IMG/VR virus record: IMGVR_UViG_3300032167_000048
Source: a virus
Lineage: Duplodnaviria; Caudoviricetes
Reading direction: 5' to 3' (one strand)
DNA length: 64,000 nt
The translations under genes were made by a program, and so were the position numbers. The notes beneath the pieces are model-generated. The model had not been told where the DNA came from and made no database searches. It saw only the letters and a program-made list of their open reading frames with translations. The first letter of the stretch is position 1. Every line of letters begins with the position of its first letter. Of the stretch, positions 1 through 64,000 are shown one piece after another.

Positions 1-1
1 T

Positions 2-1075
2 TATTTTGACGGAACAAATTACATTGATACTGGAATTCGTTTATTTGAAGAAGATAAAGATTTTGTTCTCGCAATCGATTATGAATTCTTAGATGGTACT
101 GCATCAGATTCAGTATTAGCTGAATGCTTCCAGACAAATGGAAGCAACGGATTTAAACTTTCATATAATAGTGGTGCAAAGTTTACTTGGGGAACAGCTA
201 CTGATAGTAATAACGTTGGTGAAATTGGTAAGCGTGAAATTATAGTTATCAGACATAAGAAAGGCGATAACAATTTAACTATTTATAAGTCTAATCTTGA
301 TAATAATAATGTTTTAACTAACGAATTGTCTAGAAACAAGATTACAACTGGTTCATGTTCTTTAATATTTGGAGCTTCCAACCCAGAAGATGGATATTAT
401 GAAAACAACGCTGTTGGTAATATTCACTGGGCAAAAATTTGGTATGCTGATTTAGGAAATGACATTTGTAAAGATTTAGCTATGTGGACACATGAGTCTA
501 TTACTTTGCAAGCTTGTGGATTTAGAAAGTATTTCTTATCAGATAATCCATCTAAGAGATGTTCATTTAGCTTATTGGCTTCACACTTATTAGGAAGAAC
601 AAAATTATGGAATGCTTCCAATGTTAATGATGGCGGTTGGGCTACATCAGCATTAAATACATCTTTAAATGGTAGATTATATAATGCTATGCCAACACAG
701 ATTAAGTTGTTAATGAAGCAAGTTATTGTTTATTCAAATGACGGTATCACAAATACATCTGTGACTCCTAACAAGTATTATACAGAAGTAACACCTTCTA
801 ATTGTTATATTACTGTGCCATCTGTTATAGAAGTTGATTCTTCTCAAAATATTGAACCATATAATAGTGAAGGTACACCTATTTCATATATGAGCAGGGA
901 TGAGTATAGAAAGCGTGCGTTTGATGGTGGAAATTATCATGCTTATTGGCTTCGCTCACCTAATGCAAATTATGCAAACTGGGTATGGCGTGTGGATGAG
1001 ACTGGTAAGGCGCAAGGAATTAGTCAGCCAAATGTTATTAATGGTTATGGCGTATTAATTCAAATATCATTTTAA
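2..1075 (+). CDS. 5'-partial tail-associated protein: LamG-like region plus C-terminal DUF6273-like (YWLRSP) domain
   Basis: Frame of ORF 326..1075 is open back to base 2 (YFDGTNYIDTG...); C-terminal YWLRSP motif. Confidence 0.6.
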   Translation, partial: YFDGTNYIDTGIRLFEEDKDFVLAIDYEFLDGTASDSVLAECFQTNGSNGFKLSYNSGAKFTWGTATDSNNVGEIGKREIIVIRHKKGDNNLTIYKSNLDNNNVLTNELSRNKITTGSCSLIFGASNPEDGYYENNAVGNIHWAKIWYADLGNDICKDLAMWTHESITLQACGFRKYFLSDNPSKRCSFSLLASHLLGRTKLWNASNVNDGGWATSALNTSLNGRLYNAMPTQIKLLMKQVIVYSNDGITNTSVTPNKYYTEVTPSNCYITVPSVIEVDSSQNIEPYNSEGTPISYMSRDEYRKRAFDGGNYHAYWLRSPNANYANWVWRVDETGKAQGISQPNVINGYGVLIQISF

Positions 1076-1080
1076 TATGT

Positions 1081-1110
1081 GAGGGTGTGGGTCTTCCCCA
1101 CCCTCTTTTT
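1081..1110 (+). terminator. Intrinsic terminator-like hairpin
   Basis: gagggtg...caccctc stem followed by a T run. Confidence 0.6.
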
Positions 1111-1125
1111 GTGAGGTAAGAAAAT

Positions 1126-1446
1126 ATGTTTTACAAAGTTATTAAAGATAATAAAGTTATAGATGTGCTCGACCAATTAATTTACTTGAAATATCAACCT
1201 AAGCATAAAATCATGGTTTTAAGTGATGAGAATGAAGCACAAGCTATACTTTCTTCTGACGGAAATACCGTTTGGCATGAACGCACTTTATATAATATAC
1301 CTACTTCAGAAATGCATTTTGAAACAGTGGATTTGATTGAAATCGATGAACATGAATACAAAAAGTTAAAAACATTAAATCTGTCCACACCAGAAGAAAT
1401 AATCGATGAAGTGATTTTATATCTTATTAACAATGGTATTATTTAA
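1126..1446 (+). CDS. Hypothetical tail-module protein (tail-fibre chaperone-like position)
   Basis: 106 aa ORF with gaggt RBS. Confidence 0.55.
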   Translation: MFYKVIKDNKVIDVLDQLIYLKYQPKHKIMVLSDENEAQAILSSDGNTVWHERTLYNIPTSEMHFETVDLIEIDEHEYKKLKTLNLSTPEEIIDEVILYLINNGII

Positions 1447-1460
1447 AAGGTGGTGTAATC

Positions 1461-1598
1461 ATGGGAATTAGTATTTTTGCGGAAGCCGTTAGACGCTTAT
1501 ATATTAACGGAAAAATTGAAAAAGAAAAAATTATGGAATTTCGTGTAGATGGTAAATTAACTATCGAAGAAATGAATTATATTTTAGATGCCCATTAG
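1461..1598 (+). CDS. Small XkdX-like protein (45 aa)
   Basis: Hand-translated MGISIFAEAVRRLYINGKI...GKLTIEEMNYILDAH; ggtggtg RBS. Confidence 0.55.
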   Translation: MGISIFAEAVRRLYINGKIEKEKIMEFRVDGKLTIEEMNYILDAH

Positions 1599-1657
1599 GG
1601 ACTCTAATACTCCATTAGAGTTTTATATATAAAAATTTTATAAAGGAGGAAAAGAAC

Positions 1658-2059
1658 ATGGCTATGAAAGCAAAACATGCATTTGGTAGCAGCGCTGGAT
1701 TAGAATCTGCTATTCAGTCTGGTAGATTAGATAGTTTTGACATCTTGTTTTTAGATGGCGATACTGATAATCCTAAAATTGGTTGGATTGATAAAAATGG
1801 CAATCCAGTAATTCTCAGAGAAGAAGATGAAGTTGTTATTGTTAATGGTGAATCTCTTCCTGAGGCTGGTGAGTCAGGAAAGATTTATGTTCATGGTTCA
1901 GACGCTTATGTTTGGAATGGCAATGAGTTCGTAAACCTGTGCAAACCTACGGATGTATCTGCACTGGAAGAAAAAATTGCTACTAAGGTTACAGCAGAAG
2001 AAGTTAAGACAATGATTAAGGAGTCTGAAGATTCTCTGGTTGAAATCGTAGAATTCTAA
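1658..2059 (+). CDS. Tail-module hypothetical protein
   Basis: aggagg RBS; C-terminal IVEF shared with the next gene. Confidence 0.6.
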   Translation: MAMKAKHAFGSSAGLESAIQSGRLDSFDILFLDGDTDNPKIGWIDKNGNPVILREEDEVVIVNGESLPEAGESGKIYVHGSDAYVWNGNEFVNLCKPTDVSALEEKIATKVTAEEVKTMIKESEDSLVEIVEF

Positions 2060-2082
2060 AGCAAAGGTGGTGAATATAAAAC

Positions 2083-2952
2083 ATGAATAATAATTTACAA
2101 ACATTGATTGACAATGCCATTGAGAATACTGTTATTAAATTAACAAGTGATATTGTAGTAGCAGAAACTGTAATAGTGTCAAAAAATATTACTATTGATT
2201 TAAATGGTTGTACAATTAAGAACACAGAAGACATTTGGAATACAAATGAAAAAAAATGGTCTTTAATTTCTGTTCGCAATAATGGTATTTTAACATTGTT
2301 AGACAGTAGCGATGCTGGTACTGGTACTTTGTTTGCTAAAGAAAATGATTGCTATGCCGTTGATGTTTGTGACGGTGGTATGTTAATTGTTGAAAGTGGT
2401 ACTTATATTGGTAACATTTCTTCTATTTATGTTCATACTGGTACTGCATATATTAATGGCGGTTATTACAAAGTTCAACAAGTTTCTAGTATGAATGGAT
2501 ATGGGGAAACTATTAACTGCTATGATGCTAACTTTAGAAATGGCACAGCGAAAGTAGTTATATCTGGTGGTTCTTTCTATAATTTTAATCCTACAGATGC
2601 TGCTGAACCTATTGATTGTAATAATAGTTATTTATCTAAAAACACTAAGATGGTTTATGATGAAGAATCAAAGTCTTATGTGATAACTAAACGCGAATTT
2701 AAGATTGTTGCAACTACTGGCGATAAGATTAAATCTCTGGGCATTAAAGATGGACAGCTTATATTCATTCAAGACGAAGGAAGAGTTGCTTTTGATTTTA
2801 ATGGTACTAGAGTTTTTTATGACAATAGTGGCGAATTAAAGGATATTTATTCTAAGATTGCTACTCTTGAAGAAGAAAAAGTTAATGCAACTACAGTACA
2901 GAATATGATTGAAGAATATTCTGAATCTGCAATGGCTATTGTTGAATTTTAG
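2083..2952 (+). CDS. Tail-module protein with a probable beta-helix region and an adaptor domain
   Basis: Gly/Asn-rich beta repeats; GQLIF domain shared with 2978..3451. Confidence 0.55.
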   Translation: MNNNLQTLIDNAIENTVIKLTSDIVVAETVIVSKNITIDLNGCTIKNTEDIWNTNEKKWSLISVRNNGILTLLDSSDAGTGTLFAKENDCYAVDVCDGGMLIVESGTYIGNISSIYVHTGTAYINGGYYKVQQVSSMNGYGETINCYDANFRNGTAKVVISGGSFYNFNPTDAAEPIDCNNSYLSKNTKMVYDEESKSYVITKREFKIVATTGDKIKSLGIKDGQLIFIQDEGRVAFDFNGTRVFYDNSGELKDIYSKIATLEEEKVNATTVQNMIEEYSESAMAIVEF

Positions 2953-2977
2953 AGCCCTAATGATGGAGGTATAAATT

Positions 2978-3451
2978 ATGGCGGATACAAGTACAAAACA
3001 AGTATTGTCTGTAATCGCAACCACCTCCGAAAGAGTTAAAGATTTGGTAATTAAAAATGGGCAGCTTATTTTCTGTCAAGACAGTGGAAGAATTGCTCTT
3101 GACTTTAAAAATAAGAGAAAGTTTTACAACCAAATCGAGGAACTGGACACAGAATCAACTCGTAAAGAGCTTGAATCTCCAATTAACGGAGTTTACTATT
3201 TCGTTATTGAGTCTGCTGTTTTATGGACTTATCGTAATAATGAATGGATTCAGATTACAGCAAGACCACAAGAAGTAGTATTTATTGGTACAGAATTTCC
3301 AGAATTAGGAGTAGAACAGACAATATATACTAATATTGAAGACGGCAATGAGCATATTGCTGTTTGGATTGATGAATTAGGCGATTATAAAATAGTTGCC
3401 GACAGAACTTATTCTATGACATCAGAAGATGTTATAGCATTATTTAATTAA
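2978..3451 (+). CDS. Tail-fibre adaptor-like protein
   Basis: IKNGQLIF domain; C-terminal TSEDVIALF motif. Confidence 0.55.
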   Translation: MADTSTKQVLSVIATTSERVKDLVIKNGQLIFCQDSGRIALDFKNKRKFYNQIEELDTESTRKELESPINGVYYFVIESAVLWTYRNNEWIQITARPQEVVFIGTEFPELGVEQTIYTNIEDGNEHIAVWIDELGDYKIVADRTYSMTSEDVIALFN

Positions 3452-3489
3452 ATTAATATTATTTTTTTATTCAAAAGGAGAATACGAAC

Positions 3490-5121
3490 ATGGCTGAAAT
3501 TAAAAAATATTTAGACACTACTGCACTTGGTACTCTTGTTGACCAGATTAAAGCGGAAGACGCAAAAACTTTAGAAGCTGCAAAAGCTTATTGTGATGGA
3601 AAAGATTCTCAGTTCGAAGTAGCTGGTGCTGCTGCTACTGCTGAATCAAATGCAAAAGCTCATGCTGAAACAAAAGTTAATGAATTAGCTAATGGTGCTG
3701 TAAAAACAAATACTGAAGCAATCGCTGAAATTAAAGGTGATTATCTTAAAGCTGCTGACAAGGAAGCTCTTCAGGGAAATATTGATGGCGTAGACGCTAA
3801 AGCTGATGCAAACGCTGAAGCTATCGCAGCTATTAACAATGCTGAAACTGGTATCTTAAAACAGGCTAAAGATTATGCTGATGCTGAAGATGCTAAAGTT
3901 GAACAGATGGTTGCTGACCTTGAAGCATACGTTGGTGAAATTCCAGAAGGTGCTACAGCTACAGATATCGTAGGATATGTTCAGGAAAAGACAGCTGGAA
4001 TCGCTACAGACGCTGCTCTTGGTGAACTTCAGGCTGCTGTAGATGCTCTTTCTGCGGATGTTGATGTTATCGAAGCTGACTACCTTAAAGCTGCTGATAA
4101 GACAGAAGTAGTTGGTAAAATCGAAGCTGAACAGGCTAGAGCTGAAGGAATCGAAGCTGGATTAGCTTCTAGAATTAAAGCTGTTGAAGATGATTATCTT
4201 AAAGCTGAAGACAAAGAAGAACTTGTAGAAGCAATCGCTACAGCTAAAACAGAAGCTATTGCAACTGTTTTAGGTGAAGGTGTAGACGCAGACTTCGATA
4301 CACTTAAAGAAGTGGCTGATTGGATTCTTTCTGATACAACAGGAGCTGCTGCTCTTCAGACAGACGTTGCTACACTTAAAGAAGAAATGGATGCTGTAGA
4401 AGAAGCTGTAGAAAAAGCTCAGGGAGAAGTAGACGCTCTTGAGGGAGTTGTTGCTACAAAAGCTGACGCTCAGGCTCTTACAGATGCAGTTGCTGATTTA
4501 GAAGAAGCTGACGCTGGTCAGGTAGAAAGAATCGAAGCTCTTGAAGCTAAATTTGGTGGAGCTGAAGGTTCTGTGGAAGACCAGATTGCTGACGCTAAAC
4601 AGGAAGCAATCGAAACTGCTGCTGAAGATGCTACATCAAAAGCTGATGCTGCTAAAGAAGCTGCTATTGCAAAAGCTAATGAGCTTAATACAGCAATGAA
4701 CACTCGTGTAGAAGCTCTTGAAGCTATCGACCATGAACATGCTAACAAAGCAGAACTTGACCTTATCGTTTCTGGAGATAAAGCTAAGTGGGATGCTGCT
4801 GAAGCTAAAGCTCACGTTCATGCAAATGAAGCAGAACTTGCTAAGATTGCTGATGGCGATGTAGCTAAATGGAATGCTGCTGAACAGAATGCTAAAGATT
4901 ATGCTGATGGTCTTGATGAAGCAATGGCTGGTAAAGTTGATGGTGTTGATGCAAGAGTTAAAACACTTGAAGAAACAATCGTTGACAAAGCAGAACAGGA
5001 CGACCTTGATGCTGCTGTAGAAAGAATTGCTGCAAATGAAACTGCTATTGCTGCAAATAAATCAGCGATTGAAAGTTTTGTAGCTATCACATCTGATGAA
5101 GTAAACGCACTTTTTGCGTAA
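3490..5121 (+). CDS. Ala/Glu-rich coiled-coil tail-fibre shaft protein
   Basis: 543 aa, AKxYAD repeats, DTLKEVADWI motif, strong codon bias. Confidence 0.7.
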   Translation: MAEIKKYLDTTALGTLVDQIKAEDAKTLEAAKAYCDGKDSQFEVAGAAATAESNAKAHAETKVNELANGAVKTNTEAIAEIKGDYLKAADKEALQGNIDGVDAKADANAEAIAAINNAETGILKQAKDYADAEDAKVEQMVADLEAYVGEIPEGATATDIVGYVQEKTAGIATDAALGELQAAVDALSADVDVIEADYLKAADKTEVVGKIEAEQARAEGIEAGLASRIKAVEDDYLKAEDKEELVEAIATAKTEAIATVLGEGVDADFDTLKEVADWILSDTTGAAALQTDVATLKEEMDAVEEAVEKAQGEVDALEGVVATKADAQALTDAVADLEEADAGQVERIEALEAKFGGAEGSVEDQIADAKQEAIETAAEDATSKADAAKEAAIAKANELNTAMNTRVEALEAIDHEHANKAELDLIVSGDKAKWDAAEAKAHVHANEAELAKIADGDVAKWNAAEQNAKDYADGLDEAMAGKVDGVDARVKTLEETIVDKAEQDDLDAAVERIAANETAIAANKSAIESFVAITSDEVNALFA

Positions 5122-5157
5122 TTAGTATATCATAGTATAACTAATAAATTTATAAAC

Positions 5158-5191
5158 ATGGGGATTCTTTAATTGGAATCCCCTATTTTTT
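5158..5191 (+). terminator. Intrinsic terminator
   Basis: ggggattc...gaatcccc stem plus T run. Confidence 0.7.
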
Positions 5192-5211
5192 AACGATGAG
5201 GTATATATTTT

Positions 5212-5415
5212 ATGAATACAAATATTACAGATTTAGATTCTGATTTGGATTTATTTGAGTTTTTAAAGAGTGCCCTCGGTTGTACGTATATATCTGATTT
5301 AAGAATTAAGCCTTATAATATTATGGCTAAATTTCTTTTAAGTAAAATAGATTTAAAAAAATATTCTAAAAAGCAAGTAGAAGATGCTTTTGATTATATA
5401 AATAAAATATACTAA
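5212..5415 (+). CDS. Small hypothetical protein (moron-like)
   Basis: 67 aa, gaggt RBS, very AT-rich, lies after a terminator. Confidence 0.55.
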   Translation: MNTNITDLDSDLDLFEFLKSALGCTYISDLRIKPYNIMAKFLLSKIDLKKYSKKQVEDAFDYINKIY

Positions 5416-5472
5416 TAATTAATAAATATGTGAATATTATAAATTCTCTTAAAGAAAGGAGAAAATTTAAAT

Positions 5473-6711
5473 ATGGCAACAAAAACATATATGTCTTTAG
5501 AAAGACTACAAGAATATGATGCTTTATTAAAAACTGAAATTGTGAAAGGCGATGAGTCTTCTCTTGAATCTGCTAAGGCATATACAGATGAAGCGATTGT
5601 CGATAAAGCAAATTCATCTGATGTAGAAATGCAGATTGACACATTGAGTTCACAGGTTGCTTTTATCGGAGATTCAAATGATGATATCGTTGTTGAAACA
5701 GAATTTGAATCATCTAATCTTGCTGGTACAATTCATCGTTTTACTGTAGAAGTAAACTGTGCCCCTATGTATATTCCAGAAGATAATTTGGGAGCAGAAT
5801 TTGCTGACGGAACTGAAATGTATACAGACTATGGCGTTTTAATTCTCCCTAAATCTTATACCGACAAAGGTAAGAAAACTCGTTTGGTAATTAGTGCTCA
5901 TGGTGGTGGTGGCACTGTTTCAGCAGATAGTTCTCAAGCAGAATATCAATCGATTTCGCAGTATCTTGTTGCTAATGGATATGCTGTAATGGACGTTAAT
6001 GGTCTTCCAGAACAATATGCCATTGATAAAGGCAATTTGAGACTTCAGGATTCTGTTGGCTCATATATTGCTATTCAGAGTCATATTAAAGCATATAATT
6101 ATTGCATGGATAATTTTAACTTTTATCCAGAAGTATTTTTAGTTGGAATTTCTGAAGGTGGTATTACAACTACTAATATAGTTTTACATAGTCACATTCC
6201 TGTTTTAGCTCAAGCTGGATGGAGTCCTGTATTAGATACTTATAATCAAATTTGGTTAGACCCTTGGCCTTGGTGCTCTGTAAATGGGCCTGGTGCGGTG
6301 TTAGCTACTGTTTATGGATTTGACCCTATTCCAGACGCGACTTCCACAAAAGACAGGCTTAAATGGACTTATGACGAAAAGAAAATTATGGGCTATAATC
6401 CTATGAAGAGCGGTGTAATTACTGGCTCAGATGGTTTAGAATATAGATATTACCGCTGTCCTGTTAAATTCTGGCATTGTATGGATGACGAAACTGTTAG
6501 ATATGAACCAACTGAAGCATTTATTAAAAGCATTCAAAATGCTGGCGGCACAGCTTATTTAAAATTATATGAAACTGGCGGACATGAAACTGCTTATGTT
6601 GGCGACCCAGTTCCAAACCCAACTGGTAATACAATTAACTTAAATGGTGAGGAGATTGAAATTAAACCAGTGTGTGAAGAAACTTATTTATTCTTCAAAC
6701 GATTTGAATAA
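5473..6711 (+). CDS. Tail-adaptor-fused alpha/beta hydrolase (esterase-like)
   Basis: HGGGG oxyanion motif, GISEGG nucleophile elbow, HCMDD and GGH triad motifs. Confidence 0.7.
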   Translation: MATKTYMSLERLQEYDALLKTEIVKGDESSLESAKAYTDEAIVDKANSSDVEMQIDTLSSQVAFIGDSNDDIVVETEFESSNLAGTIHRFTVEVNCAPMYIPEDNLGAEFADGTEMYTDYGVLILPKSYTDKGKKTRLVISAHGGGGTVSADSSQAEYQSISQYLVANGYAVMDVNGLPEQYAIDKGNLRLQDSVGSYIAIQSHIKAYNYCMDNFNFYPEVFLVGISEGGITTTNIVLHSHIPVLAQAGWSPVLDTYNQIWLDPWPWCSVNGPGAVLATVYGFDPIPDATSTKDRLKWTYDEKKIMGYNPMKSGVITGSDGLEYRYYRCPVKFWHCMDDETVRYEPTEAFIKSIQNAGGTAYLKLYETGGHETAYVGDPVPNPTGNTINLNGEEIEIKPVCEETYLFFKRFE

Positions 6712-6725
6712 AAGGAGGAATTTAA

Positions 6726-8807
6726 ATGGCGGAAAATATTAAAGTTCGTTGGCTTGTTGACCACGAACAAACAAAAATTGCTCCCAAAACTTTGTCTACT
6801 CAGATTTTAAATGAAGACGGCACTAAATTTAAAGATACTATTGAAGATTCCGTTTCTGAAATTGATACAAAAATTGATTTACACAGCTCCAATAGTGAAA
6901 TTCATATAACTCCAGAAGAAAAGGCAAGCTATGTAACTGAAGAGTATGTTAAAAATTTATATACAACATTAAACTCAAATACAGTATTAGCATTTTATTG
7001 TGTTGAGGATGTAACAATCGTTACTAACGATATTCCTAAGACATATCCTGCAAACTCAAACGTTGAAGTTAGGCTTGTAGAGGGAGATACATTTGAGATT
7101 ATTCCAACATCGGATAATTCTATTTTATCATTAAGCGCGTTCCCTAGTGCTTTAGGAACATTTTACCCTTGGCTCGAAGGTGTTGCTCAGTTTTCAAACA
7201 TCTTATTTGATATGAATGATGAAGCCATGTATTCAAAATGGAGTCAAGGTAATCAAGGGGTATATCACGTTCAAAGCGCACAGTATTCAAATTGTATTTT
7301 TTGGAGTGATAATCCTTATATTAGCGATGTTTCCAGAAGAACAAATTACACATTAACGCACACATCAGAATTGCCATTGTGTTATTCAACTATTCCAGAC
7401 AATACATTTAAAAGCTTCTATTTGGCTGGTGGCGTAGTTACTGACCCAAACTGGGCAAACCAAGCGTATAAAGATAGTTTTGCGAAAGCGAATTGGGCAA
7501 CACAAGTATTCAGTTACTATGGCGCAAGAACAATTGGCTTGCCTAAGATGTTTGATATTATGCTGCCTAAAGACTGTAGAGGCTTAATGTTTGATGCAAG
7601 AAACATCGAAAACGCAGGAACTTTTAATGCTGTTAACACAACTAACTTTGGTGCAAAATCTGGAAGTTGGAGAGAAGCTTTTGGGGATTGTGTTTCTTTA
7701 AGAAGATTATATATTAAAAATCTTAAAGTCAGTTTGAATATATCATGGTCTCCAGTAGATTATGATTCTATTTCTTACATTATTTCATCAGCTGCAAATA
7801 CAAATGCAATAACAATATCCGTTTCTCCATATACATATAACTTATTAAGTCAATCTGATTTTGATTTAGCTACAAGTAAAAATATTACTATTGCATTGAT
7901 AACTAGTAATTATGTAGAAGACAGACGTTTAAGTGCTATTGCTAATAAGGCTGATGCAAATCATACACATGACGATTTATATTATACACAGATAGAAGTG
8001 GATACTGCTTTAAATGCAAAGGCTGATGCAAATCATAATCATGATGATGTTTATGATGCAAAGGGTTCTGCTTCTGATGCTCTTGATTCCGCAAAAGCTT
8101 ATGCGGATTCTGTTGCTGATACTGCTGCAAACAAAGTTAAAAATGACTTACTTAATGGAGCTGGCGGAGCATATGATACGTTAAAAGAATTGGGTGATTT
8201 AATTGACGTAAACGTTGATGCAATTGACGCTCTTGAAATTGTAGCAGCTGGAAAAGCCGATAAAGAACATAATCATGATGGTGTTTATGATGCAAGCGGC
8301 TCTGCAAATGAAGCTCTTGAATCCGCAAAATCATATACAGACGAAAAAATTGCGGCTATCCCAAAAGTAGATGCTTATACAAAAGCTGAAGTTGATGGTT
8401 ATCTTGCAAATAAAGCAGATAAAGAGCATACACATGATTTATATGAAACAAAAGAAGATGCTCAGTCAAAATACGATACTCTTAATACTAATAAGGCAGA
8501 TTCTGGTCATGGTCATGACGTGGCTACAACATCTGCAAATGGTTTTATGAGTGCTAATATGGTTACAAAACTTGAAAGTATTGAAATGGGGGCAAATAAG
8601 ATAGTTGTTGACTCTACATTGTCTACAACTTCATCTAATCCTGTTGAAAATAGTGTTGTTGCTACAGCAATTAATAGTGCTTCTTCTGCGATTGGAGCTA
8701 ATACAAGCTCTATTGGTGAACATACAACAGCTATTTCAAATCTTCAGACTGCTATTTCTGAAATTCAGGAAATTACAAGCGCAGAAATTCAGACTTTATT
8801 TGCGTAA
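6726..8807 (+). CDS. Tail-fibre protein (KADxxHxH repeats)
   Basis: 693 aa; HxH repeats, YDTLKEL motif, C-terminal ITSAEIQTLFA. Confidence 0.7.
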   Translation: MAENIKVRWLVDHEQTKIAPKTLSTQILNEDGTKFKDTIEDSVSEIDTKIDLHSSNSEIHITPEEKASYVTEEYVKNLYTTLNSNTVLAFYCVEDVTIVTNDIPKTYPANSNVEVRLVEGDTFEIIPTSDNSILSLSAFPSALGTFYPWLEGVAQFSNILFDMNDEAMYSKWSQGNQGVYHVQSAQYSNCIFWSDNPYISDVSRRTNYTLTHTSELPLCYSTIPDNTFKSFYLAGGVVTDPNWANQAYKDSFAKANWATQVFSYYGARTIGLPKMFDIMLPKDCRGLMFDARNIENAGTFNAVNTTNFGAKSGSWREAFGDCVSLRRLYIKNLKVSLNISWSPVDYDSISYIISSAANTNAITISVSPYTYNLLSQSDFDLATSKNITIALITSNYVEDRRLSAIANKADANHTHDDLYYTQIEVDTALNAKADANHNHDDVYDAKGSASDALDSAKAYADSVADTAANKVKNDLLNGAGGAYDTLKELGDLIDVNVDAIDALEIVAAGKADKEHNHDGVYDASGSANEALESAKSYTDEKIAAIPKVDAYTKAEVDGYLANKADKEHTHDLYETKEDAQSKYDTLNTNKADSGHGHDVATTSANGFMSANMVTKLESIEMGANKIVVDSTLSTTSSNPVENSVVATAINSASSAIGANTSSIGEHTTAISNLQTAISEIQEITSAEIQTLFA

Positions 8808-8836
8808 TACGCAAAATATTAAAATGTGTAGATATT

Positions 8837-8863
8837 AGCCATGCTAAAAAGCATGGCTTTTAT
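8837..8863 (+). terminator. Intrinsic terminator
   Basis: agccatgct-aaaa-agcatggct plus T run. Confidence 0.7.
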
Positions 8864-8999
8864 TTATATATGTTTTAATAGAAAATATTGTGCATGATAC
8901 GTAGATGCATAACGTCAATATTAAAGCATATAAAACTATAATTTTATGAATGAAAAGAGAAACAAATTAATTATAAATTTTGAAAGGAGATTTCAAAAT

Positions 9000-11900
9000 A
9001 TGGGTAAAAAAATTTTTACAGATGAAAGTTTGGCTACGTTTGTAGACGAAACAAAATCATATGTAAATTCTGCTACGAATAAACTTAAAGACGATTTATT
9101 AAATGGAGCTGGAGAAGCATATGATACATTGAAGGAACTTGGTGATTTAATTAGCGAAAATACAGATGCAATTGATGCCCTTGAAATCGTTGCAACTGGC
9201 AAAGCAGATAAAGACCATGTTCATGATATTTATGAGACTAAAGAAAATGCTAAGATTAAATATGATGAGCTTAAAGCTATTCAACCAGATTGGAATCAGA
9301 ATGACGAAACAGCTTCCGATTATATTAAGAATAGAACACATTATGAAGAGGCTGATGTAAAAACTGTCGTTCTTGAAGAAACAATAGTTTATTGGGATGA
9401 CTTAAACTGGGGTTACCATATTGAAAAAGCGTTTACCCTTGAAGCAGATAAATTATATGAAGTAACTCTTAATGGTGAAATTTATGAATGTACATCAAGA
9501 GCAGATGGAGCACTTGGCGTTATTTTAGGTAATGGTTCTATGCCATTTAGGATAATGTGGAAAGCCTACGACCCTCATGTGACTGAAGTAACACATCTTC
9601 CAGAGAATAGTGGCGATTACACTTTTAAAATTTCTCGTATTGATAAAAAAGGCGGATTAAAGCTTATTGATGAAAAATTCATTCCAGATACTATTGCAAG
9701 AGTAGATTCAATTCCTCAGTCTGATTGGAATCAGAATGATGAGACATCTGTTGATTATATTAAGAATAAGCCATTCTGGAGCAAAATGGTTCAAAATACA
9801 ATAGTTTTATGCGATGTACAGAATGTAGATTGTGAAACCGCTAATGATTTTAGCGTTGTATTCTCGGATGCAAATGTTTCTCCTATTGTTGGTGCTACTT
9901 ATAATGTATCATTAAAAACATATCTTGATAATATAGATTGGGGAACACATTCGTGTGTATCATGGTTTCCAGAAAATGAACAAAACGGATATCTTGCGTA
10001 TATTGGTAATGGTAGTTTGTTTGGATATGACGGATATGGAGAAAGCGTTCCATTTCTTATAATTGTTTACTATAATGAAAGCAAAGGTAAGTATTACTGG
10101 AAAATAAGACTTGAAGTCGATGAGTCTATTGTTGCAAGACTTCCAATGAATGTAAAGATTGAAGAAGATTCGTCAATTGAACAAATTAAAAAACTTGACG
10201 AAAAATATATTCCAGATGCTATCGCAAGAATCGATTCAATTCCACAGTCTGATTGGAATCAGAATGATGAAACAGCTGTTGATTATATTAAGAATAGAAC
10301 GCATTATGAATCTACAAGTATTGTAAGAGGAGAAGAACTGTTTTCAGATAATAATATTAGTTTGTTATCTGATGGAGAGTATAACACATTAGATACTTAT
10401 ATAACAAATGATGTTGAACAATATGTGGAAGTTGTATGGGATGATGTTCCATATATGTGCGAAATAAAACAAAATGATGCTAAAAACGTATGCTTCGGTG
10501 ATTCTAATTTAACAGAATATCCATTTTATTATACTGAAGATGGAGCGTTTGATACAAAATTATATGCACGTACTGGAGACCATACAATTATAGTATATAA
10601 CTGTACAGTATCTGAGGTAATTAAGAAAATTGATAAGAAATTCTTACCAGACAGTGTTGGTGAAAATGTAGAGGGTCAGTCTTATGAGAATGTTGTAGTG
10701 GGATACGACCCAGACCCTTCAGTAGGCTTAGTTTATGCTGATAATATTGTTGCTGGAGAAGGTGCTGAAATTTTTAATGATTATTCTAATAATAGGGCTG
10801 TTGGTAAATTCTCTCACGCAGAGGGCGAAAACACACAAGCTAATGGGATGTCATCTCATGCAGAAGGTGGCAACACTATTACTGCTGGCGGATATACACA
10901 TGCAGAAGGCTGGAGTACTAAGGCGACCATGATGGCAGCTCATGCTGAAGGTCAGTTTTCTGTATCAACTGCTCAAGCTTCACATGCGGAAGGTTATAGA
11001 ACACTCGCATGGGGTATAGCTTCTCATGCAGAGGGATATGATGCAACAGCTGGCGGCCACTCTTCTCATGCAGAGGGCAATAATACAAAAGCTAACGGAA
11101 AATACTCCCATGCAGAAGGGGTTGGCACAACAGCTTCGGAACAAGCTTCTCATGCAGAGGGAAGTGAAACAACAGCTTCTGGAGAGGGTTCTCATGCCGA
11201 GGGAATATTAACTACTGCCTCTGGAGATGGTTCTCATGCAGAGGGCTTAGGTTCTATGGCATCAGGAAGCAACTCTCATGCGGAGGGAAGTACTACATAT
11301 GCAACAGGCGCAGCGTCTCATGCTGAAGGGAATAGCACATCTGCTTCAGGAATGTATTCTCATGCAGAAGGGCATGGTGCAAATGCAGTTGGAGCTGAGT
11401 CACACGCAGAGGGAAGCGATACTGTTGCAAATGGAAATGTGTCTCATGCTGAAGGTATGAACACAGAAGCTAACGGAAATATATCTCACGCTGAGGGATT
11501 CTACACTATTGCTTCTGGAGAAAATCAGCATGTTCAGGGAAAATTTAATATACCTGATGTAGACGAAGATGGTAATGCATTAAATAGATATGCTCATATT
11601 GTTGGTAATGGTGGAGATATTGACGAAGAATTAGGAGAATATAAACGTTCTAATGCTCACACTCTCGACTGGGATGGTAACGCTTGGTATCAAGGTGATG
11701 TTTATGTAGGTGGAACTTCTCAGGATGATGGAGTTAAATTAATTAAATCAACAGATATCTTGGAAGAAAAAGTTGGCAGTGATACATTAACATGGGACGG
11801 AGATACAACTGGTAAAGAACCAATGATTAGTAGTACTTTATATCTTATAACAGATAAAGTTCCAACTATTGATGATTTATCAAATGGCTTTGTTGAAACT

Positions 11901-12218
11901 TTAAGCGATGGAAGAACTTATGATACCATTTTATCACAATCAGACGAATGTATTACATTATATTCTGTAATCATAGCAATGAAAGACAATGCTTTAATTC
12001 CAAACAGCGCATCCGTATGTCCTAAAAAGGGTGTTTATTTTGGAAATGCTGGAGTGCACACGGCATCTCTTAAAATTAATGGATTTGCTTGGTCTACTGA
12101 TGTTAAGATTAAGGCTTCATACATTCCAGATGATTTAGAACTTATCACAGTAGATGACATTGATGCTATTTGTGGTGGCTCTATCGAATTTGCAAATATG
12201 AATGAGGGGGCGTTTTAA
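9000..12218 (+). CDS. Large tail-fibre/adhesin protein with YadA-head-like HAEG repeats
   Basis: Start set at 9000 from the gaaaggag RBS; 3 DWNQNDE modules; 17 HAEG repeats. Confidence 0.7.
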   Translation: MGKKIFTDESLATFVDETKSYVNSATNKLKDDLLNGAGEAYDTLKELGDLISENTDAIDALEIVATGKADKDHVHDIYETKENAKIKYDELKAIQPDWNQNDETASDYIKNRTHYEEADVKTVVLEETIVYWDDLNWGYHIEKAFTLEADKLYEVTLNGEIYECTSRADGALGVILGNGSMPFRIMWKAYDPHVTEVTHLPENSGDYTFKISRIDKKGGLKLIDEKFIPDTIARVDSIPQSDWNQNDETSVDYIKNKPFWSKMVQNTIVLCDVQNVDCETANDFSVVFSDANVSPIVGATYNVSLKTYLDNIDWGTHSCVSWFPENEQNGYLAYIGNGSLFGYDGYGESVPFLIIVYYNESKGKYYWKIRLEVDESIVARLPMNVKIEEDSSIEQIKKLDEKYIPDAIARIDSIPQSDWNQNDETAVDYIKNRTHYESTSIVRGEELFSDNNISLLSDGEYNTLDTYITNDVEQYVEVVWDDVPYMCEIKQNDAKNVCFGDSNLTEYPFYYTEDGAFDTKLYARTGDHTIIVYNCTVSEVIKKIDKKFLPDSVGENVEGQSYENVVVGYDPDPSVGLVYADNIVAGEGAEIFNDYSNNRAVGKFSHAEGENTQANGMSSHAEGGNTITAGGYTHAEGWSTKATMMAAHAEGQFSVSTAQASHAEGYRTLAWGIASHAEGYDATAGGHSSHAEGNNTKANGKYSHAEGVGTTASEQASHAEGSETTASGEGSHAEGILTTASGDGSHAEGLGSMASGSNSHAEGSTTYATGAASHAEGNSTSASGMYSHAEGHGANAVGAESHAEGSDTVANGNVSHAEGMNTEANGNISHAEGFYTIASGENQHVQGKFNIPDVDEDGNALNRYAHIVGNGGDIDEELGEYKRSNAHTLDWDGNAWYQGDVYVGGTSQDDGVKLIKSTDILEEKVGSDTLTWDGDTTGKEPMISSTLYLITDKVPTIDDLSNGFVETLSDGRTYDTILSQSDECITLYSVIIAMKDNALIPNSASVCPKKGVYFGNAGVHTASLKINGFAWSTDVKIKASYIPDDLELITVDDIDAICGGSIEFANMNEGAF
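10810..11520 (+). repeat. 17 x 42-bp (14-aa) HAEG coding repeats
   Basis: tctcatgcagaggg-like motif recurring every 42 bp. Confidence 0.85.
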
Positions 12219-12766
12219 TGAGTGATTTAGTAATTATTGAACGTCAGGACGTTGTTTCTATTGCAGACGCTGTTCGTAGTAAAACTGGTGAAACCAAAGA
12301 CCTTACTATTGGTGAAATGATTGATGGTATTAAGTCTTCTAGCGGAGCTTCTGTTAATTTGGATGAAGAAGTTGCAACTCAGAACAATCTTATTGCACAG
12401 ATTCAAACAGCTTTGGAAAACAAGGTTGTAGGTTCTAGTGGAACATCTGTTGACACTTGTACTGTAAATTTTTGGAACGATATAATATATGGTCAAACAC
12501 GATTAAAATTCATAGTTTCAACTCTAAATGGAGGTAAAGTATGCGTGTCTAATACTGGGGAAATTGATGGCTTGAATAGTACTTCTTTAGAAAATGTAAT
12601 TTGTGGAAGTTTAGCTATGGTTATTCCTATAAATAGTACTTTTGGTGCAAGTGAACATACGGTATATATTGGTTCAAATACTGAAACTCCTATCGCAACA
12701 ACATACCACTATTTTACTATACCAAACGAACCAAATACAGAAATCAATATTTCAGTTGGAATGTAA
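12218..12766 (+). CDS. Tail-module protein
   Basis: IADAVRSKTG N-terminal motif typical of tail-associated proteins. Confidence 0.55.
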   Translation: MSDLVIIERQDVVSIADAVRSKTGETKDLTIGEMIDGIKSSSGASVNLDEEVATQNNLIAQIQTALENKVVGSSGTSVDTCTVNFWNDIIYGQTRLKFIVSTLNGGKVCVSNTGEIDGLNSTSLENVICGSLAMVIPINSTFGASEHTVYIGSNTETPIATTYHYFTIPNEPNTEINISVGM

Positions 12767-12782
12767 TAAGGAGGGATAATTT

Positions 12783-13190
12783 ATGGATTATAAAGTAGAA
12801 TTACAAAATAATAATATTGACCTTGGTTCAATTCTTGAAGCCATAAACACACTTCCTGAGGGTTCTGGTTCTGGAAATAATTCATTTGTTTACGGCACAG
12901 TAACAACTTTATCAGATGATACTGCTGTTGTAGTTCCAGATGTTATTGGAAAAGATAATGTATTGCTAATATATTCAGATTTGTCAGACATTTCATCTAA
13001 TAGAGCTTGTGTTTGTAATGTTTGTATATATGATAATATTTGCGGCAATAGTATTGCATATCAAGGTGAAATCTTTACAACTTATGATGAGGGTTTCATA
13101 GAATATAATAAAAACACTGGAAGCATTGGATTAACATCTACATATAATGAAACATTTGCGGCTGGCAAATATGTATATGCAGCATGGTAA
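12783..13190 (+). CDS. Tail-module protein
   Basis: ORF with ggaggg RBS. Confidence 0.55.
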   Translation: MDYKVELQNNNIDLGSILEAINTLPEGSGSGNNSFVYGTVTTLSDDTAVVVPDVIGKDNVLLIYSDLSDISSNRACVCNVCIYDNICGNSIAYQGEIFTTYDEGFIEYNKNTGSIGLTSTYNETFAAGKYVYAAW

Positions 13191-13296
13191 AACAATAATA
13201 AACTGATAATAAAATAACACTTTTATAGGCTACTGGTTTAATAAATTAGTAGCCCTTTATTGTAAATCCTTATAAATATAAAAGGAGGAATAAAAA

Positions 13297-13521
13297 ATGG
13301 CAAATCAATCAATTTATAAAGCATTTGAAAGAATGTGGATGCATATTAATGCGAAAATTGGAAATAAGGCTGATGCAGAATCGGTTGCTTATATAGATAC
13401 ATATGATGGCTCTACTGATGTAGAGGCAGAGATGACTGTTTTAGAATTAAAGGAATATGTAGATAGTTCTATGCCTACATTTACATTAGATGGAACTACT
13501 TTGACAATAACAACAAAATAA
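13297..13521 (+). CDS. Small tail-module protein
   Basis: aggagg RBS. Confidence 0.55.
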   Translation: MANQSIYKAFERMWMHINAKIGNKADAESVAYIDTYDGSTDVEAEMTVLELKEYVDSSMPTFTLDGTTLTITTK

Positions 13522-13533
13522 GGAGGCGTTTTT

Positions 13534-13764
13534 ATGAGTTTAATTGTAAATGGTACTCAAGTAGACAATATTATTTATAATGGCGTTTCCTTAGACAAGG
13601 TTATATATAACGGAGTTGTTGTTTGGGAAAGTTTTTATTTAGAAGATTTTGAAATAAGCTCAAATGGTAATGGCACATATACAATTACCGATTGGAAAGG
13701 AACACTGAATGGCGAACCAAGTACCAAGCTTATTATTCCTGACGATAGCAGATTAGTATTATAG
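13534..13764 (+). CDS. Small tail-module protein
   Basis: aggagg RBS; IYNG...VW motif. Confidence 0.55.
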   Translation: MSLIVNGTQVDNIIYNGVSLDKVIYNGVVVWESFYLEDFEISSNGNGTYTITDWKGTLNGEPSTKLIIPDDSRLVL

Positions 13765-13779
13765 GGAGGGGTGATATAT

Positions 13780-15150
13780 ATGATTAATTTTAGAAATTAT
13801 CCTAATATTACAAATGTTATTATTCCAAATTCTATAAGTTTGTCAAGTGGTGATTTTAGTAACGCATTTAACAATATGACGAATTTAATTAGTGTTAATT
13901 TTAATCATCCTGATATAACTGATATGAGTTCTACATATTATAATTGCACTAATCTTACTGGTTCTCCAGTTTGTAGCAATGGTGTGACAAATATGAGTTA
14001 TGCATATTGTCGATGCGTTAATCTTACTGGTAATCCTGTATGCGGAAATAATGTAACAAATTTGGCTTATACATATCGTGACTGTTATGGTCTTACTGGC
14101 GCTCCTGTATGCGGAAATAATGTAACAAATTTGGCTTCTGCATATTATAATTGTTCTAAGCTTACTGGAGCTCCTTTATGTGGAAATAATGTAATAAATA
14201 TGGCTAATACGTATTATAATTGTTATGGTCTTACTGGGACTCCTGTATGCGGAAATAAAGTAACAAATATGTCTAGTACGTATGAAGATTGTAGTAAAAT
14301 AACTGGCATGCCAGTATGTGGAAATAATGTGCAAATAATGTTCAAAACATATTATGGCTGTGTAAGTCTTACTGGAAGTCCTGTATGTGGGAACAAGGTA
14401 ACAAATATGTATAGCACATATGAAGGTTGTCGTAAGCTTACTGGTAATCCTGTATGTGGAAATAGTGTGGTTAATATGATGTATGCGTATAAGGATTGCG
14501 AAAATATTACTGGAATTCCAGTATGTGGAAATAATGTAACAAATATGTATGGGGCGTATATAAACTGTCATAATCTTACTGGTTCTCCAGTATGTGGGGA
14601 TAAGATAACTAGTCTATCTTATACATATCATGGCTGCTATGGTCTTACTGGTAAGCCTGTATGCGGAAATAATGTAACGAATATGGCTTCTGCATATCGT
14701 AATTGCGATGGTCTTACTGGCTCTCCAGTATGCGGAGAAAAAGTGACTGACCTAGCTTATGCATATTGTAATTGTTATGGTCTTACTGGTAAGCCTGTAT
14801 GCGGCAACAATGTAAAAAGTTTAGCTTATGCATATTATGACTGCGATGGTCTTACTGGCGCTCCTGTATGCGGAAATAATGTAACAAATTTGGCTTATGC
14901 GTATTATAATTGTTCTAATTTAGTTGGTACAATGTATTGTTACAACAACAATATTACAAATGTAAAAAATTGCTTTTGGAATAAAAATAATAGTAAAAGA
15001 ATTATCATATATGCATATTATAATACAAAGACATGGAATGCTTTAACAACACAAAATGCTAATTCGTTATTTGGAGTTAGTGTTTCATTTGCGAGTAATT
15101 CTGTGTGTCATTATATTGCGAAACGTAATATCTATATACGTAGGTTATAA
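13780..15150 (+). CDS. Cys-rich 23-aa tandem-repeat protein (BspA/DUF285 LRR-like solenoid)
   Basis: 14 repeats of LTGxPVCGNNVTNxxxxYxxCxx. Confidence 0.7.
   Translation: MINFRNYPNITNVIIPNSISLSSGDFSNAFNNMTNLISVNFNHPDITDMSSTYYNCTNLTGSPVCSNGVTNMSYAYCRCVNLTGNPVCGNNVTNLAYTYRDCYGLTGAPVCGNNVTNLASAYYNCSKLTGAPLCGNNVINMANTYYNCYGLTGTPVCGNKVTNMSSTYEDCSKITGMPVCGNNVQIMFKTYYGCVSLTGSPVCGNKVTNMYSTYEGCRKLTGNPVCGNSVVNMMYAYKDCENITGIPVCGNNVTNMYGAYINCHNLTGSPVCGDKITSLSYTYHGCYGLTGKPVCGNNVTNMASAYRNCDGLTGSPVCGEKVTDLAYAYCNCYGLTGKPVCGNNVKSLAYAYYDCDGLTGAPVCGNNVTNLAYAYYNCSNLVGTMYCYNNNITNVKNCFWNKNNSKRIIIYAYYNTKTWNALTTQNANSLFGVSVSFASNSVCHYIAKRNIYIRRL
13954..14920 (+). repeat. 14 x 69-bp tandem coding repeats
   Basis: cttactgg...cctgtatgcggaaataatgtaac recurring every 69 bp. 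Confidence 0.9.
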
Positions 15151-15200
15151 TGCTGTTATAAAAACAATATGAATTCAATTTTATAAAAGGAGAAAATGAT

Positions 15201-16262
15201 ATGAAAAGATATAATAAAAAGATTGATGTAATTATTCCAGCTTACAATGTGTCAGACAACATTCTTTTTAGATGCTTATCATCTATTGCTTGTCAAGATA
15301 TTGTTGAAGATATTGAGGTTACGATTGTAGACGATGCGTCTACCAAACAAAATTATCATAAGGTTGCAAAAAATTTTGAATCTATTATGAAAGTTAATAT
15401 TTTGCGTTATGAAACAAATGGTGGTGCTGGTGTTGCTCGTCAATATGGACTTGACAACACATCGAATGGATATGTAACATTTATTGATGCTGATGATACT
15501 TTTAATGGAGCTTTCGCATTGAAAGCTCTTAAAAAAGGCATTGAAATGAACAACGGCTTATATCATATGTGTGTAGGCGTGTTTGATGAAATTCATGAAA
15601 CAGATGTAAATCCAATGGATGCGCCTATTTTAATGCCACATGAATATGATATGGTATGGATGTTTGGTAAGCTTTATAGACGAAGTTTAATAGATAAATA
15701 CAACATTCATTTTCATGAAACTTCTCGTGCAAATGAAGATAATGGTTTTAACACAATGATTCGTCTTTGTTTATCAGAACAAGAACAAATTAATTTCATA
15801 CCAGCCCATGTTTATTATTGGCATGAAAACTTAAATAGTATTACAAGAGCTAATGATTGTCAGTATAGTTATGGGAGTTCTGAACGTGATAGTTTTTATG
15901 GATATGTTGAAAATATGATATTTGCAATTAAAGAAGCTAGAAAACGTGCTCCATATAATGGAATGATTACAATGTTTGCCGTAGATTGCATGATTAATAT
16001 TTATCAGTATTACATTGAATGCTATGCTCGTGCAAACGAACATGCAGAAACAAACTTTAAATGGTGTCAAAGATATTATGATGAAATATATAAATATTTA
16101 GAAAATGATATTTCTGAAGAAATTTTTGCACAGCAATATAATAATGTTATAAGAAATGCTTATATGGGTGACAAGATGAACGGAATCATCCCTTGTATGA
16201 GCATTTTTGAATTTTTAGAAAAACTTAAAAATAGTACTGAGATTGAAACTCAGGATAAATAA
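15201..16262 (+). CDS. Glycosyltransferase family 2
   Basis: VIIPAYN, IVDDAST, GAGVARQYG, FIDADD and NED motifs. Confidence 0.9.
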   Translation: MKRYNKKIDVIIPAYNVSDNILFRCLSSIACQDIVEDIEVTIVDDASTKQNYHKVAKNFESIMKVNILRYETNGGAGVARQYGLDNTSNGYVTFIDADDTFNGAFALKALKKGIEMNNGLYHMCVGVFDEIHETDVNPMDAPILMPHEYDMVWMFGKLYRRSLIDKYNIHFHETSRANEDNGFNTMIRLCLSEQEQINFIPAHVYYWHENLNSITRANDCQYSYGSSERDSFYGYVENMIFAIKEARKRAPYNGMITMFAVDCMINIYQYYIECYARANEHAETNFKWCQRYYDEIYKYLENDISEEIFAQQYNNVIRNAYMGDKMNGIIPCMSIFEFLEKLKNSTEIETQDK

Positions 16263-16277
16263 AGGAGGAATTTGAAA

Positions 16278-16763
16278 ATGTCAACAGCAAATACAGGTTG
16301 GTTAAAAGATAACAATGGAGAAAAATTCGCTCCTAAAACTTTAAGTTCTCAGGTTATAACTGAGAGCGGAGAAACTTTAAATAGTGTACTTGATAATTTA
16401 GATGATGTAAATAAAATGGGCGACTTCATTGTTGAAGAAGCAACTAGTGGCGAATGGACTTTTAGAAGATGGAATAACGGATATTTAGAATGTTGGTGTA
16501 GCGAACAAGTTACTATAGCAGCTAATCCAACGGCATGGGGAAACTCTTATATAATTAAAGGTTCGGCAATTGACTATCCTTTTGAATTTGCCAGAAGACC
16601 AGCTCAATCAATTAGCCTTTACACTGCTGATGGTAGTTACTGGGTAATACCTAATTATAATACAACAACATCTACTGGTACATATTATTGTGCAAGACCT
16701 ACGACAATGTCAACCGCAGTAACTGGGGTTGTATCGTTTATAGTAAAAGGGTCATTAGTTTAG
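16278..16763 (+). CDS. Tail-fibre tip protein (gp53-like C-terminus)
   Basis: WTFRRWNNGYLECW and YPFEF motifs; N-terminus shared with 6726..8807. Confidence 0.6.
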   Translation: MSTANTGWLKDNNGEKFAPKTLSSQVITESGETLNSVLDNLDDVNKMGDFIVEEATSGEWTFRRWNNGYLECWCSEQVTIAANPTAWGNSYIIKGSAIDYPFEFARRPAQSISLYTADGSYWVIPNYNTTTSTGTYYCARPTTMSTAVTGVVSFIVKGSLV

Positions 16764-16783
16764 AATTATAATGGGGGTTTAAA

Positions 16784-17020
16784 ATGATTTCAATAGAATT
16801 ATTAAATAAATATAATATGGTTAGTTTGGACGAGTACAAAGAAATGTTCGGGGACACTATGGATACAGAAATAACATTCTACACCACCTTCTTAATTCAA
16901 ACAGACCACATACCAAATAAAATAATTGAAGCTCAGATTATGGGAAAAGAAATTGGTGATTATACCGAAATCTTGAATTGCAGAGAATATTGCAGAGAAA
17001 AAATTAATGAATTAAAATAA
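16784..17020 (+). CDS. Small tail-fibre chaperone-like protein
   Basis: LIQTD...R...REKINEL pattern. Confidence 0.5.
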   Translation: MISIELLNKYNMVSLDEYKEMFGDTMDTEITFYTTFLIQTDHIPNKIIEAQIMGKEIGDYTEILNCREYCREKINELK

Positions 17021-17028
17021 TAATTTTA

Positions 17029-17062
17029 AGTGGCAGTGTTGAAAAATACACTGCCATTTTTT
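17029..17062 (+). terminator. Intrinsic terminator
   Basis: tggcagtgt...acactgcca plus T run. Confidence 0.7.
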
Positions 17063-17100
17063 AGATAATGATTAATCATGAATGAAAGGATGGTGGTATT

Positions 17101-18465
17101 ATGGCAAGCGTAAGTTTATCTTCTAACTCTTATGATGGTCGTTATTATAAATTTACAGTAACTCAATCTGGGACATCTACTACCGTATCATGGAAGTTTG
17201 AAGTTTTAGGTGGAAGCGATAATTATTATACTGCGAGTCCAATTAATTGTACTATTAATGGACATAGCGTTTATTCTAAAGATACTATAACAGATTATAC
17301 AACTCATGCGTTTCCAGCGGCAAAAGGTTCTAAAGAAGGAACTTATAATATTGGTAGCTATGGCTCTTTTAAAGTTGTATTGTCTGGAAGACCGTATTAT
17401 CATACAGCAACTACGGAAGAAAAAACTCTTACACTTGAAAAACCGACATACACCATTTCATATAATGCAAACGGTAGCAATGTTTCTGGTGTACCATCAA
17501 ATCAAACGAAAACATATGGAACAGCATTAAAATTAGACACTAAAATTCCAACAAGAACTGGCTACACTTTTAGCAAATGGAATACAAAAGAAGACGGTAG
17601 TGGTACTAGTTATAATGCTGGCGCTAATTATACAGCTAATAGCGCTGTTGCGTTATATGCTATTTGGACAGAAAATATATTTACTGTAAATTACTATAGT
17701 AACTATGCTACTTATGGTGCTTATCAGGGAAGTGCATTAAATGTAACTTCGAATACAAATATTAAGGTTGCGGAAAATCAATTTTTATACGATGATTCAT
17801 ATACAAACGGATTATCTAATGTTCAGAATACATCGTACTTGTATCTATCAAGAATTGGTTATACTCCTACTGGATATTGGGGCACTTCTACAAGCGGTGG
17901 AACTTTAGTAAACGAAGCTACATCATATACTGGCGAGTCACTTGCTAAAGCGTTTGGAAAAACCATTGCAAATGGTAATGATTCTATTAATGTATATCCT
18001 CAATGGAACAAAAATGTATATAAGTTTAACTATGATTCTAATGGTGGTAGCGGATATATAAGCCAGCAATCTGTAGAATGGTTATCCACTTTTACTTTAT
18101 CGGATAATGTCTTTAAGCGTGAGGGTTATAAGTTTGTTGGATGGCACGCTCGCAGAGATAAAGATATGACTTGGTATGTACCAAATGTTGGATGGCTGAC
18201 CGATGATGAAATTATAGCAAATGGCTATACAAAAAGATTATATGAAAATCATGTAGAGCTTATATTTGGAGATTCTTGGGTTAGCGGTGATGAATATTCA
18301 ATAAGTGAATATACTATGTTTGCGGTTTGGGAAATATCAGGTGTTGTTTATATAGATAACGGAACTTCATTTGAGCCATATCTTGCATACATAGATAATG
18401 GAACTGATTGGGAGTTATATCTTATGTATGTAGATGATGGTGAAAATTGGAATATTATAAGTTAA
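17101..18465 (+). CDS. InlB B-repeat (Flg_new)-containing tail-associated protein
   Basis: YNANG...PTRTGYTFSKWNT...LYAIW repeats. Confidence 0.75.
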   Translation: MASVSLSSNSYDGRYYKFTVTQSGTSTTVSWKFEVLGGSDNYYTASPINCTINGHSVYSKDTITDYTTHAFPAAKGSKEGTYNIGSYGSFKVVLSGRPYYHTATTEEKTLTLEKPTYTISYNANGSNVSGVPSNQTKTYGTALKLDTKIPTRTGYTFSKWNTKEDGSGTSYNAGANYTANSAVALYAIWTENIFTVNYYSNYATYGAYQGSALNVTSNTNIKVAENQFLYDDSYTNGLSNVQNTSYLYLSRIGYTPTGYWGTSTSGGTLVNEATSYTGESLAKAFGKTIANGNDSINVYPQWNKNVYKFNYDSNGGSGYISQQSVEWLSTFTLSDNVFKREGYKFVGWHARRDKDMTWYVPNVGWLTDDEIIANGYTKRLYENHVELIFGDSWVSGDEYSISEYTMFAVWEISGVVYIDNGTSFEPYLAYIDNGTDWELYLMYVDDGENWNIIS

Positions 18466-18481
18466 ATTGGAGGTGGATATA

Positions 18482-19804
18482 ATGAGTTATGTATTGTTAA
18501 GATGTTCGCATAGCGATAATGACCTTTTTCTTGAAAATGCACAAATTACTGTAGACTTTACATGTTTAAACGGAAGTTTAAAAATTACTAGAATAAGAGG
18601 AAAATATGATGGCAATACTGAAATTTATGATAGTGTTGCTAATAAAATTTATATTAAAATTAATGGCGAAACAAGACCATTATTATTAGATAGTAATATT
18701 AGCTTTGGTTCAAATGAATACTCTTTATTGTATAGCAAATCGGATTCAGATTGTTTTATTTGGGATGGTTTAACTGATGACATGGTTTATGCTAAGATTA
18801 TAATGCCAGAATCCAGTGCGATTTTTAGCGAGTCTGAGTTTGATTTTGATATGCGTATGAATTGGACTGAACATACTATCACTTATGATGCAAATGGTGG
18901 TGAAGGTACTCCAAGTCCAACCACTGGTCTTTACAGCAAGACAACTTATTTAAGCTCACAAAAACCAACTAGAATAGGATATGGATTTTTAGGATGGGAT
19001 ACATCTCCAGATTCTAATATGTCATATAAATATTCAAGTGGTTCTGGCATTGTCATTACAAGTGATATAACATTGTACGCTGTTTGGAAAGAAAAAAGCG
19101 GCAAAGATAAAGTGGTTACAGTGGAATCGCTGGCTTCTTTGCATAAATATAACAAAGAAACATATATACCAACTGGTAGAAAAGATGGAAGCACTATTGG
19201 AAAAAATTCTGTGGCAATTAATACAGACTGTACTGCTTCGTCTGAAAATTCTTTTGCATCTGGAAGCGAAACAGTTGCGTCTGCATATGCATCTCATGCA
19301 GAGGGAAATAAAACAGAAGCTACACGTCAATATTCTCATGCTGAAGGATGTCTTTCGGTAGCAAGTGGAGAATCTTCTCATGCAGAGGGATATCGAACAT
19401 CTGCATCGGCAGACCATGCACATGCAGAGGGCAGATTTACAATATCTTCTGGTATTGGAGCTCATGCAGAGGGTAGTAATACTAGAGCTATTGGATATGG
19501 TTCTCATGCCGAAGGATATGAAACAACAGCAGCTAGCGACTATCAGCACGTTCAAGGAAAGTACAATATTCCAGACGTAGATGAAAATGGTGCTGCTATT
19601 AATAAATATGCTCATATTGTTGGTAACGGTAAATATAATAATCCATCTAATGCACATACATTAGATTGGGACGGTAACGCTTGGTTTGCTGGCGATATGA
19701 GTTTTGATGGAAACATGATTTTGTCTTCTAATCAGTTTGGTGACGAGCTTCCTGAAGCTGGAATTGCTGGCAGAATCTTTTTCAAAAGATTAACAGACGT
19801 ATAA
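18482..19804 (+). CDS. InlB B-repeat plus HAEG-repeat tail protein
   Basis: One B-repeat, 6 HAEG repeats, C-terminal block shared with 9000..12218. Confidence 0.7.
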   Translation: MSYVLLRCSHSDNDLFLENAQITVDFTCLNGSLKITRIRGKYDGNTEIYDSVANKIYIKINGETRPLLLDSNISFGSNEYSLLYSKSDSDCFIWDGLTDDMVYAKIIMPESSAIFSESEFDFDMRMNWTEHTITYDANGGEGTPSPTTGLYSKTTYLSSQKPTRIGYGFLGWDTSPDSNMSYKYSSGSGIVITSDITLYAVWKEKSGKDKVVTVESLASLHKYNKETYIPTGRKDGSTIGKNSVAINTDCTASSENSFASGSETVASAYASHAEGNKTEATRQYSHAEGCLSVASGESSHAEGYRTSASADHAHAEGRFTISSGIGAHAEGSNTRAIGYGSHAEGYETTAASDYQHVQGKYNIPDVDENGAAINKYAHIVGNGKYNNPSNAHTLDWDGNAWFAGDMSFDGNMILSSNQFGDELPEAGIAGRIFFKRLTDV

Positions 19805-19890
19805 AATGTTTGGTGGTTTGTCAGAAGCAACCGTAAATAAAAAACTGAAGAAATTTATGGAGAGGTCTTGCCTTAGTAGACGATTTTAAA

Positions 19891-19924
19891 TAGGGATATA
19901 CCTTTATGGTATATCCTTTTTTTT
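19891..19924. terminator. Terminator between convergent units
   Basis: agggatatacc-tttat-ggtatatcctt plus T run. Confidence 0.75.
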
Positions 19925-20039
19925 ACGATTTTTGCATTACATCTTTTATATATTTTTTAGCAAGATACTTTGCTAACGTTTTGTAATTTACTAGTTTACT
20001 TTCTGTTAGTTTTATAACAACTTTTCTCTTATTTCTCAT
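19923..20039 (-). CDS. 38-aa basic protein; candidate recombination directionality factor
   Basis: Hand-translated MRNKRKVVIKLTESKLVNYKTLAKYLAKKYIKDVMQKS; aaggag RBS and own promoter; divergent from the integrase. Confidence 0.45.
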   Translation of the reverse strand: MRNKRKVVIKLTESKLVNYKTLAKYLAKKYIKDVMQKS

Positions 20040-20074
20040 ATAACATTTTACTCCTTTTTATAACCTTATTTGTT

Positions 20075-20103
20075 ATATTAATCTATCAAACTATCATAGT
20101 CAA
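20075..20103 (-). promoter_or_regulatory. sigmaA-type promoter
   Basis: TTGACT-17-TAATAT. Confidence 0.55.
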
Positions 20104-20208
20104 TATATTTTACTTATTATTTTTATTATGTTAATATATATTTAGGAGGTGATAGCGATGTAGTAATTAAAAAGGTTATAAGAAATAAATTAAAAGGAGT
20201 GATATGAT

Positions 20209-21831
20209 ATGTCTAGTATATCAAGAACAATTGAAAGAAGTCGAACAAGAAAAACAGCAGTTGCTTATGCAAGATACTCTTCTAACAATCAACGTGAGGA
20301 AAGTATTGATGCTCAATTAAGAGCAATTCGTGAATATTGTGAAAAAGAAAATATTGAATTAATTGAAGAGTTTGTCGATGAGGCACTTACTGGCAAAAAC
20401 GATGACCGTGAAGATTTTCAAAATATGATTACAAAGTTATTAAAGGGTCATATACAAGCAGATTATGTTTTGGTTCATAAGTTTAATCGTTTTGCTCGTA
20501 ACAAATTTGATAGTACTTTGCATAAAAAGAAATTAAGAGACATTGGTGTTAAGGTTATTTCTGTAACACAAAAAATTGATGATACACCAGAGGGTGAGTT
20601 ATTAGAGGGTTTTCTTGAAACAATAGACCAATATTATTCTGCCAACCTTGCAACTGAAGTTAGAAAAGGTCTTAGAGAGAATGCATTAAAAGGTAAACAT
20701 GCTGGAGGTCAAGTTTTATTTGGATACTCTTTGGATGATGATGGGTATTATATCCCAAATGAAAATGCAAAAATTGTGAAACGTATTTTTGAAGAGTTTG
20801 CTCTTGGAATACCTAAAACAGAAATTTGTGAAAGATTGAACGCTGAGGGATATAGAAATCAAAGAGGTAAAAAATTCAATACTCGCACACTCTACGACCT
20901 TTTAAGAAATGAGAAATATATTGGCAACTATGTTTATACAATAGACAAAAAAGAAACTATCAGATTAGATGGTATTATCAAAGGTCATCCAATAAACAAA
21001 GAACTATGGAATACCGTTCAAAGATTATGCGATGAATCTTCTGAAACGCATGGCAGACAAAGAAGTCAAAAAAGATATTATTATCTAACTGGTAAAACTT
21101 TCTGCTCTTGTTGTGGAGAACATATCTGTGGTAATGGCTCTAAACGTTCTGGTGGTAAAAATGGTAAATTAAATTATTACTACAAATGCGTTGGAAAAAC
21201 AAATCATAAAAATGGATGCAAAAATCCAAGCCTGAATAAAGATTGGTTTGAACCAAAGGTGTTAAAAGCTGTTCTTGATACGGTTACAAACAAAGAGCAA
21301 GTTAAAGAGATTGCTCAAATGGCTTATAAAGAAATACTTGAAATGAGAGATGAGCCAGTTGTAAGTACTGCTCAACTGAAAAAAGAATTGGCTCAAATAT
21401 TTAAGAAGCAAGAAAGGCTAACAGACTTATATATGGATGGTGATATGAGCAAAGAAATGTTAGATAATAAAAACGGTGAATTAACAAGACGCAGATTCCA
21501 AATTGAAGAAGAATTAGAAAAAAGAAAAAATATTTTAGACGCAGACGATATCCAAGTTGAAGATATTGAAAATTACATTATTCAATTTATTGAAGATGTA
21601 AAAGAAGATTGCGAATCTATAGACGATGAGTTTATGAGAATCATGTTGAATGTATTTGTTAAGAGAGTTGATGTTAGTATTGAGGAGGTGGTAGTCCATA
21701 TCCATACGCCATTTGGTCGTATGGATAGAGGTGATAGCGTTTGTTTTGGTGGGGTAATCCAAAGACTAACACCCATTAATCTAGTACAAATCTTTCCTCG
21801 TAAAACCAATGTTCATGGTAAAAATATTTAA
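20209..21831 (+). CDS. Large serine recombinase (integrase)
   Basis: YARYSS catalytic motif, NRFAR, recombinase domain, CxxCG...YYKC...C zinc ribbon, coiled coil. Confidence 0.93.
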   Translation: MSSISRTIERSRTRKTAVAYARYSSNNQREESIDAQLRAIREYCEKENIELIEEFVDEALTGKNDDREDFQNMITKLLKGHIQADYVLVHKFNRFARNKFDSTLHKKKLRDIGVKVISVTQKIDDTPEGELLEGFLETIDQYYSANLATEVRKGLRENALKGKHAGGQVLFGYSLDDDGYYIPNENAKIVKRIFEEFALGIPKTEICERLNAEGYRNQRGKKFNTRTLYDLLRNEKYIGNYVYTIDKKETIRLDGIIKGHPINKELWNTVQRLCDESSETHGRQRSQKRYYYLTGKTFCSCCGEHICGNGSKRSGGKNGKLNYYYKCVGKTNHKNGCKNPSLNKDWFEPKVLKAVLDTVTNKEQVKEIAQMAYKEILEMRDEPVVSTAQLKKELAQIFKKQERLTDLYMDGDMSKEMLDNKNGELTRRRFQIEEELEKRKNILDADDIQVEDIENYIIQFIEDVKEDCESIDDEFMRIMLNVFVKRVDVSIEEVVVHIHTPFGRMDRGDSVCFGGVIQRLTPINLVQIFPRKTNVHGKNI

Positions 21832-21851
21832 CTAGGATTATATCATAATAA

Positions 21852-21892
21852 AATAAACCTTGCAGAACTATTTTTATCTGCAAGGTTTATTA
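21852..21892. terminator. Bidirectional terminator
   Basis: aataaaccttgcaga / tctgcaaggtttatt perfect 15-bp inverted repeat between convergent genes. Confidence 0.8.
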
Positions 21893-22054
21893 TTACTTAA
21901 TTAAAGAATCTTCAATTACTCTCTTTGCTTCGTCTAAGATGTTTTTGTAATGACCACGAGATGAGACCCACTCATCATTTACATATAAATCATATACATT
22001 ATCACCTCTTAGTTTAATTGTAATATCAAATCTTTTAATTGTTTTGTTATTCAT
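21893..22054 (-). CDS. Hypothetical protein (53 aa)
   Basis: Hand-translated MNNKTIKRFDITIKLRGD...; ggaagg RBS. Confidence 0.5.
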   Translation of the reverse strand: MNNKTIKRFDITIKLRGDNVYDLYVNDEWVSSRGHYKNILDEAKRVIEDSLIK

Positions 22055-22070
22055 TTTATATACCTTCCGT

Positions 22071-22466
22071 TTATATATTGCTTTTAATTCTTTCTTTTAA
22101 TTCTGTAGAGCTTAAAGAATGTTGTCTATGTAAATAGTGTGGAGTTTTGTTTAATTTTGTTTCAACTTCTTTGCCATCCCAATCTTTATCCCTATAATCA
22201 TCACCGAGAAATCTAATAGAATAATTAAGGCTGGATGCTAATAGCTCCAAATCTTTTTTGCCCTGATATGGTATAATTTCATCAATAAATTTTACAGCTC
22301 TTAATTGCATGAATCTTTCATAAATAGATTGAATTGGCTGTTTATTATCTGGAAAACAGTTTAGCCCTACTATTAAATAATCACAATTTTCTTTTGCTTC
22401 TTCAATTGCAATTACATGTCCAGCATGAAGGAAGTCTCCAACAACTGGGTAGAATCCTATTTTCAT
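22071..22466 (-). CDS. Cytidylyltransferase (TagD-like)
   Basis: DFLHAGH (HxGH) motif, GDDY, LSSTELKERI. Confidence 0.8.
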   Translation of the reverse strand: MKIGFYPVVGDFLHAGHVIAIEEAKENCDYLIVGLNCFPDNKQPIQSIYERFMQLRAVKFIDEIIPYQGKKDLELLASSLNYSIRFLGDDYRDKDWDGKEVETKLNKTPHYLHRQHSLSSTELKERIKSNI

Positions 22467-22490
22467 ATCACACCTCATAAAATTTAAGTT

Positions 22491-22718
22491 TTATAACTCA
22501 TCAAATCTTGTTTGCAACCTTTTAATTTCATTGTCACACCAGTTAATAATTGTATTTTTTAAATCTCCATTTTTATCTGCCCAAGACAAATATATATAAT
22601 CTCTAGTGTTAGAGTTTTCTTTTATTATAGGAGCACTAAACATACACCTTCTTAACTCTCTAATGTATTCAATTGTTCTTGAAATTTCTTGCCCTTCTTT
22701 AAGTGTTTGTTCTGTCAT
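22491..22718 (-). CDS. Hypothetical protein
   Basis: ORF bounded by two TAAAA-N6-TTTTA motifs. Confidence 0.6.
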   Translation of the reverse strand: MTEQTLKEGQEISRTIEYIRELRRCMFSAPIIKENSNTRDYIYLSWADKNGDLKNTIINWCDNEIKRLQTRFDEL

Positions 22719-22742
22719 TGCTTACCTCTTAAAATCTTAGTT

Positions 22743-22820
22743 TTAATCGTTATAAATTTCATCTTCCCAGAACTCATCATCATCATCGTCATCTTCTGGG
22801 CTTAAATAATATTTATTCAT
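22743..22820 (-). CDS. 25-aa highly acidic peptide
   Basis: MNKYYLSPEDDDDDDEFWEDEIYND; aaggag RBS. Confidence 0.45.
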   Translation of the reverse strand: MNKYYLSPEDDDDDDEFWEDEIYND

Positions 22821-22838
22821 TTATATTACTCCTTATCA

Positions 22839-23000
22839 TTAAAAAATTGATATTAACCATTTAATCGCATATGGTAAATTAATAATTGCACATACAGCAT
22901 CCATTGTCATAAACGCAATATTTTTTGTATGATATCCATGATAGAATGCAAGAGCTCCACATATTACACTCATAACAAAATTAAAAAACATAGTATCCAT
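22839..23000 (-). CDS. Small two-TM membrane protein
   Basis: ggaggtg RBS before MDTMFF; hydrophobic. Confidence 0.55.
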   Translation of the reverse strand: MDTMFFNFVMSVICGALAFYHGYHTKNIAFMTMDAVCAIINLPYAIKWLISIF

Positions 23001-23019
23001 ATTTACACCTCCTATAACT

Positions 23020-23565
23020 TTAATAGTTGAAATATTTTTTTCTATCAATTTTAACTTTGATTTCTGACGACATTCCTTGAATTGATTTTTCGTACCCATC
23101 ATTGTATATTACAAAGTCAACCTCGTCTTCGATTCCATCAAACTGACCAACATCAGACAAGCTTCTTCTGTACGCTTCTTCAATATTATCGCCACGTTGA
23201 AGAATTTTAATTAGTCTATCTCTACGAGGGACATTGATATAAAATGAGATTATATTAATGCCATTAATTTTACTTACTTGTCTTAATCCATGTGGTGTAA
23301 GCACTGCAATTTTATCATCTGTACAATCTTCTTTTGCAGTTCCATAATGCCATCCGTTATATACAGCAGTCTCTGCAAAAAATCCCTCATTTTTTAATTG
23401 TAAAAATGTTTTATCATCGGTGAAGTGATAGTCAACACCATCTACTTCACCGTCTCTAGGCTGTCTAGTTGTATATGAAACAACTTTTTTATAGCCATCA
23501 TTTTCTACTAAATATTTTTCAATACTAGATTTACCACTAGCTGATTCTCCTACCAATACAATCAT
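23020..23565 (-). CDS. gmk: Guanylate kinase
   Basis: GESASGKS P-loop, SYTTRQPRDGEVDGVDYHF, YGT. Confidence 0.88.
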   Translation of the reverse strand: MIVLVGESASGKSSIEKYLVENDGYKKVVSYTTRQPRDGEVDGVDYHFTDDKTFLQLKNEGFFAETAVYNGWHYGTAKEDCTDDKIAVLTPHGLRQVSKINGINIISFYINVPRRDRLIKILQRGDNIEEAYRRSLSDVGQFDGIEDEVDFVIYNDGYEKSIQGMSSEIKVKIDRKKYFNY

Positions 23566-23576
23566 AATCTACTCCT

Positions 23577-23726
23577 TTACATATCTCTAACTTTTGCTTT
23601 AAGTTGTTCAAGAAAAATATATTCATCTGTATCATATCTATCTTTTGCTATCATATGTTTTACTTGTTCGTTAATTATAAGGTCGAGTAAAGTAGTTTTT
23701 TCTTCTTTCGTCAACTTCTGGCACAT
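23577..23726 (-). CDS. Hypothetical protein (49 aa)
   Basis: Hand-translated MCQKLTKEEK...; fills the gap exactly. Confidence 0.5.
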   Translation of the reverse strand: MCQKLTKEEKTTLLDLIINEQVKHMIAKDRYDTDEYIFLEQLKAKVRDM

Positions 23727-23727
23727 T

Positions 23728-23940
23728 TTAAATACCACCCTTATCTAAAATGTCAAATATTGTAATCATATCTTTTCTTGAAATGCTTACTTCTTTAATC
23801 TGTTCTTTTATTTTATTCATGTTAACTTCTATTGGATAGTCATCTAAAAAGTCAATTAATACTTGAAATGCTTGTCTTCCTAATCCTTTACAATGAATGA
23901 GATTAGTTAAAAGCTCTCTTTTACTAATTAAATCGTCCAT
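23728..23940 (-). CDS. Hypothetical protein
   Basis: MDDLISKRELL, a common phage N-terminus. Confidence 0.6.
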   Translation of the reverse strand: MDDLISKRELLTNLIHCKGLGRQAFQVLIDFLDDYPIEVNMNKIKEQIKEVSISRKDMITIFDILDKGGI

Positions 23941-23943
23941 ATT

Positions 23944-24564
23944 CTACTCCTTCCAAATATTTGTGTCGCTACAAATTTGTTCCTTAATAAACTCCGTATA
24001 TTCTTTTAATTCTTTTTTGAATGCTTCTTTTTTGTTATATTCGCATGTGAACATTTCAGGACACAACCCATTTCTATATACACATTCTCTAACACACAAA
24101 CTATGTAATTCTGGTTCTAATTCTTTAAATGCATTTACAATTTTATCCCATACATATCTTGTTTCATAGCTTGCACAATTACAGTATCTTTTTCTAGAAA
24201 TATTTATAAAAGCCTGAAAATTAAAAATATATTCGGCACTTTGCAATGTATTTCTATTCGGAACTTCATCATAATTATTTCTATCACTTCTTAATGTTGA
24301 TACAAATGGGGTTGCACCAAGGCTATGTCTAACTAAATGCCCATGAACAAATTGTGGCGCGTCATAAACTTTTACAATAATATGCGGAATTCTGATTGGA
24401 GAATGTTCAGCCATTAGCAATCTTTTTTTCCAATCAGAGTCTGGGTATTTGCCACTGTCCCTTCCAATTGTGGTCATTGTAGCATTTTTAACTTCTTGCC
24501 ACATATCTTCGTGCCATCTCACTTCTACTCTTACTTTTGATAAATCTGCTTTTTTATTACTCAT
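23944..24564 (-). CDS. thyX: Flavin-dependent thymidylate synthase
   Basis: EHSPIR, HLVRHS...S..R.DR, R.C..A..E.R, CVYRNGLCPE. Confidence 0.8.
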   Translation of the reverse strand: MSNKKADLSKVRVEVRWHEDMWQEVKNATMTTIGRDSGKYPDSDWKKRLLMAEHSPIRIPHIIVKVYDAPQFVHGHLVRHSLGATPFVSTLRSDRNNYDEVPNRNTLQSAEYIFNFQAFINISRKRYCNCASYETRYVWDKIVNAFKELEPELHSLCVRECVYRNGLCPEMFTCEYNKKEAFKKELKEYTEFIKEQICSDTNIWKE

Positions 24565-24649
24565 TTTATCTACCTTCCTTTTAATATATAACCTTAACAG
24601 TATAAAAGCTATAACCAACTGTTAAGATTTAACATCTTTTACAAGTATG

Positions 24650-24678
24650 ATTATAGCTTATTATCTTAACTTTGTCAA
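24650..24678 (-). promoter_or_regulatory. Consensus sigmaA promoter
   Basis: TTGACA-17-TATAAT. Confidence 0.85.
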
Positions 24679-24696
24679 GTACTTTTTTAAAAAATT

Positions 24697-25329
24697 TTAT
24701 TTTAATGTTTTATAATATTTATCGAAATCAAATTCAAGATATTTCTTAGAACTTAATAAATCACAAGAATGCACAAACCATTCTAAGTTCTTAGATGGTT
24801 TTGGCAATACAACTCCTTTTGCATATGGAGCGGTGTTATATTTCCCCATATGAGATTTGATACACATAACAGTTAAAGGAACAGCCTTTCTCATATAATC
24901 CATATCATTGTCCGACAGTTTATTGTTCTTAAAATATTCTGTTACTGTTGATACAAATAAATTGCCAGCAACTAAAGGATGGTCAAAACGTGTGCTATGT
25001 TTTGGTGTGTCATCTGGTTTGCAACAATCATGTAAAATTAAAGATGCGTAAACAATATCTTCATAAATATCACTATAATCATCTCTATTTAATAATCCTT
25101 TTAATACATCTGATTCAATCATTGACCAAGCAATTCCGACTGTTGCTTTTACGTGTCTTACAAGCCCTCCATCTCCTAAAGAATATGACGGATGATATCT
25201 TCCAGATGATGACGCTGGAATTGTCTGAATGCACTCTGGGCTTGCATTTAATGTGTTTGCTACAACATTTCTCATATGTTCGTTTTTAATAAGATTTAAT
25301 TCTTTTTCAAATAATTCTGATGTCTTCAT
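24697..25329 (-). CDS. HD-domain phosphohydrolase
   Basis: PASSSGRYHP, GGLVRH, LHDCCK, SHMG, H..D. Confidence 0.8.
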   Translation of the reverse strand: MKTSELFEKELNLIKNEHMRNVVANTLNASPECIQTIPASSSGRYHPSYSLGDGGLVRHVKATVGIAWSMIESDVLKGLLNRDDYSDIYEDIVYASLILHDCCKPDDTPKHSTRFDHPLVAGNLFVSTVTEYFKNNKLSDNDMDYMRKAVPLTVMCIKSHMGKYNTAPYAKGVVLPKPSKNLEWFVHSCDLLSSKKYLEFDFDKYYKTLK

Positions 25330-25345
25330 TTCTCACCTCTAATGT

Positions 25346-25374
25346 TATAGGGCATGTATTTTACACGCCCTATA
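25346..25374 (-). terminator. Hairpin/terminator
   Basis: tatagggc...gccctata inverted repeat. Confidence 0.55.
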
Positions 25375-25389
25375 ATTTTATTGCTTATA

Positions 25390-26151
25390 TTAATTTACTT
25401 TGTATACGTCTGCATGTCTTGAGCCAAACTGCAATGCTTCGCTATGACTGTTAAAATAAATGTCTACATGACCATACGGAGTTCCTCTGTCCTCAACTGT
25501 ATACACATGTCCATTAATTAAAAGTTTTGTGCCAAAGGCAACACCGCCCATAGCAACTGTTCTTCCAGCTGATGGCATAGTGCCACTTGCTGTTGCGCCA
25601 CCAGCCCATTTTCCACAACATTTAGAGCAGTTGCAATATGCTGTTAATCTAAAGTTGCCTAAGTATTCGCTTGCTTTTTCTTCTGCTGCTTTAATTTTTT
25701 CATTTTTTGTTTCTTCGTCCATTAAGTATTCGTTCCAAAGATAGAAGTGACTATATCTTCCATTTTCATTTAATACTGAAATTTTTGTCCAACCATTATA
25801 ATCAGACATTGCTGTTACTTCTGTATATGGCTTTAACACTTTTGTAACGTTTGAAGTGATATTTGGAAATGGTCTCATATTTAAATATGTTGTAGTATAT
25901 AAAGTTTTGTATTCATCATATTCATTACTGAAAAGCATATCTAAATATTCGTCTGTAATATCTAATGGAATAGCCATTTTCCAATTCTTTACTTCTGTTG
26001 CTTCAATAATTTTTTCTACTTCTGGTTTTTTAGTTTCATTTGTTTTTGTTTCGCTTGTTTTTGTGCTACTCTGTGTTTCTGCTTTCGTTGAACAGCAAGG
26101 AATTACCATCAACGAAAGAGCCATAAACAAAATCAATAAACCTTTTTTCAT
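25390..26151 (-). CDS. Exported SH3b plus 3D-domain protein (lytic transglycosylase-like)
   Basis: Signal peptide; LTAYC...TASG...VEDRG...VDIY. Confidence 0.8.
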   Translation of the reverse strand: MKKGLLILFMALSLMVIPCCSTKAETQSSTKTSETKTNETKKPEVEKIIEATEVKNWKMAIPLDITDEYLDMLFSNEYDEYKTLYTTTYLNMRPFPNITSNVTKVLKPYTEVTAMSDYNGWTKISVLNENGRYSHFYLWNEYLMDEETKNEKIKAAEEKASEYLGNFRLTAYCNCSKCCGKWAGGATASGTMPSAGRTVAMGGVAFGTKLLINGHVYTVEDRGTPYGHVDIYFNSHSEALQFGSRHADVYKVN

Positions 26152-26163
26152 TTTATATTCTCC

Positions 26164-26748
26164 TTATTCTCCCCAGCACTCGGCACGATGTTCGCAATCG
26201 TCACAGTCTAAATCTGTGTCAAGACATTCATCAATTTCATCGCACTCATCACATTCATCACAATATTCACAACAATCATAACATCCGTTACAGTCGCATT
26301 CTTCTTCATATAATTCACTCTGAAGTTTATATCCTTCAAGCTCCCAAATTTTATCAATAATTTTATCCACGCAGATTTCAAATCCCATTTCTTCATCATA
26401 ATTATCTGGGCTTACGCATGCAGATGATTCTACAATAACAAATCCGTTTGGAAGTTCGCATGTTACAATAGTACACTTATCATAAATTGTCTGAATTTCA
26501 ATATTTGATTTTGCAACAATACGTTTAATCATTTCTTCTGTTACTGTTGGAGCTGCTTTTGGTTCTACATATTTTTCAAAATATTCATTATATTCATCTG
26601 TGCTCATTACTCCTTTGTGCATCATGTGTTCACCAAATGCAAATGAAATAATACCACCATCAACACCAATTACTTCTGCGATGTCTCCTTTTTTTAAGAA
26701 GCTTGTTACATCTTTTGTTACGATTAATTTGTCTCCTTTAGCTAACAT
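26164..26748 (-). CDS. Phage Gp49/66-family protein with Cys/Asp-rich tail
   Basis: LPNGFVIVESSACVSPDNYDEEMG..IC...IWELEGY. Confidence 0.8.
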   Translation of the reverse strand: MLAKGDKLIVTKDVTSFLKKGDIAEVIGVDGGIISFAFGEHMMHKGVMSTDEYNEYFEKYVEPKAAPTVTEEMIKRIVAKSNIEIQTIYDKCTIVTCELPNGFVIVESSACVSPDNYDEEMGFEICVDKIIDKIWELEGYKLQSELYEEECDCNGCYDCCEYCDECDECDEIDECLDTDLDCDDCEHRAECWGE

Positions 26749-26751
26749 AAT

Positions 26752-27915
26752 TTAGCCCTCACTTTCTTTTCTTTCATTTTTAATTTTATTTGACCACCAA
26801 ACATTCCATTTTTCTACAATCTCTTTCTGTTCTTTTGTAAGAGGATGATTGTATCTCTGTAATGCTTGGACAATCTTATCGTTTCTAACCTCAATTGTTA
26901 CGAGGCTTTCGCTTGGTGCGTCTTTATATCTTAAGAATAAAATATGACACTGACCATCAATAACTCTTTGGATATATGATGCTACACAGTTGTTCTGAGC
27001 AACGGCTTCATCTTTGATATCCTGAGTACAATTTGGATAAAAGAATCTATACTCTCCAAACGTTTTCTCCATATCTTTATTAATTCTATCTTTGAATTTT
27101 TCTTCTTTAAACTGCTGTTTTAATCTATCATAGTTTCTACAAGCAATCTGATGTGTTGTAAGAAAATGTCTAGGGTATTTATCAAATTTATCACTAATTT
27201 GTTTCATCATAGATGCATAATCATAAATTTCACCCAATGCGCTACTTGGAATAATGGCTTCAAATGTCATCAAATAATCAAGATAATTCATTAATCCTTT
27301 TACTGTATATCCATATTCTGAAATAAGCTTATTAAATGTTGAAACACTAACCCAGTTATAATCCCATGTTCTTTCTCCGTAATATTTTTTTACAGATTTT
27401 GTATTATGTAATATGCTATTAATTTCATCATCTGTTAATGACATATATTCAAGCTTATACGCAAGTTGATATCCGTCTGGATTTTCTTTATAATTTTTTA
27501 AAAAGCTATCTGATAATTTAATACTATGTGTTTTACATAATTTAATTAATGCTTTTGGAATGTCATTGATTGTATATGAGAAATTACGAGTATTAATAAT
27601 ATCTTCAATTCCAGCAGAAAAAATCTGTTCGTATTTTGCATAACGTGGAATCTTATCTAAAATTGTTCCAACGTTATTAATGTCATGAAATCTGCTTGAA
27701 TATGTTCTTTTAACAAATGAAAGAAACTTTGCATACTTCTCATCTTCACAACAATTAATAACATCATCCATTGTCAACCCTCTTAACTGAGAGCACAAAT
27801 TAGTTACTGGTTTACCTTTTTTTCCAATACATTCTTTTGTAGCGAAATTATATTTTACTGTCTTGCCATCTTCAAAATCAAAAATTAAAAACTGTCTTTC
27901 TTTATAAACTTTCAT
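26752..27915 (-). CDS. PcfJ-like domain protein
   Basis: DY..M, YP....H, E...QNNCVASY, TIEV. Confidence 0.8.
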   Translation of the reverse strand: MKVYKERQFLIFDFEDGKTVKYNFATKECIGKKGKPVTNLCSQLRGLTMDDVINCCEDEKYAKFLSFVKRTYSSRFHDINNVGTILDKIPRYAKYEQIFSAGIEDIINTRNFSYTINDIPKALIKLCKTHSIKLSDSFLKNYKENPDGYQLAYKLEYMSLTDDEINSILHNTKSVKKYYGERTWDYNWVSVSTFNKLISEYGYTVKGLMNYLDYLMTFEAIIPSSALGEIYDYASMMKQISDKFDKYPRHFLTTHQIACRNYDRLKQQFKEEKFKDRINKDMEKTFGEYRFFYPNCTQDIKDEAVAQNNCVASYIQRVIDGQCHILFLRYKDAPSESLVTIEVRNDKIVQALQRYNHPLTKEQKEIVEKWNVWWSNKIKNERKESEG

Positions 27916-27960
27916 ACTTCTTTTTCATTCATTATTTAAAACCTTGTTAATAAGTTACAA

Positions 27961-28039
27961 TTGCAAGATAAGGATTTGAACCTTAGTTTAATCTTAGCTT
28001 TGCTATAAGATTCGTGTTATCCATTTACACTATCTTGCA
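27961..28039 (-). ncRNA. tRNA-like element with a 13-nt anticodon loop
   Basis: Acceptor TGCAAGA/TCTTGCA, D stem GTGT/ACAC, T arm TAAGG-TTCAAAT-CCTTA; no assignable anticodon. Confidence 0.75.
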
Positions 28040-28046
28040 TTAATAT

Positions 28047-28448
28047 GTTATTCGCTATTTACCAGCCTTGCAGATGCTTATAGTCATGTACAACTAAACT
28101 AAACTGTATATCAAGGATTTTGTAAATCTTTATAACTTTACTATTTATTCTTTTAACTTTGACTCATGAAATAAACTTTGAATTTTTAACTTTATTATTT
28201 GAGTTTTACAACTTTAAACTTTACAGTCCCACTATGTAAATATTTATCAATATTTGGCTATAAGTTTAACACACTTACCCATTTTGATAAACAATCAAAT
28301 AAAAAGATTTCCAATCTTTTCCTCTGTTGTTTTTCTAAATCTCAGCTTTTAAGAAGAAGAGGTGTTTCTTTATTGTTTTACATAAGTCTAAGCACCCCTA
28401 AAAGACTTATGAGTTGTAGTCTAAAGTTTTCAATAAACAGCGAATAAC
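28047..28448 (-). ncRNA. Putative ~400-nt structured RNA with a heptamer repeat array
   Basis: 17-bp closing helix (G-U wobbles valid only on the minus strand), internal hairpins, AAAGUU repeats, no credible ORF. Confidence 0.7.
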
Positions 28449-28484
28449 CAATTTATATTAACTACATAAGTAGCTTTCTACTAT

Positions 28485-29141
28485 TTAGTAGTTAACTTCA
28501 ATTTCTGTAATTGCATTAGATACTGAAAGCGCAGCGTCTACTTCTGCCTTGAATGTGTTAATATGTTCTTCTAATGCGTTAATCTTATCCAGAATCTTGA
28601 TAGGGTCTACAAGTTCGTATGTATTTGCTTTAATGAACTGCATTCTAGCCTTTTCATATTCTTCTGTATTCACCTTGCCCTCTTTAGAACCAAATGCACC
28701 AATTACATACTGTTCTGCTCTTTTTTCAAGTTCAGAGCCGTTTTCTCTAAGGATTTCAGCCTGAGCTCTGTTATACTGTTTCTGTAATTCAAGGAGCATG
28801 TGTTCATCAAAAGTAACACCATGATTTTTCATTTCAATAGCTTCTGCCACTGTGTATTCAATACCATTAATTTTTACTTTTGTTACTGCGTTTGACAATA
28901 CAACAGCTTTTTTAATAGCGTTTCTTCTCTTAATCAAATCAGATGCCTTGTCGTAGTTTCCCTGCATAACAGTTTTATATTCTTCAACTGACACGCCTTT
29001 GATTTTATCGTTTGAATGTTTATTTGCTACACAAAATGAACCATTCATAATAGAAGAAAGAATTCTATTATCTAAAAGCTTTAATTCTGCTAATGCTTTA
29101 TGAATTGTCATCTTTTCATTTGTTGCCATGATTTTCACCAT
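28485..29141 (-). CDS. 218-aa alpha-helical coiled-coil protein of unknown function
   Basis: MTIHKALAELK...YTVAEAIEMK...VDAALSVSNA; gaaagg RBS. Confidence 0.8.
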   Translation of the reverse strand: MVKIMATNEKMTIHKALAELKLLDNRILSSIMNGSFCVANKHSNDKIKGVSVEEYKTVMQGNYDKASDLIKRRNAIKKAVVLSNAVTKVKINGIEYTVAEAIEMKNHGVTFDEHMLLELQKQYNRAQAEILRENGSELEKRAEQYVIGAFGSKEGKVNTEEYEKARMQFIKANTYELVDPIKILDKINALEEHINTFKAEVDAALSVSNAITEIEVNY

Positions 29142-29215
29142 TTTAACCTTTCTTTTAAACTTTGAATCTTTTAAACTTTATTACACCAACGTTTTATAGG
29201 CTAGACATTGGTAAA

Positions 29216-29285
29216 CAAGAACGGTGGGAGTCGAACCCACGTCTACGACTTAAAGTCATTGCTCTACCTACTGAGCTACATTCCC
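29216..29285 (-). tRNA. Aberrant tRNA (5-nt anticodon loop; pseudo-tRNA or tRNA-like)
   Basis: GGGAATG TA GCTC..GAGC A ATGAC TTTAA GTCGT AGAC GTGGG TTCGACT CCCAC CGTTCTT G. Confidence 0.65.
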
Positions 29286-29358
29286 GATTGTGTAGGGACT
29301 TCCTACACAGCACCTAAAAAGGAAAGGAGGATTATTTAAAAAAGATTTTCTACAACGA

Positions 29359-29431
29359 CTGCCCCTACTGGATTCGAACCAGTGTAATGCAGGAGTCAAA
29401 GTCCTGTGCCTTACCGCTTGGCGAAGGAGCA
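29359..29431 (-). tRNA. tRNA-Gln(UUG)
   Basis: Canonical cloverleaf, CAGGA CT-TTG-AC TCCTG, U1-A72 and G73. Confidence 0.92.
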
Positions 29432-29436
29432 ATAAG

Positions 29437-29525
29437 TACACCCTCCCAGATTCGAACTGGGCTTATACCTTGCTAGGGCTTACGACTTATAAGGTCGTGG
29501 CTCTCACCTAATGAGCTAAGGGTGC
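29437..29525 (-). tRNA. tRNA with UAU anticodon (Ile, AUA) and a 20-nt variable region
   Basis: ACGAC CT-TAT-AA GTCGT; T arm CCCAG TTCGAAT CTGGG; acceptor GCACCCT/AGGGTGT. Confidence 0.8.
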
Positions 29526-29624
29526 TGAAAGGAGTGCCGCCTTTAACGGCTTATTCATTTTAGAATAAGGTTGAGTTCCACTGCTTTATGACAAAAAACA
29601 AAGAATCCAGAGATTCGAAATTGG

Positions 29625-29768
29625 CTATTTATCATTGATTGCAGATTTTGCTCTCTGCTTTTCTCCCTCAATTTCATTACTGAGTTTTCTCATAATTGAA
29701 GTCCATCTTGCATAAGCTGTATGCTTTCCTCTTTTACTGTTTACATTTGAATTCTGATTAAGATTCAT
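29625..29768 (-). CDS. Hypothetical basic protein (47 aa)
   Basis: Hand-translated MNLNQNSNVNSKRGKHTAYARWTSIMRKL...; aaggag RBS. Confidence 0.55.
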   Translation of the reverse strand: MNLNQNSNVNSKRGKHTAYARWTSIMRKLSNEIEGEKQRAKSAINDK

Positions 29769-29817
29769 ATTGTTCTCCTTATAACCTTATTTTTTATTTG
29801 CTTCATTTGATATATTT

Positions 29818-29846
29818 AGTATATCATATTTAAAGCAGTTTGTCAA
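29818..29846 (-). promoter_or_regulatory. sigmaA promoter of the tRNA/ncRNA operon (proximal)
   Basis: TTGACA-17-TATACT with TG extension. Confidence 0.8.
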
Positions 29847-29905
29847 GTAGTTTTTTGAACTTTTTATTTTTTTATTTCTATTTGTTCGCTTCACTTGATA
29901 TATTA

Positions 29906-29934
29906 ACTATATCATATTTACCATTATTTGTCAA
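29906..29934 (-). promoter_or_regulatory. sigmaA promoter of the tRNA/ncRNA operon (distal duplicate)
   Basis: TTGACA-17-TATAGT with TG extension. Confidence 0.75.
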
Positions 29935-29951
29935 GTAGTTTTTTAGACTTT

Positions 29952-30407
29952 TTACATTTCTTCAATGTTTTTATATTCTGACAGATTGTGGAAGTAATTA
30001 ACCTTATCATCTAATTCGTATACTACTTTTCTTAATTCGGCTTCTTTTTTCTTGCTATCAGTTCTTGTATACTTCTTCCACATCTTATCTCTTTCTTTGT
30101 GTAATTCAACGTATTTCTCGGTCACATCTTCTTCGCCAATGACGTTAATTACAATTGGTTCTCCACAGAATGGACAATGAGTTAACTTATAATAAGTTTC
30201 TTCTTCATATTCATCTCCCCAGTCATAAAATGATTCTGTGAATCTTATAGAAATTGATGGAGTAATTGTATCTTCGCATTCATCTGTGTATTCGCAAACC
30301 AAATTAATTATAGGATTGTTTTTTAGTTTTTCACAACACCATTCAAATGGCTTATATTTATAACCATCATAACAATCAAATGTCTGTCTGATTAATTCTA
30401 TATTCAT
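29952..30407 (-). CDS. Hypothetical protein with CC...CPFCG zinc motif
   Basis: ORF track. Confidence 0.65.
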   Translation of the reverse strand: MNIELIRQTFDCYDGYKYKPFEWCCEKLKNNPIINLVCEYTDECEDTITPSISIRFTESFYDWGDEYEEETYYKLTHCPFCGEPIVINVIGEEDVTEKYVELHKERDKMWKKYTRTDSKKKEAELRKVVYELDDKVNYFHNLSEYKNIEEM

Positions 30408-30479
30408 ATACTTCCCTTTCGTTTATGTATGCATTATAGCATATAACATTATTGATTGTAAGTACTTTTTTGGGAAAAA

Positions 30480-31148
30480 TTATAAATTATCCTTAAGATA
30501 ATTTAAATATTCATCCCAGAAGCCTTTTACATAAATGTACTCTTTGCTTTGTCTAGCCAGCTTCATTTTCTTCATATCATCTTTTATATTAAAGGATTCA
30601 GATTGCTTCTTGCCTCTCTTGCAAAGACTTTTTGACATGATATCGTCTAAGAAATCATTCGTAACTCTTGAGATGGAAAGTAGCTCGCCTTTAGGCACAT
30701 CCTTGGTAATTTCTTTATATAGTGCGATTTTCTCGGCTGGTATTTCCACATTTGACTTTGGAAGATTACGGCTTGAAAATGGTGAGATACTAGCTCCACT
30801 TGTACGTGCTTTTAATAATTCTGCTACAATTTCAATGTCAGCAGCTTTAAATTTGAATTCTACTTCTTCGTCATTTTCAATATGGTCAACATATTCAATA
30901 CCACTTTCTTTAACTGCTTTAATAATATTATGACCACGTCCAATTGATGGTATATATGCAACCAACCACACTGGTCTCTTATTATCAATATGACCATATG
31001 TGTAAATTCTATTTCCATTTTGACACGAAATATAAACATCTATATCTTCAATGTTCCCATCTGCGTCCCTAGGAAAATCATTTGTGTCTTGGTCTAATTC
31101 ACATAGTAGTCTATATTGTCCTTTGTATCTCATCAAATAATTTGCCAT
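30480..31148 (-). CDS. Hypothetical phage protein
   Basis: 222 aa, aaggag RBS. Confidence 0.7.
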   Translation of the reverse strand: MANYLMRYKGQYRLLCELDQDTNDFPRDADGNIEDIDVYISCQNGNRIYTYGHIDNKRPVWLVAYIPSIGRGHNIIKAVKESGIEYVDHIENDEEVEFKFKAADIEIVAELLKARTSGASISPFSSRNLPKSNVEIPAEKIALYKEITKDVPKGELLSISRVTNDFLDDIMSKSLCKRGKKQSESFNIKDDMKKMKLARQSKEYIYVKGFWDEYLNYLKDNL

Positions 31149-31150
31149 AA

Positions 31151-31423
31151 CTAATACTCCTTACCTTTAAACAACTCTCTGGCTAAAACAGTTCCACATT
31201 CAATAGTTTCAATATCAAAATCTACTGGCATAATTGCACATTCATGCATTACAACAATTGGAACTTTCATTGTTTCAGCCACTCGACCCTCTTTACCTAA
31301 TTCACTCATAGAATAATTAATAAACATTTCCATGAAATTTTGTGCTTCTTGTTGAGATTCAAACAAGATAATTCTGCCTTTATTATGAAAATAAAGACCG
31401 CTCTTATGCATGATTATAAACAT
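31151..31423 (-). CDS. Hypothetical protein
   Basis: ggtggtga RBS. Confidence 0.6.
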   Translation of the reverse strand: MFIIMHKSGLYFHNKGRIILFESQQEAQNFMEMFINYSMSELGKEGRVAETMKVPIVVMHECAIMPVDFDIETIECGTVLARELFKGKEY

Positions 31424-31468
31424 ATTTCATTCACCACCTAATAAAATTGGGATTTTAAGTGCTATTTT

Positions 31469-31516
31469 GCACTATATATAGTGCATTAGAAAATGCTAAC
31501 ACACTATATATAGTAG
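31469..31516. promoter_or_regulatory. Tandem NrdR-box pair
   Basis: gcactatatatagtgc (31469) and acactatatatagtag (31501), 32 bp apart. Confidence 0.7.
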
Positions 31517-31524
31517 TTAAAAAA

Positions 31525-31764
31525 TTACATGTCTGCCAATCTGTCATTCATAGAATCAATTTTTAATTTGTCTGAATGAGTCATGCCATGTTTACAATTG
31601 AAATCAGTCTTGCCAGCACATAACGGACAAGAGCAATGAACTTTGTTCTTAGAGTATTGATGCAGATTATCATATAATGACGCTCCATGATTATGCTCTG
31701 CGATATTCTTTTTTCTGATTGCCTTGTTATAATCGTTTTTTCTTCTCTCTGCTCTTGTTTTCAT
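31525..31764 (-). CDS. Small basic protein with HCSCPLC motif
   Basis: gaggt RBS before MKTRAERR. Confidence 0.65.
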   Translation of the reverse strand: MKTRAERRKNDYNKAIRKKNIAEHNHGASLYDNLHQYSKNKVHCSCPLCAGKTDFNCKHGMTHSDKLKIDSMNDRLADM

Positions 31765-31783
31765 AATTGTACCTCTTATAATT

Positions 31784-32233
31784 TTATTTATTTGTACTAC
31801 CGAATCCACCAACTCTTACATTGTCTGTATTACCATTATCAGCAACTAAGAAGTTAAAGAATGCTCCCTGAGCAACTCTATCTCCTTTATTAATTGTTAA
31901 TACATCATTACTAATGTTTTTTAAGAAGATGCCAATGTTGCCATCATTTCCATCATTAGAGTAATAATCCGAATCAATCCATCCAGAAGTGTTGGCTAAC
32001 ATCCACTTACCACCCATAGAACTTCTAACATTCAGAATTAAACATTCATCTTCTTTCATATAGGCTTTTACATCAGTCCATACTTTTACAATACCGTTTG
32101 GTGCTGCTACGTATGTATCATTAGCATAGAAATCATATGCCATTGCAGTACTAGAACCCCTAGTTGGTAATGTTACATCGTCAGTAGTTTTTCTTTTGCT
32201 ATCAATTACAACTTCAAATCCTCTTGTTTTCAT
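31784..32233 (-). CDS. dut: Trimeric dUTPase
   Basis: AYDF, RSSMG, GWIDSDY, GDRVAQG, R.GGFGST. Confidence 0.92.
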   Translation of the reverse strand: MKTRGFEVVIDSKRKTTDDVTLPTRGSSTAMAYDFYANDTYVAAPNGIVKVWTDVKAYMKEDECLILNVRSSMGGKWMLANTSGWIDSDYYSNDGNDGNIGIFLKNISNDVLTINKGDRVAQGAFFNFLVADNGNTDNVRVGGFGSTNK

Positions 32234-32245
32234 TTTTATCACCCT

Positions 32246-32533
32246 CTAATATTCTTCATAGTAAGATTCATTGCTTACTACTTTTGTTTTCTTCTTTTCT
32301 GCTTCTTGGACTACTTTTAATGCGACCTTTCTATCTTCGAAAACTGTTTTGCCAAAAGCATTATAGTTTAATAAATAAGCATGCTTGTCATGCTTGTCTA
32401 TACCAACAAAATAATCGTCTGCTACAGTTCTAACCTTTAATTCGCATAAATCATAGACTCCTACGCTTGGCATTATTTTGGCGTAATATACAATATCTTT
32501 CTTTTTTAATTTTACTACGTTGTCTTTACCCAT
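32246..32533 (-). CDS. Hypothetical protein
   Basis: ORF track. Confidence 0.6.
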   Translation of the reverse strand: MGKDNVVKLKKKDIVYYAKIMPSVGVYDLCELKVRTVADDYFVGIDKHDKHAYLLNYNAFGKTVFEDRKVALKVVQEAEKKKTKVVSNESYYEEY

Positions 32534-33042
32534 ACGCCATTTTCCTTTTTCCAGATATTCTGATTGCCACTACCACGAAATTTTAATGTAACATCTCTTA
32601 ATTTATCTATATATCTGCCGTCAACAAAAACATCTATATTTTCTTCTAATATAAACTTTCTATAATCGTCTGCTTGAGTCCAATTAAGAAATGTGTCAAA
32701 ATCTTGATTCATTATTTCATCATATGTATATCCACTATATAACCATATCTTTTTATCTGGGAACAGATGTTTAATTCTTTTTGTTAACAAATATACTTTT
32801 CTAACATTTAAATTAGCTAATGGCTCTCCGCCAAGAATACTAATTCTCTTAATATATGGTTTACTAATTAACTCTAAAAATTTTTCTTCAATTTCTTCTG
32901 TCCATTCTTTGCCGCCATTAAAATCCCAAGCCTCTTCATTAAAACAGCCTTTACAATGAAATTTACATCCTTGTGTGAAGAGGGAACATCCTATTCCCTC
33001 TCCATTACATACTTCAAATGGCAAAATCTGTGCGTATCTCAC
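32515..33042 (-). CDS. nrdG: Anaerobic RNR activating enzyme (radical SAM)
   Basis: NGEG, CKFHCKGC, GGEP, VDG.Y, FRGS.NQ. Confidence 0.95.
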   Translation of the reverse strand: MRYAQILPFEVCNGEGIGCSLFTQGCKFHCKGCFNEEAWDFNGGKEWTEEIEEKFLELISKPYIKRISILGGEPLANLNVRKVYLLTKRIKHLFPDKKIWLYSGYTYDEIMNQDFDTFLNWTQADDYRKFILEENIDVFVDGRYIDKLRDVTLKFRGSGNQNIWKKENGVWVKTT

Positions 33043-35258
33043 TATAGAGTTCCTCCGTCATGTTTTACACGTAAGCCAACTTCTTCTTGTTTTCCCTCAT
33101 TGAATGCACTAGTATAATCACCAGTTAAATATCCAGTAACACGTCTAAGTCTCTGAATTTCATCTCCACCACACATAGGACACATATGAGAGATTTCATC
33201 TGTATAACCACACTGCATGCAAGTATCATTAGGTACGTTTACTGCAAAGTATGGAATATCTTTGTCCATAGCATAGTTCACGATATCTTCTAATGCTTCT
33301 AAGTTGTTTTTAACAGTTGAATCCAGTTCAATATATGTAATACATCCAGCACTACTGTAGCCAGTTAACTGAGACTCAATATCAATTTTTTCAAATGGAT
33401 TCATCTTTTCCCAAACTGGAACATGCATTGAGTTAGTAAAGAATTTCTTATCTGAAACTTTAGGAATTACACCGTATTTTTCTTTGAATTTACTCATAGC
33501 TGTAAAGCAAAGATTTTCTGCTGGTGTATAATAAACACCAAAGTTTAATTTGTACTCTTCTTTAAATTCTGCACATCTATCTTTAAATAACTGTTCAATG
33601 CGTTTAGCAAGCTCCATACCTTTTTCTGTTGTATGATTGCATCCAATAAGAATTTCAAGCGTTTCTGCAAGCCCAAGCTGTCCGATTACAATTGTTCCAT
33701 GTTTAAGAGCTGAACGAATTCCCTCTTCTGGAATATATCCCTCCATTACTCCATTTTCATACATGAATTTAGCCGAGTCTGGAGACTGTGAACAAATCCA
33801 TTCAAAACGTTCAAGAAGCATGTCTTTTGCCTCGTGAATTTTCTTATCTAATAATTCCATAAATACTTCAACAATATTGTCGTCATATTCACTCATAAAA
33901 GATTCTTTTGCCTGCATTGCTAAAGTAGGCATAATAATTGTTACTGGACAAATATTGCCACGTCCATCTTTCTGCTGTTTTAATCCATTAATATCCCATC
34001 CATTTGCAGTACGACATCCCATTGTGCTGAAATACGTCTGAGGGTCATTAATATCATATCCAGCATTTCCAGACCAATCTACATTTGCATAGTTAGGATA
34101 CAATCTCTGTGCAGTAGATTTTAATGCTAACTGGAACAAATCATAGTTAGGGTCTTCTGGTTTTCTATTAACACCTTTCATACACTGGAAGATTCCACAA
34201 GGGAAAATGGATGTTTTATGAAGACTTCCAATACCATCGATAGATACCTCAAGTAATGCTTTTGTCACCATACGACCCTCTGGTTCTGTACAAGTACCAT
34301 AGTTAATAGATGTAAATGGTAACTGATTACCAGAGCGAGACTGTAATGTGTTTAAATTGTGGTACATGGCTTCAACAGACTGACGTACTTCTTTTTCTAC
34401 CATATCCATTGCATATTTATATGCTTCTTTGTTCTGCTCTGAATTTGCTTCAAGGTCATTAAATGACAATTCTTTTGGAACAATCTTTGCGTACTCTTCA
34501 TCTTTTAAAATGTATTTAACTCCATTTTTAAAATGCTTTGCAAAGCTCTTTCTAACGTATGGAATCATAGTCCAATCTAAGTGAGTTGCAGAAACACCAC
34601 CGAACTGCTGCAAGCTCTGTAACTGGAAAATTACAGCAACTAACTGAAATGCTGTGCTTACAGATTGAGCTGGTCTAACATCTGTCTGTCTTGTATTAAA
34701 TCCATTTGCAAGCAATTTATCAAATGGGATACTCATACAATTGTGCATTCCAACAGCGTATGAGTTAAGGTCGTGAATATAAACTTCATTATTTAAATGA
34801 TTGTTTTTGGCCATCTCAGACATACAATAATCTAATGCATACTGTTTCATTACTGCATCATTTGCTTCTCCCATACGACCACCAAACGACTTCTCATCAA
34901 CATTAGCGTTCTGATTCTGTACGTTTTTAGCCATAAGTTTTTCTGATACAGATTTGATTAATTTACTATTTCTTTCACGAGCCTTAGTTCTTTCATTGCG
35001 ATATAAAATATACTGTTTTGCAACATCTTTACGATTGCTTGCCATTAATTTTGTTTCTACAATGTCTTGAATTTCTTCAACAGACATTTTCTTTTTGCCA
35101 GTTTCTGTAATCTGATTTGTAATTCTATCAATAATTACTTTTGATTCATCTGTGATATCACCATCGATATCTTTAAAAGCCTTTCCAATTGCTATACAAA
35201 TCTTATTGGGGTTATAGACATCTTCTCTTCCATCGCGTTTAACAACAATGTTAACCAT
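33042..35258 (-). CDS. nrdD: Class III ribonucleoside-triphosphate reductase with ATP cone
   Basis: VVKRDGR ATP cone, MGCR, TPAENL, CxxC..CxxC, RRVTGYL glycyl-radical loop. Confidence 0.97.
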   Translation of the reverse strand: MVNIVVKRDGREDVYNPNKICIAIGKAFKDIDGDITDESKVIIDRITNQITETGKKKMSVEEIQDIVETKLMASNRKDVAKQYILYRNERTKARERNSKLIKSVSEKLMAKNVQNQNANVDEKSFGGRMGEANDAVMKQYALDYCMSEMAKNNHLNNEVYIHDLNSYAVGMHNCMSIPFDKLLANGFNTRQTDVRPAQSVSTAFQLVAVIFQLQSLQQFGGVSATHLDWTMIPYVRKSFAKHFKNGVKYILKDEEYAKIVPKELSFNDLEANSEQNKEAYKYAMDMVEKEVRQSVEAMYHNLNTLQSRSGNQLPFTSINYGTCTEPEGRMVTKALLEVSIDGIGSLHKTSIFPCGIFQCMKGVNRKPEDPNYDLFQLALKSTAQRLYPNYANVDWSGNAGYDINDPQTYFSTMGCRTANGWDINGLKQQKDGRGNICPVTIIMPTLAMQAKESFMSEYDDNIVEVFMELLDKKIHEAKDMLLERFEWICSQSPDSAKFMYENGVMEGYIPEEGIRSALKHGTIVIGQLGLAETLEILIGCNHTTEKGMELAKRIEQLFKDRCAEFKEEYKLNFGVYYTPAENLCFTAMSKFKEKYGVIPKVSDKKFFTNSMHVPVWEKMNPFEKIDIESQLTGYSSAGCITYIELDSTVKNNLEALEDIVNYAMDKDIPYFAVNVPNDTCMQCGYTDEISHMCPMCGGDEIQRLRRVTGYLTGDYTSAFNEGKQEEVGLRVKHDGGTL

Positions 35259-35291
35259 AACCACATTCCTCCTTATAACTTTATTTTTTAT

Positions 35292-37262
35292 TTATTTCAA
35301 CATTTCTGCAAGCTCAACTTCAGAAATGATTGTAATTCCAAGCTCTGTCGCTTTCTTATATTTTGAAGAGTTAGATGCTTCATTGCAAACAAGATAATTT
35401 GTTTTCTTTGTTACACCGCTAACTACTTTACCACCTAAAGATTCAATTTTTTCTTTAGCTTCATCTCTATTTGAGAAATAAATTAAAGAACCAGTAATGC
35501 AAAATGTTTTACCATTTAAGCTATTTGAATTAGAAGTTGTTTTTGGTTTTTCAAATGTTAAATATTCTGCAAGTTCTGAAACCATTTTAAAATTATCCAA
35601 ATAATAATTAATCATTGATGTATTTGTATTTGAACCAAAGTCATCTAACTGAGTCCAATCAAATCCATATGCAGAATCCCAAGCATCGTCAAATTTCTTA
35701 TAATCATAATCAAAATATTTTGCGATTGTTTTACTTGCACTTCTACCAATAAGAGGGATGCTTAATGAATAAATAAATCTATCTAATGTTGTATGTTTAC
35801 TTTCTTCAATCGCATCTAATAATTTATCAACCGATTTGTCACCAAAACCATCATATTCTTTCCAAGGTTCTCTATAATAATCAAGTTTATAAATATCTTT
35901 AAATGAATTTACCCATCCTCTTTCAATAAGAAACTCTAATGTTGCTTCGCTCATTCCATCGATATTCATTGCGTTCTTAGAAACGAAGTGCGTTAATTTG
36001 CCCAATAACTTTCCTTTACAATGTGGATTTGTGCAAACAAGAATTTCTGTATTGTTATCTTTCTTAACTTCTGTTTTCGCTTTGCAAATAGGACATTCTG
36101 TTGGTAAATCAATTGTTGTAATTCCACCAATATTATCTCTAATTTCTGCACTTACATTTCTTTTTACCTGAGGAATAATCATGTTGGCTTTATATACTTT
36201 AATCTTATCACCTTTCATAAGTGCTAAATCCGTTAAGATTGAAACGTTATGTACGGAGGCACGACTTACCATAGTACCATCAATTTCTACTTCTTTAAAA
36301 ACGGCAGTTGGAGTTAATACACCAGTTTTGCCCATAGTCCATTCAATATCCAATAATTCTGTTTCATACACTGCATCTTTTCTTTTATATGCAATACCAT
36401 TTTTGAAATGATGGCTTGTAGCACCTAAAGATTTACCATATTCAATATCATCAAATTTGAACACAATACCGTCACAAGGGAATCCGTCTTCAGCGGCAAA
36501 ATCAAATACATAATCTAAATTACTCTCAAGATTCTTTGGGTCTAAAGTACTTGCAAGCCAGTTTGGAACTACATCAAATCCAAGTTCTTTTGCTTCTTTT
36601 AAATTATTTCTAAGACTGTCACTGCATCCACCTTTAATGATATCCCAAGCAAAAAATTTTAATTTTCTTTTCGCTACTAAAGATGTGTCGAGCACAGACA
36701 AAGTACCACTTGCTAAGTTTCTACTATTCTTATACTCTCCATTTTTATTTACTTCTGCAAAATCTTCATCAGTAATAATAGCTTCACCATCAACAATATA
36801 CGTTCCAGTCTTATCAATTTTTAATGGTACATTTAAGAACTGTTTAACATGTTCTGTTACATCAGAACCTACATGACCATCTCCCCTTGTTTCCCCTCTT
36901 ACAAGCACACCATCTTCATATAATAATGATATAGTTAGCCCATCCAGCTTAATACTTGTAACAAGATATTTATTATTTGCAAATTTAACAATTTCATCAA
37001 TTGTATGGCACTTATCTAAACTAAGCATTGGATGATTATGCTCGACTTCTTTAAGTTCTGTTAACACCTTATATCCAACATTCTGCGTTGGAGAATTAGA
37101 AAACACAAAGCCAGTTTCTTCTTCGAACTGTCTAAGGTCTTCTAATCTCATATCAAACTGTTCGTCTGTCATAATCGGTGTTTTACCATTATAATAAGCA
37201 TCGCTTGCTTCATTAAGTACGGAAACCATTCCACGCATTAAACTTAATTCACTATGATTCAC
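35292..37262 (-). CDS. ligA: NAD-dependent DNA ligase
   Basis: MLSLDK, KLDG, TRGDG, zinc finger, HhH, BRCT. Confidence 0.95.
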   Translation of the reverse strand: MNHSELSLMRGMVSVLNEASDAYYNGKTPIMTDEQFDMRLEDLRQFEEETGFVFSNSPTQNVGYKVLTELKEVEHNHPMLSLDKCHTIDEIVKFANNKYLVTSIKLDGLTISLLYEDGVLVRGETRGDGHVGSDVTEHVKQFLNVPLKIDKTGTYIVDGEAIITDEDFAEVNKNGEYKNSRNLASGTLSVLDTSLVAKRKLKFFAWDIIKGGCSDSLRNNLKEAKELGFDVVPNWLASTLDPKNLESNLDYVFDFAAEDGFPCDGIVFKFDDIEYGKSLGATSHHFKNGIAYKRKDAVYETELLDIEWTMGKTGVLTPTAVFKEVEIDGTMVSRASVHNVSILTDLALMKGDKIKVYKANMIIPQVKRNVSAEIRDNIGGITTIDLPTECPICKAKTEVKKDNNTEILVCTNPHCKGKLLGKLTHFVSKNAMNIDGMSEATLEFLIERGWVNSFKDIYKLDYYREPWKEYDGFGDKSVDKLLDAIEESKHTTLDRFIYSLSIPLIGRSASKTIAKYFDYDYKKFDDAWDSAYGFDWTQLDDFGSNTNTSMINYYLDNFKMVSELAEYLTFEKPKTTSNSNSLNGKTFCITGSLIYFSNRDEAKEKIESLGGKVVSGVTKKTNYLVCNEASNSSKYKKATELGITIISEVELAEMLK

Positions 37263-37275
37263 TATTTCACCTCCA

Positions 37276-37455
37276 TTAAAACATGATTAGATTTTCTCTA
37301 ATTAAAAAACTGTCGCAAGTTGAAAAATCTGTATGAACCTGCTGACTACAATGGTCAATGCCTTTTTCTCTACAGAAATCGCCAATCTGATTGTAATGTT
37401 CACAAGTTTTGCATTTTAAACTACACTTGTTTTTGTTTGTTTTCTTATCGCTCAT
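37276..37455 (-). CDS. Cys-rich hypothetical protein (59 aa)
   Basis: Hand-translated MSDKKTNKNKCSLKCKTCEHY...; aaggag RBS. Confidence 0.55.
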   Translation of the reverse strand: MSDKKTNKNKCSLKCKTCEHYNQIGDFCREKGIDHCSQQVHTDFSTCDSFLIRENLIMF

Positions 37456-37502
37456 TTTATCACTCCTTTATAACGTTAACAGTTACGAGCTGTTATGTGA
37501 GT

Positions 37503-37531
37503 ATTATATACTATTTGTAATTATTTGTCAA
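37503..37531 (-). promoter_or_regulatory. Consensus sigmaA promoter (upstream of ligA-nrdDG-dut)
   Basis: TTGACA-17-TATAAT. Confidence 0.85.
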
Positions 37532-37539
37532 TAGGTTTT

Positions 37540-39798
37540 TTAGGATTTTTTCAAAAGTTCCTGCATAAATGTATGTCTAGTTAAGTTTGCTTTCTTTTTA
37601 ACAGCTTGATTAACACTCTGTAAAGTTCCTAAATGATACATTCTTTCTTTCATACGTGTAAGACCTACATATAATAAGTTACTATTTAACATAAAAATGT
37701 GACTTTGTGGCGTACATAAGATTACCTTTTTAAAACCGCCACCCTGAGATTTATGAATTGATATTGCATATCCCAACTTAACATTATTCATATCAGTTCT
37801 ATAATACTTAACGTGGATTCCACCGAAATCAATGATTACATATGAATTATAAATTTCTTTAATAATACCAGTTTCACCATTGGCAACAAAAGCCGTAATT
37901 TCTTCGTCATGTTCAAACACTGTACGTTCACCATCATCATCTGGTAGGTGTCTTGTGTCAACAGTTGCATCATAATTGTTTACTGTCTGAAGTATTAGGT
38001 CGCCTTTGTAATATACTGTGTCTCCAACTTTCATATTTACTTCGCTACCATAATTAGGATTTGCAACTCTTTGAATCATATTGTTAAGTGCAATTGCTCC
38101 ACAATCACCAACATTTTTCGCTGTTAAAACTTGAATATCTTCAATGCTGCTACCATTATCTAATAATTTTTTATATAACCCTACTACGCTTCTAGGAATT
38201 GATTCTGATGCCAAATCAATAAATGTGTAGTCTTGATTACCTCCGAATGTAGTTGCTTTAGCTTTCATTTCGCTTGATAAATATGGTATACAACATCTTG
38301 TATCTGTTGCAACTTTCATTAATCCACCACTTGAATATCTGAAAATCTTATTAAGTGTTACAGTTGGGATGATATTTGCTTCCATAAAATCATGAAGTAA
38401 GTTTCCACATGATACACTAGGTAACTGAGCATTATCACCAATTAAAAGAAGTTTTGTATGTTTAAAATCAATGGCATCAAGTAATCTTTTAAACAACCAG
38501 ATATCAACCATTGAAAACTCATCGACTATAACAATATCAGATTCTAATTTATGCCAAGAATTATATGTCCAATCATATGGTGGCATATATCCAAGACCTC
38601 TGTGAATAGTAGATGCTGGCTCATTTGTATTTTCATGTAATACCTTTGCGGCTCTACCAGTAGGACTAAATAATCTAAATGTTTTATCATTTTCTTTTAG
38701 CATTTTAATTAATCCTTGTGTAGAAGCAGTTTTGCCACTACCAGCAAAACCGTTTAAGATTGCAATATTATTTTTACACACAACATCAAGAATTTTAATC
38801 TGTTCATCAGATAATGTAAAGCCACCAACTTCTCTGTATCTTTCAATATTGAAATCCCAAATATTATTAGTATTACTTAAATTATTAAGAATTGTATCGG
38901 CAATATACTTTTCTGTATTGTATGTTTCAACTAAAGAAGCGCTCATATTATCTTTGTTATAATAAATGTTTTCATCTTTAATAACATCTACGAAATGATT
39001 TGCACAACTTGGTACAGTTTTTAAACACTGCTGTCTTAAGTCTGCCAAATTCATTTTGGTGTGTCCCTCATTTTCATTCTCTTCTAAAATATACATAATA
39101 CAAGCTAAACATCTATCTGGTGATGTTTTTACATCATATCCGAAATCAATAATGTCTTCTTTTTGAAGCTGTAAAATAATACTATCTGCCGTTTTAAATC
39201 CAACACGACTAATTCTTGTAAGTGTTGTATATGGATTTGTTTTTAATTTCTCTTTTAATTTGTCAATTGAAGAATACGCTTCATAAATTCTTCTAATCAT
39301 ATTCATTGATAAAATGTTTTTAAATTCAATAACTAGCTCCATTAAACAGTAGTTAGTTATAATTTTTTCTTTAATAATATCGAATGTTTTCTGACCAATA
39401 CCTTTTAATTTTGATAAATCAATATCATCCAAGTTATCATCTTTTACCATTTGAATGATATTAGGATAATTTTCTACCAATGTTTTTGCCTGATTTTCTG
39501 TTAAAATCTCAGATAAGAAAACATATGTTCCCTCAACTGTGGTTGGCAAATCACGTCTTATATTTAACACTTTATAACTTGTGCCATATTTACTTTCTTG
39601 TTCCACAGTTGTAAACTCATATTCAACACCAAGAGTTAAATCTGACAACTCTCCTAAGATGGAGACGTTGCCATATTTATTTTGTTTTAACTCTGGGTAT
39701 TTGTTTTTATCTGTTGCAACCGCATAGATTTTAAAATCTGGCGAGTTGTATACGCATCTTTCGATTACTCCTTTAAATTTATATTTTACATCTACCAT
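37540..39798 (-). CDS. recD2: RecD2-like SF1B helicase
   Basis: GFAGSGKT, VDEFSMVD, GD.AQLPSV, YAISIHKSQG, LLYVGLTR. Confidence 0.88.
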   Translation of the reverse strand: MVDVKYKFKGVIERCVYNSPDFKIYAVATDKNKYPELKQNKYGNVSILGELSDLTLGVEYEFTTVEQESKYGTSYKVLNIRRDLPTTVEGTYVFLSEILTENQAKTLVENYPNIIQMVKDDNLDDIDLSKLKGIGQKTFDIIKEKIITNYCLMELVIEFKNILSMNMIRRIYEAYSSIDKLKEKLKTNPYTTLTRISRVGFKTADSIILQLQKEDIIDFGYDVKTSPDRCLACIMYILEENENEGHTKMNLADLRQQCLKTVPSCANHFVDVIKDENIYYNKDNMSASLVETYNTEKYIADTILNNLSNTNNIWDFNIERYREVGGFTLSDEQIKILDVVCKNNIAILNGFAGSGKTASTQGLIKMLKENDKTFRLFSPTGRAAKVLHENTNEPASTIHRGLGYMPPYDWTYNSWHKLESDIVIVDEFSMVDIWLFKRLLDAIDFKHTKLLLIGDNAQLPSVSCGNLLHDFMEANIIPTVTLNKIFRYSSGGLMKVATDTRCCIPYLSSEMKAKATTFGGNQDYTFIDLASESIPRSVVGLYKKLLDNGSSIEDIQVLTAKNVGDCGAIALNNMIQRVANPNYGSEVNMKVGDTVYYKGDLILQTVNNYDATVDTRHLPDDDGERTVFEHDEEITAFVANGETGIIKEIYNSYVIIDFGGIHVKYYRTDMNNVKLGYAISIHKSQGGGFKKVILCTPQSHIFMLNSNLLYVGLTRMKERMYHLGTLQSVNQAVKKKANLTRHTFMQELLKKS

Positions 39799-42700
39799 TT
39801 TTTCATAACCTCATATTCTGTAACTATCGGCTCAAGTTCATCTGTTTCTACCCACTCACCACCAATATTTTTCTTTTTATGGGCATAAGTGAATCCTCTA
39901 ATATCTAAAACAGCAAAATCACCAAAAGGTTCTTCTTTGTATAACTTTGACTGTTTAATTCTTGTTTTAATCTCTTCCCCAGTGCTAACATTTCTTAGTG
40001 TGAAATGTGGTTTTGTTGGGTCTGAGAATGTTTTAAAATTAAGTACAACATAATAATGGTCTGCAAGGATTGGGTTCGCATATGTTGTATATTCCAAATA
40101 CTCCATTTCAAGTTTAATTTGGTCAATCATGTCAATTGATTCATTTGGTAATACACTACATAATTCATTAATTAAACCTTGATTATCAAGTTCTCTATAT
40201 TGTGCCTTTGTTTCTTTTTTCGCATATTTTCTAATCAAATAATCTGTAACACCAAGCTCTTCCATTTTCTTTTTAGCAATAATTTTTGAATTTGCAAACT
40301 TGTCGTATACTTCAATAACATTCAGCAGGTATTTATTATTACCGAATTCACTAAAGAAATTTAAGGCGGTTAAGATATGTAACTGTCTTGAGTTAAGACT
40401 TGTTTTATCTTCAATATCTCTTAATAAGTCTACAAATGTTTTATATTTATTCTTAGATAATTCTAGTAACTCGTCTGCTATCTGAGCATTACAATATTTA
40501 ATAGAACTTATACCCTTATATATTGCATTATTTTCTTTGTCCATAGTATAAAAACTACCAGACTTACCAAATTTAATTGGTTTTAATTCAATGTTATGTT
40601 TCTTAGCATATTGTAGGATTTCTAAACATTTATCTGAATCCTCTTCATAAATATTTAATGCTGTTGTTACTGTTTCTAACTTATAATAACATCTTAACCA
40701 TCCAACAACATATCCAAGAAAGCTATATGGTGTAGCATGATTTAAAGAGAATAGATATGAGCTCGCATCAATGATTACTTGAATAAAACTTTCAATTAAT
40801 TTATTAGACTCATCTTCCTCTACATTGTACTTCTCTTTCATCGTTTTAATGAAGCCTTCTTTGATTTTTGGTATAAATTTATCAGTACCAGTTTTCTTAG
40901 CGAAACCTCTTCGTACAATGTCTGCCTCTCCCATCGTATAACCGCAGAAGCTATGTAGGAACTCAATAATTTGCTCTTGATAAACTAGGTATCCTAATGT
41001 TGGTGCAAGGAATTTATTTAAAGCATCGTGCCCATTATCGTGATATTTACCAGTGGATAGCTCATCACGATAACTTGCACCAGCAGGTCTGATAGCTCCA
41101 TTTGCCATTGACATTAAGTCTATATATGAGAAGTTTTTATTCTTCTCTTTAATCTTTGCAATTGTTCCATCACTAAAAAGCTGCTTGATGTAGTCTCCAG
41201 CATATGAAGATTCAAACTGAAAAATCATAGTACAATCATCTCTAATTTCATCCCACACCTTTTTATCATCAAAAGAAATATTATCTGGCGTTAATCTTGG
41301 GATACCAGCTAAATCACAAGTTTCATTAATTAGACCAACACAGTCAAGACCAAGCACATCAAGCTTTACAAATGACAAGCCATCAATCTCTTTCATATTA
41401 ATCTGAGAAATCATGTTTTCATTTGATTTTGTACTGCATAAACCGAACCATTCATCTACTGGATATGGAGATACTACAAGCCCAGCTGGGTGATTTCCAA
41501 TTGAAACAATAGTTCCTTTTACAATGTCAACATATTTAAATAACTCTGGATATTTTTTAATGTAAAATTCATCAATACAATCCTTTTTATTTTCATCTAA
41601 ATATACAGCATCACTAATCATCTGCGTTTCTTCAACACTCATTCCCAATGCTCTACCAACATCCTTAATAGCACCCTTTAAAGCGATAGTATTGAATGTG
41701 ATAATATCACAACAGTATAACCCCTCTTTATTAAATAGATATTCTCTAACCTTATATCTATCTTTTTTAGACCAGTCAGTATCAACGTCTGCAAGAGATA
41801 CACGTTCTTTATTCATAAAACGCTCAAAGTTAAGGTTATATTTAATTGAGTCAACCTCTGTAATGCCTAATAGATACGCAATCTCACTTCCACTAACAGA
41901 GCCTCTTGAATACCCACAGCTTACACCCTGCTTCTTTAATGCTGATTTGTAGTCCTCTTCAAGTAATAAAAAGTCAATCGCACCATTATGTTTATATGTT
42001 TCTAATTCATACTGAATTTTTTCTTTGTACTCGTTAAAGTTATCGTATTTGTCAACGCCTCTATTTTTAATTCCCTCTAAGATTTTTTCTCTTAAAACTT
42101 TTTCTGAATCTTTATATAACTTAGGATATTTTTTACCATAATCCAGTTTAAATTCTTCTACAGAATCTGCCATTCTATTTGTATTTTCAATCGCTTCTAA
42201 ATAAACATCTTCTGGCAAAGCTCTTTGATTCTTATATGCATTTACTAATTCATCATATGTTTTAAAAGTTAAATCCCATGACTCTTCGTCTGAGAAAAAT
42301 ACGTTTTTCCCTTTCTGAAGAATTCCCCTACCATCTACATGAATATCGTTTAAACAATGTGTATCAGTACCAGCAATTAATGGTATTCCAGTTTTTTGAT
42401 GGACTGCATAAAGAATTTTATTATATACAGCCTGAGCTTCACAATTATGATGTTGAACTTCAAGATAACATCTGTGTTTATTTTTAATTAAGAACTTTAA
42501 AAATTCTGTCTTAATATCGTTATTGCCTTTGCCCAATACACCGCCTAAACATGCAGTAGTAATAAGAATATTGTCTGATGTTGCATATAATTCATCAAAA
42601 CCAATTCTTGGTGCATAATAATAATGATAGTCGTCTCTATTGAAAGATTTAGAAACCAACTTGTTTAGTTCTTTAACACCGTCATAGTTTTTGGCAATTA

Positions 42701-42971
42701 AAACACAATGGTAATTATCTCTATGTTTATCTTCTGAATTTGTATCTTTTGTTAAATATGCTTCTGTAGCGTGAATATATTTCATTCCTGCTGCTTCGAT
42801 TGATTCTTTTTTGTGAACCCATTCAAAAATGTTACCATGTTCTGCAAATGCTAATGCAGTCATTCCTAACTCTTTTGCATATTCTACGTATTGTTTATAT
42901 TTCGTAACAGAGTCAATGTTTGTTACTCCATTCGATAAATCACTATGTAAATGATAAACTGTATAATTCAT
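39792..42971 (-). CDS. dnaE: DNA polymerase III alpha subunit
   Basis: PHP HLHS, RGS, FERF, DVDTD, KLDVLGL, VYQEQ, FSLNHA. Confidence 0.95.
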   Translation of the reverse strand: MNYTVYHLHSDLSNGVTNIDSVTKYKQYVEYAKELGMTALAFAEHGNIFEWVHKKESIEAAGMKYIHATEAYLTKDTNSEDKHRDNYHCVLIAKNYDGVKELNKLVSKSFNRDDYHYYYAPRIGFDELYATSDNILITTACLGGVLGKGNNDIKTEFLKFLIKNKHRCYLEVQHHNCEAQAVYNKILYAVHQKTGIPLIAGTDTHCLNDIHVDGRGILQKGKNVFFSDEESWDLTFKTYDELVNAYKNQRALPEDVYLEAIENTNRMADSVEEFKLDYGKKYPKLYKDSEKVLREKILEGIKNRGVDKYDNFNEYKEKIQYELETYKHNGAIDFLLLEEDYKSALKKQGVSCGYSRGSVSGSEIAYLLGITEVDSIKYNLNFERFMNKERVSLADVDTDWSKKDRYKVREYLFNKEGLYCCDIITFNTIALKGAIKDVGRALGMSVEETQMISDAVYLDENKKDCIDEFYIKKYPELFKYVDIVKGTIVSIGNHPAGLVVSPYPVDEWFGLCSTKSNENMISQINMKEIDGLSFVKLDVLGLDCVGLINETCDLAGIPRLTPDNISFDDKKVWDEIRDDCTMIFQFESSYAGDYIKQLFSDGTIAKIKEKNKNFSYIDLMSMANGAIRPAGASYRDELSTGKYHDNGHDALNKFLAPTLGYLVYQEQIIEFLHSFCGYTMGEADIVRRGFAKKTGTDKFIPKIKEGFIKTMKEKYNVEEDESNKLIESFIQVIIDASSYLFSLNHATPYSFLGYVVGWLRCYYKLETVTTALNIYEEDSDKCLEILQYAKKHNIELKPIKFGKSGSFYTMDKENNAIYKGISSIKYCNAQIADELLELSKNKYKTFVDLLRDIEDKTSLNSRQLHILTALNFFSEFGNNKYLLNVIEVYDKFANSKIIAKKKMEELGVTDYLIRKYAKKETKAQYRELDNQGLINELCSVLPNESIDMIDQIKLEMEYLEYTTYANPILADHYYVVLNFKTFSDPTKPHFTLRNVSTGEEIKTRIKQSKLYKEEPFGDFAVLDIRGFTYAHKKKNIGGEWVETDELEPIVTEYEVMKKW

Positions 42972-43012
42972 TTATTTAAACCTTTCTTTATAACATTATT
43001 TATTACAATGAT

Positions 43013-43041
43013 ATAGTAACATATTTTACCATGTTTGTCAA
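43013..43041 (-). promoter_or_regulatory. sigmaA promoter upstream of dnaE
   Basis: TTGACA-17-TACTAT with TG extension. Confidence 0.65.
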
Positions 43042-43054
43042 TATGTTTTTTGGA

Positions 43055-43336
43055 TTAATTTGAAAATCTATATATAATTATTGGTGCATCGCTACCCATA
43101 TATGGCAGTGCTCTAAGAGTATTAAACTCAATCCATTCTATAGCATCCTCATATCCAAAGTCATGTTCGGTCATTAGCCATTCAATCATTAAATCAAAAT
43201 CATAAACCGCTCTGTCATCATGAGTAACACCAATTAGCGCTGTATCATAACTATAATCTGTAAGATATTTAATCCCATCATAATCATATTCTAATAATAA
43301 TTCCTCTGCTGTTATTTTATATTCGTTCATACACAC
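43055..43336 (-). CDS. Hypothetical phage protein
   Basis: ALIG...AVYD...A.EWIEFN.L..PYMG..P pattern. Confidence 0.65.
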   Translation of the reverse strand: MCMNEYKITAEELLLEYDYDGIKYLTDYSYDTALIGVTHDDRAVYDFDLMIEWLMTEHDFGYEDAIEWIEFNTLRALPYMGSDAPIIIYRFSN

Positions 43337-43351
43337 TTTTAGGGTGAGAAA

Positions 43352-43549
43352 CTATTCCCACCCCATCTCCTCATTATATTCTTTTATTCTTTCATTCATA
43401 CTGTCTATTCGTTTATTATTCTTATATAAACGAGCCCCCTTGCACCATTCACAAGTTCCGTGATTACGACAAGAACAATCTATGGCTTTAGAACCATAGT
43501 ACATCTTTCTATATTCTTTGCCGTGTTCTATTGCTTTATCTAATGGCAT
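43352..43549 (-). CDS. Small protein with SCRNHG.C.WC motif
   Basis: aaggag RBS. Confidence 0.65.
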   Translation of the reverse strand: MPLDKAIEHGKEYRKMYYGSKAIDCSCRNHGTCEWCKGARLYKNNKRIDSMNERIKEYNEEMGWE

Positions 43550-43551
43550 AA

Positions 43552-43710
43552 CTACTCCTTTTCTGATAGCTCAGTTGCAACCTTTTCAATTATCATATCT
43601 TTTAATTTTTGAGCTATTAATTTATCTGTTTCGTTTTCTAATACATTTTCACGTAACAACTGGACAATCAATAATGCTTCAACCGTGCTAATTTCTATGT
43701 TGTGTTTCAT
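43552..43710 (-). CDS. Hypothetical protein (52 aa)
   Basis: Hand-translated MKHNIEIST...; follows a TAAAA-N6-TTTTA motif. Confidence 0.5.
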   Translation of the reverse strand: MKHNIEISTVEALLIVQLLRENVLENETDKLIAQKLKDMIIEKVATELSEKE

Positions 43711-43740
43711 TATATAACCACCTTTAAAACTTTCATTTTA

Positions 43741-43923
43741 TTATGCAAGCATTGAATCTTCTTTTGCACAACATCCATTTAGTAATTCATTTTTGGCTAA
43801 CATCGCATCTGTCATAGCCACGACACCATCTACAAACATACCGTAATCTTTTTCAGTAACTCCCCAATCAGTAGATTCTTTAATAACTTCATACATCGCT
43901 TCTAAAATCATACTTCTACTCAT
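43741..43923 (-). CDS. Hypothetical protein
   Basis: gaggtga RBS; bounded by the motif. Confidence 0.6.
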   Translation of the reverse strand: MSRSMILEAMYEVIKESTDWGVTEKDYGMFVDGVVAMTDAMLAKNELLNGCCAKEDSMLA

Positions 43924-43956
43924 TCTTATCACCTCTTAAAAACGAAATTTTATTGC

Positions 43957-44223
43957 CTATAATCTCCACATGTATTCTCTAATAATATCTTTTATTTCTT
44001 CATCGCTATATTCTCTGCCTAATAATTCTTCACTATCTAACTGATTAGTAAAATAATCATATATTAAAGCCATGAGGTCATTATGTTCTGCAATTTTTCT
44101 ATATTTTAATTCTGGTGCTCCAACATATTCCAAACAATCATTAATAAAGAAATTATTTGATATTTTATATAACTTTTGGAATATAGAACATCCACCAATT
44201 TTATCACAACTATAACAAAGCAT
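43957..44223 (-). CDS. Hypothetical protein
   Basis: Start MLCYSC after gaggt RBS. Confidence 0.6.
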   Translation of the reverse strand: MLCYSCDKIGGCSIFQKLYKISNNFFINDCLEYVGAPELKYRKIAEHNDLMALIYDYFTNQLDSEELLGREYSDEEIKDIIREYMWRL

Positions 44224-44248
44224 TTTGTTACCTCTTAAAACTCTTATT

Positions 44249-44437
44249 TTATTCATCGTCATCTACTAATCTTCTAGTAGACGATATTACTTGTTCTAAT
44301 ACTTGCTTTAATTCAATTACTTGTGTTCCACATTCTCTACATCTATGCCAATAGAATCTAACACCGTCAGTTCCTTTGGCAACTTGAAATCTATTTTTAA
44401 CCTTTTTACAATGTGGACAATAAAACTTCCAATTCAT
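44249..44437 (-). CDS. Small zinc-ribbon protein
   Basis: CPHC...CRECG. Confidence 0.6.
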   Translation of the reverse strand: MNWKFYCPHCKKVKNRFQVAKGTDGVRFYWHRCRECGTQVIELKQVLEQVISSTRRLVDDDE

Positions 44438-44467
44438 ATATTATCACCTCTTAAAACTCAGATTTTA

Positions 44468-44746
44468 TTATCTAATTTCAATTTCACCATATTCTAAATC
44501 ATTGTTTATAAAAATTTTATGTCCAGTATACTCGGCTATTCTACCATTTGGCTCGTGTTCGTCTTTGTATTTTGATGTTATACGCAAAAATAAGTTTAAT
44601 GGAGATATGGTAAAATCAACGCTCTTTGCTGTATTTTCACTCATAAAAATATATGGATTAGATTTATTTGTAATATTTACATATTCATCAATCTTTCTAT
44701 TTAATTTATCTAAATCCATTTTTATAATAGAAAAAGTATCTCTCAT
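44468..44746 (-). CDS. Hypothetical protein
   Basis: Start MRDTFS after gaggtga RBS. Confidence 0.6.
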   Translation of the reverse strand: MRDTFSIIKMDLDKLNRKIDEYVNITNKSNPYIFMSENTAKSVDFTISPLNLFLRITSKYKDEHEPNGRIAEYTGHKIFINNDLEYGEIEIR

Positions 44747-44774
44747 ATTATCACCTCTTAAAACAACAATTTTA

Positions 44775-44918
44775 TTAGTAATCAATTTCTTTTCCACAAC
44801 GAGGACAATATTCAAAATCGTCCACATCAAAGTCACTCATTGCATTACTTGATACTACATAACCACAATGTTCGCATTCAAATCTTCTTCCTTTGTATTC
44901 TTCTGTATCTGTCACCAT
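44775..44918 (-). CDS. Small zinc-ribbon protein (47 aa)
   Basis: Hand-translated ...CEHCG...YCPRCG. Confidence 0.55.
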   Translation of the reverse strand: MVTDTEEYKGRRFECEHCGYVVSSNAMSDFDVDDFEYCPRCGKEIDY

Positions 44919-44933
44919 ATAAATTTTACCTCT

Positions 44934-45293
44934 TTATTTACCTTTATACGACTCTGGAAGTGGTTGCCACGCTACAACATTATGAGCTTCATAATATCCC
45001 CACTCTGAATCAAAATCATAAAAGCCTGCTCTATTTATATCACAAAAATCATATTCATCCACTTCGTAAAGATTTGTACTGAATGACAACACTTCAAATA
45101 ATTCGTGATTGCCAAAGTTGCTCTGACACAAATATTCTCCATCTTCTTTTGGCAGACCTTCGCTTGTTGGATTCCATTTATTCCAATCTTCATCCACCCA
45201 AACACCCTTTAACTCATGAATATATTCATATAAAATATCTGAAGGTAGACCTAATAATTCTAATACATCAGATTTTTTAATCCATTCTTCCAT
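44934..45293 (-). CDS. DUF551-like protein
   Basis: W.P..E.LP...G.YL ... VVAWQPLP. Confidence 0.7.
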   Translation of the reverse strand: MEEWIKKSDVLELLGLPSDILYEYIHELKGVWVDEDWNKWNPTSEGLPKEDGEYLCQSNFGNHELFEVLSFSTNLYEVDEYDFCDINRAGFYDFDSEWGYYEAHNVVAWQPLPESYKGK

Positions 45294-45325
45294 AACTTAC
45301 CTCATAAAACCTTTATTTTATCACC

Positions 45326-45520
45326 TTAAAATTCATAAGTTACTTTAACTTTTAAAATATGAAACTCTTCAGGTTCGTCATATGTGCTTAATTCATATTC
45401 ACAACTTTCTTTACTCATCAACAAATCATGTTCCATAACATCAGTTTCATTTCCACAACGATAAAACTTTAGGGGAAATTCTTTTGATGCGATGCAATAT
45501 TTTTCTTCTGATATAATCAT
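45326..45520 (-). CDS. Hypothetical protein
   Basis: Start MIISEEK after gaggt RBS. Confidence 0.55.
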   Translation of the reverse strand: MIISEEKYCIASKEFPLKFYRCGNETDVMEHDLLMSKESCEYELSTYDEPEEFHILKVKVTYEF

Positions 45521-45545
45521 TTTAATACCTCTTAAAATCTTTGTT

Positions 45546-46052
45546 TTATAACTTTGTTTCATTATTAGCAGATGTAACATCCCAATACTTAGTAGTTGAT
45601 AAAGAATCTGATAATTCACTAATAGTATTACTAATCGTGTTGAAATTATTTGCACAATCTTGAATTGCTTTATCATAATGTTTTAATTTTTCTACATTCC
45701 ATGATACATGTCTATTAGATGACGTATATCTATTATTGTCTGCAATATCTGTTATACTCATTGCTTTAATCTTACTATGTAATCCAATGTTATATAACAT
45801 CTGTTGTAACACAGATTCTGTATCGTCTACCAAAATACCATTGTCAAGACTTCTATTTCCTCTAATTTTATCTGAAAACACATCGCCAACACATAATGGC
45901 TCTGGAATATTTAAATGTAATTCTTTTGCCATATGTAATAAAACATTTTTTTGCGCTAAGCTACTACACAAAATTGGTGCATCATTAAATTCACTTGCAT
46001 AAAGCAATCTTGTTGTTTTGCCTTGACCTCTACCTAAGTTAATAATCTTCAT
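45546..46052 (-). CDS. Small P-loop-containing protein
   Basis: GRGQGKTT and ILVDD. Confidence 0.6.
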   Translation of the reverse strand: MKIINLGRGQGKTTRLLYASEFNDAPILCSSLAQKNVLLHMAKELHLNIPEPLCVGDVFSDKIRGNRSLDNGILVDDTESVLQQMLYNIGLHSKIKAMSITDIADNNRYTSSNRHVSWNVEKLKHYDKAIQDCANNFNTISNTISELSDSLSTTKYWDVTSANNETKL

Positions 46053-46062
46053 AATTTACTCC

Positions 46063-46371
46063 TTATTGACCTAATAACTCTTTGCTTAGTTTTACAAAAT
46101 TACTTCCAGAAGAATACAATCCATCATATCTATCATTTCTTTCTGCTTTTCTTAATTCATATTCAAGAGCTTCTGAATCTTCTTTCTTGCAACTTAACAT
46201 CATTTGCCAAGTTAAACCATCTACATAATCATGCTGATGTTTATTTTTAACATGATTATATGGTGGGTGTATTTTTAATGATGGAGTTACTAATTTAAAA
46301 ATTTTTAATCTCATATCATATGAGACATAATCTATGTTTGCTAAATAATAATTTCTATTTCTATAATCCAT
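46063..46371 (-). CDS. Hypothetical protein
   Basis: ORF track, RBS. Confidence 0.6.
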   Translation of the reverse strand: MDYRNRNYYLANIDYVSYDMRLKIFKLVTPSLKIHPPYNHVKNKHQHDYVDGLTWQMMLSCKKEDSEALEYELRKAERNDRYDGLYSSGSNFVKLSKELLGQ

Positions 46372-46380
46372 ATTAACCTC

Positions 46381-46545
46381 TTATTCTACGCTCTTAATGA
46401 CACAAACATTGTGAACAATAATTGTTTCGCCATAAATTGTTTCTATCCTTATCCAATTTGAAACCTGATTTGTTCTAAATTCAAAAGATAATACATCACA
46501 AAATGTTTCTTCTTTTCCATTATATTTAATTGTTTTTAATTTCAT
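46381..46545 (-). CDS. Hypothetical protein (54 aa)
   Basis: Hand-translated MKLKTIKYNG... Confidence 0.5.
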   Translation of the reverse strand: MKLKTIKYNGKEETFCDVLSFEFRTNQVSNWIRIETIYGETIIVHNVCVIKSVE

Positions 46546-46562
46546 CACTTAAAATCCTCGTT

Positions 46563-46823
46563 TTATAACTCTCTAACCTTAAACAAATTATATGTCATAG
46601 TTTCTTCATATGCTTTTGCCATTTTGTCAAATGCTTCTTTATCTCTAAAAATAAATTTGTTCTCAAAATATATTACGTCAGTTCCTTCTGGCATAGTCGA
46701 TTCATATTCGTAACCATACATTTTTTTATAAAACCAATTTATAATTTTATATTTGCTATATTTCTTTTGCTTCTTTATTTGTTGAGCAATAATACATGGT
46801 ATACCAAATAATAATTCATTCAT
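46563..46823 (-). CDS. Hypothetical protein
   Basis: ORF bounded by the motif. Confidence 0.6.
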   Translation of the reverse strand: MNELLFGIPCIIAQQIKKQKKYSKYKIINWFYKKMYGYEYESTMPEGTDVIYFENKFIFRDKEAFDKMAKAYEETMTYNLFKVREL

Positions 46824-46858
46824 TTTTTACCTCTTAAAACTAATCTTTTATAACCTTA

Positions 46859-47047
46859 TTAAAATGTTCTCATTTCCATTTCTTCATCTGAAATACAATC
46901 ACATTCTATCTGTGCATCAAAGTGTTCGCTTAAAAGACCAAGCCAATCATGTTCTGTAATGCTATGACCAGAAGCCCATTCAACACCATTTACTTCAAGA
47001 ATCTGCCAATCTCCAGATTCACAATTTGTTACTTTTACATGTTTCAT
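46859..47047 (-). CDS. Hypothetical protein
   Basis: Start MKHVKV after gaggtga RBS. Confidence 0.6.
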   Translation of the reverse strand: MKHVKVTNCESGDWQILEVNGVEWASGHSITEHDWLGLLSEHFDAQIECDCISDEEMEMRTF

Positions 47048-47048
47048 A

Positions 47049-47213
47049 TTATTCACCTCTATTAGAAATTTCTTCAACACAAACATATGCATAATGTGTA
47101 TACTCTTTATCATAAGCAACTGTAAATTCTGCATCTTCAAGTGCTTTTACAATTTTCTTTAAACTTTCTGTATCAGAAGCCTTTATCTCTGCAATCTTCA
47201 TAATTTTTAACAT
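47049..47213 (-). CDS. Hypothetical protein (54 aa)
   Basis: Hand-translated MLKIMKIAEIK... Confidence 0.5.
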   Translation of the reverse strand: MLKIMKIAEIKASDTESLKKIVKALEDAEFTVAYDKEYTHYAYVCVEEISNRGE

Positions 47214-47239
47214 ATGCTTTACCTCTTAAAATGTTAGTT

Positions 47240-47362
47240 TTAACATGTGCAACGCCATTGCCAATGTCCGTCCCAGAACACTTTCTCATAGTACTTGCAC
47301 CCTTTACAACCAATTGTCTTTCTTTTTGATTTACTTACTTTTCTTTTACAAAAGAAAGCCAT
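47240..47362 (-). CDS. 40-aa basic Cys-rich peptide
   Basis: MAFFCKRK...GCKGCKYY...WQWRCTC; lies exactly between two motifs. Confidence 0.5.
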   Translation of the reverse strand: MAFFCKRKVSKSKRKTIGCKGCKYYEKVFWDGHWQWRCTC

Positions 47363-47388
47363 ATCTTTTACCCCATAAAATTAAACTT

Positions 47389-47718
47389 TTATAATACTCT
47401 TATCCATGTGTTGTTGTGAAACACATAATCTTTATCCAAACATTCTTCTATACAAATGTCTCCGTTTTTAACCTTATCTGAATCAACACAAGAAATATTT
47501 TCTGTGTGGATAATACCATCTTTATCTCTGTACCATCCACCACAATAACCATCATATTTCTTTTTTAATTCTCGATATTCTTTAACAAAAAGCTCTTTGA
47601 ACCATAATTTATAAAATTCAAATGTATTTTTTGCATTAAGAAACTGCATATAATAATTTTCTCTATCTGTTTCATATGCAATCATTTCTTCTTTTGAATT
47701 AAATTCTATAAATTTCAT
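47389..47718 (-). CDS. Hypothetical protein
   Basis: ORF bounded by the motif. Confidence 0.6.
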   Translation of the reverse strand: MKFIEFNSKEEMIAYETDRENYYMQFLNAKNTFEFYKLWFKELFVKEYRELKKKYDGYCGGWYRDKDGIIHTENISCVDSDKVKNGDICIEECLDKDYVFHNNTWIRVL

Positions 47719-47733
47719 ATTACCTCTTAAAAT

Positions 47734-47964
47734 TCAGCTTTTACGTTCCCATATTCCAATAGCAATATGATAATGCAACCACCATACATCGATAACACTA
47801 CAATTAATATATCTATAAATCCAAGGTTGCCATACAATTGTTGGAACAAATGAAAATATATAATTATCATTACCAACACAAAATTTAATTGTCGGTTTAA
47901 TTCTATATTCTTTTCTATTTTCTTTTAATCTAATTGAATCTTTAATTAACTTCATTTTTCTCAA
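47734..47964 (-). CDS. Hypothetical protein
   Basis: ORF track. Confidence 0.5.
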   Translation of the reverse strand: MRKMKLIKDSIRLKENRKEYRIKPTIKFCVGNDNYIFSFVPTIVWQPWIYRYINCSVIDVWWLHYHIAIGIWERKS

Positions 47965-48220
47965 CCAATCTAAATGTAAATCTAGTATTTTCAGTTTTTA
48001 CGATAATCATATCATTCACATATTCCACACTCTGAATCACACTTGTATGAATTCTATGTGCAAGTTCTCTAAAACAACCATCTTCAATCCAAAGAAACCA
48101 GCCGCGCTCCCCAACATTAAAATATGCTGGGTAAGCGATTCTGCCCAATACTCCTTCATAAATTGGATTATGGTCATTAAACTCTTCAATTTCTTCAATA
48201 ATATATTTTTTATTATACAT
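47942..48220 (-). CDS. Hypothetical protein
   Basis: ORF track. Confidence 0.6.
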   Translation of the reverse strand: MYNKKYIIEEIEEFNDHNPIYEGVLGRIAYPAYFNVGERGWFLWIEDGCFRELAHRIHTSVIQSVEYVNDMIIVKTENTRFTFRLVEKNEVN

Positions 48221-48555
48221 TATTCATCTTCCCCTACTTCAAATAACTTATTTCTATTGTTCCAAACATAATCTGCAAATACATCAAAATTCATCATTAC
48301 TTGATTATATACATCAATTTTAACCGCATCTTTCTCTCTGTCTCCACCACACCAAGAAGTGATAACCACTTCCCATTCGGCTTTTGACCAGAAATAATAG
48401 AATAATTCTGACTTAAGCTGTTCTATAAAATCTTCTTTAATAAAACATTCTCTTGCAGCCTTTTTTACATTTTTGCAAAAACTATAATGGTCAAAAATAT
48501 TATAAGCTTCAATTTTTTTCTTATTAATATTATGGTGATATACATTCCATTCCAT
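48220..48555 (-). CDS. Hypothetical phage protein
   Basis: YYFWSKAEWE...KIDVYNQV. Confidence 0.65.
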   Translation of the reverse strand: MEWNVYHHNINKKKIEAYNIFDHYSFCKNVKKAARECFIKEDFIEQLKSELFYYFWSKAEWEVVITSWCGGDREKDAVKIDVYNQVMMNFDVFADYVWNNRNKLFEVGEDE

Positions 48556-48568
48556 ATTAATTACCTCA

Positions 48569-49750
48569 TTAAATATTATCAAGCCAGCTTAAATCAACAT
48601 CTTTATTATCTATAACGTTGCTACTTGTAGGAACACTATTGCCTAAAAGCCCACCAAACATATCATTGTTGTTTTGAGATGCTTCAAGTCTATTACAATA
48701 TTCATCATATGGTTTATGAAGACTTCTACTATAACCACATAAGTTTGCGAAGTAATAACTCTGTTCTTTTACAGATTCATCAGTATCCCAGAAACATCTA
48801 TCACTATGAGCCTCTCTATAATCGGCTTCTCTAAGTTCAATATCTTTAATAGTTGTTGATACATGAGTAGTCCATTTCTCAATCAGCTTCTCTACTAAAT
48901 CAACATAAACATAACAATCTGAAATCACGTATTTTGCTCTTACTTCTTCTGGAAGACAAGTAATATCATTTGTATCAAGTAGTTCTTTTAGATATTTATC
49001 TGGTTCATATCCAAAATGTTTCAACCAAGTTTTTGCATTACTCTGTAGACTTTCTCCAATTTTACAACGTTCTGATTCTCTTGTTTTAATAGCACCATTT
49101 TTCTGCTCATACTGAATAGTTACATATTTTAAGAAGTTCCAACAGATTTTAATCTTATCCATTGGTATACCCTGCTGATGCAATCCAATTGCATATAATA
49201 CCAACTGACCACATTCATTCTCTGCTTTTGCACCCTTATAAATACTAGATGTTTTAAAGTCCACGATATTAATACAATCATCTTCGTCTCTAAAAGCACA
49301 GTCGATATATCCTTGAAATAAGTTGCCATCAATCATGATTTTTACAAACTGTTCAATAATTGGTTTCTGCTTTAATACCGTATGATTATTAAAGAAGTGA
49401 ACTAAATTTTCATAATACTTATCTTTAATTTTCGTATTTTTTTCTTCATCTGTTCTATCAAATTTTAAGTCAGCGATATTAACAGCAACTGTCCAACCAT
49501 CTTCAAACTGACCAATCATGTCGCTATATTCAATTTGATTTGTATAAAACTTTTCTAAGATATCATGTGCCAAACCACCAGTTGTCGTATAAATAGAGTT
49601 TGCTCTATCTTCTTTTGCTTTTTTAATATATTTTAAATAATATTCATACGGACTTGTATGAAAACAATTAATTTTAGACCATGACCAAATACGGTCAACG
49701 CCTTCTTTTTTCATAAGAGCCTGTAACTGCTCACTCGTTAATCTAGCCAT
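48569..49750 (-). CDS. PD-(D/E)XK (RecB/Cas4-like) exonuclease
   Basis: SWSKI, G...H, GYID, IVDFKT, QLVLY. Confidence 0.85.
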   Translation of the reverse strand: MARLTSEQLQALMKKEGVDRIWSWSKINCFHTSPYEYYLKYIKKAKEDRANSIYTTTGGLAHDILEKFYTNQIEYSDMIGQFEDGWTVAVNIADLKFDRTDEEKNTKIKDKYYENLVHFFNNHTVLKQKPIIEQFVKIMIDGNLFQGYIDCAFRDEDDCINIVDFKTSSIYKGAKAENECGQLVLYAIGLHQQGIPMDKIKICWNFLKYVTIQYEQKNGAIKTRESERCKIGESLQSNAKTWLKHFGYEPDKYLKELLDTNDITCLPEEVRAKYVISDCYVYVDLVEKLIEKWTTHVSTTIKDIELREADYREAHSDRCFWDTDESVKEQSYYFANLCGYSRSLHKPYDEYCNRLEASQNNNDMFGGLLGNSVPTSSNVIDNKDVDLSWLDNI

Positions 49751-49778
49751 TCATTTACCTCTTTTATTTATTTGTTTT

Positions 49779-49807
49779 ATTATAACATTATTAGTTATAT
49801 TTGTCAA
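49779..49807 (-). promoter_or_regulatory. Consensus sigmaA promoter
   Basis: TTGACA-17-TATAAT with TG extension. Confidence 0.85.
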
Positions 49808-49825
49808 TATGTTTTTTGGAAAAAA

Positions 49826-50200
49826 TTACATTTCCAACGCTAATACGTTATCTTTATCATAGTCACTATATATTTTATTAACGCCAAGATTATTGTAAAT
49901 CTCACTGATTTCTCTGCCGTCACGCATAATAACTTTTACGAGCCATCTGCCAAAACTATCTGTATCGGCTGCCTCGTCATTTTTCTCTGATTTAATAATA
50001 ACATCTTTATATAAGAAATTTTCTTCTGCATATTTTTTTACTATTAAACCAAGAATTTTTTCTTCACCAAATTTTTCTGGTGTATCAACATCTAATAATC
50101 TAACTCTTTCATGGACATGAATATTAAAACCTAAATCAATATCCATATCAAATGTATCGCCATCAACAATATTTGTTATTGTAGCTTGGTATTCGTACAT
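49826..50200 (-). CDS. Thermonuclease (SNase) family protein
   Basis: VDGDT, RVRL.DVDTPE, D.FGRWL. Confidence 0.88.
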   Translation of the reverse strand: MYEYQATITNIVDGDTFDMDIDLGFNIHVHERVRLLDVDTPEKFGEEKILGLIVKKYAEENFLYKDVIIKSEKNDEAADTDSFGRWLVKVIMRDGREISEIYNNLGVNKIYSDYDKDNVLALEM

Positions 50201-50205
50201 AATAC

Positions 50206-50475
50206 TTACTCCATAATTTTTTCAAATCTCATTTTCTGTTTTACATCTGGATATTTTTCATGGTCTACTTCTGACATGAACATATCCAATGGTCTACACC
50301 ATACACAATCTGGATTGTCAACACTTTTATAAATAATCATTGGTTCTGCTGTTTCACTATGCACAGCAATATTCATAACAAAATAAATATTTCCTTTAAA
50401 ATGTCTGTATTTATAACCAACAACATGGTCTTTCATATTGTTTACTTTTGCTTGTACATTCATTCTATTATCCAT
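50206..50475 (-). CDS. DUF1653-family protein
   Basis: YRHFKG..Y....A.HSET.E...Y...W.RP..MF. Confidence 0.85.
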   Translation of the reverse strand: MDNRMNVQAKVNNMKDHVVGYKYRHFKGNIYFVMNIAVHSETAEPMIIYKSVDNPDCVWCRPLDMFMSEVDHEKYPDVKQKMRFEKIME

Positions 50476-50514
50476 AATATCACCCCTTAAAATCACCATT
50501 TTATTGCCTTTTAA

Positions 50515-50562
50515 ACACAATATATTGTGTCGTTATTTTTAATAATACACTATATATAGTAT
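50515..50562. promoter_or_regulatory. Tandem NrdR-box pair
   Basis: acacaatatattgtgt (50515) and acactatatatagtat (50547), 32 bp apart. Confidence 0.7.
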
Positions 50563-50759
50563 TAAATATCTTTATATTCACACATATCTGTAAAATCATC
50601 TGGTGAATTTTTAAATCCAACTCTTGAATAATCCAAACCACCATCTACATATACAGTTCCACATTTGCATTCTACAAAATCGTGTCTATGTTTGGACTCA
50701 ATTACTTCTACACAATGATTACACTTAATTGCATTTCTAATTAATTTCTTTTCATTCAT
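50562..50759 (-). CDS. Small zinc-binding phage protein
   Basis: CNHC...ESKHRHDF..CKCG...VDGG.DY.R. Confidence 0.75.
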   Translation of the reverse strand: MNEKKLIRNAIKCNHCVEVIESKHRHDFVECKCGTVYVDGGLDYSRVGFKNSPDDFTDMCEYKDI

Positions 50760-50762
50760 TTT

Positions 50763-51836
50763 TTAAAACCTCTTTTTTAAACTCTTCTCATATTTTTCAT
50801 GTTGCGTTGTATCATAAACAATTCTGTTATCAAACAGATATTGGAAATCTTTATCACGCGCATCTGCTGGACTATCTTTAGCAGATAAGATATCCCATTT
50901 ATCTTTAATGTAGCTTACTTTTCTGCCTCTCCAAAATTTTTCGCACATATGCCATACTTCTTCGTCTCTAATGTCTTTATCCATAGCTATCACTATTTCT
51001 ACATTTAAGCCCCAAAGAATATTTATCTGTTCGTCACTCAACGTGTGACCAGATAATGCCACGCCAGTTTCATCAAACAAACTATCTCTTTTTAAAACGC
51101 TTTTTTCTGCTTCATATACAACCACATAACCAGCCTTTTTAATTGATTCGCTGTTTTCATATAATCCGTATAAATTTAATAGCTTTGGATATGTTGGTGT
51201 AATAAAATATTTTTTAATCCCAAATTCATTATAGTTTTCTACCGTAGTTCTCTGATTAAAACCAAGCAGCTCACCAGTAAGCCAATATTTCATAGGAATA
51301 ATTACACGTTTATATTTATAACTATAAGCCAGAGCAAATTTCTTTCTGGTCTTTTCTGTTATACCCTCTCTTAACCAGTCAATATGCAACATTGGAATAT
51401 AATCATTCATTAGTTTATCATCTAAAATATGAATATCATCAACATCTATTGTTCTTTTTTTACCACAAGCACGCTTAAATACTTCAAGAGGGTCGAATTT
51501 TTTCTTGGGCTTTTCCGCTCTTTTATATTCATATTTAATCCCAAGAATATTATGTATATATTTAATTGCCTCAATAATAGACATATTTTTATTATATTGG
51601 ACTAGAGTTACAATGTCAGAACCTTCGCCAAACTCTTTTTCTCTAGTCCAATTTGTTACGCTCAAATACTCGTTATTTCTTACATTAATAGCGCCTTTGT
51701 TATCGCCATTAAAATTACCACATGAATAAAATTCTTTTTTAGGATGATAAACTATACTGTGACAACCAATTTCCTCTAAGATATATTCTATTTTTTTATT
51801 TTTCCAAATATACTCTTTTAATTCACCAATTGTCAT
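50763..51836 (-). CDS. DNA primase (TOPRIM)
   Basis: RVIIP, LYGL, YEAEKS, IAMDKD, K.SP.D; adjacent to the helicase. Confidence 0.8.
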   Translation of the reverse strand: MTIGELKEYIWKNKKIEYILEEIGCHSIVYHPKKEFYSCGNFNGDNKGAINVRNNEYLSVTNWTREKEFGEGSDIVTLVQYNKNMSIIEAIKYIHNILGIKYEYKRAEKPKKKFDPLEVFKRACGKKRTIDVDDIHILDDKLMNDYIPMLHIDWLREGITEKTRKKFALAYSYKYKRVIIPMKYWLTGELLGFNQRTTVENYNEFGIKKYFITPTYPKLLNLYGLYENSESIKKAGYVVVYEAEKSVLKRDSLFDETGVALSGHTLSDEQINILWGLNVEIVIAMDKDIRDEEVWHMCEKFWRGRKVSYIKDKWDILSAKDSPADARDKDFQYLFDNRIVYDTTQHEKYEKSLKKRF

Positions 51837-51860
51837 AATCTTCTACCCTACATCCTTATT

Positions 51861-53342
51861 TTAATAATCTTGAATTACGTTACAATAACCTAAGTCTTCG
51901 TATTTATTTATTGAAAAATCTGCCTCGCTAATAATCTGAACATCACTCATACCATGTCTGTTTTTGCTTATAAAGCCAATCATATAATGTTTATCTTTTT
52001 TCAGTCTAAACTCAACGTTACTACTACTGTTTTTGATTGGGTTATAGCAATACAGCTCATCTTTGCCACCCTCATACTCTGTTTGGAGCGGTCTTCTAAA
52101 AAATACATTAACACTAAATACGTCTAATATACCTTTAGAAACACCAATATCTGAATTTGTAAGGTATTTACTTTTATTTTTTACAAGCTGATATGTAATA
52201 ACCATACAAGTATCTGTATGTTTGATACAATCATAAAAATCTACGCAATCTGTCATAAGAGATTTCCAAGACTCTTTATCACGAGAATCGTAACTTTCTT
52301 TTAATGTATCCAATACTATAACATCAACTCCCATTTTAGAATATTTTTTAATTAACTTTACAACAGTTTTTGCGGTATACTGTTCTAATGGGATAATTGT
52401 TATATTTTTTCTTTCTTTTAAGCTTTCAAACCATTCAGCTGCTTTATATAAAACCTCTTTAGTCTCCTTATCAAATCCGCCATCTCTAAGGATTCTTTTA
52501 GGTATTGGATGTTTTAAAATATTTGAACAATACCAAACAATCGCTTCTTTTTTAAACTTATTTTGGTCTTCTTCATTGATAATAAATAAAGCTCTTAGGT
52601 CTTTATCCATTATTGTTGGGAATATATAGTTAATGCTTAAAGTAGATTTACCAACACCGCTCGATGCTCCAAATCCTATAATGTTACCACCTAACATACC
52701 ACCAGTTTCAGCATTTAATATTTTGCAATTTTTAAATGGGATTCCAACATTCTTACCAGCGTCTAACTCTTCGATTAAATTTTTCATGCCATCAAAACCA
52801 TTATATGATTTGATGTTGTTGTCTACATTGGCAAAAATATCATTTAAATAAACTGTATATTCGTCATACAGTTCTTCTGTTGACATATCACAAATTTCAC
52901 TAAGTCTCTTTTTATCACAAGGAAATCCATATTTAATTAATTTAGCAACTGTATTCCACTTTCTTAAATCTGTTACATAACTTTCAAAGTTTTCTTCTTG
53001 AATATAAGCGGTTGCATTTTCAATGGTCTGATATCCGCCATATTCATTATAATACTTGTCTGCTAACTGAGAATGCTTATCTAAATACAAGCCGATATCT
53101 ACTTCAGATAACGTTACCTTTTTCTCGTTAATAATCATATCTCTTGCTATTTCAAAGTATACCTTCCAACAATTGTGGTGAAAGTCATTTATAGTTAAAT
53201 TTGTTTCTCTTAACAAATCTGGATTTTTATATATCATTGAAACAATAGATGCTTCGTCACCTAATTTGTATTCAAGAATTTGTTTCGCAGCTTCCGCCTG
53301 CTGTTTTTCAAATGGAGTCGGTTTATTATTTTTTTCTGCCAT
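51861..53342 (-). CDS. DnaB-like replicative helicase
   Basis: ASSGVGKS, NEE, VLDTLK, YQL, KNR.G. Confidence 0.85.
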   Translation of the reverse strand: MAEKNNKPTPFEKQQAEAAKQILEYKLGDEASIVSMIYKNPDLLRETNLTINDFHHNCWKVYFEIARDMIINEKKVTLSEVDIGLYLDKHSQLADKYYNEYGGYQTIENATAYIQEENFESYVTDLRKWNTVAKLIKYGFPCDKKRLSEICDMSTEELYDEYTVYLNDIFANVDNNIKSYNGFDGMKNLIEELDAGKNVGIPFKNCKILNAETGGMLGGNIIGFGASSGVGKSTLSINYIFPTIMDKDLRALFIINEEDQNKFKKEAIVWYCSNILKHPIPKRILRDGGFDKETKEVLYKAAEWFESLKERKNITIIPLEQYTAKTVVKLIKKYSKMGVDVIVLDTLKESYDSRDKESWKSLMTDCVDFYDCIKHTDTCMVITYQLVKNKSKYLTNSDIGVSKGILDVFSVNVFFRRPLQTEYEGGKDELYCYNPIKNSSSNVEFRLKKDKHYMIGFISKNRHGMSDVQIISEADFSINKYEDLGYCNVIQDY

Positions 53343-53351
53343 TATTCTCTC

Positions 53352-54008
53352 CTACCATAAATTCGAAAATCTATCTTTCTTCTTTTCTTTTGGTTTATAT
53401 TCAACCCCAACATGATTCACAATTTCTACTGTTGTATTTTTTGCTTCTTCTTTTGCCTTTTCAACATTTTTCATTCTGATGTATATATCATTAATATTTT
53501 GTTCTACAATTTTTAAGGCAACATTAAATCTATGCATTTCATCATTAAATCTGCTTGTTCTAAAAACATTATGAATAGTTGGAGAGCAAAATTTAAAAGT
53601 GTTCAGAATAGTCTGATATGAATAATCGGCAGTAGATTTAGTATTATTATTCTCCATAAACTTATTGGTTAATAATCCTTTTAATCTAAGAGCCATTTTT
53701 TGAGATAATGCTTGTTTAGGGTCATATCCCATAATATTAACCTTTACATATTGATAAAGCTCATCCCAATCTTTATTATCTTTATCAGACATCTTTTTTA
53801 CTTTTTTCTCTGGTTTAACATCTTCTTCTTTTTTGCATCCACAAGACTTAACACGTTTTTGATTTAGGTCGCTACCACGAACAGCGAAGTCTTTTGTGCC
53901 ACATTCGCAGTCACAATACCAAACAACATGCCTTTTATCGTTTGGCGCTCTTCCAGTTACCGTGAGCAAACCAAATTTTTTACCAGTCAAATCATTAGGT
54001 TTTGCCAT
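53352..54008 (-). CDS. Helicase-adjacent protein with an N-terminal Cys-rich domain (DLTGKKFG.L...WYC.C.CG...SCGC)
   Basis: N-terminal motif typical of HNH/AP2-associated domains; no nuclease domain follows. Confidence 0.6.
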   Translation of the reverse strand: MAKPNDLTGKKFGLLTVTGRAPNDKRHVVWYCDCECGTKDFAVRGSDLNQKRVKSCGCKKEEDVKPEKKVKKMSDKDNKDWDELYQYVKVNIMGYDPKQALSQKMALRLKGLLTNKFMENNNTKSTADYSYQTILNTFKFCSPTIHNVFRTSRFNDEMHRFNVALKIVEQNINDIYIRMKNVEKAKEEAKNTTVEIVNHVGVEYKPKEKKKDRFSNLW

Positions 54009-54039
54009 GTTCTCACTCCTATCCATTATTTATTTTATA

Positions 54040-54065
54040 ACCCTGCGACTATATGGTCGCAGGGT
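54040..54065 (-). terminator. Hairpin/terminator
   Basis: accctgcgac-tatatg-gtcgcagggt. Confidence 0.65.
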
Positions 54066-54074
54066 GTATGTTTA

Positions 54075-55163
54075 TTATTTACAAACAGCTAATACTTCTT
54101 TCGCTACATTTAAATCATCGATTTCATTTGGATTTCCAAATCCTTTTTCTTTATAAATCGCCATTGCTGGTTTAATGGCATCCATATTTGATTTATTTGC
54201 AACAAAGAATTCAACAATTTTAGCTTTAACTTCTTCTAATTCTTTTTCTGCCTTTGCTTTTGATTCAGCTTCTGCAAGACGTTTCATATTTTCTACTTCT
54301 TCTTTTTCATTTTCTTTTTTGCGGTCTTCTACAGACTTTCCACCTTTTTTCACTTCGGCTTCTAAAGCATTCTTCATTGCTTCAATAAATTCATCTGCAT
54401 CAAAGTTAATTTCATTAGTAATCTGACTCATACGGCTTCCGCTATCTACTGTATAGTTGTCATCTCTAAACTTAATTTTTCTTGTTTCAGATTTTACATT
54501 AACAACTTCCTTACCATTAACTTTTCCTTTTACAAGTTCTCTATCAATGTATGCAATACCAACTAAGTCAATATTCTTTTTAAGCTGATTGAAGTATCTC
54601 TGAGATACATCTGAAGTAATCTGCTGATATGATTCATTTGTAATTGGGTCTGTAATAGTTGTCTGACGGACATGACCGATTACACTAAATGCAACTCCAA
54701 CATTTCTCAGTCTAAAGAGCTGTTCCTGAAGAAGTTCCATAGCTTTGTCCTGACCTTTCATATAACCGCCCCAAGCAGCATTGATTGCAGTTGTTCTCTT
54801 AGCTGGATTTTCTTTGTTCCATAATCTAATAGATTCCTGCTCTGCAAGCTGAAGTGCATTATCAAGTGTATCTAAGAATACAACTTTTAAATCAGCATAG
54901 TCAGTTGTTCTATTATCAACAATATCATCAATGATTTCTACAAATGTTTCCCAATCTGGAACATCTTCATAAATGATATCTTCGATATATTTTGCACCAT
55001 TTTCACGATACATTTCTAAAAAGATATAATTATCTCCTACTAATTTTTCTGCAACTTCTTTCATGATTGTTGTCTTACCAATCTTAGGAAGACCTAATAA
55101 ACAGATGTTTGCATCAAGTGGATTAAGTGATACGTGATTTTTCTTACCAAATTTTCTTGCCAT
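54075..55163 (-). CDS. AAA_24/Sak4-like ATPase
   Basis: GLPKIGKTT, FLDTLD, WGGY.KG, IGH. Confidence 0.8.
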   Translation of the reverse strand: MARKFGKKNHVSLNPLDANICLLGLPKIGKTTIMKEVAEKLVGDNYIFLEMYRENGAKYIEDIIYEDVPDWETFVEIIDDIVDNRTTDYADLKVVFLDTLDNALQLAEQESIRLWNKENPAKRTTAINAAWGGYMKGQDKAMELLQEQLFRLRNVGVAFSVIGHVRQTTITDPITNESYQQITSDVSQRYFNQLKKNIDLVGIAYIDRELVKGKVNGKEVVNVKSETRKIKFRDDNYTVDSGSRMSQITNEINFDADEFIEAMKNALEAEVKKGGKSVEDRKKENEKEEVENMKRLAEAESKAKAEKELEEVKAKIVEFFVANKSNMDAIKPAMAIYKEKGFGNPNEIDDLNVAKEVLAVCK

Positions 55164-55195
55164 TTCATATACCTCTTTTCATTCTTTTAATTGTT

Positions 55196-55219
55196 AGAGG
55201 GATAAATTAATATCCCTCT
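55196..55219 (-). terminator. Hairpin/terminator
   Basis: agagggata-aattaa-tatccctct. Confidence 0.6.
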
Positions 55220-55240
55220 TATAAGTTTATTTGTTATGTA

Positions 55241-56398
55241 TTATAATTTTGAAAGCCAATCCATGCTATCGTCTGATTCTGTATCCTCATTAAATGGAAC
55301 TTCTTCATCTTTTGCTTCATTAAAGTCATACAGATAATCAAGAATTAAATCTTCTTCTGTATATTTTTCTTCAAACTTCTGTACAACTGGTACTTTATCT
55401 TCTCCTACAAGTTTAATAGTAGGTTTTTTAAGAATCATTCTACGTTCTTTGCTTCCATTTGCAGTACATCTAGCAAGAGCTTCATCTTTATCATATAATC
55501 CCATTTCTACCAAGCCTTTGATATCATCTGGAATGTCGTCCCATGTAGCAGTCACAACAGCTCCACCCTCAACAAATTCACCGTCAAATGTAATCTGTGT
55601 AACATCTTTTTTAACTTTGAATAATTTATCTAAAATTGTTTTACAAAGCTTTTCATTTTCAAGGTTGAGTTCGAATTCAAACTGTTTAGGGAATGGATAC
55701 TGACCTTTTACTTCAATACCGTTAACCTCTTTAACATAATCAAGAACTCTTGTGTCTACATACATAACACCTTTATCTTTATCGATATTCTTAAGGCTTG
55801 CAGAGTCTTTATCAATTAAAACAGTCTGAGTAAACTTAGCTGTATATTTAGATGGGTCATCAACTTTACTAAGTACAATGCTTGTAATTGTTTTTCTAAC
55901 CTGAGTAACATCGTTATATGTAGAGTATTTTAAATTACCACGGACATTTACAACCATGTCTTCTGTTAAGTGTTCTTTGATGTATGCGATGGCATCATAT
56001 TCGCTAAGAAACTTATTATAGAAAGTTTTGCCCTTATCTGTAGTTTCAAGACCAACTGTGATAAATGAAAGGTCTCCAATTTCTTCAAGAACATTTTCAT
56101 TAAGTCTGTCTTCCCAATCTACAACAATCTGCTTTTCGAAATCGTCAGAACCGTCATCTTTCTTGCCATGTTTGTAAAGTTTATTTTCTCTATCTTCTCC
56201 ATAGCCACCCATCATTTCTGCGTAAATTACACCATGACGTTCTCCACAATCAATACCAAGGTTCATGCTGTTATATACCCACTGGCTTTTTTCACTGTGC
56301 TCATCGATTTTAAATGTGTACTCTTCATTAATTTTTGGCGTTCCAATAAGTGTAAAATTTGATACCCAATCTGTTCTTTTAATTACTTTCTTATCCAT
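55241..56398 (-). CDS. Probable single-stranded DNA-binding/replication protein
   Basis: Beta-rich, acidic C-terminal tail, upstream of the ATPase-helicase-primase block. Confidence 0.55.
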   Translation of the reverse strand: MDKKVIKRTDWVSNFTLIGTPKINEEYTFKIDEHSEKSQWVYNSMNLGIDCGERHGVIYAEMMGGYGEDRENKLYKHGKKDDGSDDFEKQIVVDWEDRLNENVLEEIGDLSFITVGLETTDKGKTFYNKFLSEYDAIAYIKEHLTEDMVVNVRGNLKYSTYNDVTQVRKTITSIVLSKVDDPSKYTAKFTQTVLIDKDSASLKNIDKDKGVMYVDTRVLDYVKEVNGIEVKGQYPFPKQFEFELNLENEKLCKTILDKLFKVKKDVTQITFDGEFVEGGAVVTATWDDIPDDIKGLVEMGLYDKDEALARCTANGSKERRMILKKPTIKLVGEDKVPVVQKFEEKYTEEDLILDYLYDFNEAKDEEVPFNEDTESDDSMDWLSKL

Positions 56399-56417
56399 GT
56401 TCATTCCTCCGTTTTAA

Positions 56418-56705
56418 TTAACATACTTTTTCTCTTACTGCGCTTGATTTGTTAGTTTTCATGTTTTCAACCATTGATTTCCATGCTTTTAAATAATTTG
56501 TGTAATTTTTACCATTGTCAAAATGTCTCTTCTTTTTCTTTTCGACTTTTTCTTTTTTAGCAACAACTACATTTCCATCATCATCAAGTACATCTTCTCC
56601 ATAATGGAATTTCTCCCATTCGTGTTTAAAAGATTTCTTGTTGTGATTCTTTTTGTAACACTGATTTCTAATTACTTCTCTTTCAAGTTTTCTTAGTGTA
56701 CTCAT
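56418..56705 (-). CDS. Basic hypothetical protein
   Basis: gaaagga RBS before MSTLRK. Confidence 0.6.
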   Translation of the reverse strand: MSTLRKLEREVIRNQCYKKNHNKKSFKHEWEKFHYGEDVLDDDGNVVVAKKEKVEKKKKRHFDNGKNYTNYLKAWKSMVENMKTNKSSAVREKVC

Positions 56706-56762
56706 TTTCTTGTTTCCTTTCTTTTCATTTATTATAACCTTATCTCTTAAGATTACAAAATC

Positions 56763-56791
56763 ATTATACAACTTTTTCCAGTTTTATGCAA
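56763..56791 (-). promoter_or_regulatory. sigmaA promoter of the replication operon
   Basis: TTGCAT-17-TATAAT. Confidence 0.7.
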
Positions 56792-56828
56792 GTACTTTTT
56801 TTGAAAAAATTATTTTTTTATAACTTTT

Positions 56829-57254
56829 TTAATTAAGATAAAAATCTACTACATATTCAACAGCTTCACGAATGTCCGAGCACATTCTACAAACAAATTC
56901 ATTAAGCCAAGGATGCAGCTCTTTTTCATTATTAATACCAATTACTGGAATTCTATTTTCATAAGCAATAGCTAGCTCTGCACAAGTACCAATACTTTTT
57001 GGGTCATTAAAATTCACAATCACCAAATCAGAATTTCTCAATTTATTTAATTCAAATTCCATTACTTCACGTTCTGTTTTATGATGCTTTTCTTCATAAT
57101 TATAATATTCTACTGGATTGAAAAACATAGGTTTTTTATCATAATCATAGTCACCATATTTAATTGCATTAATAACTTTGCTTCTCCATTTTAACTGCTC
57201 TTTAAAGCTTACAGATGACATTCCACCACTAAGATATATGCTAACTGTTTCCAC
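56829..57254 (-). CDS. Nucleoside 2-deoxyribosyltransferase-like protein
   Basis: IYLSGGM, WR, FNP, SD.VIV, SIGT..EL..A. Confidence 0.8.
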   Translation of the reverse strand: METVSIYLSGGMSSVSFKEQLKWRSKVINAIKYGDYDYDKKPMFFNPVEYYNYEEKHHKTEREVMEFELNKLRNSDLVIVNFNDPKSIGTCAELAIAYENRIPVIGINNEKELHPWLNEFVCRMCSDIREAVEYVVDFYLN

Positions 57255-57267
57255 TTAATCACCATCC

Positions 57268-58062
57268 TTAATTATAATATTCATATAATTTAACTACGTT
57301 TTCCATTAAGCAAGCCACTGTTAACAATCCAACTCCTCCAACATTTTTAGTAATATAAGAAGCTTTGCGTTTAACATTATCAAAATCGATATCGCCAACA
57401 AGTTTTCCATCATCATTTTTTGTCAACCCTACATTAATTACTACAGCACCGTCTTTCACATGGTCAACCGTAATTAAATTTTCTTTTCCAACACAAGAAA
57501 CAATAACGTCACACTTATTTGTTATGTCTGCTAAGTTTTGTGTTTTACTGTGACAAATAGTAACAGTTGCATTTTTATCAAGCATCATATCAACTAACGG
57601 CTTTGCACAAGTTTTTCCTCTGCCTACAATACATACATGTTTCCCAGTTAAATCATATTTGATTTCTTCAAAGATTCTCATTACACCATTTGCGGTTGCT
57701 GGTTTAACGAATGAGTCTACTGCAAAACCATCGCAATCTAACCACTTATTATTCATAATATCATTAGCAATATATTCTTTAACACTGCTTAATTTATCAC
57801 AAATAGGTAATTGAACGATTGTAGGTATATTTGATTCAGCAATATCAAGTAATCTATCTACTTCCGTATTTTCATCTAATACAATTTCATTAAATTTAAT
57901 ACCACAATATTCAGATGCAATTTTTTTATTTCTAACATATGCCCTACTTGGTTCATCATAAGGATTAGTTAATACATTAATCTCATAACCTTTTCCATCG
58001 GCAACAGCTTTTACATCATCTTTAATCTTTTGTGCAATTTCTCTACAATCTATAACATTCAT
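57268..58062 (-). CDS. folD: Methylene-THF dehydrogenase/cyclohydrolase
   Basis: YVRNK, VQLP, D.DGF, ATVTICHSKT, LVGD, GGVG.LT. Confidence 0.9.
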   Translation of the reverse strand: MNVIDCREIAQKIKDDVKAVADGKGYEINVLTNPYDEPSRAYVRNKKIASEYCGIKFNEIVLDENTEVDRLLDIAESNIPTIVQLPICDKLSSVKEYIANDIMNNKWLDCDGFAVDSFVKPATANGVMRIFEEIKYDLTGKHVCIVGRGKTCAKPLVDMMLDKNATVTICHSKTQNLADITNKCDVIVSCVGKENLITVDHVKDGAVVINVGLTKNDDGKLVGDIDFDNVKRKASYITKNVGGVGLLTVACLMENVVKLYEYYN

Positions 58063-58073
58063 TTTATCACCAC

Positions 58074-58439
58074 CTAACGCTCATCAAATACATTCCCAAC
58101 TACTTTAATATATTCTTTTACTTCAGAACCAAGCGTATAAAATTCATCGCTATCAACACATAAAATTACATAACTAGATAATTCATGTGCATATGCAACA
58201 AGACCAATTACTGTTTTGTCTTCAGAAACTTTAGCCTCAATATAATCTCCCTCATAAACCAAGGTATTGCTTTTATCGTATAAATCAATGCTGTTATGGT
58301 ATACATATTCACCCTCTAATAATTCTAATTTTGCACCACTAAAAATAGAAGTTTTTAAAATATATAAATCACAATTTGAAGACATATAAACATTGTCTGT
58401 AATCCACTTTTTATTTTTTACATCATATACTCTATACAT
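58074..58439 (-). CDS. YopX-family protein
   Basis: YRVYD...L.DK....YEGD...VVGNVF. Confidence 0.75.
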   Translation of the reverse strand: MYRVYDVKNKKWITDNVYMSSNCDLYILKTSIFSGAKLELLEGEYVYHNSIDLYDKSNTLVYEGDYIEAKVSEDKTVIGLVAYAHELSSYVILCVDSDEFYTLGSEVKEYIKVVGNVFDER

Positions 58440-59591
58440 TTAATCACCACACATTTCAATTAATTTAATCGCCTTATCTATTTCATTTATAACATTATCT
58501 ATATCATCATATGTAATATCATCTGGAAGACTAATTCTTACTGTTCTTATTGCTTCGCTATCTGTTAGTCCAATTTCTTTTAATACATGACTTGGATTTA
58601 TTGATTTGGAATTACATGCACTTCCAACAGAACAGTATATTTCAGATGTTTCCAATGTATATACAAGAGCTTCTCCAGTTATCTTCTGTGGGAATGTAAC
58701 ATTAATATTATTAGGAAGTCTATAATATGGATGACCATTCAATTTACATCCAAATCTTTTTTCAAGCATGTTGATAAAATAAAATCTTTTATCTATTAAT
58801 GTTTCAATAGCTTCCATATTAACGTTGCAATAATCTATAGCCTTGCTAAGTCCAATAATACCATATGTATTCTCTGTGCCACCACGAAGTCCACTTTCTT
58901 GAGCTCCATAAATAAGCGGATTAATGCTAATACCATTTTTCTTATATAAGAAGCCAACACCTCTTAATACTGGAGAAATTTTATGACCACTGCAACTCAT
59001 CATATCAATACCCATTTTTTCTACATCAATAGAAATATGTCCAAATGCTTGAGTTGCATCAACGTGTAGTACTCCACCATGTTTATGTACAATATCTGAA
59101 ATTATTGGTATATGCTGAACAGTCCCAATCTCATTATTAGCCATACACACGCTAACCAACACTGGCTCATTATAACATTCTGCTAATAACTTTTCTAATT
59201 TATTTAAATCTACCAATCCATATTCATCCACATCGCAATATCTTACAACAGCACCAAGGCTTTCGTTTCTAACTGCACTTATAATAGACTTGTGTTCAAT
59301 TCTTGTAGTAATTACATATGGATTATCATATAAATTATCCCACATTTTATCTGAAAATCCTCTAATTGCCCAATTATTACTTTCAGAAGCTCCACTTGTA
59401 AAATAAATTTCATTTGGTTTTGCTCTAATAAAATTAGCAATGTTATCTCTGCATTTATCAATTTCTTTTTTAACATCAAAAGCATATAGACTGGATGGGT
59501 TCATCCAATGTTCTTTCATGGCATATACCATCTCATTGATAATTATATCGTCAACTTCATTTTTAGCTGTTGCTGCTACATCTAAATACAT
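58440..59591 (-). CDS. iscS: Cysteine desulfurase (IscS/NifS type)
   Basis: YLD.AAT, NPSS, FTSGASE, NNEIGT, DATQ, SGHK, GTEN, GSAC. Confidence 0.92.
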   Translation of the reverse strand: MYLDVAATAKNEVDDIIINEMVYAMKEHWMNPSSLYAFDVKKEIDKCRDNIANFIRAKPNEIYFTSGASESNNWAIRGFSDKMWDNLYDNPYVITTRIEHKSIISAVRNESLGAVVRYCDVDEYGLVDLNKLEKLLAECYNEPVLVSVCMANNEIGTVQHIPIISDIVHKHGGVLHVDATQAFGHISIDVEKMGIDMMSCSGHKISPVLRGVGFLYKKNGISINPLIYGAQESGLRGGTENTYGIIGLSKAIDYCNVNMEAIETLIDKRFYFINMLEKRFGCKLNGHPYYRLPNNINVTFPQKITGEALVYTLETSEIYCSVGSACNSKSINPSHVLKEIGLTDSEAIRTVRISLPDDITYDDIDNVINEIDKAIKLIEMCGD

Positions 59592-60053
59592 TTATTCACC
59601 CCTTTGTGCATATTTCATACCAGAGCATTCCCATTTAACAATATCCATTGCTTCTATTGTTATTACATCTGGAACAATCTCTTCAAATTCATTAGGTGTT
59701 ATACCGTGAATATTATATAATTCATTTAAAACTGTGTCTTGAACCATACTCATTGCATAGTCTGTATACATTTCTGATGAATCTTTTTCTCTTGCTTTGT
59801 TTAATGTGACAAGAATTGTATACACTCTATCTTCAAGGCTTCCGCCTTTATATTGTGCAATCTTCATAAGATATGATTCATCAAGAAAGCTAATATTAAT
59901 TTTTGTTTTTTCTTCTGTTTCAATTATCAATGTAGTTGTTTTAGTTTCATTTTCTATAACTTCTACAACTTCTAATTCTTCTTGTTTATCACTGCATCCA
60001 GTCATCATCATACAAATACAAAATAGTACAGATATAAATATTTTCCTTTTCAT
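59592..60053 (-). CDS. Putative lipoprotein
   Basis: MKRK..hydrophobic..MTGC lipobox. Confidence 0.55.
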   Translation of the reverse strand: MKRKIFISVLFCICMMMTGCSDKQEELEVVEVIENETKTTTLIIETEEKTKINISFLDESYLMKIAQYKGGSLEDRVYTILVTLNKAREKDSSEMYTDYAMSMVQDTVLNELYNIHGITPNEFEEIVPDVITIEAMDIVKWECSGMKYAQRGE

Positions 60054-60057
60054 ATTA

Positions 60058-60258
60058 TTAACCATTTGCCTTTCTATAATCTTTCATTTCTTTGACAGCC
60101 TTTTTAAATAATTTTCTGTAATTATAACATTCATCTACTATCTCAATATTTTTATATGTGTGATATGGTCTAATAGTTAATTTTAATTTTAAATACGTAC
60201 TAAGCATATAAGTAAAATCATATTTTTTACACATCCTTACAAATCTTAAAAATGACAT
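60058..60258 (-). CDS. Hypothetical protein
   Basis: aaggag RBS. Confidence 0.55.
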   Translation of the reverse strand: MSFLRFVRMCKKYDFTYMLSTYLKLKLTIRPYHTYKNIEIVDECYNYRKLFKKAVKEMKDYRKANG

Positions 60259-60347
60259 TTCATTCTCCTTTCTATATAACGTTAATATTTATATATAATA
60301 AATTCTCACGCCCACCCAACCCATCTAACATTTTTATATGTAATTTA

Positions 60348-60707
60348 TCAGCCAAAAACTGTAATTTTGTAATAGATATTTTTAACATTTAATATAAGTT
60401 CAGAATAATATTCATCTGCAATTTTAACAAAACATTCAGTTATGTCCGATAATAATATATTCATAATATAAGTATTAAATATATTATTCATTCTAAACGC
60501 AAGCCTACGTCCGTCATTTAGAACAATTATGTTTTTTTCAATTACTCTAAGTAGTAATACAAAAGGAATCGAGGATTCAATAGGATTATCTGCATACATA
60601 TCTATATGTATTTCTTTTAATTTGTTATTATTTTTTAATATCTTATTTAGTTGTAGATTATCATTGTCTTTAATAAAACCAAAATTAATATTGTTTCCCA
60701 TATGCAT
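60348..60707 (-). CDS. Hypothetical protein
   Basis: gaaagga RBS; promoter TTGCAA-17-TAATAT at 60789-60817. Confidence 0.55.
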   Translation of the reverse strand: MHMGNNINFGFIKDNDNLQLNKILKNNNKLKEIHIDMYADNPIESSIPFVLLLRVIEKNIIVLNDGRRLAFRMNNIFNTYIMNILLSDITECFVKIADEYYSELILNVKNIYYKITVFG

Positions 60708-60853
60708 ATTCCTTTCTAATTATATTACAAATATCATTGTGTACCACGAAGTGCATTGTTAACACCTCGTGGTTTATTTACTGATATTATATTAGCATAA
60801 TTATTAGAAAATTGCAATACCTTTTTTAGATTTTTTTGTAAAATTTTTACATT

Positions 60854-61807
60854 TTAAAAGCTGTCTAAATGTCCTTTTACTAACTCTCTAAAGTTACTAA
60901 CTTCTATATTACTGTTACATCTCATTAATTCTTTTGATATAATTAAATGCGCCATTTTATTTCTATTATTTTGAGAAAATGCTTCATTCAAAGAGATGTT
61001 GTTTTTATTTAACTCAATTTTAATTCTGTTCATTATACCACTAGCATATAATTGTAATGGCAATAAAGAGTATTCTAAATATTCTTTTGATATTTTACGA
61101 AGCTTTGAATAGAATGTAAATTTATAGCTTTCATCTGATGCTGTAGACCTATTTTCTACTTTGAACACACTATCTGGATAAACTCCACGCATTTCTACAT
61201 TGCATACAGAAAAACGATTTGGACGTTGCCATGTATTTATATCTGCAAGCTTCTTTAAATCTCCTGCCAATCTCTCTGGTATTTTAATTTTATAACTATG
61301 ACCATTATCTTCTCTTAATGTTATAGTCCCATTATCTTCTATATCTGATTTTCTCATATTTTTGATTACGCTTAAATCATCATTATAAACACCATAATAT
61401 AAACAACTGAATAATGATGTATAATATAAAGAATTATACTCTTCATACATTTCTATATCATGTATTGTTCTTTTATATTGCTCATATGATATAAATTTCT
61501 TTTTTGCACTTGGCTTACATTTCTTCCATAAAAGATTTTTGTCAATACTTTGAACAATTTGATATGCATTATCATTATTAACTACACCTTTTTCTTGTAA
61601 ATATTTAAAGTAAGATGATAAAATATAAACTATAGTAATGATTTCTTTACTACTATTTGGGTGCATATTTAATATCAAATTTTCCATTTGTAATGAATTA
61701 TAATTCTCTATGTTGTTTTCATTGATTCTTTTGAATACATATTTAATTACTTTTTGAGTATTGTTTGATTCCATAGAATCAATAAACTCCTGCATATGCT
61801 TATTCAT
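60854..61807 (-). CDS. Degenerate tyrosine-recombinase-fold protein (SPbeta MrpR/YopR-like repressor candidate)
   Basis: SAM-like N-terminus, KKFIS, CLYYGV...KNMRKSDI, LYASG; lacks the R and HxxR catalytic motifs. Confidence 0.55.
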   Translation of the reverse strand: MNKHMQEFIDSMESNNTQKVIKYVFKRINENNIENYNSLQMENLILNMHPNSSKEIITIVYILSSYFKYLQEKGVVNNDNAYQIVQSIDKNLLWKKCKPSAKKKFISYEQYKRTIHDIEMYEEYNSLYYTSLFSCLYYGVYNDDLSVIKNMRKSDIEDNGTITLREDNGHSYKIKIPERLAGDLKKLADINTWQRPNRFSVCNVEMRGVYPDSVFKVENRSTASDESYKFTFYSKLRKISKEYLEYSLLPLQLYASGIMNRIKIELNKNNISLNEAFSQNNRNKMAHLIISKELMRCNSNIEVSNFRELVKGHLDSF

Positions 61808-61903
61808 TATGCCATCTCCTTATAAGATATATATTTATTTTATTTAATAATATCATTTTTATAAGGAGTTATCAAATTTTAACACTTAAGGATATAAATG
61901 ATT

Positions 61904-62305
61904 TTAATTTTTAATATATTCTTTTAACTTCGCAATTCGTTGTCTAATATCATTTCTATTCATTTCAATTTCTTCTTGGTCATCCCATATAAAGAACATA
62001 GACCAAGCATTTAAATCCTTTTCAATATCATTAATTAACTCTTTTGCCAATTTTTCAACTTTCATTTCTGAAAAATCATGTAAAACTGATTTTCCTTTTT
62101 CTTCTATAATATATAATGAATATGGGTTAATCACCAATGTAAATTCAGTTCCTTCTTCGTCAAACCATGCCATGCCCATTCCGTTTGCGAAATAATCAAT
62201 AAATGCATCTAATAAATCTACTGGAACATTTGTTAAATAGCTTGGACTTCCATAGAACGTTCTTAGTTTAAAATCACACCAACCAAACTTTGGATTACTA
62301 ATCAT
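61904..62305 (-). CDS. Hypothetical protein
   Basis: SYLTNVP...FDEEG. Confidence 0.65.
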   Translation of the reverse strand: MISNPKFGWCDFKLRTFYGSPSYLTNVPVDLLDAFIDYFANGMGMAWFDEEGTEFTLVINPYSLYIIEEKGKSVLHDFSEMKVEKLAKELINDIEKDLNAWSMFFIWDDQEEIEMNRNDIRQRIAKLKEYIKN

Positions 62306-62315
62306 TTCTATTCAC

Positions 62316-62519
62316 CTACCTACGCAAGTCTTCGTACATATATTTATACTCAACAAGTTTCATATAATCATCCAACGACATATAAATACAATCACTATAT
62401 TCGTCTCTTAATTCATATATAACACTCAACGCTTCGTCTAAATTTACAATTTCTCCATAGTCATCATATTCACTTATATTTTCTAATCTTGCAATAATTC
62501 TATCAAAAATTCCTCTCAT
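62316..62519 (-). CDS. Hypothetical protein
   Basis: aaggaag RBS before MRGIFD. Confidence 0.55.
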   Translation of the reverse strand: MRGIFDRIIARLENISEYDDYGEIVNLDEALSVIYELRDEYSDCIYMSLDDYMKLVEYKYMYEDLRR

Positions 62520-62790
62520 ACTGCTTCCTTTCAAATTGTTCACACACTTCATCAAATCCGTTAGCACTACAATTATAATAATTTTTCTCGCAACTCAAAC
62601 CCCAGTCTCCACCACCATGCCAATATTTACAATTAAAACATATATTTGCATTCTCAATATGTTCATAACTTTCTGCGTTGCAAGATTTCGTGTTGCATAA
62701 ATGAGTAATTTCACACATACGATTTGTATACTTTTTACCATTAAAAGTGAAACTATCTACTTTATAATATTTACAATCTTTACATTCCAT
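62503..62790 (-). CDS. Cys-rich hypothetical protein
   Basis: Two CxxCKY repeats. Confidence 0.55.
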   Translation of the reverse strand: MECKDCKYYKVDSFTFNGKKYTNRMCEITHLCNTKSCNAESYEHIENANICFNCKYWHGGGDWGLSCEKNYYNCSANGFDEVCEQFERKQYERNF

Positions 62791-62971
62791 CTAAAGTATC
62801 CTTTATTTCTTTTTCTGTTTCTCTTCTATATTTCTTTTTAAACAATCTTCTGTTTTTCTTTTTCATTTTAGACCATCCATTATGATTATTCGCCCAACAA
62901 GCACAATTCTTACTGAACCAAGATTGGCAATTCTCAGAAAATTGTCTACGAGTTATTTCTGATTTTTTCAT
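62780..62971 (-). CDS. Basic hypothetical protein
   Basis: gggagtga RBS after the motif. Confidence 0.55.
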   Translation of the reverse strand: MKKSEITRRQFSENCQSWFSKNCACWANNHNGWSKMKKKNRRLFKKKYRRETEKEIKDTLDGM

Positions 62972-63000
62972 AATTCACTCCCAATAAAATTAAGTTTTTA

Positions 63001-63234
63001 TTAGTCAACAAATGAATACTGACATTCAGTTCCAAGCACATATCTACCGTTCTCTAATGCAATAATCGTCTGAAATGGCTCTTCTCTGTCGTCTCTAACA
63101 ATAATTCCCCTATGTTTCTTGCTTGTATCATAGTGATAACAAACTTCTACAACTTTTCCAAGATGGGGATATTTATAGCTACTATCCGCTTGTTTAGGAA
63201 AATTATAATAACTAATTGTACTTACGCATCCCAT
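63001..63234 (-). CDS. Hypothetical phage protein
   Basis: MGCV...FPKQ...V.VC.HYD...GIIVRDD.EEP..TII.L.NGR....TECQY. Confidence 0.7.
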   Translation of the reverse strand: MGCVSTISYYNFPKQADSSYKYPHLGKVVEVCYHYDTSKKHRGIIVRDDREEPFQTIIALENGRYVLGTECQYSFVD

Positions 63235-63247
63235 ATATTCTTACCTC

Positions 63248-63448
63248 TTACATATATCTTTCAACAATTTTTTCTGGTATAAATTCTGTTTCTACAATAA
63301 TACGAGGAGCTCTATCTTTTTCTGTAGGATAACAAGTGATAGTTAAATCTGTATGATATTTAAAATCATTTGCAATCTTTTCTGCATTATCAATTAACGA
63401 CTGACCACAATCTTTAATATTCTGAATAATTTCTTCTCTACAATTCAT
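63248..63448 (-). CDS. Hypothetical protein
   Basis: ORF track. Confidence 0.6.
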   Translation of the reverse strand: MNCREEIIQNIKDCGQSLIDNAEKIANDFKYHTDLTITCYPTEKDRAPRIIVETEFIPEKIVERYM

Positions 63449-63460
63449 ATATATTTCCCC

Positions 63461-63703
63461 TTATTTTAGTATATCTCCTATGGTTTTATGACTATCATTA
63501 GAATAATACGCTTTAAACAAATTTTCATTCGTATGCCAATGACAGTATTTTTCTTTTTTTATAAGTTTATTAATAATAGGAATTTCTAACAAACAATTAT
63601 GCCATGCTAGACTTAATCTATTTGTAAGACAACACACAAGCTTATCATTAAAATGTCTATTTATACAATGTTTACATTCTTCAAAATAACAATCTAATTT
63701 CAT
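63461..63703 (-). CDS. Hypothetical protein
   Basis: ORF track. Confidence 0.5.
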   Translation of the reverse strand: MKLDCYFEECKHCINRHFNDKLVCCLTNRLSLAWHNCLLEIPIINKLIKKEKYCHWHTNENLFKAYYSNDSHKTIGDILK

Positions 63704-63704
63704 A

Positions 63705-63902
63705 TTACTCATCACTATAATCTTCTACTTTTACTCCAAAACACCATTTCCACATTAGTTTCTGAAACCAATTAAAATGTTGGTCTAACATTAAATTTAA
63801 TTGTGAAACCTTTCCACCAGCAATAAACTTGCTACCATTTTTAATCTTATATTTACCTACAGCAAGATTACAATTTTCATTTTCATATTCTTCTAAATAC
63901 AT
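63705..63902 (-). CDS. Hypothetical protein
   Basis: Start MYLEEY after the motif and ggggt RBS. Confidence 0.55.
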   Translation of the reverse strand: MYLEEYENENCNLAVGKYKIKNGSKFIAGGKVSQLNLMLDQHFNWFQKLMWKWCFGVKVEDYSDE

Positions 63903-64000
63903 GTTGTTACCCCATAAAATATAATTTTTATTATACACGTCTCCAAGAAATTTCTGCATTACCATAATAATTATAGAGCCATCTATATTTACCATCTTTT

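Follow-up and report, generated by a model that had tools for sequence, protein, structure and literature searches.

The window, i.e. the whole 64-kb stretch of DNA that was analysed, was scanned for exact matches to the palindrome TAAAA-N6-TTTTA, and 24 copies were found. An exact copy was present at every one of the 21 coordinates listed in the first-pass annotation, and three more were found at 1206, 23908 and 50764. The earlier claim that all copies lie at gene boundaries held for 21 of the 24, the exceptions being the intragenic copies at 1206 and 23908 and the copy at 50764, which is read through. The phage of the window is an SPbeta-like gut phage, whose small accessory genes have the palindrome between them. 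The copies are listed below, with the centres of the junction sites read on the gene strand.

1206..1221, intragenic copy within a 106-aa plus-strand ORF; fits chance background
8931..8946, plus strand, late-region copy; intergenic, touches the ATG of a 1090-aa ORF; without RBS fusion
13210..13225, plus strand, late-region copy; just past a stop codon, ahead of a terminator-like hairpin
17013..17028, plus strand, late-region copy; its TAA terminates ORF 16784-17020; terminator-like hairpin after; same centre in G008
22478..22493, minus strand, junction site; centre CTTAAA
22730..22745, minus strand, junction site; centre CTAAGA; CTGAGA at the matching place in G008 (41-bp block, 90% identity)
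23908..23923, intragenic copy within a 70-aa minus-strand ORF; probably chance
31442..31457, minus strand, junction site; centre TCCCAA; 90-aa gene begins 18 nt after
43725..43740, minus strand, junction site; centre TGAAAG; preceded at 3 nt by a TAA stop; RBS AAGGTGG follows
43937..43952, minus strand, junction site; centre TTTCGT; then RBS AGAGGT
44236..44251, minus strand, junction site; centre TAAGAG; upstream stop is the left-arm TAA
44452..44467, minus strand, junction site; centre TCTGAG
44759..44774, minus strand, junction site; centre TTGTTG
45305..45320, minus strand, junction site; centre TAAAGG; identical at the matching place in G006 and G008
45533..45548, minus strand, junction site; centre CAAAGA; identical in G006, G008 and G009; unrelated genes flank
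46550..46565, minus strand, junction site; centre CGAGGA
46835..46850, minus strand, junction site; centre GATTAG; identical in G006
47227..47242, minus strand, junction site; centre CTAACA; identical in G006 and G008; unrelated genes flank
47376..47391, minus strand, junction site; centre GTTTAA; identical in G006, G008 and L001
47728..47743, minus strand, junction site; centre GCTGAA; identical in G006 and L001
50488..50503, minus strand, junction site; centre TGGTGA; identical in G006, G008, L001 and L005; genes differ on both sides
50764..50779, minus strand, atypical copy; a 357-aa ORF reads through, its stop being TAA from the right arm plus A
62985..63000, minus strand, junction site; centre ACTTAA; in the conserved series ...ATATAC-ATTATA-ACTTAA
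63915..63930, minus strand, junction site; centre ATTATA; identical in G006 and G008

In the atypical copy the spacer AAGAGG acts as the RBS of the next gene. The number of intragenic copies matched the chance background of ~1 per window. Dinucleotide shuffles gave an expectation of 1.26 copies per window with a maximum of 5, and the whole 153,181-bp phage genome contained 57 N6 copies. All other spacers from N0 to N14 were represented by 0-3 copies each in the window and 2-11 in the genome. Hence, the spacer-length check, which had been named beforehand, found N6 to be uniquely enriched in both, confirming the fixed 6-bp spacing. The motif was also sharp, since only 2 junction copies with a mismatch were found in this genome against the 57 exact ones. 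The palindrome is two-fold symmetric, the centres of its arms being separated by 11 bp, and a conserved -35 or -10 was absent upstream of the copies.

The motif and the gene junction are one unit. The two arms were found to be linked, and the motif to be followed directly by the RBS as the first-pass annotation had described: 31 of the 37 minus-strand TTTTA+[AT][GA]NGG sequences were preceded by TAAAA at exactly 6 bases. The left-arm TAA served as the upstream stop, as had also been noticed, at 71 of 117 sites in three genomes, and at 13 further sites the stop lay 3 bases ahead of the left arm. The start codon followed 10-15 nt downstream of the motif, and the orientation of the motif matched that of the gene in every case. 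Because in this lineage the site carries the upstream stop and abuts the downstream RBS, a crossover inside it would leave both genes intact and translatable. The late-region copies adjoined terminators without any RBS, and the SPbeta genome contained 34 copies of the same palindrome, which were not fused to an RBS.

Further, the centres were compared among relatives, all of which were metagenome contigs. Two of them, G006 and G008, were collinear with this genome, with 66-70% amino acid identity in core genes and 43-45% identity at 4-fold sites, i.e. saturation at silent sites. The neutral expectation of 6/6 identical centre bases was below 1%. Nevertheless, 18, 16 and 27 identical centres were shared by the three pairs among this phage, G006 and G008 (~2 expected, maximum 9), and nearly all were collinear, the longest common subsequences being 17, 15 and 27. 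Around the centre ATAGAG, which was followed through 14 contigs, the neighbouring labels were conserved, yet 12 cargo families occurred in 16 instances. Within the three genomes the centres were over-dispersed, with 5, 2 and 1 pairs at most one base apart where chance predicts 15.5, 10.2 and 10.1 (P = 0.001 to 0.0002), and the SPbeta centres likewise (P = 0.02). The sole same-centre pair of this genome flanks one ORF, and an arm is mutated in one partner. Depletion of palindromic centres was tested and was not significant. Since the centres were kept in order while the intervening genes differed, each copy resembles a fixed joint for exchange with a label of its own. The spacer, described earlier as variable, did differ from site to site, but at any given site it was conserved among related phages; by this comparison the six-base centre is a position-specific label and not free. 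Selection on label conservation is argued for indirectly.

The ORFs flanking same-centre sites were almost all unrelated between this phage and its relatives. Identity fell to background leftwards from -2 and rightwards from about +8, i.e. it was lost at the left edge of the motif and just past the RBS. The unbroken identity at same-label sites had a median of only 19 bp, which is short for unaided homologous recombination in view of minimal pairing lengths. The breakpoints of gene gain and loss fell at the motif, as had been suggested: 34% of homology-block ends lay within 30 nt of it versus 6% expected, although some breakpoints were intragenic. Additionally, single motif-bounded cassettes 91-96% identical were observed in otherwise dissimilar phages, one (96%) common to G009 and G006 and another (91%) to G007 and G006; the ends of both coincided with the motif. 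One cassette was found between different labels, its homology spanning arm, RBS, ORF, stop and arm with the centres excluded; therefore, some exchange ignores the label. Together, the unique N6 enrichment, the breakpoints at the motif and the motif-bounded cassettes supported a putative cassette-like unit of exchange that comprises 1-2 genes and has the geometry of a 6-bp spacer. Of the integron-like shuffling proposed by the first-pass annotation this part stood, whereas the free spacer did not, and the defining parts of an integron were missing: neither an adjacent integrase/attI/Pc platform nor long imperfect attC-type hairpins were found.

We proposed that the junction site is, on balance probably, a crossover point for cassette exchange among SPbeta-like phages, with common arms and a centre acting as a must-match label. 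TAAAA-N6-TTTTA would form the core of this DNA site. In early operons the site would frame cassettes that contain one to three ORFs and lack a promoter, and related SPbeta-like phages would swap these cassettes by crossing over there. The invariant inverted arms, as the common element, would most likely be bound by a protein assembly with two-fold symmetry. Strand exchange in a reaction of the tyrosine-recombinase type, which requires identical centres in both partners, would most likely take place across the 6-bp centre as its overlap region. Only same-label joints would then recombine, so that gene order would be preserved and the cargo between two labels would be replaceable.

Tyrosine recombinases were present in all motif-bearing genomes examined (G000, SPbeta, G003, G007, G008, G009 and G010), and the candidates for the enzyme are a YomM-like 344-aa recombinase, an Xer-like 260-aa recombinase and host Xer. 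No recombinase could be linked to the sites among these genomes; G003 encoded homologues of all three recombinase-fold proteins, yet had only 7 motif copies. Moreover, only 5 bp per arm were conserved in the lineage of the window phage, which is short beside known tyrosine-recombinase arms and argues against the proposed reaction. The product of 60854..61807, pointed to earlier as a recombinase to try, turned out to be a repressor of the MrpR/YopR/SroF family. In this family a monomer binds a 24-26-bp operator, and in SPbeta only 10 SPBRE promoters, corresponding to 10 peaks, are occupied (PMC10516654; bioRxiv 10.1101/2025.11.27.690993). The 34 SPbeta sites were not among these 10 reported MrpR peaks. 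The repressor was considered an unlikely binder, as the family acts as a monomer on long asymmetric operators at other promoters.

It is possible, although unlikely, that the palindrome is primarily regulatory, an operator or roadblock for a dimeric phage protein in the manner of stoperators, and that exchange is a short-homology by-product in which matching centres merely bring the run of identity from about 11 bp up to some 19-24 bp. The two-fold symmetry with its 11-bp arm distance suits a dimer on one DNA face, the long operons holding the sites have few promoter-like or terminator-like signals, and at one gene a canonical TTGACA-N17-TATAAT promoter in this phage stood at the place of the motif in a relative. 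The shared cassette homology that takes in the arms and leaves out the centres is in keeping with this, as are the annealing and recombination functions encoded by the phage family (SPbeta YorG is annotated as Sak4-like). However, a reader of the arms alone leaves unexplained both the 6/6 conservation of centres across silent-site saturation and their mutual unlikeness within a genome, the 19-bp median is marginal for homologous recombination, and the master repressor family, with its monomer and 24-26-bp operator and 10 peaks against 34 SPbeta sites, hardly fits as the binder. Cleavage within N6 by an interrupted-palindrome endonuclease (like BstXI or SfiI), with overhangs rejoined by the phage NAD-dependent ligase so that co-infecting genomes reassemble in order, would account for arms as sharp as restriction sites (57 exact versus 2 near-miss copies), the strict N6, the unique and mutually unlike centres and their conserved order, and the window does encode a LigA-type ligase and several nucleases. 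It was nevertheless judged improbable: no candidate endonuclease was found, self-cutting at about 50 places of the genome is risky, self-ligating palindromic centres were not significantly avoided, and we know of no precedent.

A signal in the polycistronic mRNA, either a hairpin or A/U-rich element tuning translation or coupling by the Shine-Dalgarno sequence or a processing site, is very improbable. The constant orientation, the gapless joining to the RBS with the upstream stop held in the motif in this lineage, and the resemblance to SAS/ESAS, likewise RBS-linked repeats retained before unrelated genes, speak for it. Yet a stem of 5 A-U pairs is unstable, at +0.7 to +1.8 kcal/mol, and appeared in the minimum-energy fold of only 20 of 46 contexts, UAAAA and UUUUA would not be equivalent to an RNA-binding dimer, the SPbeta palindrome lacks RBS fusion, the late-region copies adjoin terminators without an RBS, and position-specific centres are given no reason. 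Least credible of all is a phage-specific promoter making each small gene its own transcription unit through a phage sigma factor or a YonO-type RNA polymerase. The element does precede many small early genes and in one case stands where this phage has a sigma-A promoter, and a YonO homologue is encoded, but SPbeta YonO transcribes late genes whereas the motif sites lie in early arrays. Besides, no upstream -35 or -10 is conserved, a transcript start within the motif would give no leader ahead of the RBS, and neither the two-fold symmetry nor the conserved centres are explained.

No published account of labelled TAAAA-N6-TTTTA joints was found in the literature, and the sites were compared with known systems. 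SPBRE, the MrpR/YopR/SroF operator, is a repeated element of the same phage family with a recombinase-fold reader and short inverted arms (ATACA-N7-TGTAT), and 60854-61807 in the window codes for a member of the MrpR/YopR/SroF family. Unlike the phage site, SPBRE is part of about 10 sigma-A promoters, differs in sequence and is recognised by a monomer that reads 24-26 bp (PMC10516654; bioRxiv 10.1101/2025.11.27.690993). The SAS/ESAS start-associated sequences of Cluster K mycobacteriophages (Pope et al. 2011, PMC3203893) and the Cluster A stoperators are also dozens of co-oriented short repeats at non-structural gene junctions, overlapping stop codons or RBS and retained before unrelated genes; ESAS adds inverted repeats with a variable spacer, like the phage site. 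However, both lack symmetry: SAS are believed to work at the level of translation, and stoperators serve as repressor sites. For neither have position-specific conserved spacers or the bounding of swapped genes been reported. The PeSLs (promoter-early stem-loops) of T4-type phages (Arbiol et al. 2010, PMC2839356; PMC4122927) similarly are short conserved intergenic elements of a large phage, located in its hyperplastic regions, where they flank ORFan genes and mark boundaries of insertion, deletion and replacement among relatives. Each PeSL is tens of bases long, combines promoter and terminator in one cassette and recombines with other PeSLs by homology, whereas the phage site is 16 bp long, without promoter or terminator and with a site-specific label.

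The pdif-flanked 'dif modules' of Acinetobacter plasmids, built on Xer/dif core sites (Mindlin et al. 2019, PMC6449649), share with the phage sites inverted arms around a 6-bp central region, many accessory-region copies flanking small adaptive gene modules mobile between replicons, and the absence of a dedicated integrase platform. The flanks of the SPbeta copies also suggest an 11-6-11 layout like that of Xer core sites. In contrast, the phage arms have no sequence relationship to dif and only 5 bp per arm are invariant, and the phage sites are co-oriented within operons, fused to a stop codon and RBS, and each has its own conserved centre with order kept. Integron attC/IntI cassettes are similar as promoterless single-ORF arrays read from an upstream promoter with an inverted-repeat recombination site between them; no attI/IntI/Pc platform was found beside the phage arrays. 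The attC sites are imperfect palindromes of 57-141 nt, recombined as folded single strands, whose centres need not match, unlike the 16-bp phage sites with conserved position-specific centres.

The conserved order, the unlike centres and the cargo turnover suggest exchange of the type engineered with heterospecific lox/FRT sites in recombinase-mediated cassette exchange. There, too, the arms are the same, spacers must match and differing spacers are incompatible, so that cassettes between two different spacers swap with order and orientation kept. The lox/FRT exchange is engineered and uses 13-bp arms with an 8-bp spacer; unlike it, the same phage cassette sometimes occurs between other labels, and no enzyme could be tied to the phage sites. 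If the proposed label-matched exchange is true, the junction sites of SPbeta-like phages would do in nature what heterospecific lox/FRT sites do in engineered cassette exchange.

The palindrome TAAAA-N6-TTTTA was counted in the window, which corresponds to bases 16349-80348 of the 153,181-bp IMG/VR record of a gut-type phage (31% G+C, rated 100% complete). A total of 24 copies were recorded against 1.26 expected, when each other spacer length from 0 to 14 gave only 0-3 copies. The whole genome contained 57 copies with the 6-bp spacer, compared with 2-11 for the remaining spacers between N2 and N11. The enrichment noticed in the first-pass annotation was therefore confirmed and all 21 coordinates listed there were correct, but three copies (1206, 23908 and 50764) had been missed. 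Those at 1206 and 23908 were intragenic, in line with the chance background, and the one at 50764 was atypical.

The consensus on the gene strand was (stop)TAAAA-N6-TTTTA-AG(A/T)GG followed by a start codon 5-8 nt later, and a logo of 46 sites revealed no conserved sequence upstream of the motif. Since 31 of the 37 minus-strand TTTTA strings joined to an RBS-like sequence had TAAAA exactly six bases upstream, the two arms were regarded as one unit. The 57 copies were perfect, and one-mismatch copies occurred only at background frequency, two of them at junctions. In three genomes, the TAA of the left arm served as the stop codon of the upstream gene at 71 of 117 sites, the stop lay 3 nt earlier at 13 more, and the start codon was mostly found 10-15 nt past the motif.

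Two other groups of repeats were observed outside the window. At genome positions 109944, 110471 and 113883, the palindrome occurred on the plus strand within a longer conserved context unlike that of the junction copies, with AAAAATTnAATTTTTTTGGATTnnAAAAAA before and AGAGAATAAAA after the motif. Additionally, a longer, 29-bp repeat, CCAAAAAAATnnAATTTTTAAAAACTTTA, was present in about 50 copies of one orientation at genome positions 105-116 kb; its AAAAA-N6-TTTTT core matched the junction palindrome in geometry.

Close relatives were retrieved from IMG/VR by protein-guided and pattern-based searching. They included G006, a 43-kb fragment with 40 copies of the motif, and G008, with 40 copies in 60 kb. 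Both were collinear with the genome under study and their orthologous core proteins were 66-70% identical, whereas the four-fold degenerate sites were only 43-45% identical, i.e. saturated. At 44% silent-site identity a neutral 6-mer stays identical less than 1% of the time. The six central bases, previously described as a free spacer, turned out to be conserved: 18 identical centres were found between this genome and G006, 16 between this genome and G008, and 27 between G006 and G008, when about 2 were expected (maximum of 9 in 1000 trials with column-shuffled centres). Almost all shared centres followed the same order, the longest common subsequences being 17, 15 and 27 compared with 6-8 after order shuffling. 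The centre ATAGAG, for example, was present in 14 contigs from many samples within the conserved series AGCGTA, TACGAA, ACAAAC, ATAAAA, [ATAGAG], ATGAAG, ATATAC, ATTATA, ACTTAA, and the gene downstream of it belonged to 12 unrelated families among 16 instances. Assembly chimeras were considered unlikely, because contigs of many different samples had the same labels in common.

Centres of one genome resembled each other less than chance would allow. Pairs differing at no more than one base numbered 5, 2 and 1 in the three genomes against 15.5, 10.2 and 10.1 expected (P = 0.001, 0.0014 and 0.0002, respectively). A depletion of palindromic centres, assayed as a test of directionality, was not significant.

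The genes between the sites behaved differently from the sites themselves. The ORFs on either side of same-centre sites were almost never homologous and the interval lengths differed widely. When 62 same-centre pairs were averaged, identity was at background (0.23-0.45) from position -2 leftwards, 0.50 at -1, 100% over the 16 bp of the site and 0.5-0.9 over the RBS, and returned to background from about +8. Fast-diverging orthologues were rejected as the cause of the unrelated flanking genes on the basis of these interval lengths, the lack of protein similarity and the occurrence of some homologues at other labels. Furthermore, G006 and G008 shared blocks of nucleotide homology, and 34% of the block ends fell within 30 nt of a site, against 6% expected, and the earlier proposal of cassette exchange at the motif was upheld in this part.

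A 266-bp cassette was 96% identical between G006 and the more distant phage G009, although the two were hardly similar in nucleotide sequence elsewhere in this region; its homology started in the right arm/RBS of the upstream motif and stopped two bases beyond the downstream motif. Another cassette, 91% identical between G006 and G007, had its start precisely at the motif's left edge. One cassette was found between different labels in G006 and G008, and its homology ran from the right arm through the RBS, the ORF and the stop codon to the next left arm, excluding the centres. It follows that the centres are part of the backbone and that the arms are common to backbone and cassette. A label duplicated around a single ORF was seen once in this genome and also in other phages:

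Genome 89954-90299 (outside the window), minus strand: 98-aa ORF between two GAAACA-centre sites (at 90284 and 89954) forming a 19-20-bp direct repeat.

These were the only same-centre sites in the genome, and the downstream copy had a mutated right arm (TCTTA); the pair resembles the trace of a cassette that inserted here and afterwards became locked in place.

Many cassette ORFs were ORFans of 50-120 aa, often with CxxC pairs (window 44468-44746, 43957-44223, 50562-50759 and others, all minus strand). Seven of the ten cassette ORFs compared with PHROG had no match or matched only families of unknown function.

Several explanations other than site-specific recombination were weighed. The inverted arms might form an RNA hairpin, another structured element or an intrinsic terminator, but this is unlikely, as the arm stem was unstable (+0.7 to +1.8 kcal/mol) and no compensatory arm variants were found at the junctions. 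A promoter function is also unlikely: the logo of 46 sites contained no conserved upstream hexamers resembling TTGACA-N17-TATAAT of sigma-A promoters. The relative L001 was informative here, as it had a TAAAA-N6-TTTTA junction at the place where the nuclease gene of this phage was preceded by a sigma-A promoter:

Window 49779-49807, minus strand: perfect TTGACA-N17-TATAAT promoter with a TG extension, before the PD-(D/E)XK nuclease gene (48569-49750).

Hence, the motif marks internal operon junctions and not transcription starts. The serious rival was a purely regulatory palindrome, with genes exchanged through short homology. It would account for the symmetric arms, but it leaves the conserved and mutually unlike centres unexplained, and the uninterrupted identity at same-label sites had a median of only 19 bp.

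The site was then compared with known recombination systems. The core site of a tyrosine recombinase consists of two inverted protein-binding arms around an overlap region of 6-8 bp. The invariant 5-bp arms and strict 6-bp spacer found here have the arrangement of the Xer/dif, lox and FRT core sites. At such sites a cognate recombinase binds, and it cuts where arm and overlap meet. The overlap must be identical in both partners, and differing overlaps do not cross-react. The centres were position-conserved and mutually unlike, yet one cassette lay between different centres in two phages. An integron, in turn, comprises an IntI integrase with attI and the promoter Pc adjoining the array, and its attC sites are long imperfect palindromes with RYYYAAC/GTTRRRY. 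The integron-like mechanism suggested in the first-pass annotation was not supported on either count, as no PF00589 gene lay next to either array (window 43.7-47.9 kb and 62.9-64 kb), and the site was a 16-bp element with TAAAA/TTTTA arms and no further conservation in its left flank. We know of no natural analogue that combines invariant arms with ordered, position-specific conserved centres.

The PeSLs of T4-type phages (PMC2839356) combine a sigma-70-like early promoter with a terminator stem-loop, whereas no conserved -35/-10 elements, only an unstable hairpin and few promoter- or terminator-like signals were found in the array. The closest analogues were pdif-flanked dif modules (PMC6449649), PeSLs, integron cassettes, the SAS/ESAS elements of Cluster K mycobacteriophages (PMC3203893) and engineered heterospecific lox/FRT exchange. 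A literature search retrieved only such analogues and no description of the present element, and megablast of the array against GenBank phages gave no match.

The proteins that could act on the site were considered against the background of the whole genome, where the following features were located:

Genome 120046-122922 (outside the window), plus strand: YonO-type single-subunit RNA polymerase homologue, 48% identical to YonO of the Bacillus phage SPbeta.
Window 20209-21831, plus strand: large serine recombinase (Resolvase, Recombinase and Zn-ribbon domains) at the border of the late and early regions.
Window 60854-61807 (genome 77.2-78.2 kb), minus strand: 317-aa MrpR/YopR/SroF-family protein with a predicted recombinase fold (AlphaFold and Foldseek; Pfam domains of homologues).

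DnaE, RecD2, LigA and anaerobic NrdD were also encoded. Based on all these proteins, it was concluded that the phage is temperate and SPbeta-like, with an anaerobic host of low G+C. The plus strand carried the structural genes, and in genome 38-118 kb early and replication genes on the minus strand predominated, including long arrays of small ORFs. A class-V aminotransferase (cysteine-desulfurase-like; window 58440-59591, minus strand) and NrdD with an ATP cone (window 33042-35264, minus strand) are encoded as auxiliary metabolic genes, and they suggest that the host is anaerobic. The serine recombinase is probably a SprA-like integrase, which leaves the two tyrosine recombinases of the phage without an obvious job.

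The 317-aa protein had been named as a candidate binder of the junction sites. Its AlphaFold model (pLDDT 77) matched 9rd5 (SroF-DNA, 1.4e-10), 8a0a (MrpR) and 8bj6 (YopR) in Foldseek ahead of XerA and Cre. The protein itself hit PF22822 below the cut-off (E = 0.005), and its close homologues carried PF22823 and PF22822; the modelled fold and these domains place it in the MrpR/YopR/SroF repressor family. Such a repressor was pursued as the site binder since MrpR of SPbeta is a recombinase fold acting on a repeated element, and was rejected as unlikely. As a monomer, SroF binds to an asymmetric box of 24-26 bp (bioRxiv 10.1101/2025.11.27.690993), and ChAP-seq of SPbeta MrpR gave 10 peaks, all at SPBRE promoters (PMC10516654), compared with 34 copies of TAAAA-N6-TTTTA in SPbeta. 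The SPBRE sequence, derived here as ATACA-N7-TGTAT within TTGACA-type promoters, differed from the junction site, and the related phages G007 and G009 had sites without a detectable homologue of the protein. The 29-bp repeat is a better operator candidate for the 317-aa protein, and, being long and asymmetric, it would be a suitable monomeric operator of the SroF type. No match was obtained by tblastn of the 317-aa protein, by searching this genome with SPbeta MrpR and YopP, or by PDB sequence searches with the 317-aa protein and a 344-aa recombinase. More than 1000 metagenome homologues of the 317-aa protein were found, many of them 70-75% identical and on contigs of 145-159 kb, indicating that the phage group is abundant.

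Two apparently intact tyrosine recombinases were encoded outside the window, at genome 92.7 kb and 140.5 kb. The 344-aa enzyme was homologous to YomM of SPbeta, and in both phages a copy of the motif followed closely downstream of it. The 260-aa enzyme had XerH and XerA as the best solved relatives, and its box I Arg, HxxR and Tyr were visible. These two and a host Xer are the only candidates for the site enzyme. The related G007, G009 and G010 had one canonical tyrosine recombinase each, and recombinase content did not track site density across the relatives. It was also observed that the gene of a Xer-like 260-aa recombinase adjoined an MrpR-like gene in the distant G003 (7575-9575); in this phage the MrpR-like gene and the 260-aa gene (92.7-93.5 kb) were about 14.5 kb apart, with a cassette array (79.3-91 kb) between them.

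The motif extended beyond the close relatives. G003, G007, G009 and G010 had 7-12 copies with the 6-bp spacer each, still far above other spacer lengths, and some series of labels (ATGTAA, GGATAA, TGACGA, GAGTGA) were common to this genome and that distant group. No junction motif was seen in 21-kb loci of the distant G002-G004, and G003 was still N6-dominated at low density. In SPbeta, the 34 copies compared with 0-3 for N3-N9. Its labels were not shared with this lineage (1 against 1.9 expected), and its own centres were also mutually unlike (1 close pair against 5.6 expected, P = 0.02). The SPbeta element lacked the fusion to the RBS, and it was flanked by partly two-fold symmetric sequence to position 6 on each side, suggesting a layout of about 11-6-11 like that of Xer core sites; such outer arms were not conserved in the lineage of this phage. 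As the distant phages and SPbeta carried the N6 copies, and SPbeta did so without shared labels, the sequences indicate that the arms are common to all SPbeta-like phages examined here and that the labels are lineage-specific.

The site is most readily understood as a labelled joint for the crossovers by which cassettes are exchanged, and we hold this evolutionary role with high confidence. The mechanistic statement as a whole, in which a protein would bind the arms and the centres would have to match for exchange, is only slightly favoured. A dedicated site-specific enzyme system is put forward tentatively, at somewhat below even chances: a single recombinase (of the phage YomM type, Xer-like, or the Xer of the host) would recognise the universal TAAAA/TTTTA arms, with the 6-bp overlap of each joint as its address. 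Accessory genes, probably including anti-defence genes, would thus be swapped position by position between co-infecting phages or prophages, leaving the gene order undisturbed. Equally tentative is the wider suggestion that SPbeta-like phages, from Bacillus to gut Firmicutes, may practise a natural site-specific cassette exchange with heterospecific sites, one recombinase and a 6-bp address. To our knowledge, this principle has so far been realised only with engineered lox/FRT variants.

Phage genomes are mosaics, and according to the old 'linker' idea short conserved sequences between modules guide their exchange; few clean examples are known to us. The joints described here are plainly recognisable and can be counted, each has its own label, and they persist longer than the genes between them. 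For annotators, they offer a simple marker of cassette boundaries and of rapidly exchanged genes in gut phage metagenomes. Since SPbeta, a model phage amenable to genetics, has them too, the mechanism is directly testable. Should an enzyme read the arms, with the choice of partner set by the centre, the joints would form a natural system of ordered cassette exchange. Such a system could be turned into a tool for multiplex genome engineering, offering dozens of orthogonal sites, and it would account for the fast turnover of accessory and counter-defence genes in large temperate phages.

What the first reader, a model, noticed from the sequence alone, without database searches (positions are those of the whole stretch)
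28047..29180. Candidate protein-RNA system: coiled-coil gene plus a ~400-nt structured RNA sharing AAAGUU heptamer repeats with the gene's own leader
Seen: about 36 nt after the stop of the 218-aa gene, a non-coding stretch is closed by a 17-bp helix (28432-28448 with 28047-28063). Its three imperfect pairs are G-U on the minus strand but A-C on the plus strand, which points to a minus-strand RNA. Inside are hairpins (28381-28411 with a perfect 9-bp stem; 28302-28320; 28283-28299; 28238-28255), ccttg/caagg (28066/28112) and a long-range CUUAUAG/CUAUAAG pairing (28258-28264 with 28077-28083). A ~100-nt tract (28125-28222) has 6 exact AAAGTT (at 28134, 28155, 28174, 28188, 28210, 28217) plus variants (AAAGAT, AAAGAA, AAAATT, AAAACT) at roughly 7-nt periodicity. 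The same motif appears just upstream of the gene's RBS (29158, 29174; variants at 29165, 29145). Inference: the protein oligomerises on heptamer arrays, using the RNA as scaffold or sponge and autoregulating through its own leader. That would be a ribonucleoprotein, or a module akin to RNA-antitoxin systems. I cannot assign the RNA to a family I know.
Basis: partly seen in the sequence, partly recalled or inferred. Interest (0 to 1): 0.88.

Follow-up and report, generated by a model that had tools for sequence, protein, structure and literature searches.

The report
Phage heptad-repeat RNA with partner protein
The "empty" 400 bases behind a small phage gene encode a real, doubly knotted RNA that displays about 13 evenly spaced 7-base units. 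The same gene-plus-RNA pair recurs from gut phages to model phage T5 and cyanobacterial tRNA gene arrays, so it is probably an undescribed protein-RNA particle whose job is untested.

Summary
Window 28047-28448 (minus strand) encodes a 402-nt RNA closed by an 18-bp helix. It has two pseudoknots and a single-stranded array of 13 U-Y-A-A-A-G-N heptads.

Its first 86 nt match Rfam RAGATH-27, an orphan motif of unknown function (88 bits, threshold 76.1). The other 316 nt match no Rfam family.

The RNA follows the 218-aa gene in all 147 testable loci. These include gut phages, T5 (ORF080), other cultured phages and cyanobacterial chromosomal tRNA arrays. The helices covary strongly: 96% of cells pair, 24 of 30 pairs show compensatory changes, and no shuffle out of 500 does as well.

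The protein has no known family. It is modelled as a symmetric dimer, and its nearest fold is 3kdq, itself of unknown function.

The gene's leader carries the same heptads more often than neighbouring genes' leaders do.

Not shown here: transcription, protein-RNA binding, or any function. The internal hairpins at 28238-28320 are lineage-specific, and the proposed CUUAUAG/CUAUAAG pairing is at chance level. The antitoxin analogy is not supported.

This scan has reported the same family at least eight times on other DNA. I found no paper describing it.

The parts
28047..28448 (-). Full-length structured RNA, 402 nt.
   Evidence: Bounded by closing helix P1. A homologous RNA lies directly after the partner gene in all testable loci. 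MFE z-score is -3.5.
28431..28448 (-). P1, 5' strand of the closing helix.
   Evidence: Forms 18 bp with 28047-28064. In the 22-sequence alignment 99.4% of cells pair and 11 of the 14 aligned pairs show compensatory changes. The innermost G-U pair is kept in all 22 sequences; a second position is G-U in 19 and G-C in 3.
28047..28064 (-). P1, 3' strand. It is preceded by the near-invariant GGCUG.
28359..28444 (-). Segment matching Rfam RF03100 (RAGATH-27).
   Evidence: cmscan scores 88 bits against a gathering score of 76.1, covering model positions 1-86 in full.
28412..28418 (-). PK2 5' strand (UACAACU), in the joining region after P1.
   Evidence: Pairs with 28089-28095. A 7-bp helix is present in 21 of 22 sequences, with about 10 different sequence combinations. 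Each sequence's own helix scores 6.7 on average, against 4.7 for cross-pairings and for shuffles.
28381..28411 (-). P2 hairpin: 9-bp stem, 28403-28411 with 28381-28389.
   Evidence: 7 of the 8 aligned pairs show compensatory changes.
28393..28398 (-). P3 5' strand (GGGGUG). It sits inside the P2 loop, which makes an H-type pseudoknot.
   Evidence: This is the stem annotated in the Rfam model. It pairs with 28359-28364. By eye the partner strands change together in relatives.
28359..28364 (-). P3 3' strand (CACCUC).
28227..28358 (-). Variable insert with lineage-specific hairpins, including 28302-28320, 28283-28299 and 28238-28255.
   Evidence: Relatives cannot be aligned here; the insert runs from 48 to 183 nt. 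In some cyanobacteria this slot holds a whole tRNA.
28117..28226 (-). Invariant CUGU followed by an array of 13 heptad units: 9 UAAA-type and 4 CAAA-type, split 7 + 6 by a 12-nt spacer.
   Evidence: The array is unpaired in the consensus fold. The units keep the same register across the alignment.
28112..28116 (-). P4 5' strand (CCUUG).
   Evidence: Pairs with 28066-28070. All cells pair and 3 of 5 pairs show compensatory changes.
28066..28070 (-). P4 3' strand (CAAGG).
28082..28100 (-). P5 hairpin (AGU/ACU stem). Its loop carries the PK2 3' strand AGUUGUA at 28089-28095.
28485..29141 (-). Partner gene, 218 aa (T5 ORF080 family, PHROG 1491). The start could instead be the ATG at 29129.
   Evidence: AlphaFold2 model pLDDT 85.5. 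Modelled as a symmetric dimer.
29143..29182 (-). Leader with four heptad-like units (UAAAGUU, AAAGAU, CAAAGUU, AAAGAA) running into the ribosome-binding site.
29215..29286 (-). tRNA with anticodon UUA (ochre-suppressor type), ending 73 nt before the gene.
27961..28039 (-). tRNA-like element starting 7 nt after the RNA's 3' end. A long hairpin replaces the anticodon arm.

Best explanation
**Shown**
- The stretch encodes a conserved 402-nt RNA on the minus strand.
- Its core is built from a closing helix (P1), a helix stacked next to it (P4) and two pseudoknots. The first pseudoknot is P2/P3. The second (PK2) joins the region after P1 to a hairpin loop in the 3' domain.
- This core holds out a long loop that carries a variable insert and about 13 unpaired U-Y-A-A-A-G-N heptads.
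- The RNA is inherited together with the upstream 218-aa helical protein.
- No promoter-like or terminator-like site separates the upstream tRNAs, the gene, the RNA and the downstream tRNA-like element.

**Inferred**
- The unit is made as one transcript and trimmed by tRNA processing.
- The protein, at least a dimer, binds the YAA-centred heptads in multiple copies and forms a defined particle.
- The same protein binds the two to four heptads next to its own ribosome-binding site and so limits its own translation.
- The particle serves translation or RNA maintenance, because it travels with tRNA arrays.
For: **Structure**
- 96.4% of cells pair, against 75% in shuffles and 32-44% when partners are slid by 1-3 columns.
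- 24 of 30 pairs have compensatory changes, and none of 500 shuffles does as well.
- PK2 is present in 21 of 22 sequences, with about 10 pair combinations.
- G-U pairs exist only on this strand.

**Linkage with the gene**
- A profile of the 3' domain built from gut-phage RNAs alone hits 143 of 152 protein-bearing loci. Four more loci show the RNA through their closing helix, and five are truncated.
- Going the other way, 11 of 11 testable RNA-like pattern hits have the protein upstream.
- The loci include T5, ten cultured phage lineages and complete cyanobacterial chromosomes.

**Array**
- The period is 7 in all three groups. The modal spacing is 7, with 6-16 units (mostly 10-15) in each 121-nt stretch examined.

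**Leader**
- The leader is enriched for the same units.

**Protein self-association**
- Score 0.64, best of 3 controls 0.00.
- That mark was reached by 20 of 30 proteins solved as pairs of one chain and by 1 of 23 solved as single chains.
- The runs agree in at least 93% of contacts, and the partner's pLDDT is at least 86.

**Transcription unit**
- The simple consensus scan finds no promoter-like or terminator-like site at the tRNA-gene, gene-RNA or RNA-tRNA-like junctions.

**Genomic context**
- 76 of 95 distinct loci carry tRNAs, and 13 have a tRNA inside the RNA.
- Cyanobacterial neighbours are PARG, Macro, Tpt1/KptA and HNH proteins.
- Cyanobacterial long tRNA arrays are induced by translational stress (PMC8421152).
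Against: - No experiment or read data here shows that the RNA is made, where its ends are, or that the protein touches it.
- The protein has no recognisable RNA-binding domain.
- The modelled assembly is a symmetric dimer, not a ring or filament.
- The leader enrichment is uneven: strong in gut phages, weak or absent in several cyanobacteria. It is also not lineage-matched, since leaders share about as many 6-mers with other lineages' arrays (5.2) as with their own (5.9).
- A-rich leaders are common in AT-rich phages.
- The lineages compared are related, so the p-values overstate independence.
Confidence: 0.5

Rival explanations
1. The RNA works with something other than its neighbour protein. 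Candidates are the ribosome, tRNAs, RNA-repair enzymes or a host RNA-binding protein. The protein would then be only a co-expressed member of the same pathway and would not bind the array.
For: - The protein has no RNA-binding family match.
- The module always travels with tRNAs and, in cyanobacteria, with RNA-repair or ADP-ribose enzymes.
- Large orphan phage RNAs with no known protein partner exist. The related loci here also carry other orphan RNAs such as RAGATH-36, skipping-rope and FuFi-1.
Against: - Strict adjacency, with only 2-38 nt between stop codon and RNA in most phages, is kept down to 27% protein identity.
- The heptads in the gene's own leader are hard to explain without a direct link.
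Confidence: 0.25
2. The RNA is a cis-acting 3' untranslated element of the gene's messenger. It would act as a stability cap or as a processing platform inside a tRNA operon, and would have no role as a separate molecule.
For: - No promoter-like or terminator-like site lies between the gene and the RNA.
- The RNA ends 7 nt before a tRNA-like element.
- 40 of 95 loci have a tRNA on the same strand within 200 nt downstream.
Against: - A stability cap would not need two pseudoknots, conserved G-U pairs and a dozen phased single-stranded units kept from Clostridia phages to cyanobacteria.
- In L069 and L079 another small ORF separates the gene from the RNA by about 270 nt, yet the RNA is intact.
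Confidence: 0.12
3. The heptads are codon-like docking sites (YAA, often followed by A and G) for the anticodon loops of tRNAs with UUN anticodons, or decoys for enzymes that attack those loops.
For: - All 13 units in the window are UAAA or CAAA.
- The two tRNAs just upstream have anticodons UUA and UUG, which read UAA and CAA.
- The module is embedded in tRNA arrays.
Against: - The base after YAA, which would pair with the invariant U33, is A in only 57% of cyanobacterial units and 65-71% of phage units. The next base is not conserved.
- I ran no test of pairing.
- A match between YAA units and two tRNAs in a single phage could be coincidence.
Confidence: 0.06
4. It is a DNA-level element, such as replication iterons with an inverted repeat, or an RNA-antitoxin (type III toxin-antitoxin) locus.
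For: Direct repeats and a flanking inverted repeat look like iterons at first sight. Type III antitoxins are repeat RNAs that lie next to their protein gene.
Against: - Pairing is kept through G-U pairs that would be A-C mismatches on the other strand, and through compensatory changes and pseudoknots.
- Type III antitoxin repeats are about 34-36 nt and lie upstream of the toxin gene (own knowledge). These units are 7 nt and lie downstream.
- The only defence-library hit is AbiEi at E 0.035.
Confidence: 0.02

Closest known systems
RAGATH-27 RNA motif (Rfam RF03100), an orphan candidate small RNA
   Same: The first 86 nt of this RNA match the model end to end above its threshold (88 against 76.1 bits). 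The same holds in 10 of 20 related loci, always directly after the partner gene.
   Different: The Rfam model covers about a fifth of the molecule and annotates one stem. Here its 'unpaired' 5' end forms an 18-bp helix with a strand 380 nt downstream. Another part of it forms a pseudoknot with the 3' domain, and the 316 nt beyond it are conserved too. T5, Vibrio and C. difficile phage members are not detected by the Rfam model at all. A 2024 paper states that the functions of the remaining RAGATH motifs are unknown (PMC11061315).
TRAP and HutP with their RNA operators in Bacillus (own knowledge)
   Same: Both are oligomeric proteins that read triplets repeated at a fixed spacing on single-stranded RNA. 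HutP reads UAG triplets separated by 4 nt, which gives a period of 7, the same as here. The YAA core repeated every 7 nt and the operator-like copies in the gene's own leader fit this logic.
   Different: There is no sequence or fold similarity to either protein. The array here sits in a separate knotted RNA rather than in a regulated leader. It has about 13 units. Binding has not been shown.
RAGATH-18 RNA with IS607 TnpB (PMC11061315)
   Same: It is a precedent: an orphan RAGATH motif turned out to be the core of a longer RNA bound by the protein encoded next to it, and this was found from gene-RNA co-occurrence.
   Different: That RNA guides a nuclease to DNA. Here the protein has no nuclease domain and the RNA has no obvious guide segment.
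tmRNA with SmpB
   Same: Similar size (about 350-400 nt), ends paired into a closing helix, several pseudoknots, presence in phages and near tRNA genes, and a small partner-protein gene next to it (own knowledge).
   Different: There is no tRNA-like acceptor or T-arm and no tag reading frame. ARAGORN and Rfam do not call it a tmRNA. One related phage carries a true tmRNA as well (L069).
PDB 3kdq (Corynebacterium diphtheriae protein of unknown function) and Pfam DUF6847
   Same: 3kdq is the best fold match for the partner protein: Z 9.8, rmsd 6.8 A, 151 of 152 residues aligned, with the next hit at Z 7.2. One ESM Atlas neighbour cluster carries DUF6847.
   Different: By sequence only 1 of 19 members touches DUF6847 (E 0.02, below threshold). 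The match is in the range where helical bundles can resemble each other by chance. Neither relative has a known function.

Membership tests
RAGATH-27 (Rfam RF03100) | Covariance-model score at or above the curated gathering score (76.1 bits) over the full model. | tested here: met
   88 bits, model positions 1-86 of 86, at 28359-28444 on the minus strand.
RAGATH-27 (Rfam RF03100) | The annotated 7-bp stem enclosing a 26-nt loop, after a conserved 46-nt 5' stretch. | tested here: met
   The alignment shows 6 of 7 pairs standard (GGGGUG with CACCUC) and a near-identical 5' stretch.
RAGATH-27 (Rfam RF03100) | A stand-alone small RNA of about 86 nt, as the family is filed. | tested here: not met
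   The model's 5' end pairs with 28047-28064, and conservation and covariation continue for 316 nt beyond the model. The family's boundaries are incomplete; the hit itself is sound.
Type III toxin-antitoxin (ToxIN-like) | The antitoxin is a tandem array of about 34-36-nt repeats upstream of the toxin gene (own knowledge). | tested here: not met
   The units are 7 nt and lie downstream of the gene, inside a knotted RNA.
Type III toxin-antitoxin (ToxIN-like) | The protein belongs to a known toxin or defence family. | tested here: not met
   In PADLOC the only match is AbiEi at E 0.035. There are no Pfam or NCBIfam matches.
TRAP / HutP type RNA-binding attenuation proteins | The protein is homologous to TRAP or HutP. 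| tested here: not met
   No Pfam hit. Neither protein appears among the fold matches, but a fold that is not listed is not thereby excluded.
TRAP / HutP type RNA-binding attenuation proteins | The RNA target has triplets repeated at a fixed spacing on single-stranded RNA. | tested here: met
   A YAA core every 7 nt, 13 units here, unpaired in the consensus fold.
TRAP / HutP type RNA-binding attenuation proteins | The protein forms a ring whose subunits each bind one repeat. | not testable with these tools
   Only two copies were modelled, and they form a symmetric dimer. Higher assemblies and RNA binding cannot be modelled here.
tmRNA | A tRNA-like domain (acceptor stem and T-arm) and a tag-peptide reading frame. 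| tested here: not met
   ARAGORN and Rfam find no tmRNA in the window. The array has stop codons in every frame (sequence).
GOLLD / ROOL and other large catalogued RNAs | A match to the Rfam model. | tested here: not met
   No hit up to E = 5 on 27900-29600 apart from RAGATH-27, tRNAs and noise.
DUF6847 (Pfam PF20935), for the protein | Score above the Pfam gathering threshold. | tested here: not met
   0 of 19 members pass. One reaches E 0.02.
DUF6847 (Pfam PF20935), for the protein | The same fold as solved or predicted members. | tested here: inconclusive
   3kdq at Z 9.8. An Atlas cluster with DUF6847 in 16% of members gives TM 0.55 / 0.68. I did not test whether 3kdq itself belongs to DUF6847.

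The most novel reading that the evidence does not exclude
The gene and RNA form an undescribed ribonucleoprotein particle that belongs to mobile tRNA arrays, both in phages and in cyanobacterial stress-induced tRNA operons. Its dozen YAA heptads would act as a docking or decoy platform that protects or organises the translation apparatus. For example, they might hold tRNAs with UUN anticodons, or soak up enzymes that cut or modify such tRNAs or messengers during infection or translational stress.
Probability: 0.12. Interest if true: 0.92.

Novelty: new variant of a known kind. Interest (0 to 1): 0.8.

Why it matters
The partner protein family has about 3,000 clusters at 50% identity. It is present in 741 deposited phage genomes, where it is often labelled "tail fiber protein" without visible support.

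Behind it lies a 240-460-nt knotted RNA that is not annotated in any of the ten cultured-phage records I inspected, including the model phage T5. Public RNA catalogues hold only a fragment of one branch.

The pair also sits inside cyanobacterial long tRNA arrays. Published work ties those arrays to survival under translational stress (PMC8421152), which gives a concrete physiological setting.

Because T5 and E. coli are tractable, the open question of what this particle does can be tested directly. The answer may explain part of why large phages and mobile elements carry tRNA islands.

Tried and rejected
**Expression**
- One search for sequencing runs found only small shares of the stretch.
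- Laying three runs showed short contigs from relatives.
- A metatranscriptome (X2) has a 157-nt contig covering 28067-28224 with 10 differences. A library labelled RNA-Seq but probably DNA (X1) has a 218-nt contig covering 28043-28229.
- DNA can be present in such libraries and contigs cannot show RNA ends, so this is no evidence of transcription.

- The long-range CUUAUAG/CUAUAAG pairing is at chance level and is not conserved.

**Alignment and models**
- MAFFT misaligns the P3 and PK2 strands between subfamilies, so I assessed PK2 per sequence instead.
- A whole-RNA covariance model could not be built. Even the shortest members align to 509 columns, and the limit is 400. I used a profile HMM of the 3' domain instead.

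**Pattern scan**
- The gapped pattern scan of viral contigs returned mostly chance matches: 67 of the 80 loci examined (119 matching stretches in all). Only the 13 RNA-like loci were used.

**Protein**
- No consistent fused or longer forms exist; there are only 4 singletons.
- Foldseek found nothing in the PDB at E <= 0.001.
- The profile search against PDB sequences gave only noise.

**Literature**
- 'RAGATH-27' and 'DUF6847' appear in no searchable paper.
- The 2017 survey's main text does not use the word RAGATH.
- T5 searches turned up no description of this RNA. One phage-RNA catalogue and one 2026 preprint that I term-searched for RAGATH and related words do not mention it. Older T5 papers are outside the searchable library.

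**Anticodon-loop docking**
- The idea fits this window, but the flanking bases it needs are not conserved in cyanobacteria.

**Promoter and genetic code**
- No sigma-70-type promoter was found for the RNA itself.
- An alternative genetic code is not needed. The standard code gives 74% coding from long frames, and TAA is the main stop codon.
Full report
**Setting**

The window is part of a complete 153-kb IMG/VR virus record. It is AT-rich. The neighbouring genes are phage-like: PcfJ-like, N4 gp49 family, dUTPase and a radical-SAM activase.

On the minus strand the order is:
- tRNA-Ile(UAU), tRNA-Gln(UUG) and a tRNA with anticodon UUA
- a 73-nt leader
- a 218-aa ORF (29141-28485)
- a 36-nt gap
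- the non-coding stretch 28448-28047
- 7 nt later, a tRNA-like element (28039-27961)
- the PcfJ-like gene

**Observation**

- The closing helix is real and is in fact 18 bp. Its G-U pairs exist only on the minus strand.
- The six AAAGTT copies and the two leader copies are where stated.
- The 9-bp hairpin and the ccttg/caagg pair are present.
- The RNA folds better than all 100 shuffles (z -3.5).

**Known part**

Rfam places RAGATH-27 (RF03100) on 28359-28444 with 88 bits against a threshold of 76.1. RAGATH-27 is an orphan motif. No searchable paper names it, and a 2024 paper states that the functions of the remaining RAGATH motifs are unknown (PMC11061315). Nothing else in Rfam matches the other 316 nt, even at E = 5.

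**Relatives**

A search with the protein fetched 80 IMG/VR loci at 50-76% identity. In every distinct one the same RNA follows the gene, with a perfect 14-bp stretch of closing helix whose sequence changes from lineage to lineage. RAGATH-27 is detected directly after the gene in 10 of 20 representatives.

tblastn finds the protein in 741 deposited phage genomes. I inspected ten of them:
- T5 (ORF080)
- C. difficile phage phiCDIF1296T
- Vibrio phage Chester
- Salmonella phage SE131
- Pseudomonas phage PHB09
- Klebsiella phage VIK251
- Erwinia phage Desertfox
- Lactococcus phage AM1
- Aeromonas phage AhSzw-1
- Pantoea phage AAS21

Each has an unannotated gap of 340-750 nt after the gene, and each gap contains the RNA. 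In T5 the RNA is AY587007.1 43061-43417 on the complement strand, ending just before the annotated promoter T5P23. Rfam does not detect the T5, C. difficile phage or Vibrio versions.

In species-representative bacterial genomes the protein occurs in 62 loci. These are Clostridia assemblies, which may be phage or prophage, and about 45 filamentous cyanobacteria, including complete chromosomes. In the cyanobacteria the pair sits inside long tRNA arrays. For example, it has 11 tRNAs upstream and 2 downstream in Calothrix PCC 7716.

A profile HMM of the 3' domain, built only from the 22 gut-phage RNAs, hits 143 of 152 protein-bearing loci. Four more show the RNA through their closing helix, and five are truncated contigs or truncated genes. 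That makes 147 of 147 testable loci.

In the reverse direction, 11 of 11 testable RNA-like hits of a pattern scan have the protein upstream. That pattern reaches only close relatives.

The protein family has 3,031 clusters at 50% identity with E <= 0.001. Nearly all of the best 150 are about 205-220 aa. There are no consistent fusions.

**Structure**

On a 22-sequence alignment (A1) the four nested helices pair in 96.4% of cells. Column shuffles give 75.3%, and sliding the partners by 1-3 columns gives 32-44%. Compensatory changes occur in 24 of 30 pairs, and none of 500 shuffles reaches any of the five measures. The innermost pair of P1 is G-U in all 22 sequences; a second position is G-U in 19 and G-C in 3.

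There are two pseudoknots.
- The first is within the RAGATH-27 part. The 9-bp hairpin P2 encloses the 5' strand of the Rfam-annotated stem P3.
- The second (PK2) I found here. Seven bases after P1 (UACAACU, 28418-28412) pair with the loop of a hairpin in the 3' domain (AGUUGUA, 28095-28089).

PK2 is present in 21 of 22 sequences with about ten different sequence combinations. Its own-sequence score averages 6.7, against 4.7 for cross-pairings and shuffles. By eye T5 also has it, as AUCUUAC with GUAAGAU (sequence).

P1 and P4 are separated by a single base on the 3' side. The core is therefore compact, and the variable insert plus the array form one large loop.

The proposed CUUAUAG/CUAUAAG pairing is at chance level and is not conserved.

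**The array**

After an invariant CUGU the window has 13 units, split 7 + 6 by a 12-nt spacer. Nine are UAAA-type and four are CAAA-type.

Across gut phages, cultured phages and cyanobacteria:
- the autocorrelation of A peaks at lags 7, 14 and 21, and a coding control is flat
- the modal spacing is 7
- the unit logo is U-Y-A-A-A-G-N
- 6-16 units (mostly 10-15) fall in each 121-nt stretch examined

The units stay in register in the alignment, and the array is unpaired in the consensus fold.

**The leader**

In this window, 25 of the 37 leader 6-mers also occur in the array. Across 17 lineages the partner gene's leader carries 1.06 AAAGNT on average, against 0.11 for 62 other genes with ribosome-binding sites in the same loci. 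Across 26 lineages it shares 5.9 6-mers with the array, against 2.0 for other genes' leaders (p about 7e-4).

Leaders of Proteobacteria phages show the same pattern. T5 has UAAACUUC in both the leader and the array.

The signal is uneven and not lineage-matched, and the lineages are related. I therefore read it as moderate support for an operator, not as proof.

**The protein**

- Pfam, NCBIfam and PADLOC give nothing.
- PHROG 1491 and many GenBank records call it "tail fiber protein". I see no basis for that label: the gene sits among early or auxiliary genes and tRNAs.
- The AlphaFold2 model (pLDDT 85.5) is a helical bundle with a small sheet formed by the N- and C-terminal strands.
- The best solved fold is 3kdq, a protein of unknown function (Z 9.8, rmsd 6.8 A, 151 residues; the next hit is at Z 7.2).
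- Viral and Atlas neighbours are uncharacterised. One Atlas cluster carries DUF6847.
- Two copies are modelled as a symmetric dimer with about 190 contacts. The score is 0.64 and the best of 3 controls is 0.00. That mark was reached by 20 of 30 proteins solved as pairs of one chain and by 1 of 23 solved as single chains. The runs agree in at least 93% of contacts and the partner's pLDDT is at least 86. This supports self-association but does not show it.

**Context**

- 76 of 95 distinct loci hold tRNAs.
- 40 of 95 have a tRNA on the same strand within 200 nt after the RNA.
- 13 of 95 carry a whole tRNA inside the variable insert.
- No promoter-like or terminator-like site separates the tRNAs, gene and RNA in the window, so one tRNA-punctuated transcript is likely.

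Cyanobacterial neighbours include microbial PARG, Macro domains, the Tpt1/KptA RNA 2'-phosphotransferase and HNH endonucleases. The published study of these arrays reports induction by translational stress. It also reports neighbours enriched for RNA processing and translation, and notes embedded hypothetical genes without describing this RNA (PMC8421152).

**Reading**

I am about 97% confident that this is a genuine structured RNA gene tied to the protein.

That the protein binds the heptads in multiple copies and also its own leader is the most economical explanation of three things: the adjacency, the conserved unit number, and the leader copies. It remains an inference, which I put at about 50%. 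The working analogy is TRAP or HutP reading phased triplets. It is not a member of those families.

The rivals are a different binding partner, a purely cis-acting 3' element, and a tRNA-docking or decoy role. A DNA-level element and a type III toxin-antitoxin locus are effectively excluded.

**Earlier notes of this scan**

At least eight earlier follow-up reports on other DNA reached the same core conclusion. Later checks of two of them say part of their claims fell. I re-derived everything reported here independently.

What I added:
- the PK2 statistics
- the leader tests
- the dimer model
- the 147 of 147 linkage count
- the cyanobacterial neighbourhood

Expression is still not shown.

Noticed in passing
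window 29215-29286 (-): A tRNA with anticodon UUA, which would read the ochre stop UAA, lies 73 nt upstream of the gene. Yet TAA ends 34 of 42 long frames in the window and the standard code fits well. On its own the anticodon arm folds as 6 bp with a 3-nt loop, so it may not decode normally.
   Followed up: partly
window 27961-28039 (-): A tRNA-like element with good acceptor, D and T arms. Its anticodon arm is replaced by a long hairpin capped by GC-AAA-GC, and ARAGORN cannot name an anticodon. It starts 7 nt after the RNA's 3' end, so RNase P cleavage there could set that end.
   Followed up: partly
window 29436-29525 (-): The tRNA-Ile(UAU) is 90 nt long and has an extra arm between the anticodon and T arms.
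   Followed up: no
L073 1400-1556; L062 1952-2079; L055 4341-4414; L060 5077-5156; L028 and L031 about 2670-2842 (-); L069 969-1378: The related phage loci are islands of non-coding RNA. Within 3 kb of the pair they carry RAGATH-36, RAGATH-18, skipping-rope, FuFi-1 and a tmRNA, alongside many tRNAs.
   Followed up: no
L112 2223-2296; L129 2162-2247; L145 2177-2254: In some cyanobacteria a complete tRNA gene (Asp, Leu or Lys) sits inside the RNA, in the slot of the variable insert. tRNA processing would then cut the RNA into two pieces held together by the closing helix. L108 has only an anticodon-arm-like hairpin in that slot.
   Followed up: partly
L108 2400-3254; L129 224-739 and 789-1334; L126 622-1227: Cyanobacterial neighbours of the pair include a microbial-type PARG, Macro-domain proteins and a Tpt1/KptA RNA 2'-phosphotransferase. 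This is an ADP-ribose and RNA-repair flavour.
   Followed up: partly
L083 1-17; L089 1-2; L084 1982-2630: Several cultured phages have NAD-related genes next to the module: PnuC-type nicotinamide riboside transporters in Vibrio phage Chester and Aeromonas phage AhSzw-1, and ribose-phosphate pyrophosphokinase in Salmonella phage SE131.
   Followed up: no
L087 about 1760-1830: In Erwinia jumbo phage Desertfox the variable insert of the RNA contains tRNA-like pieces, a T-arm followed by an acceptor/D-arm-like sequence. This could be a permuted or degraded tRNA.
   Followed up: no
window 28207-28213 (-): The array contains a second copy of AGUUGUA, the 3' strand of pseudoknot PK2. It could offer an alternative partner for 28412-28418. 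I saw this only in the window's own RNA.
   Followed up: no
L124 about 1450-1475: The leader of a cyanobacterial partner gene has three exact tandem UUCUUAA heptads just before the ribosome-binding site.
   Followed up: no
PHROG 1491; GenBank records such as NC_055830.1 and NC_010583.1: The partner protein is widely annotated as 'tail fiber protein'. Its genomic position among tRNAs and early genes, its size and its helical-bundle model give no support for that name.
   Followed up: partly
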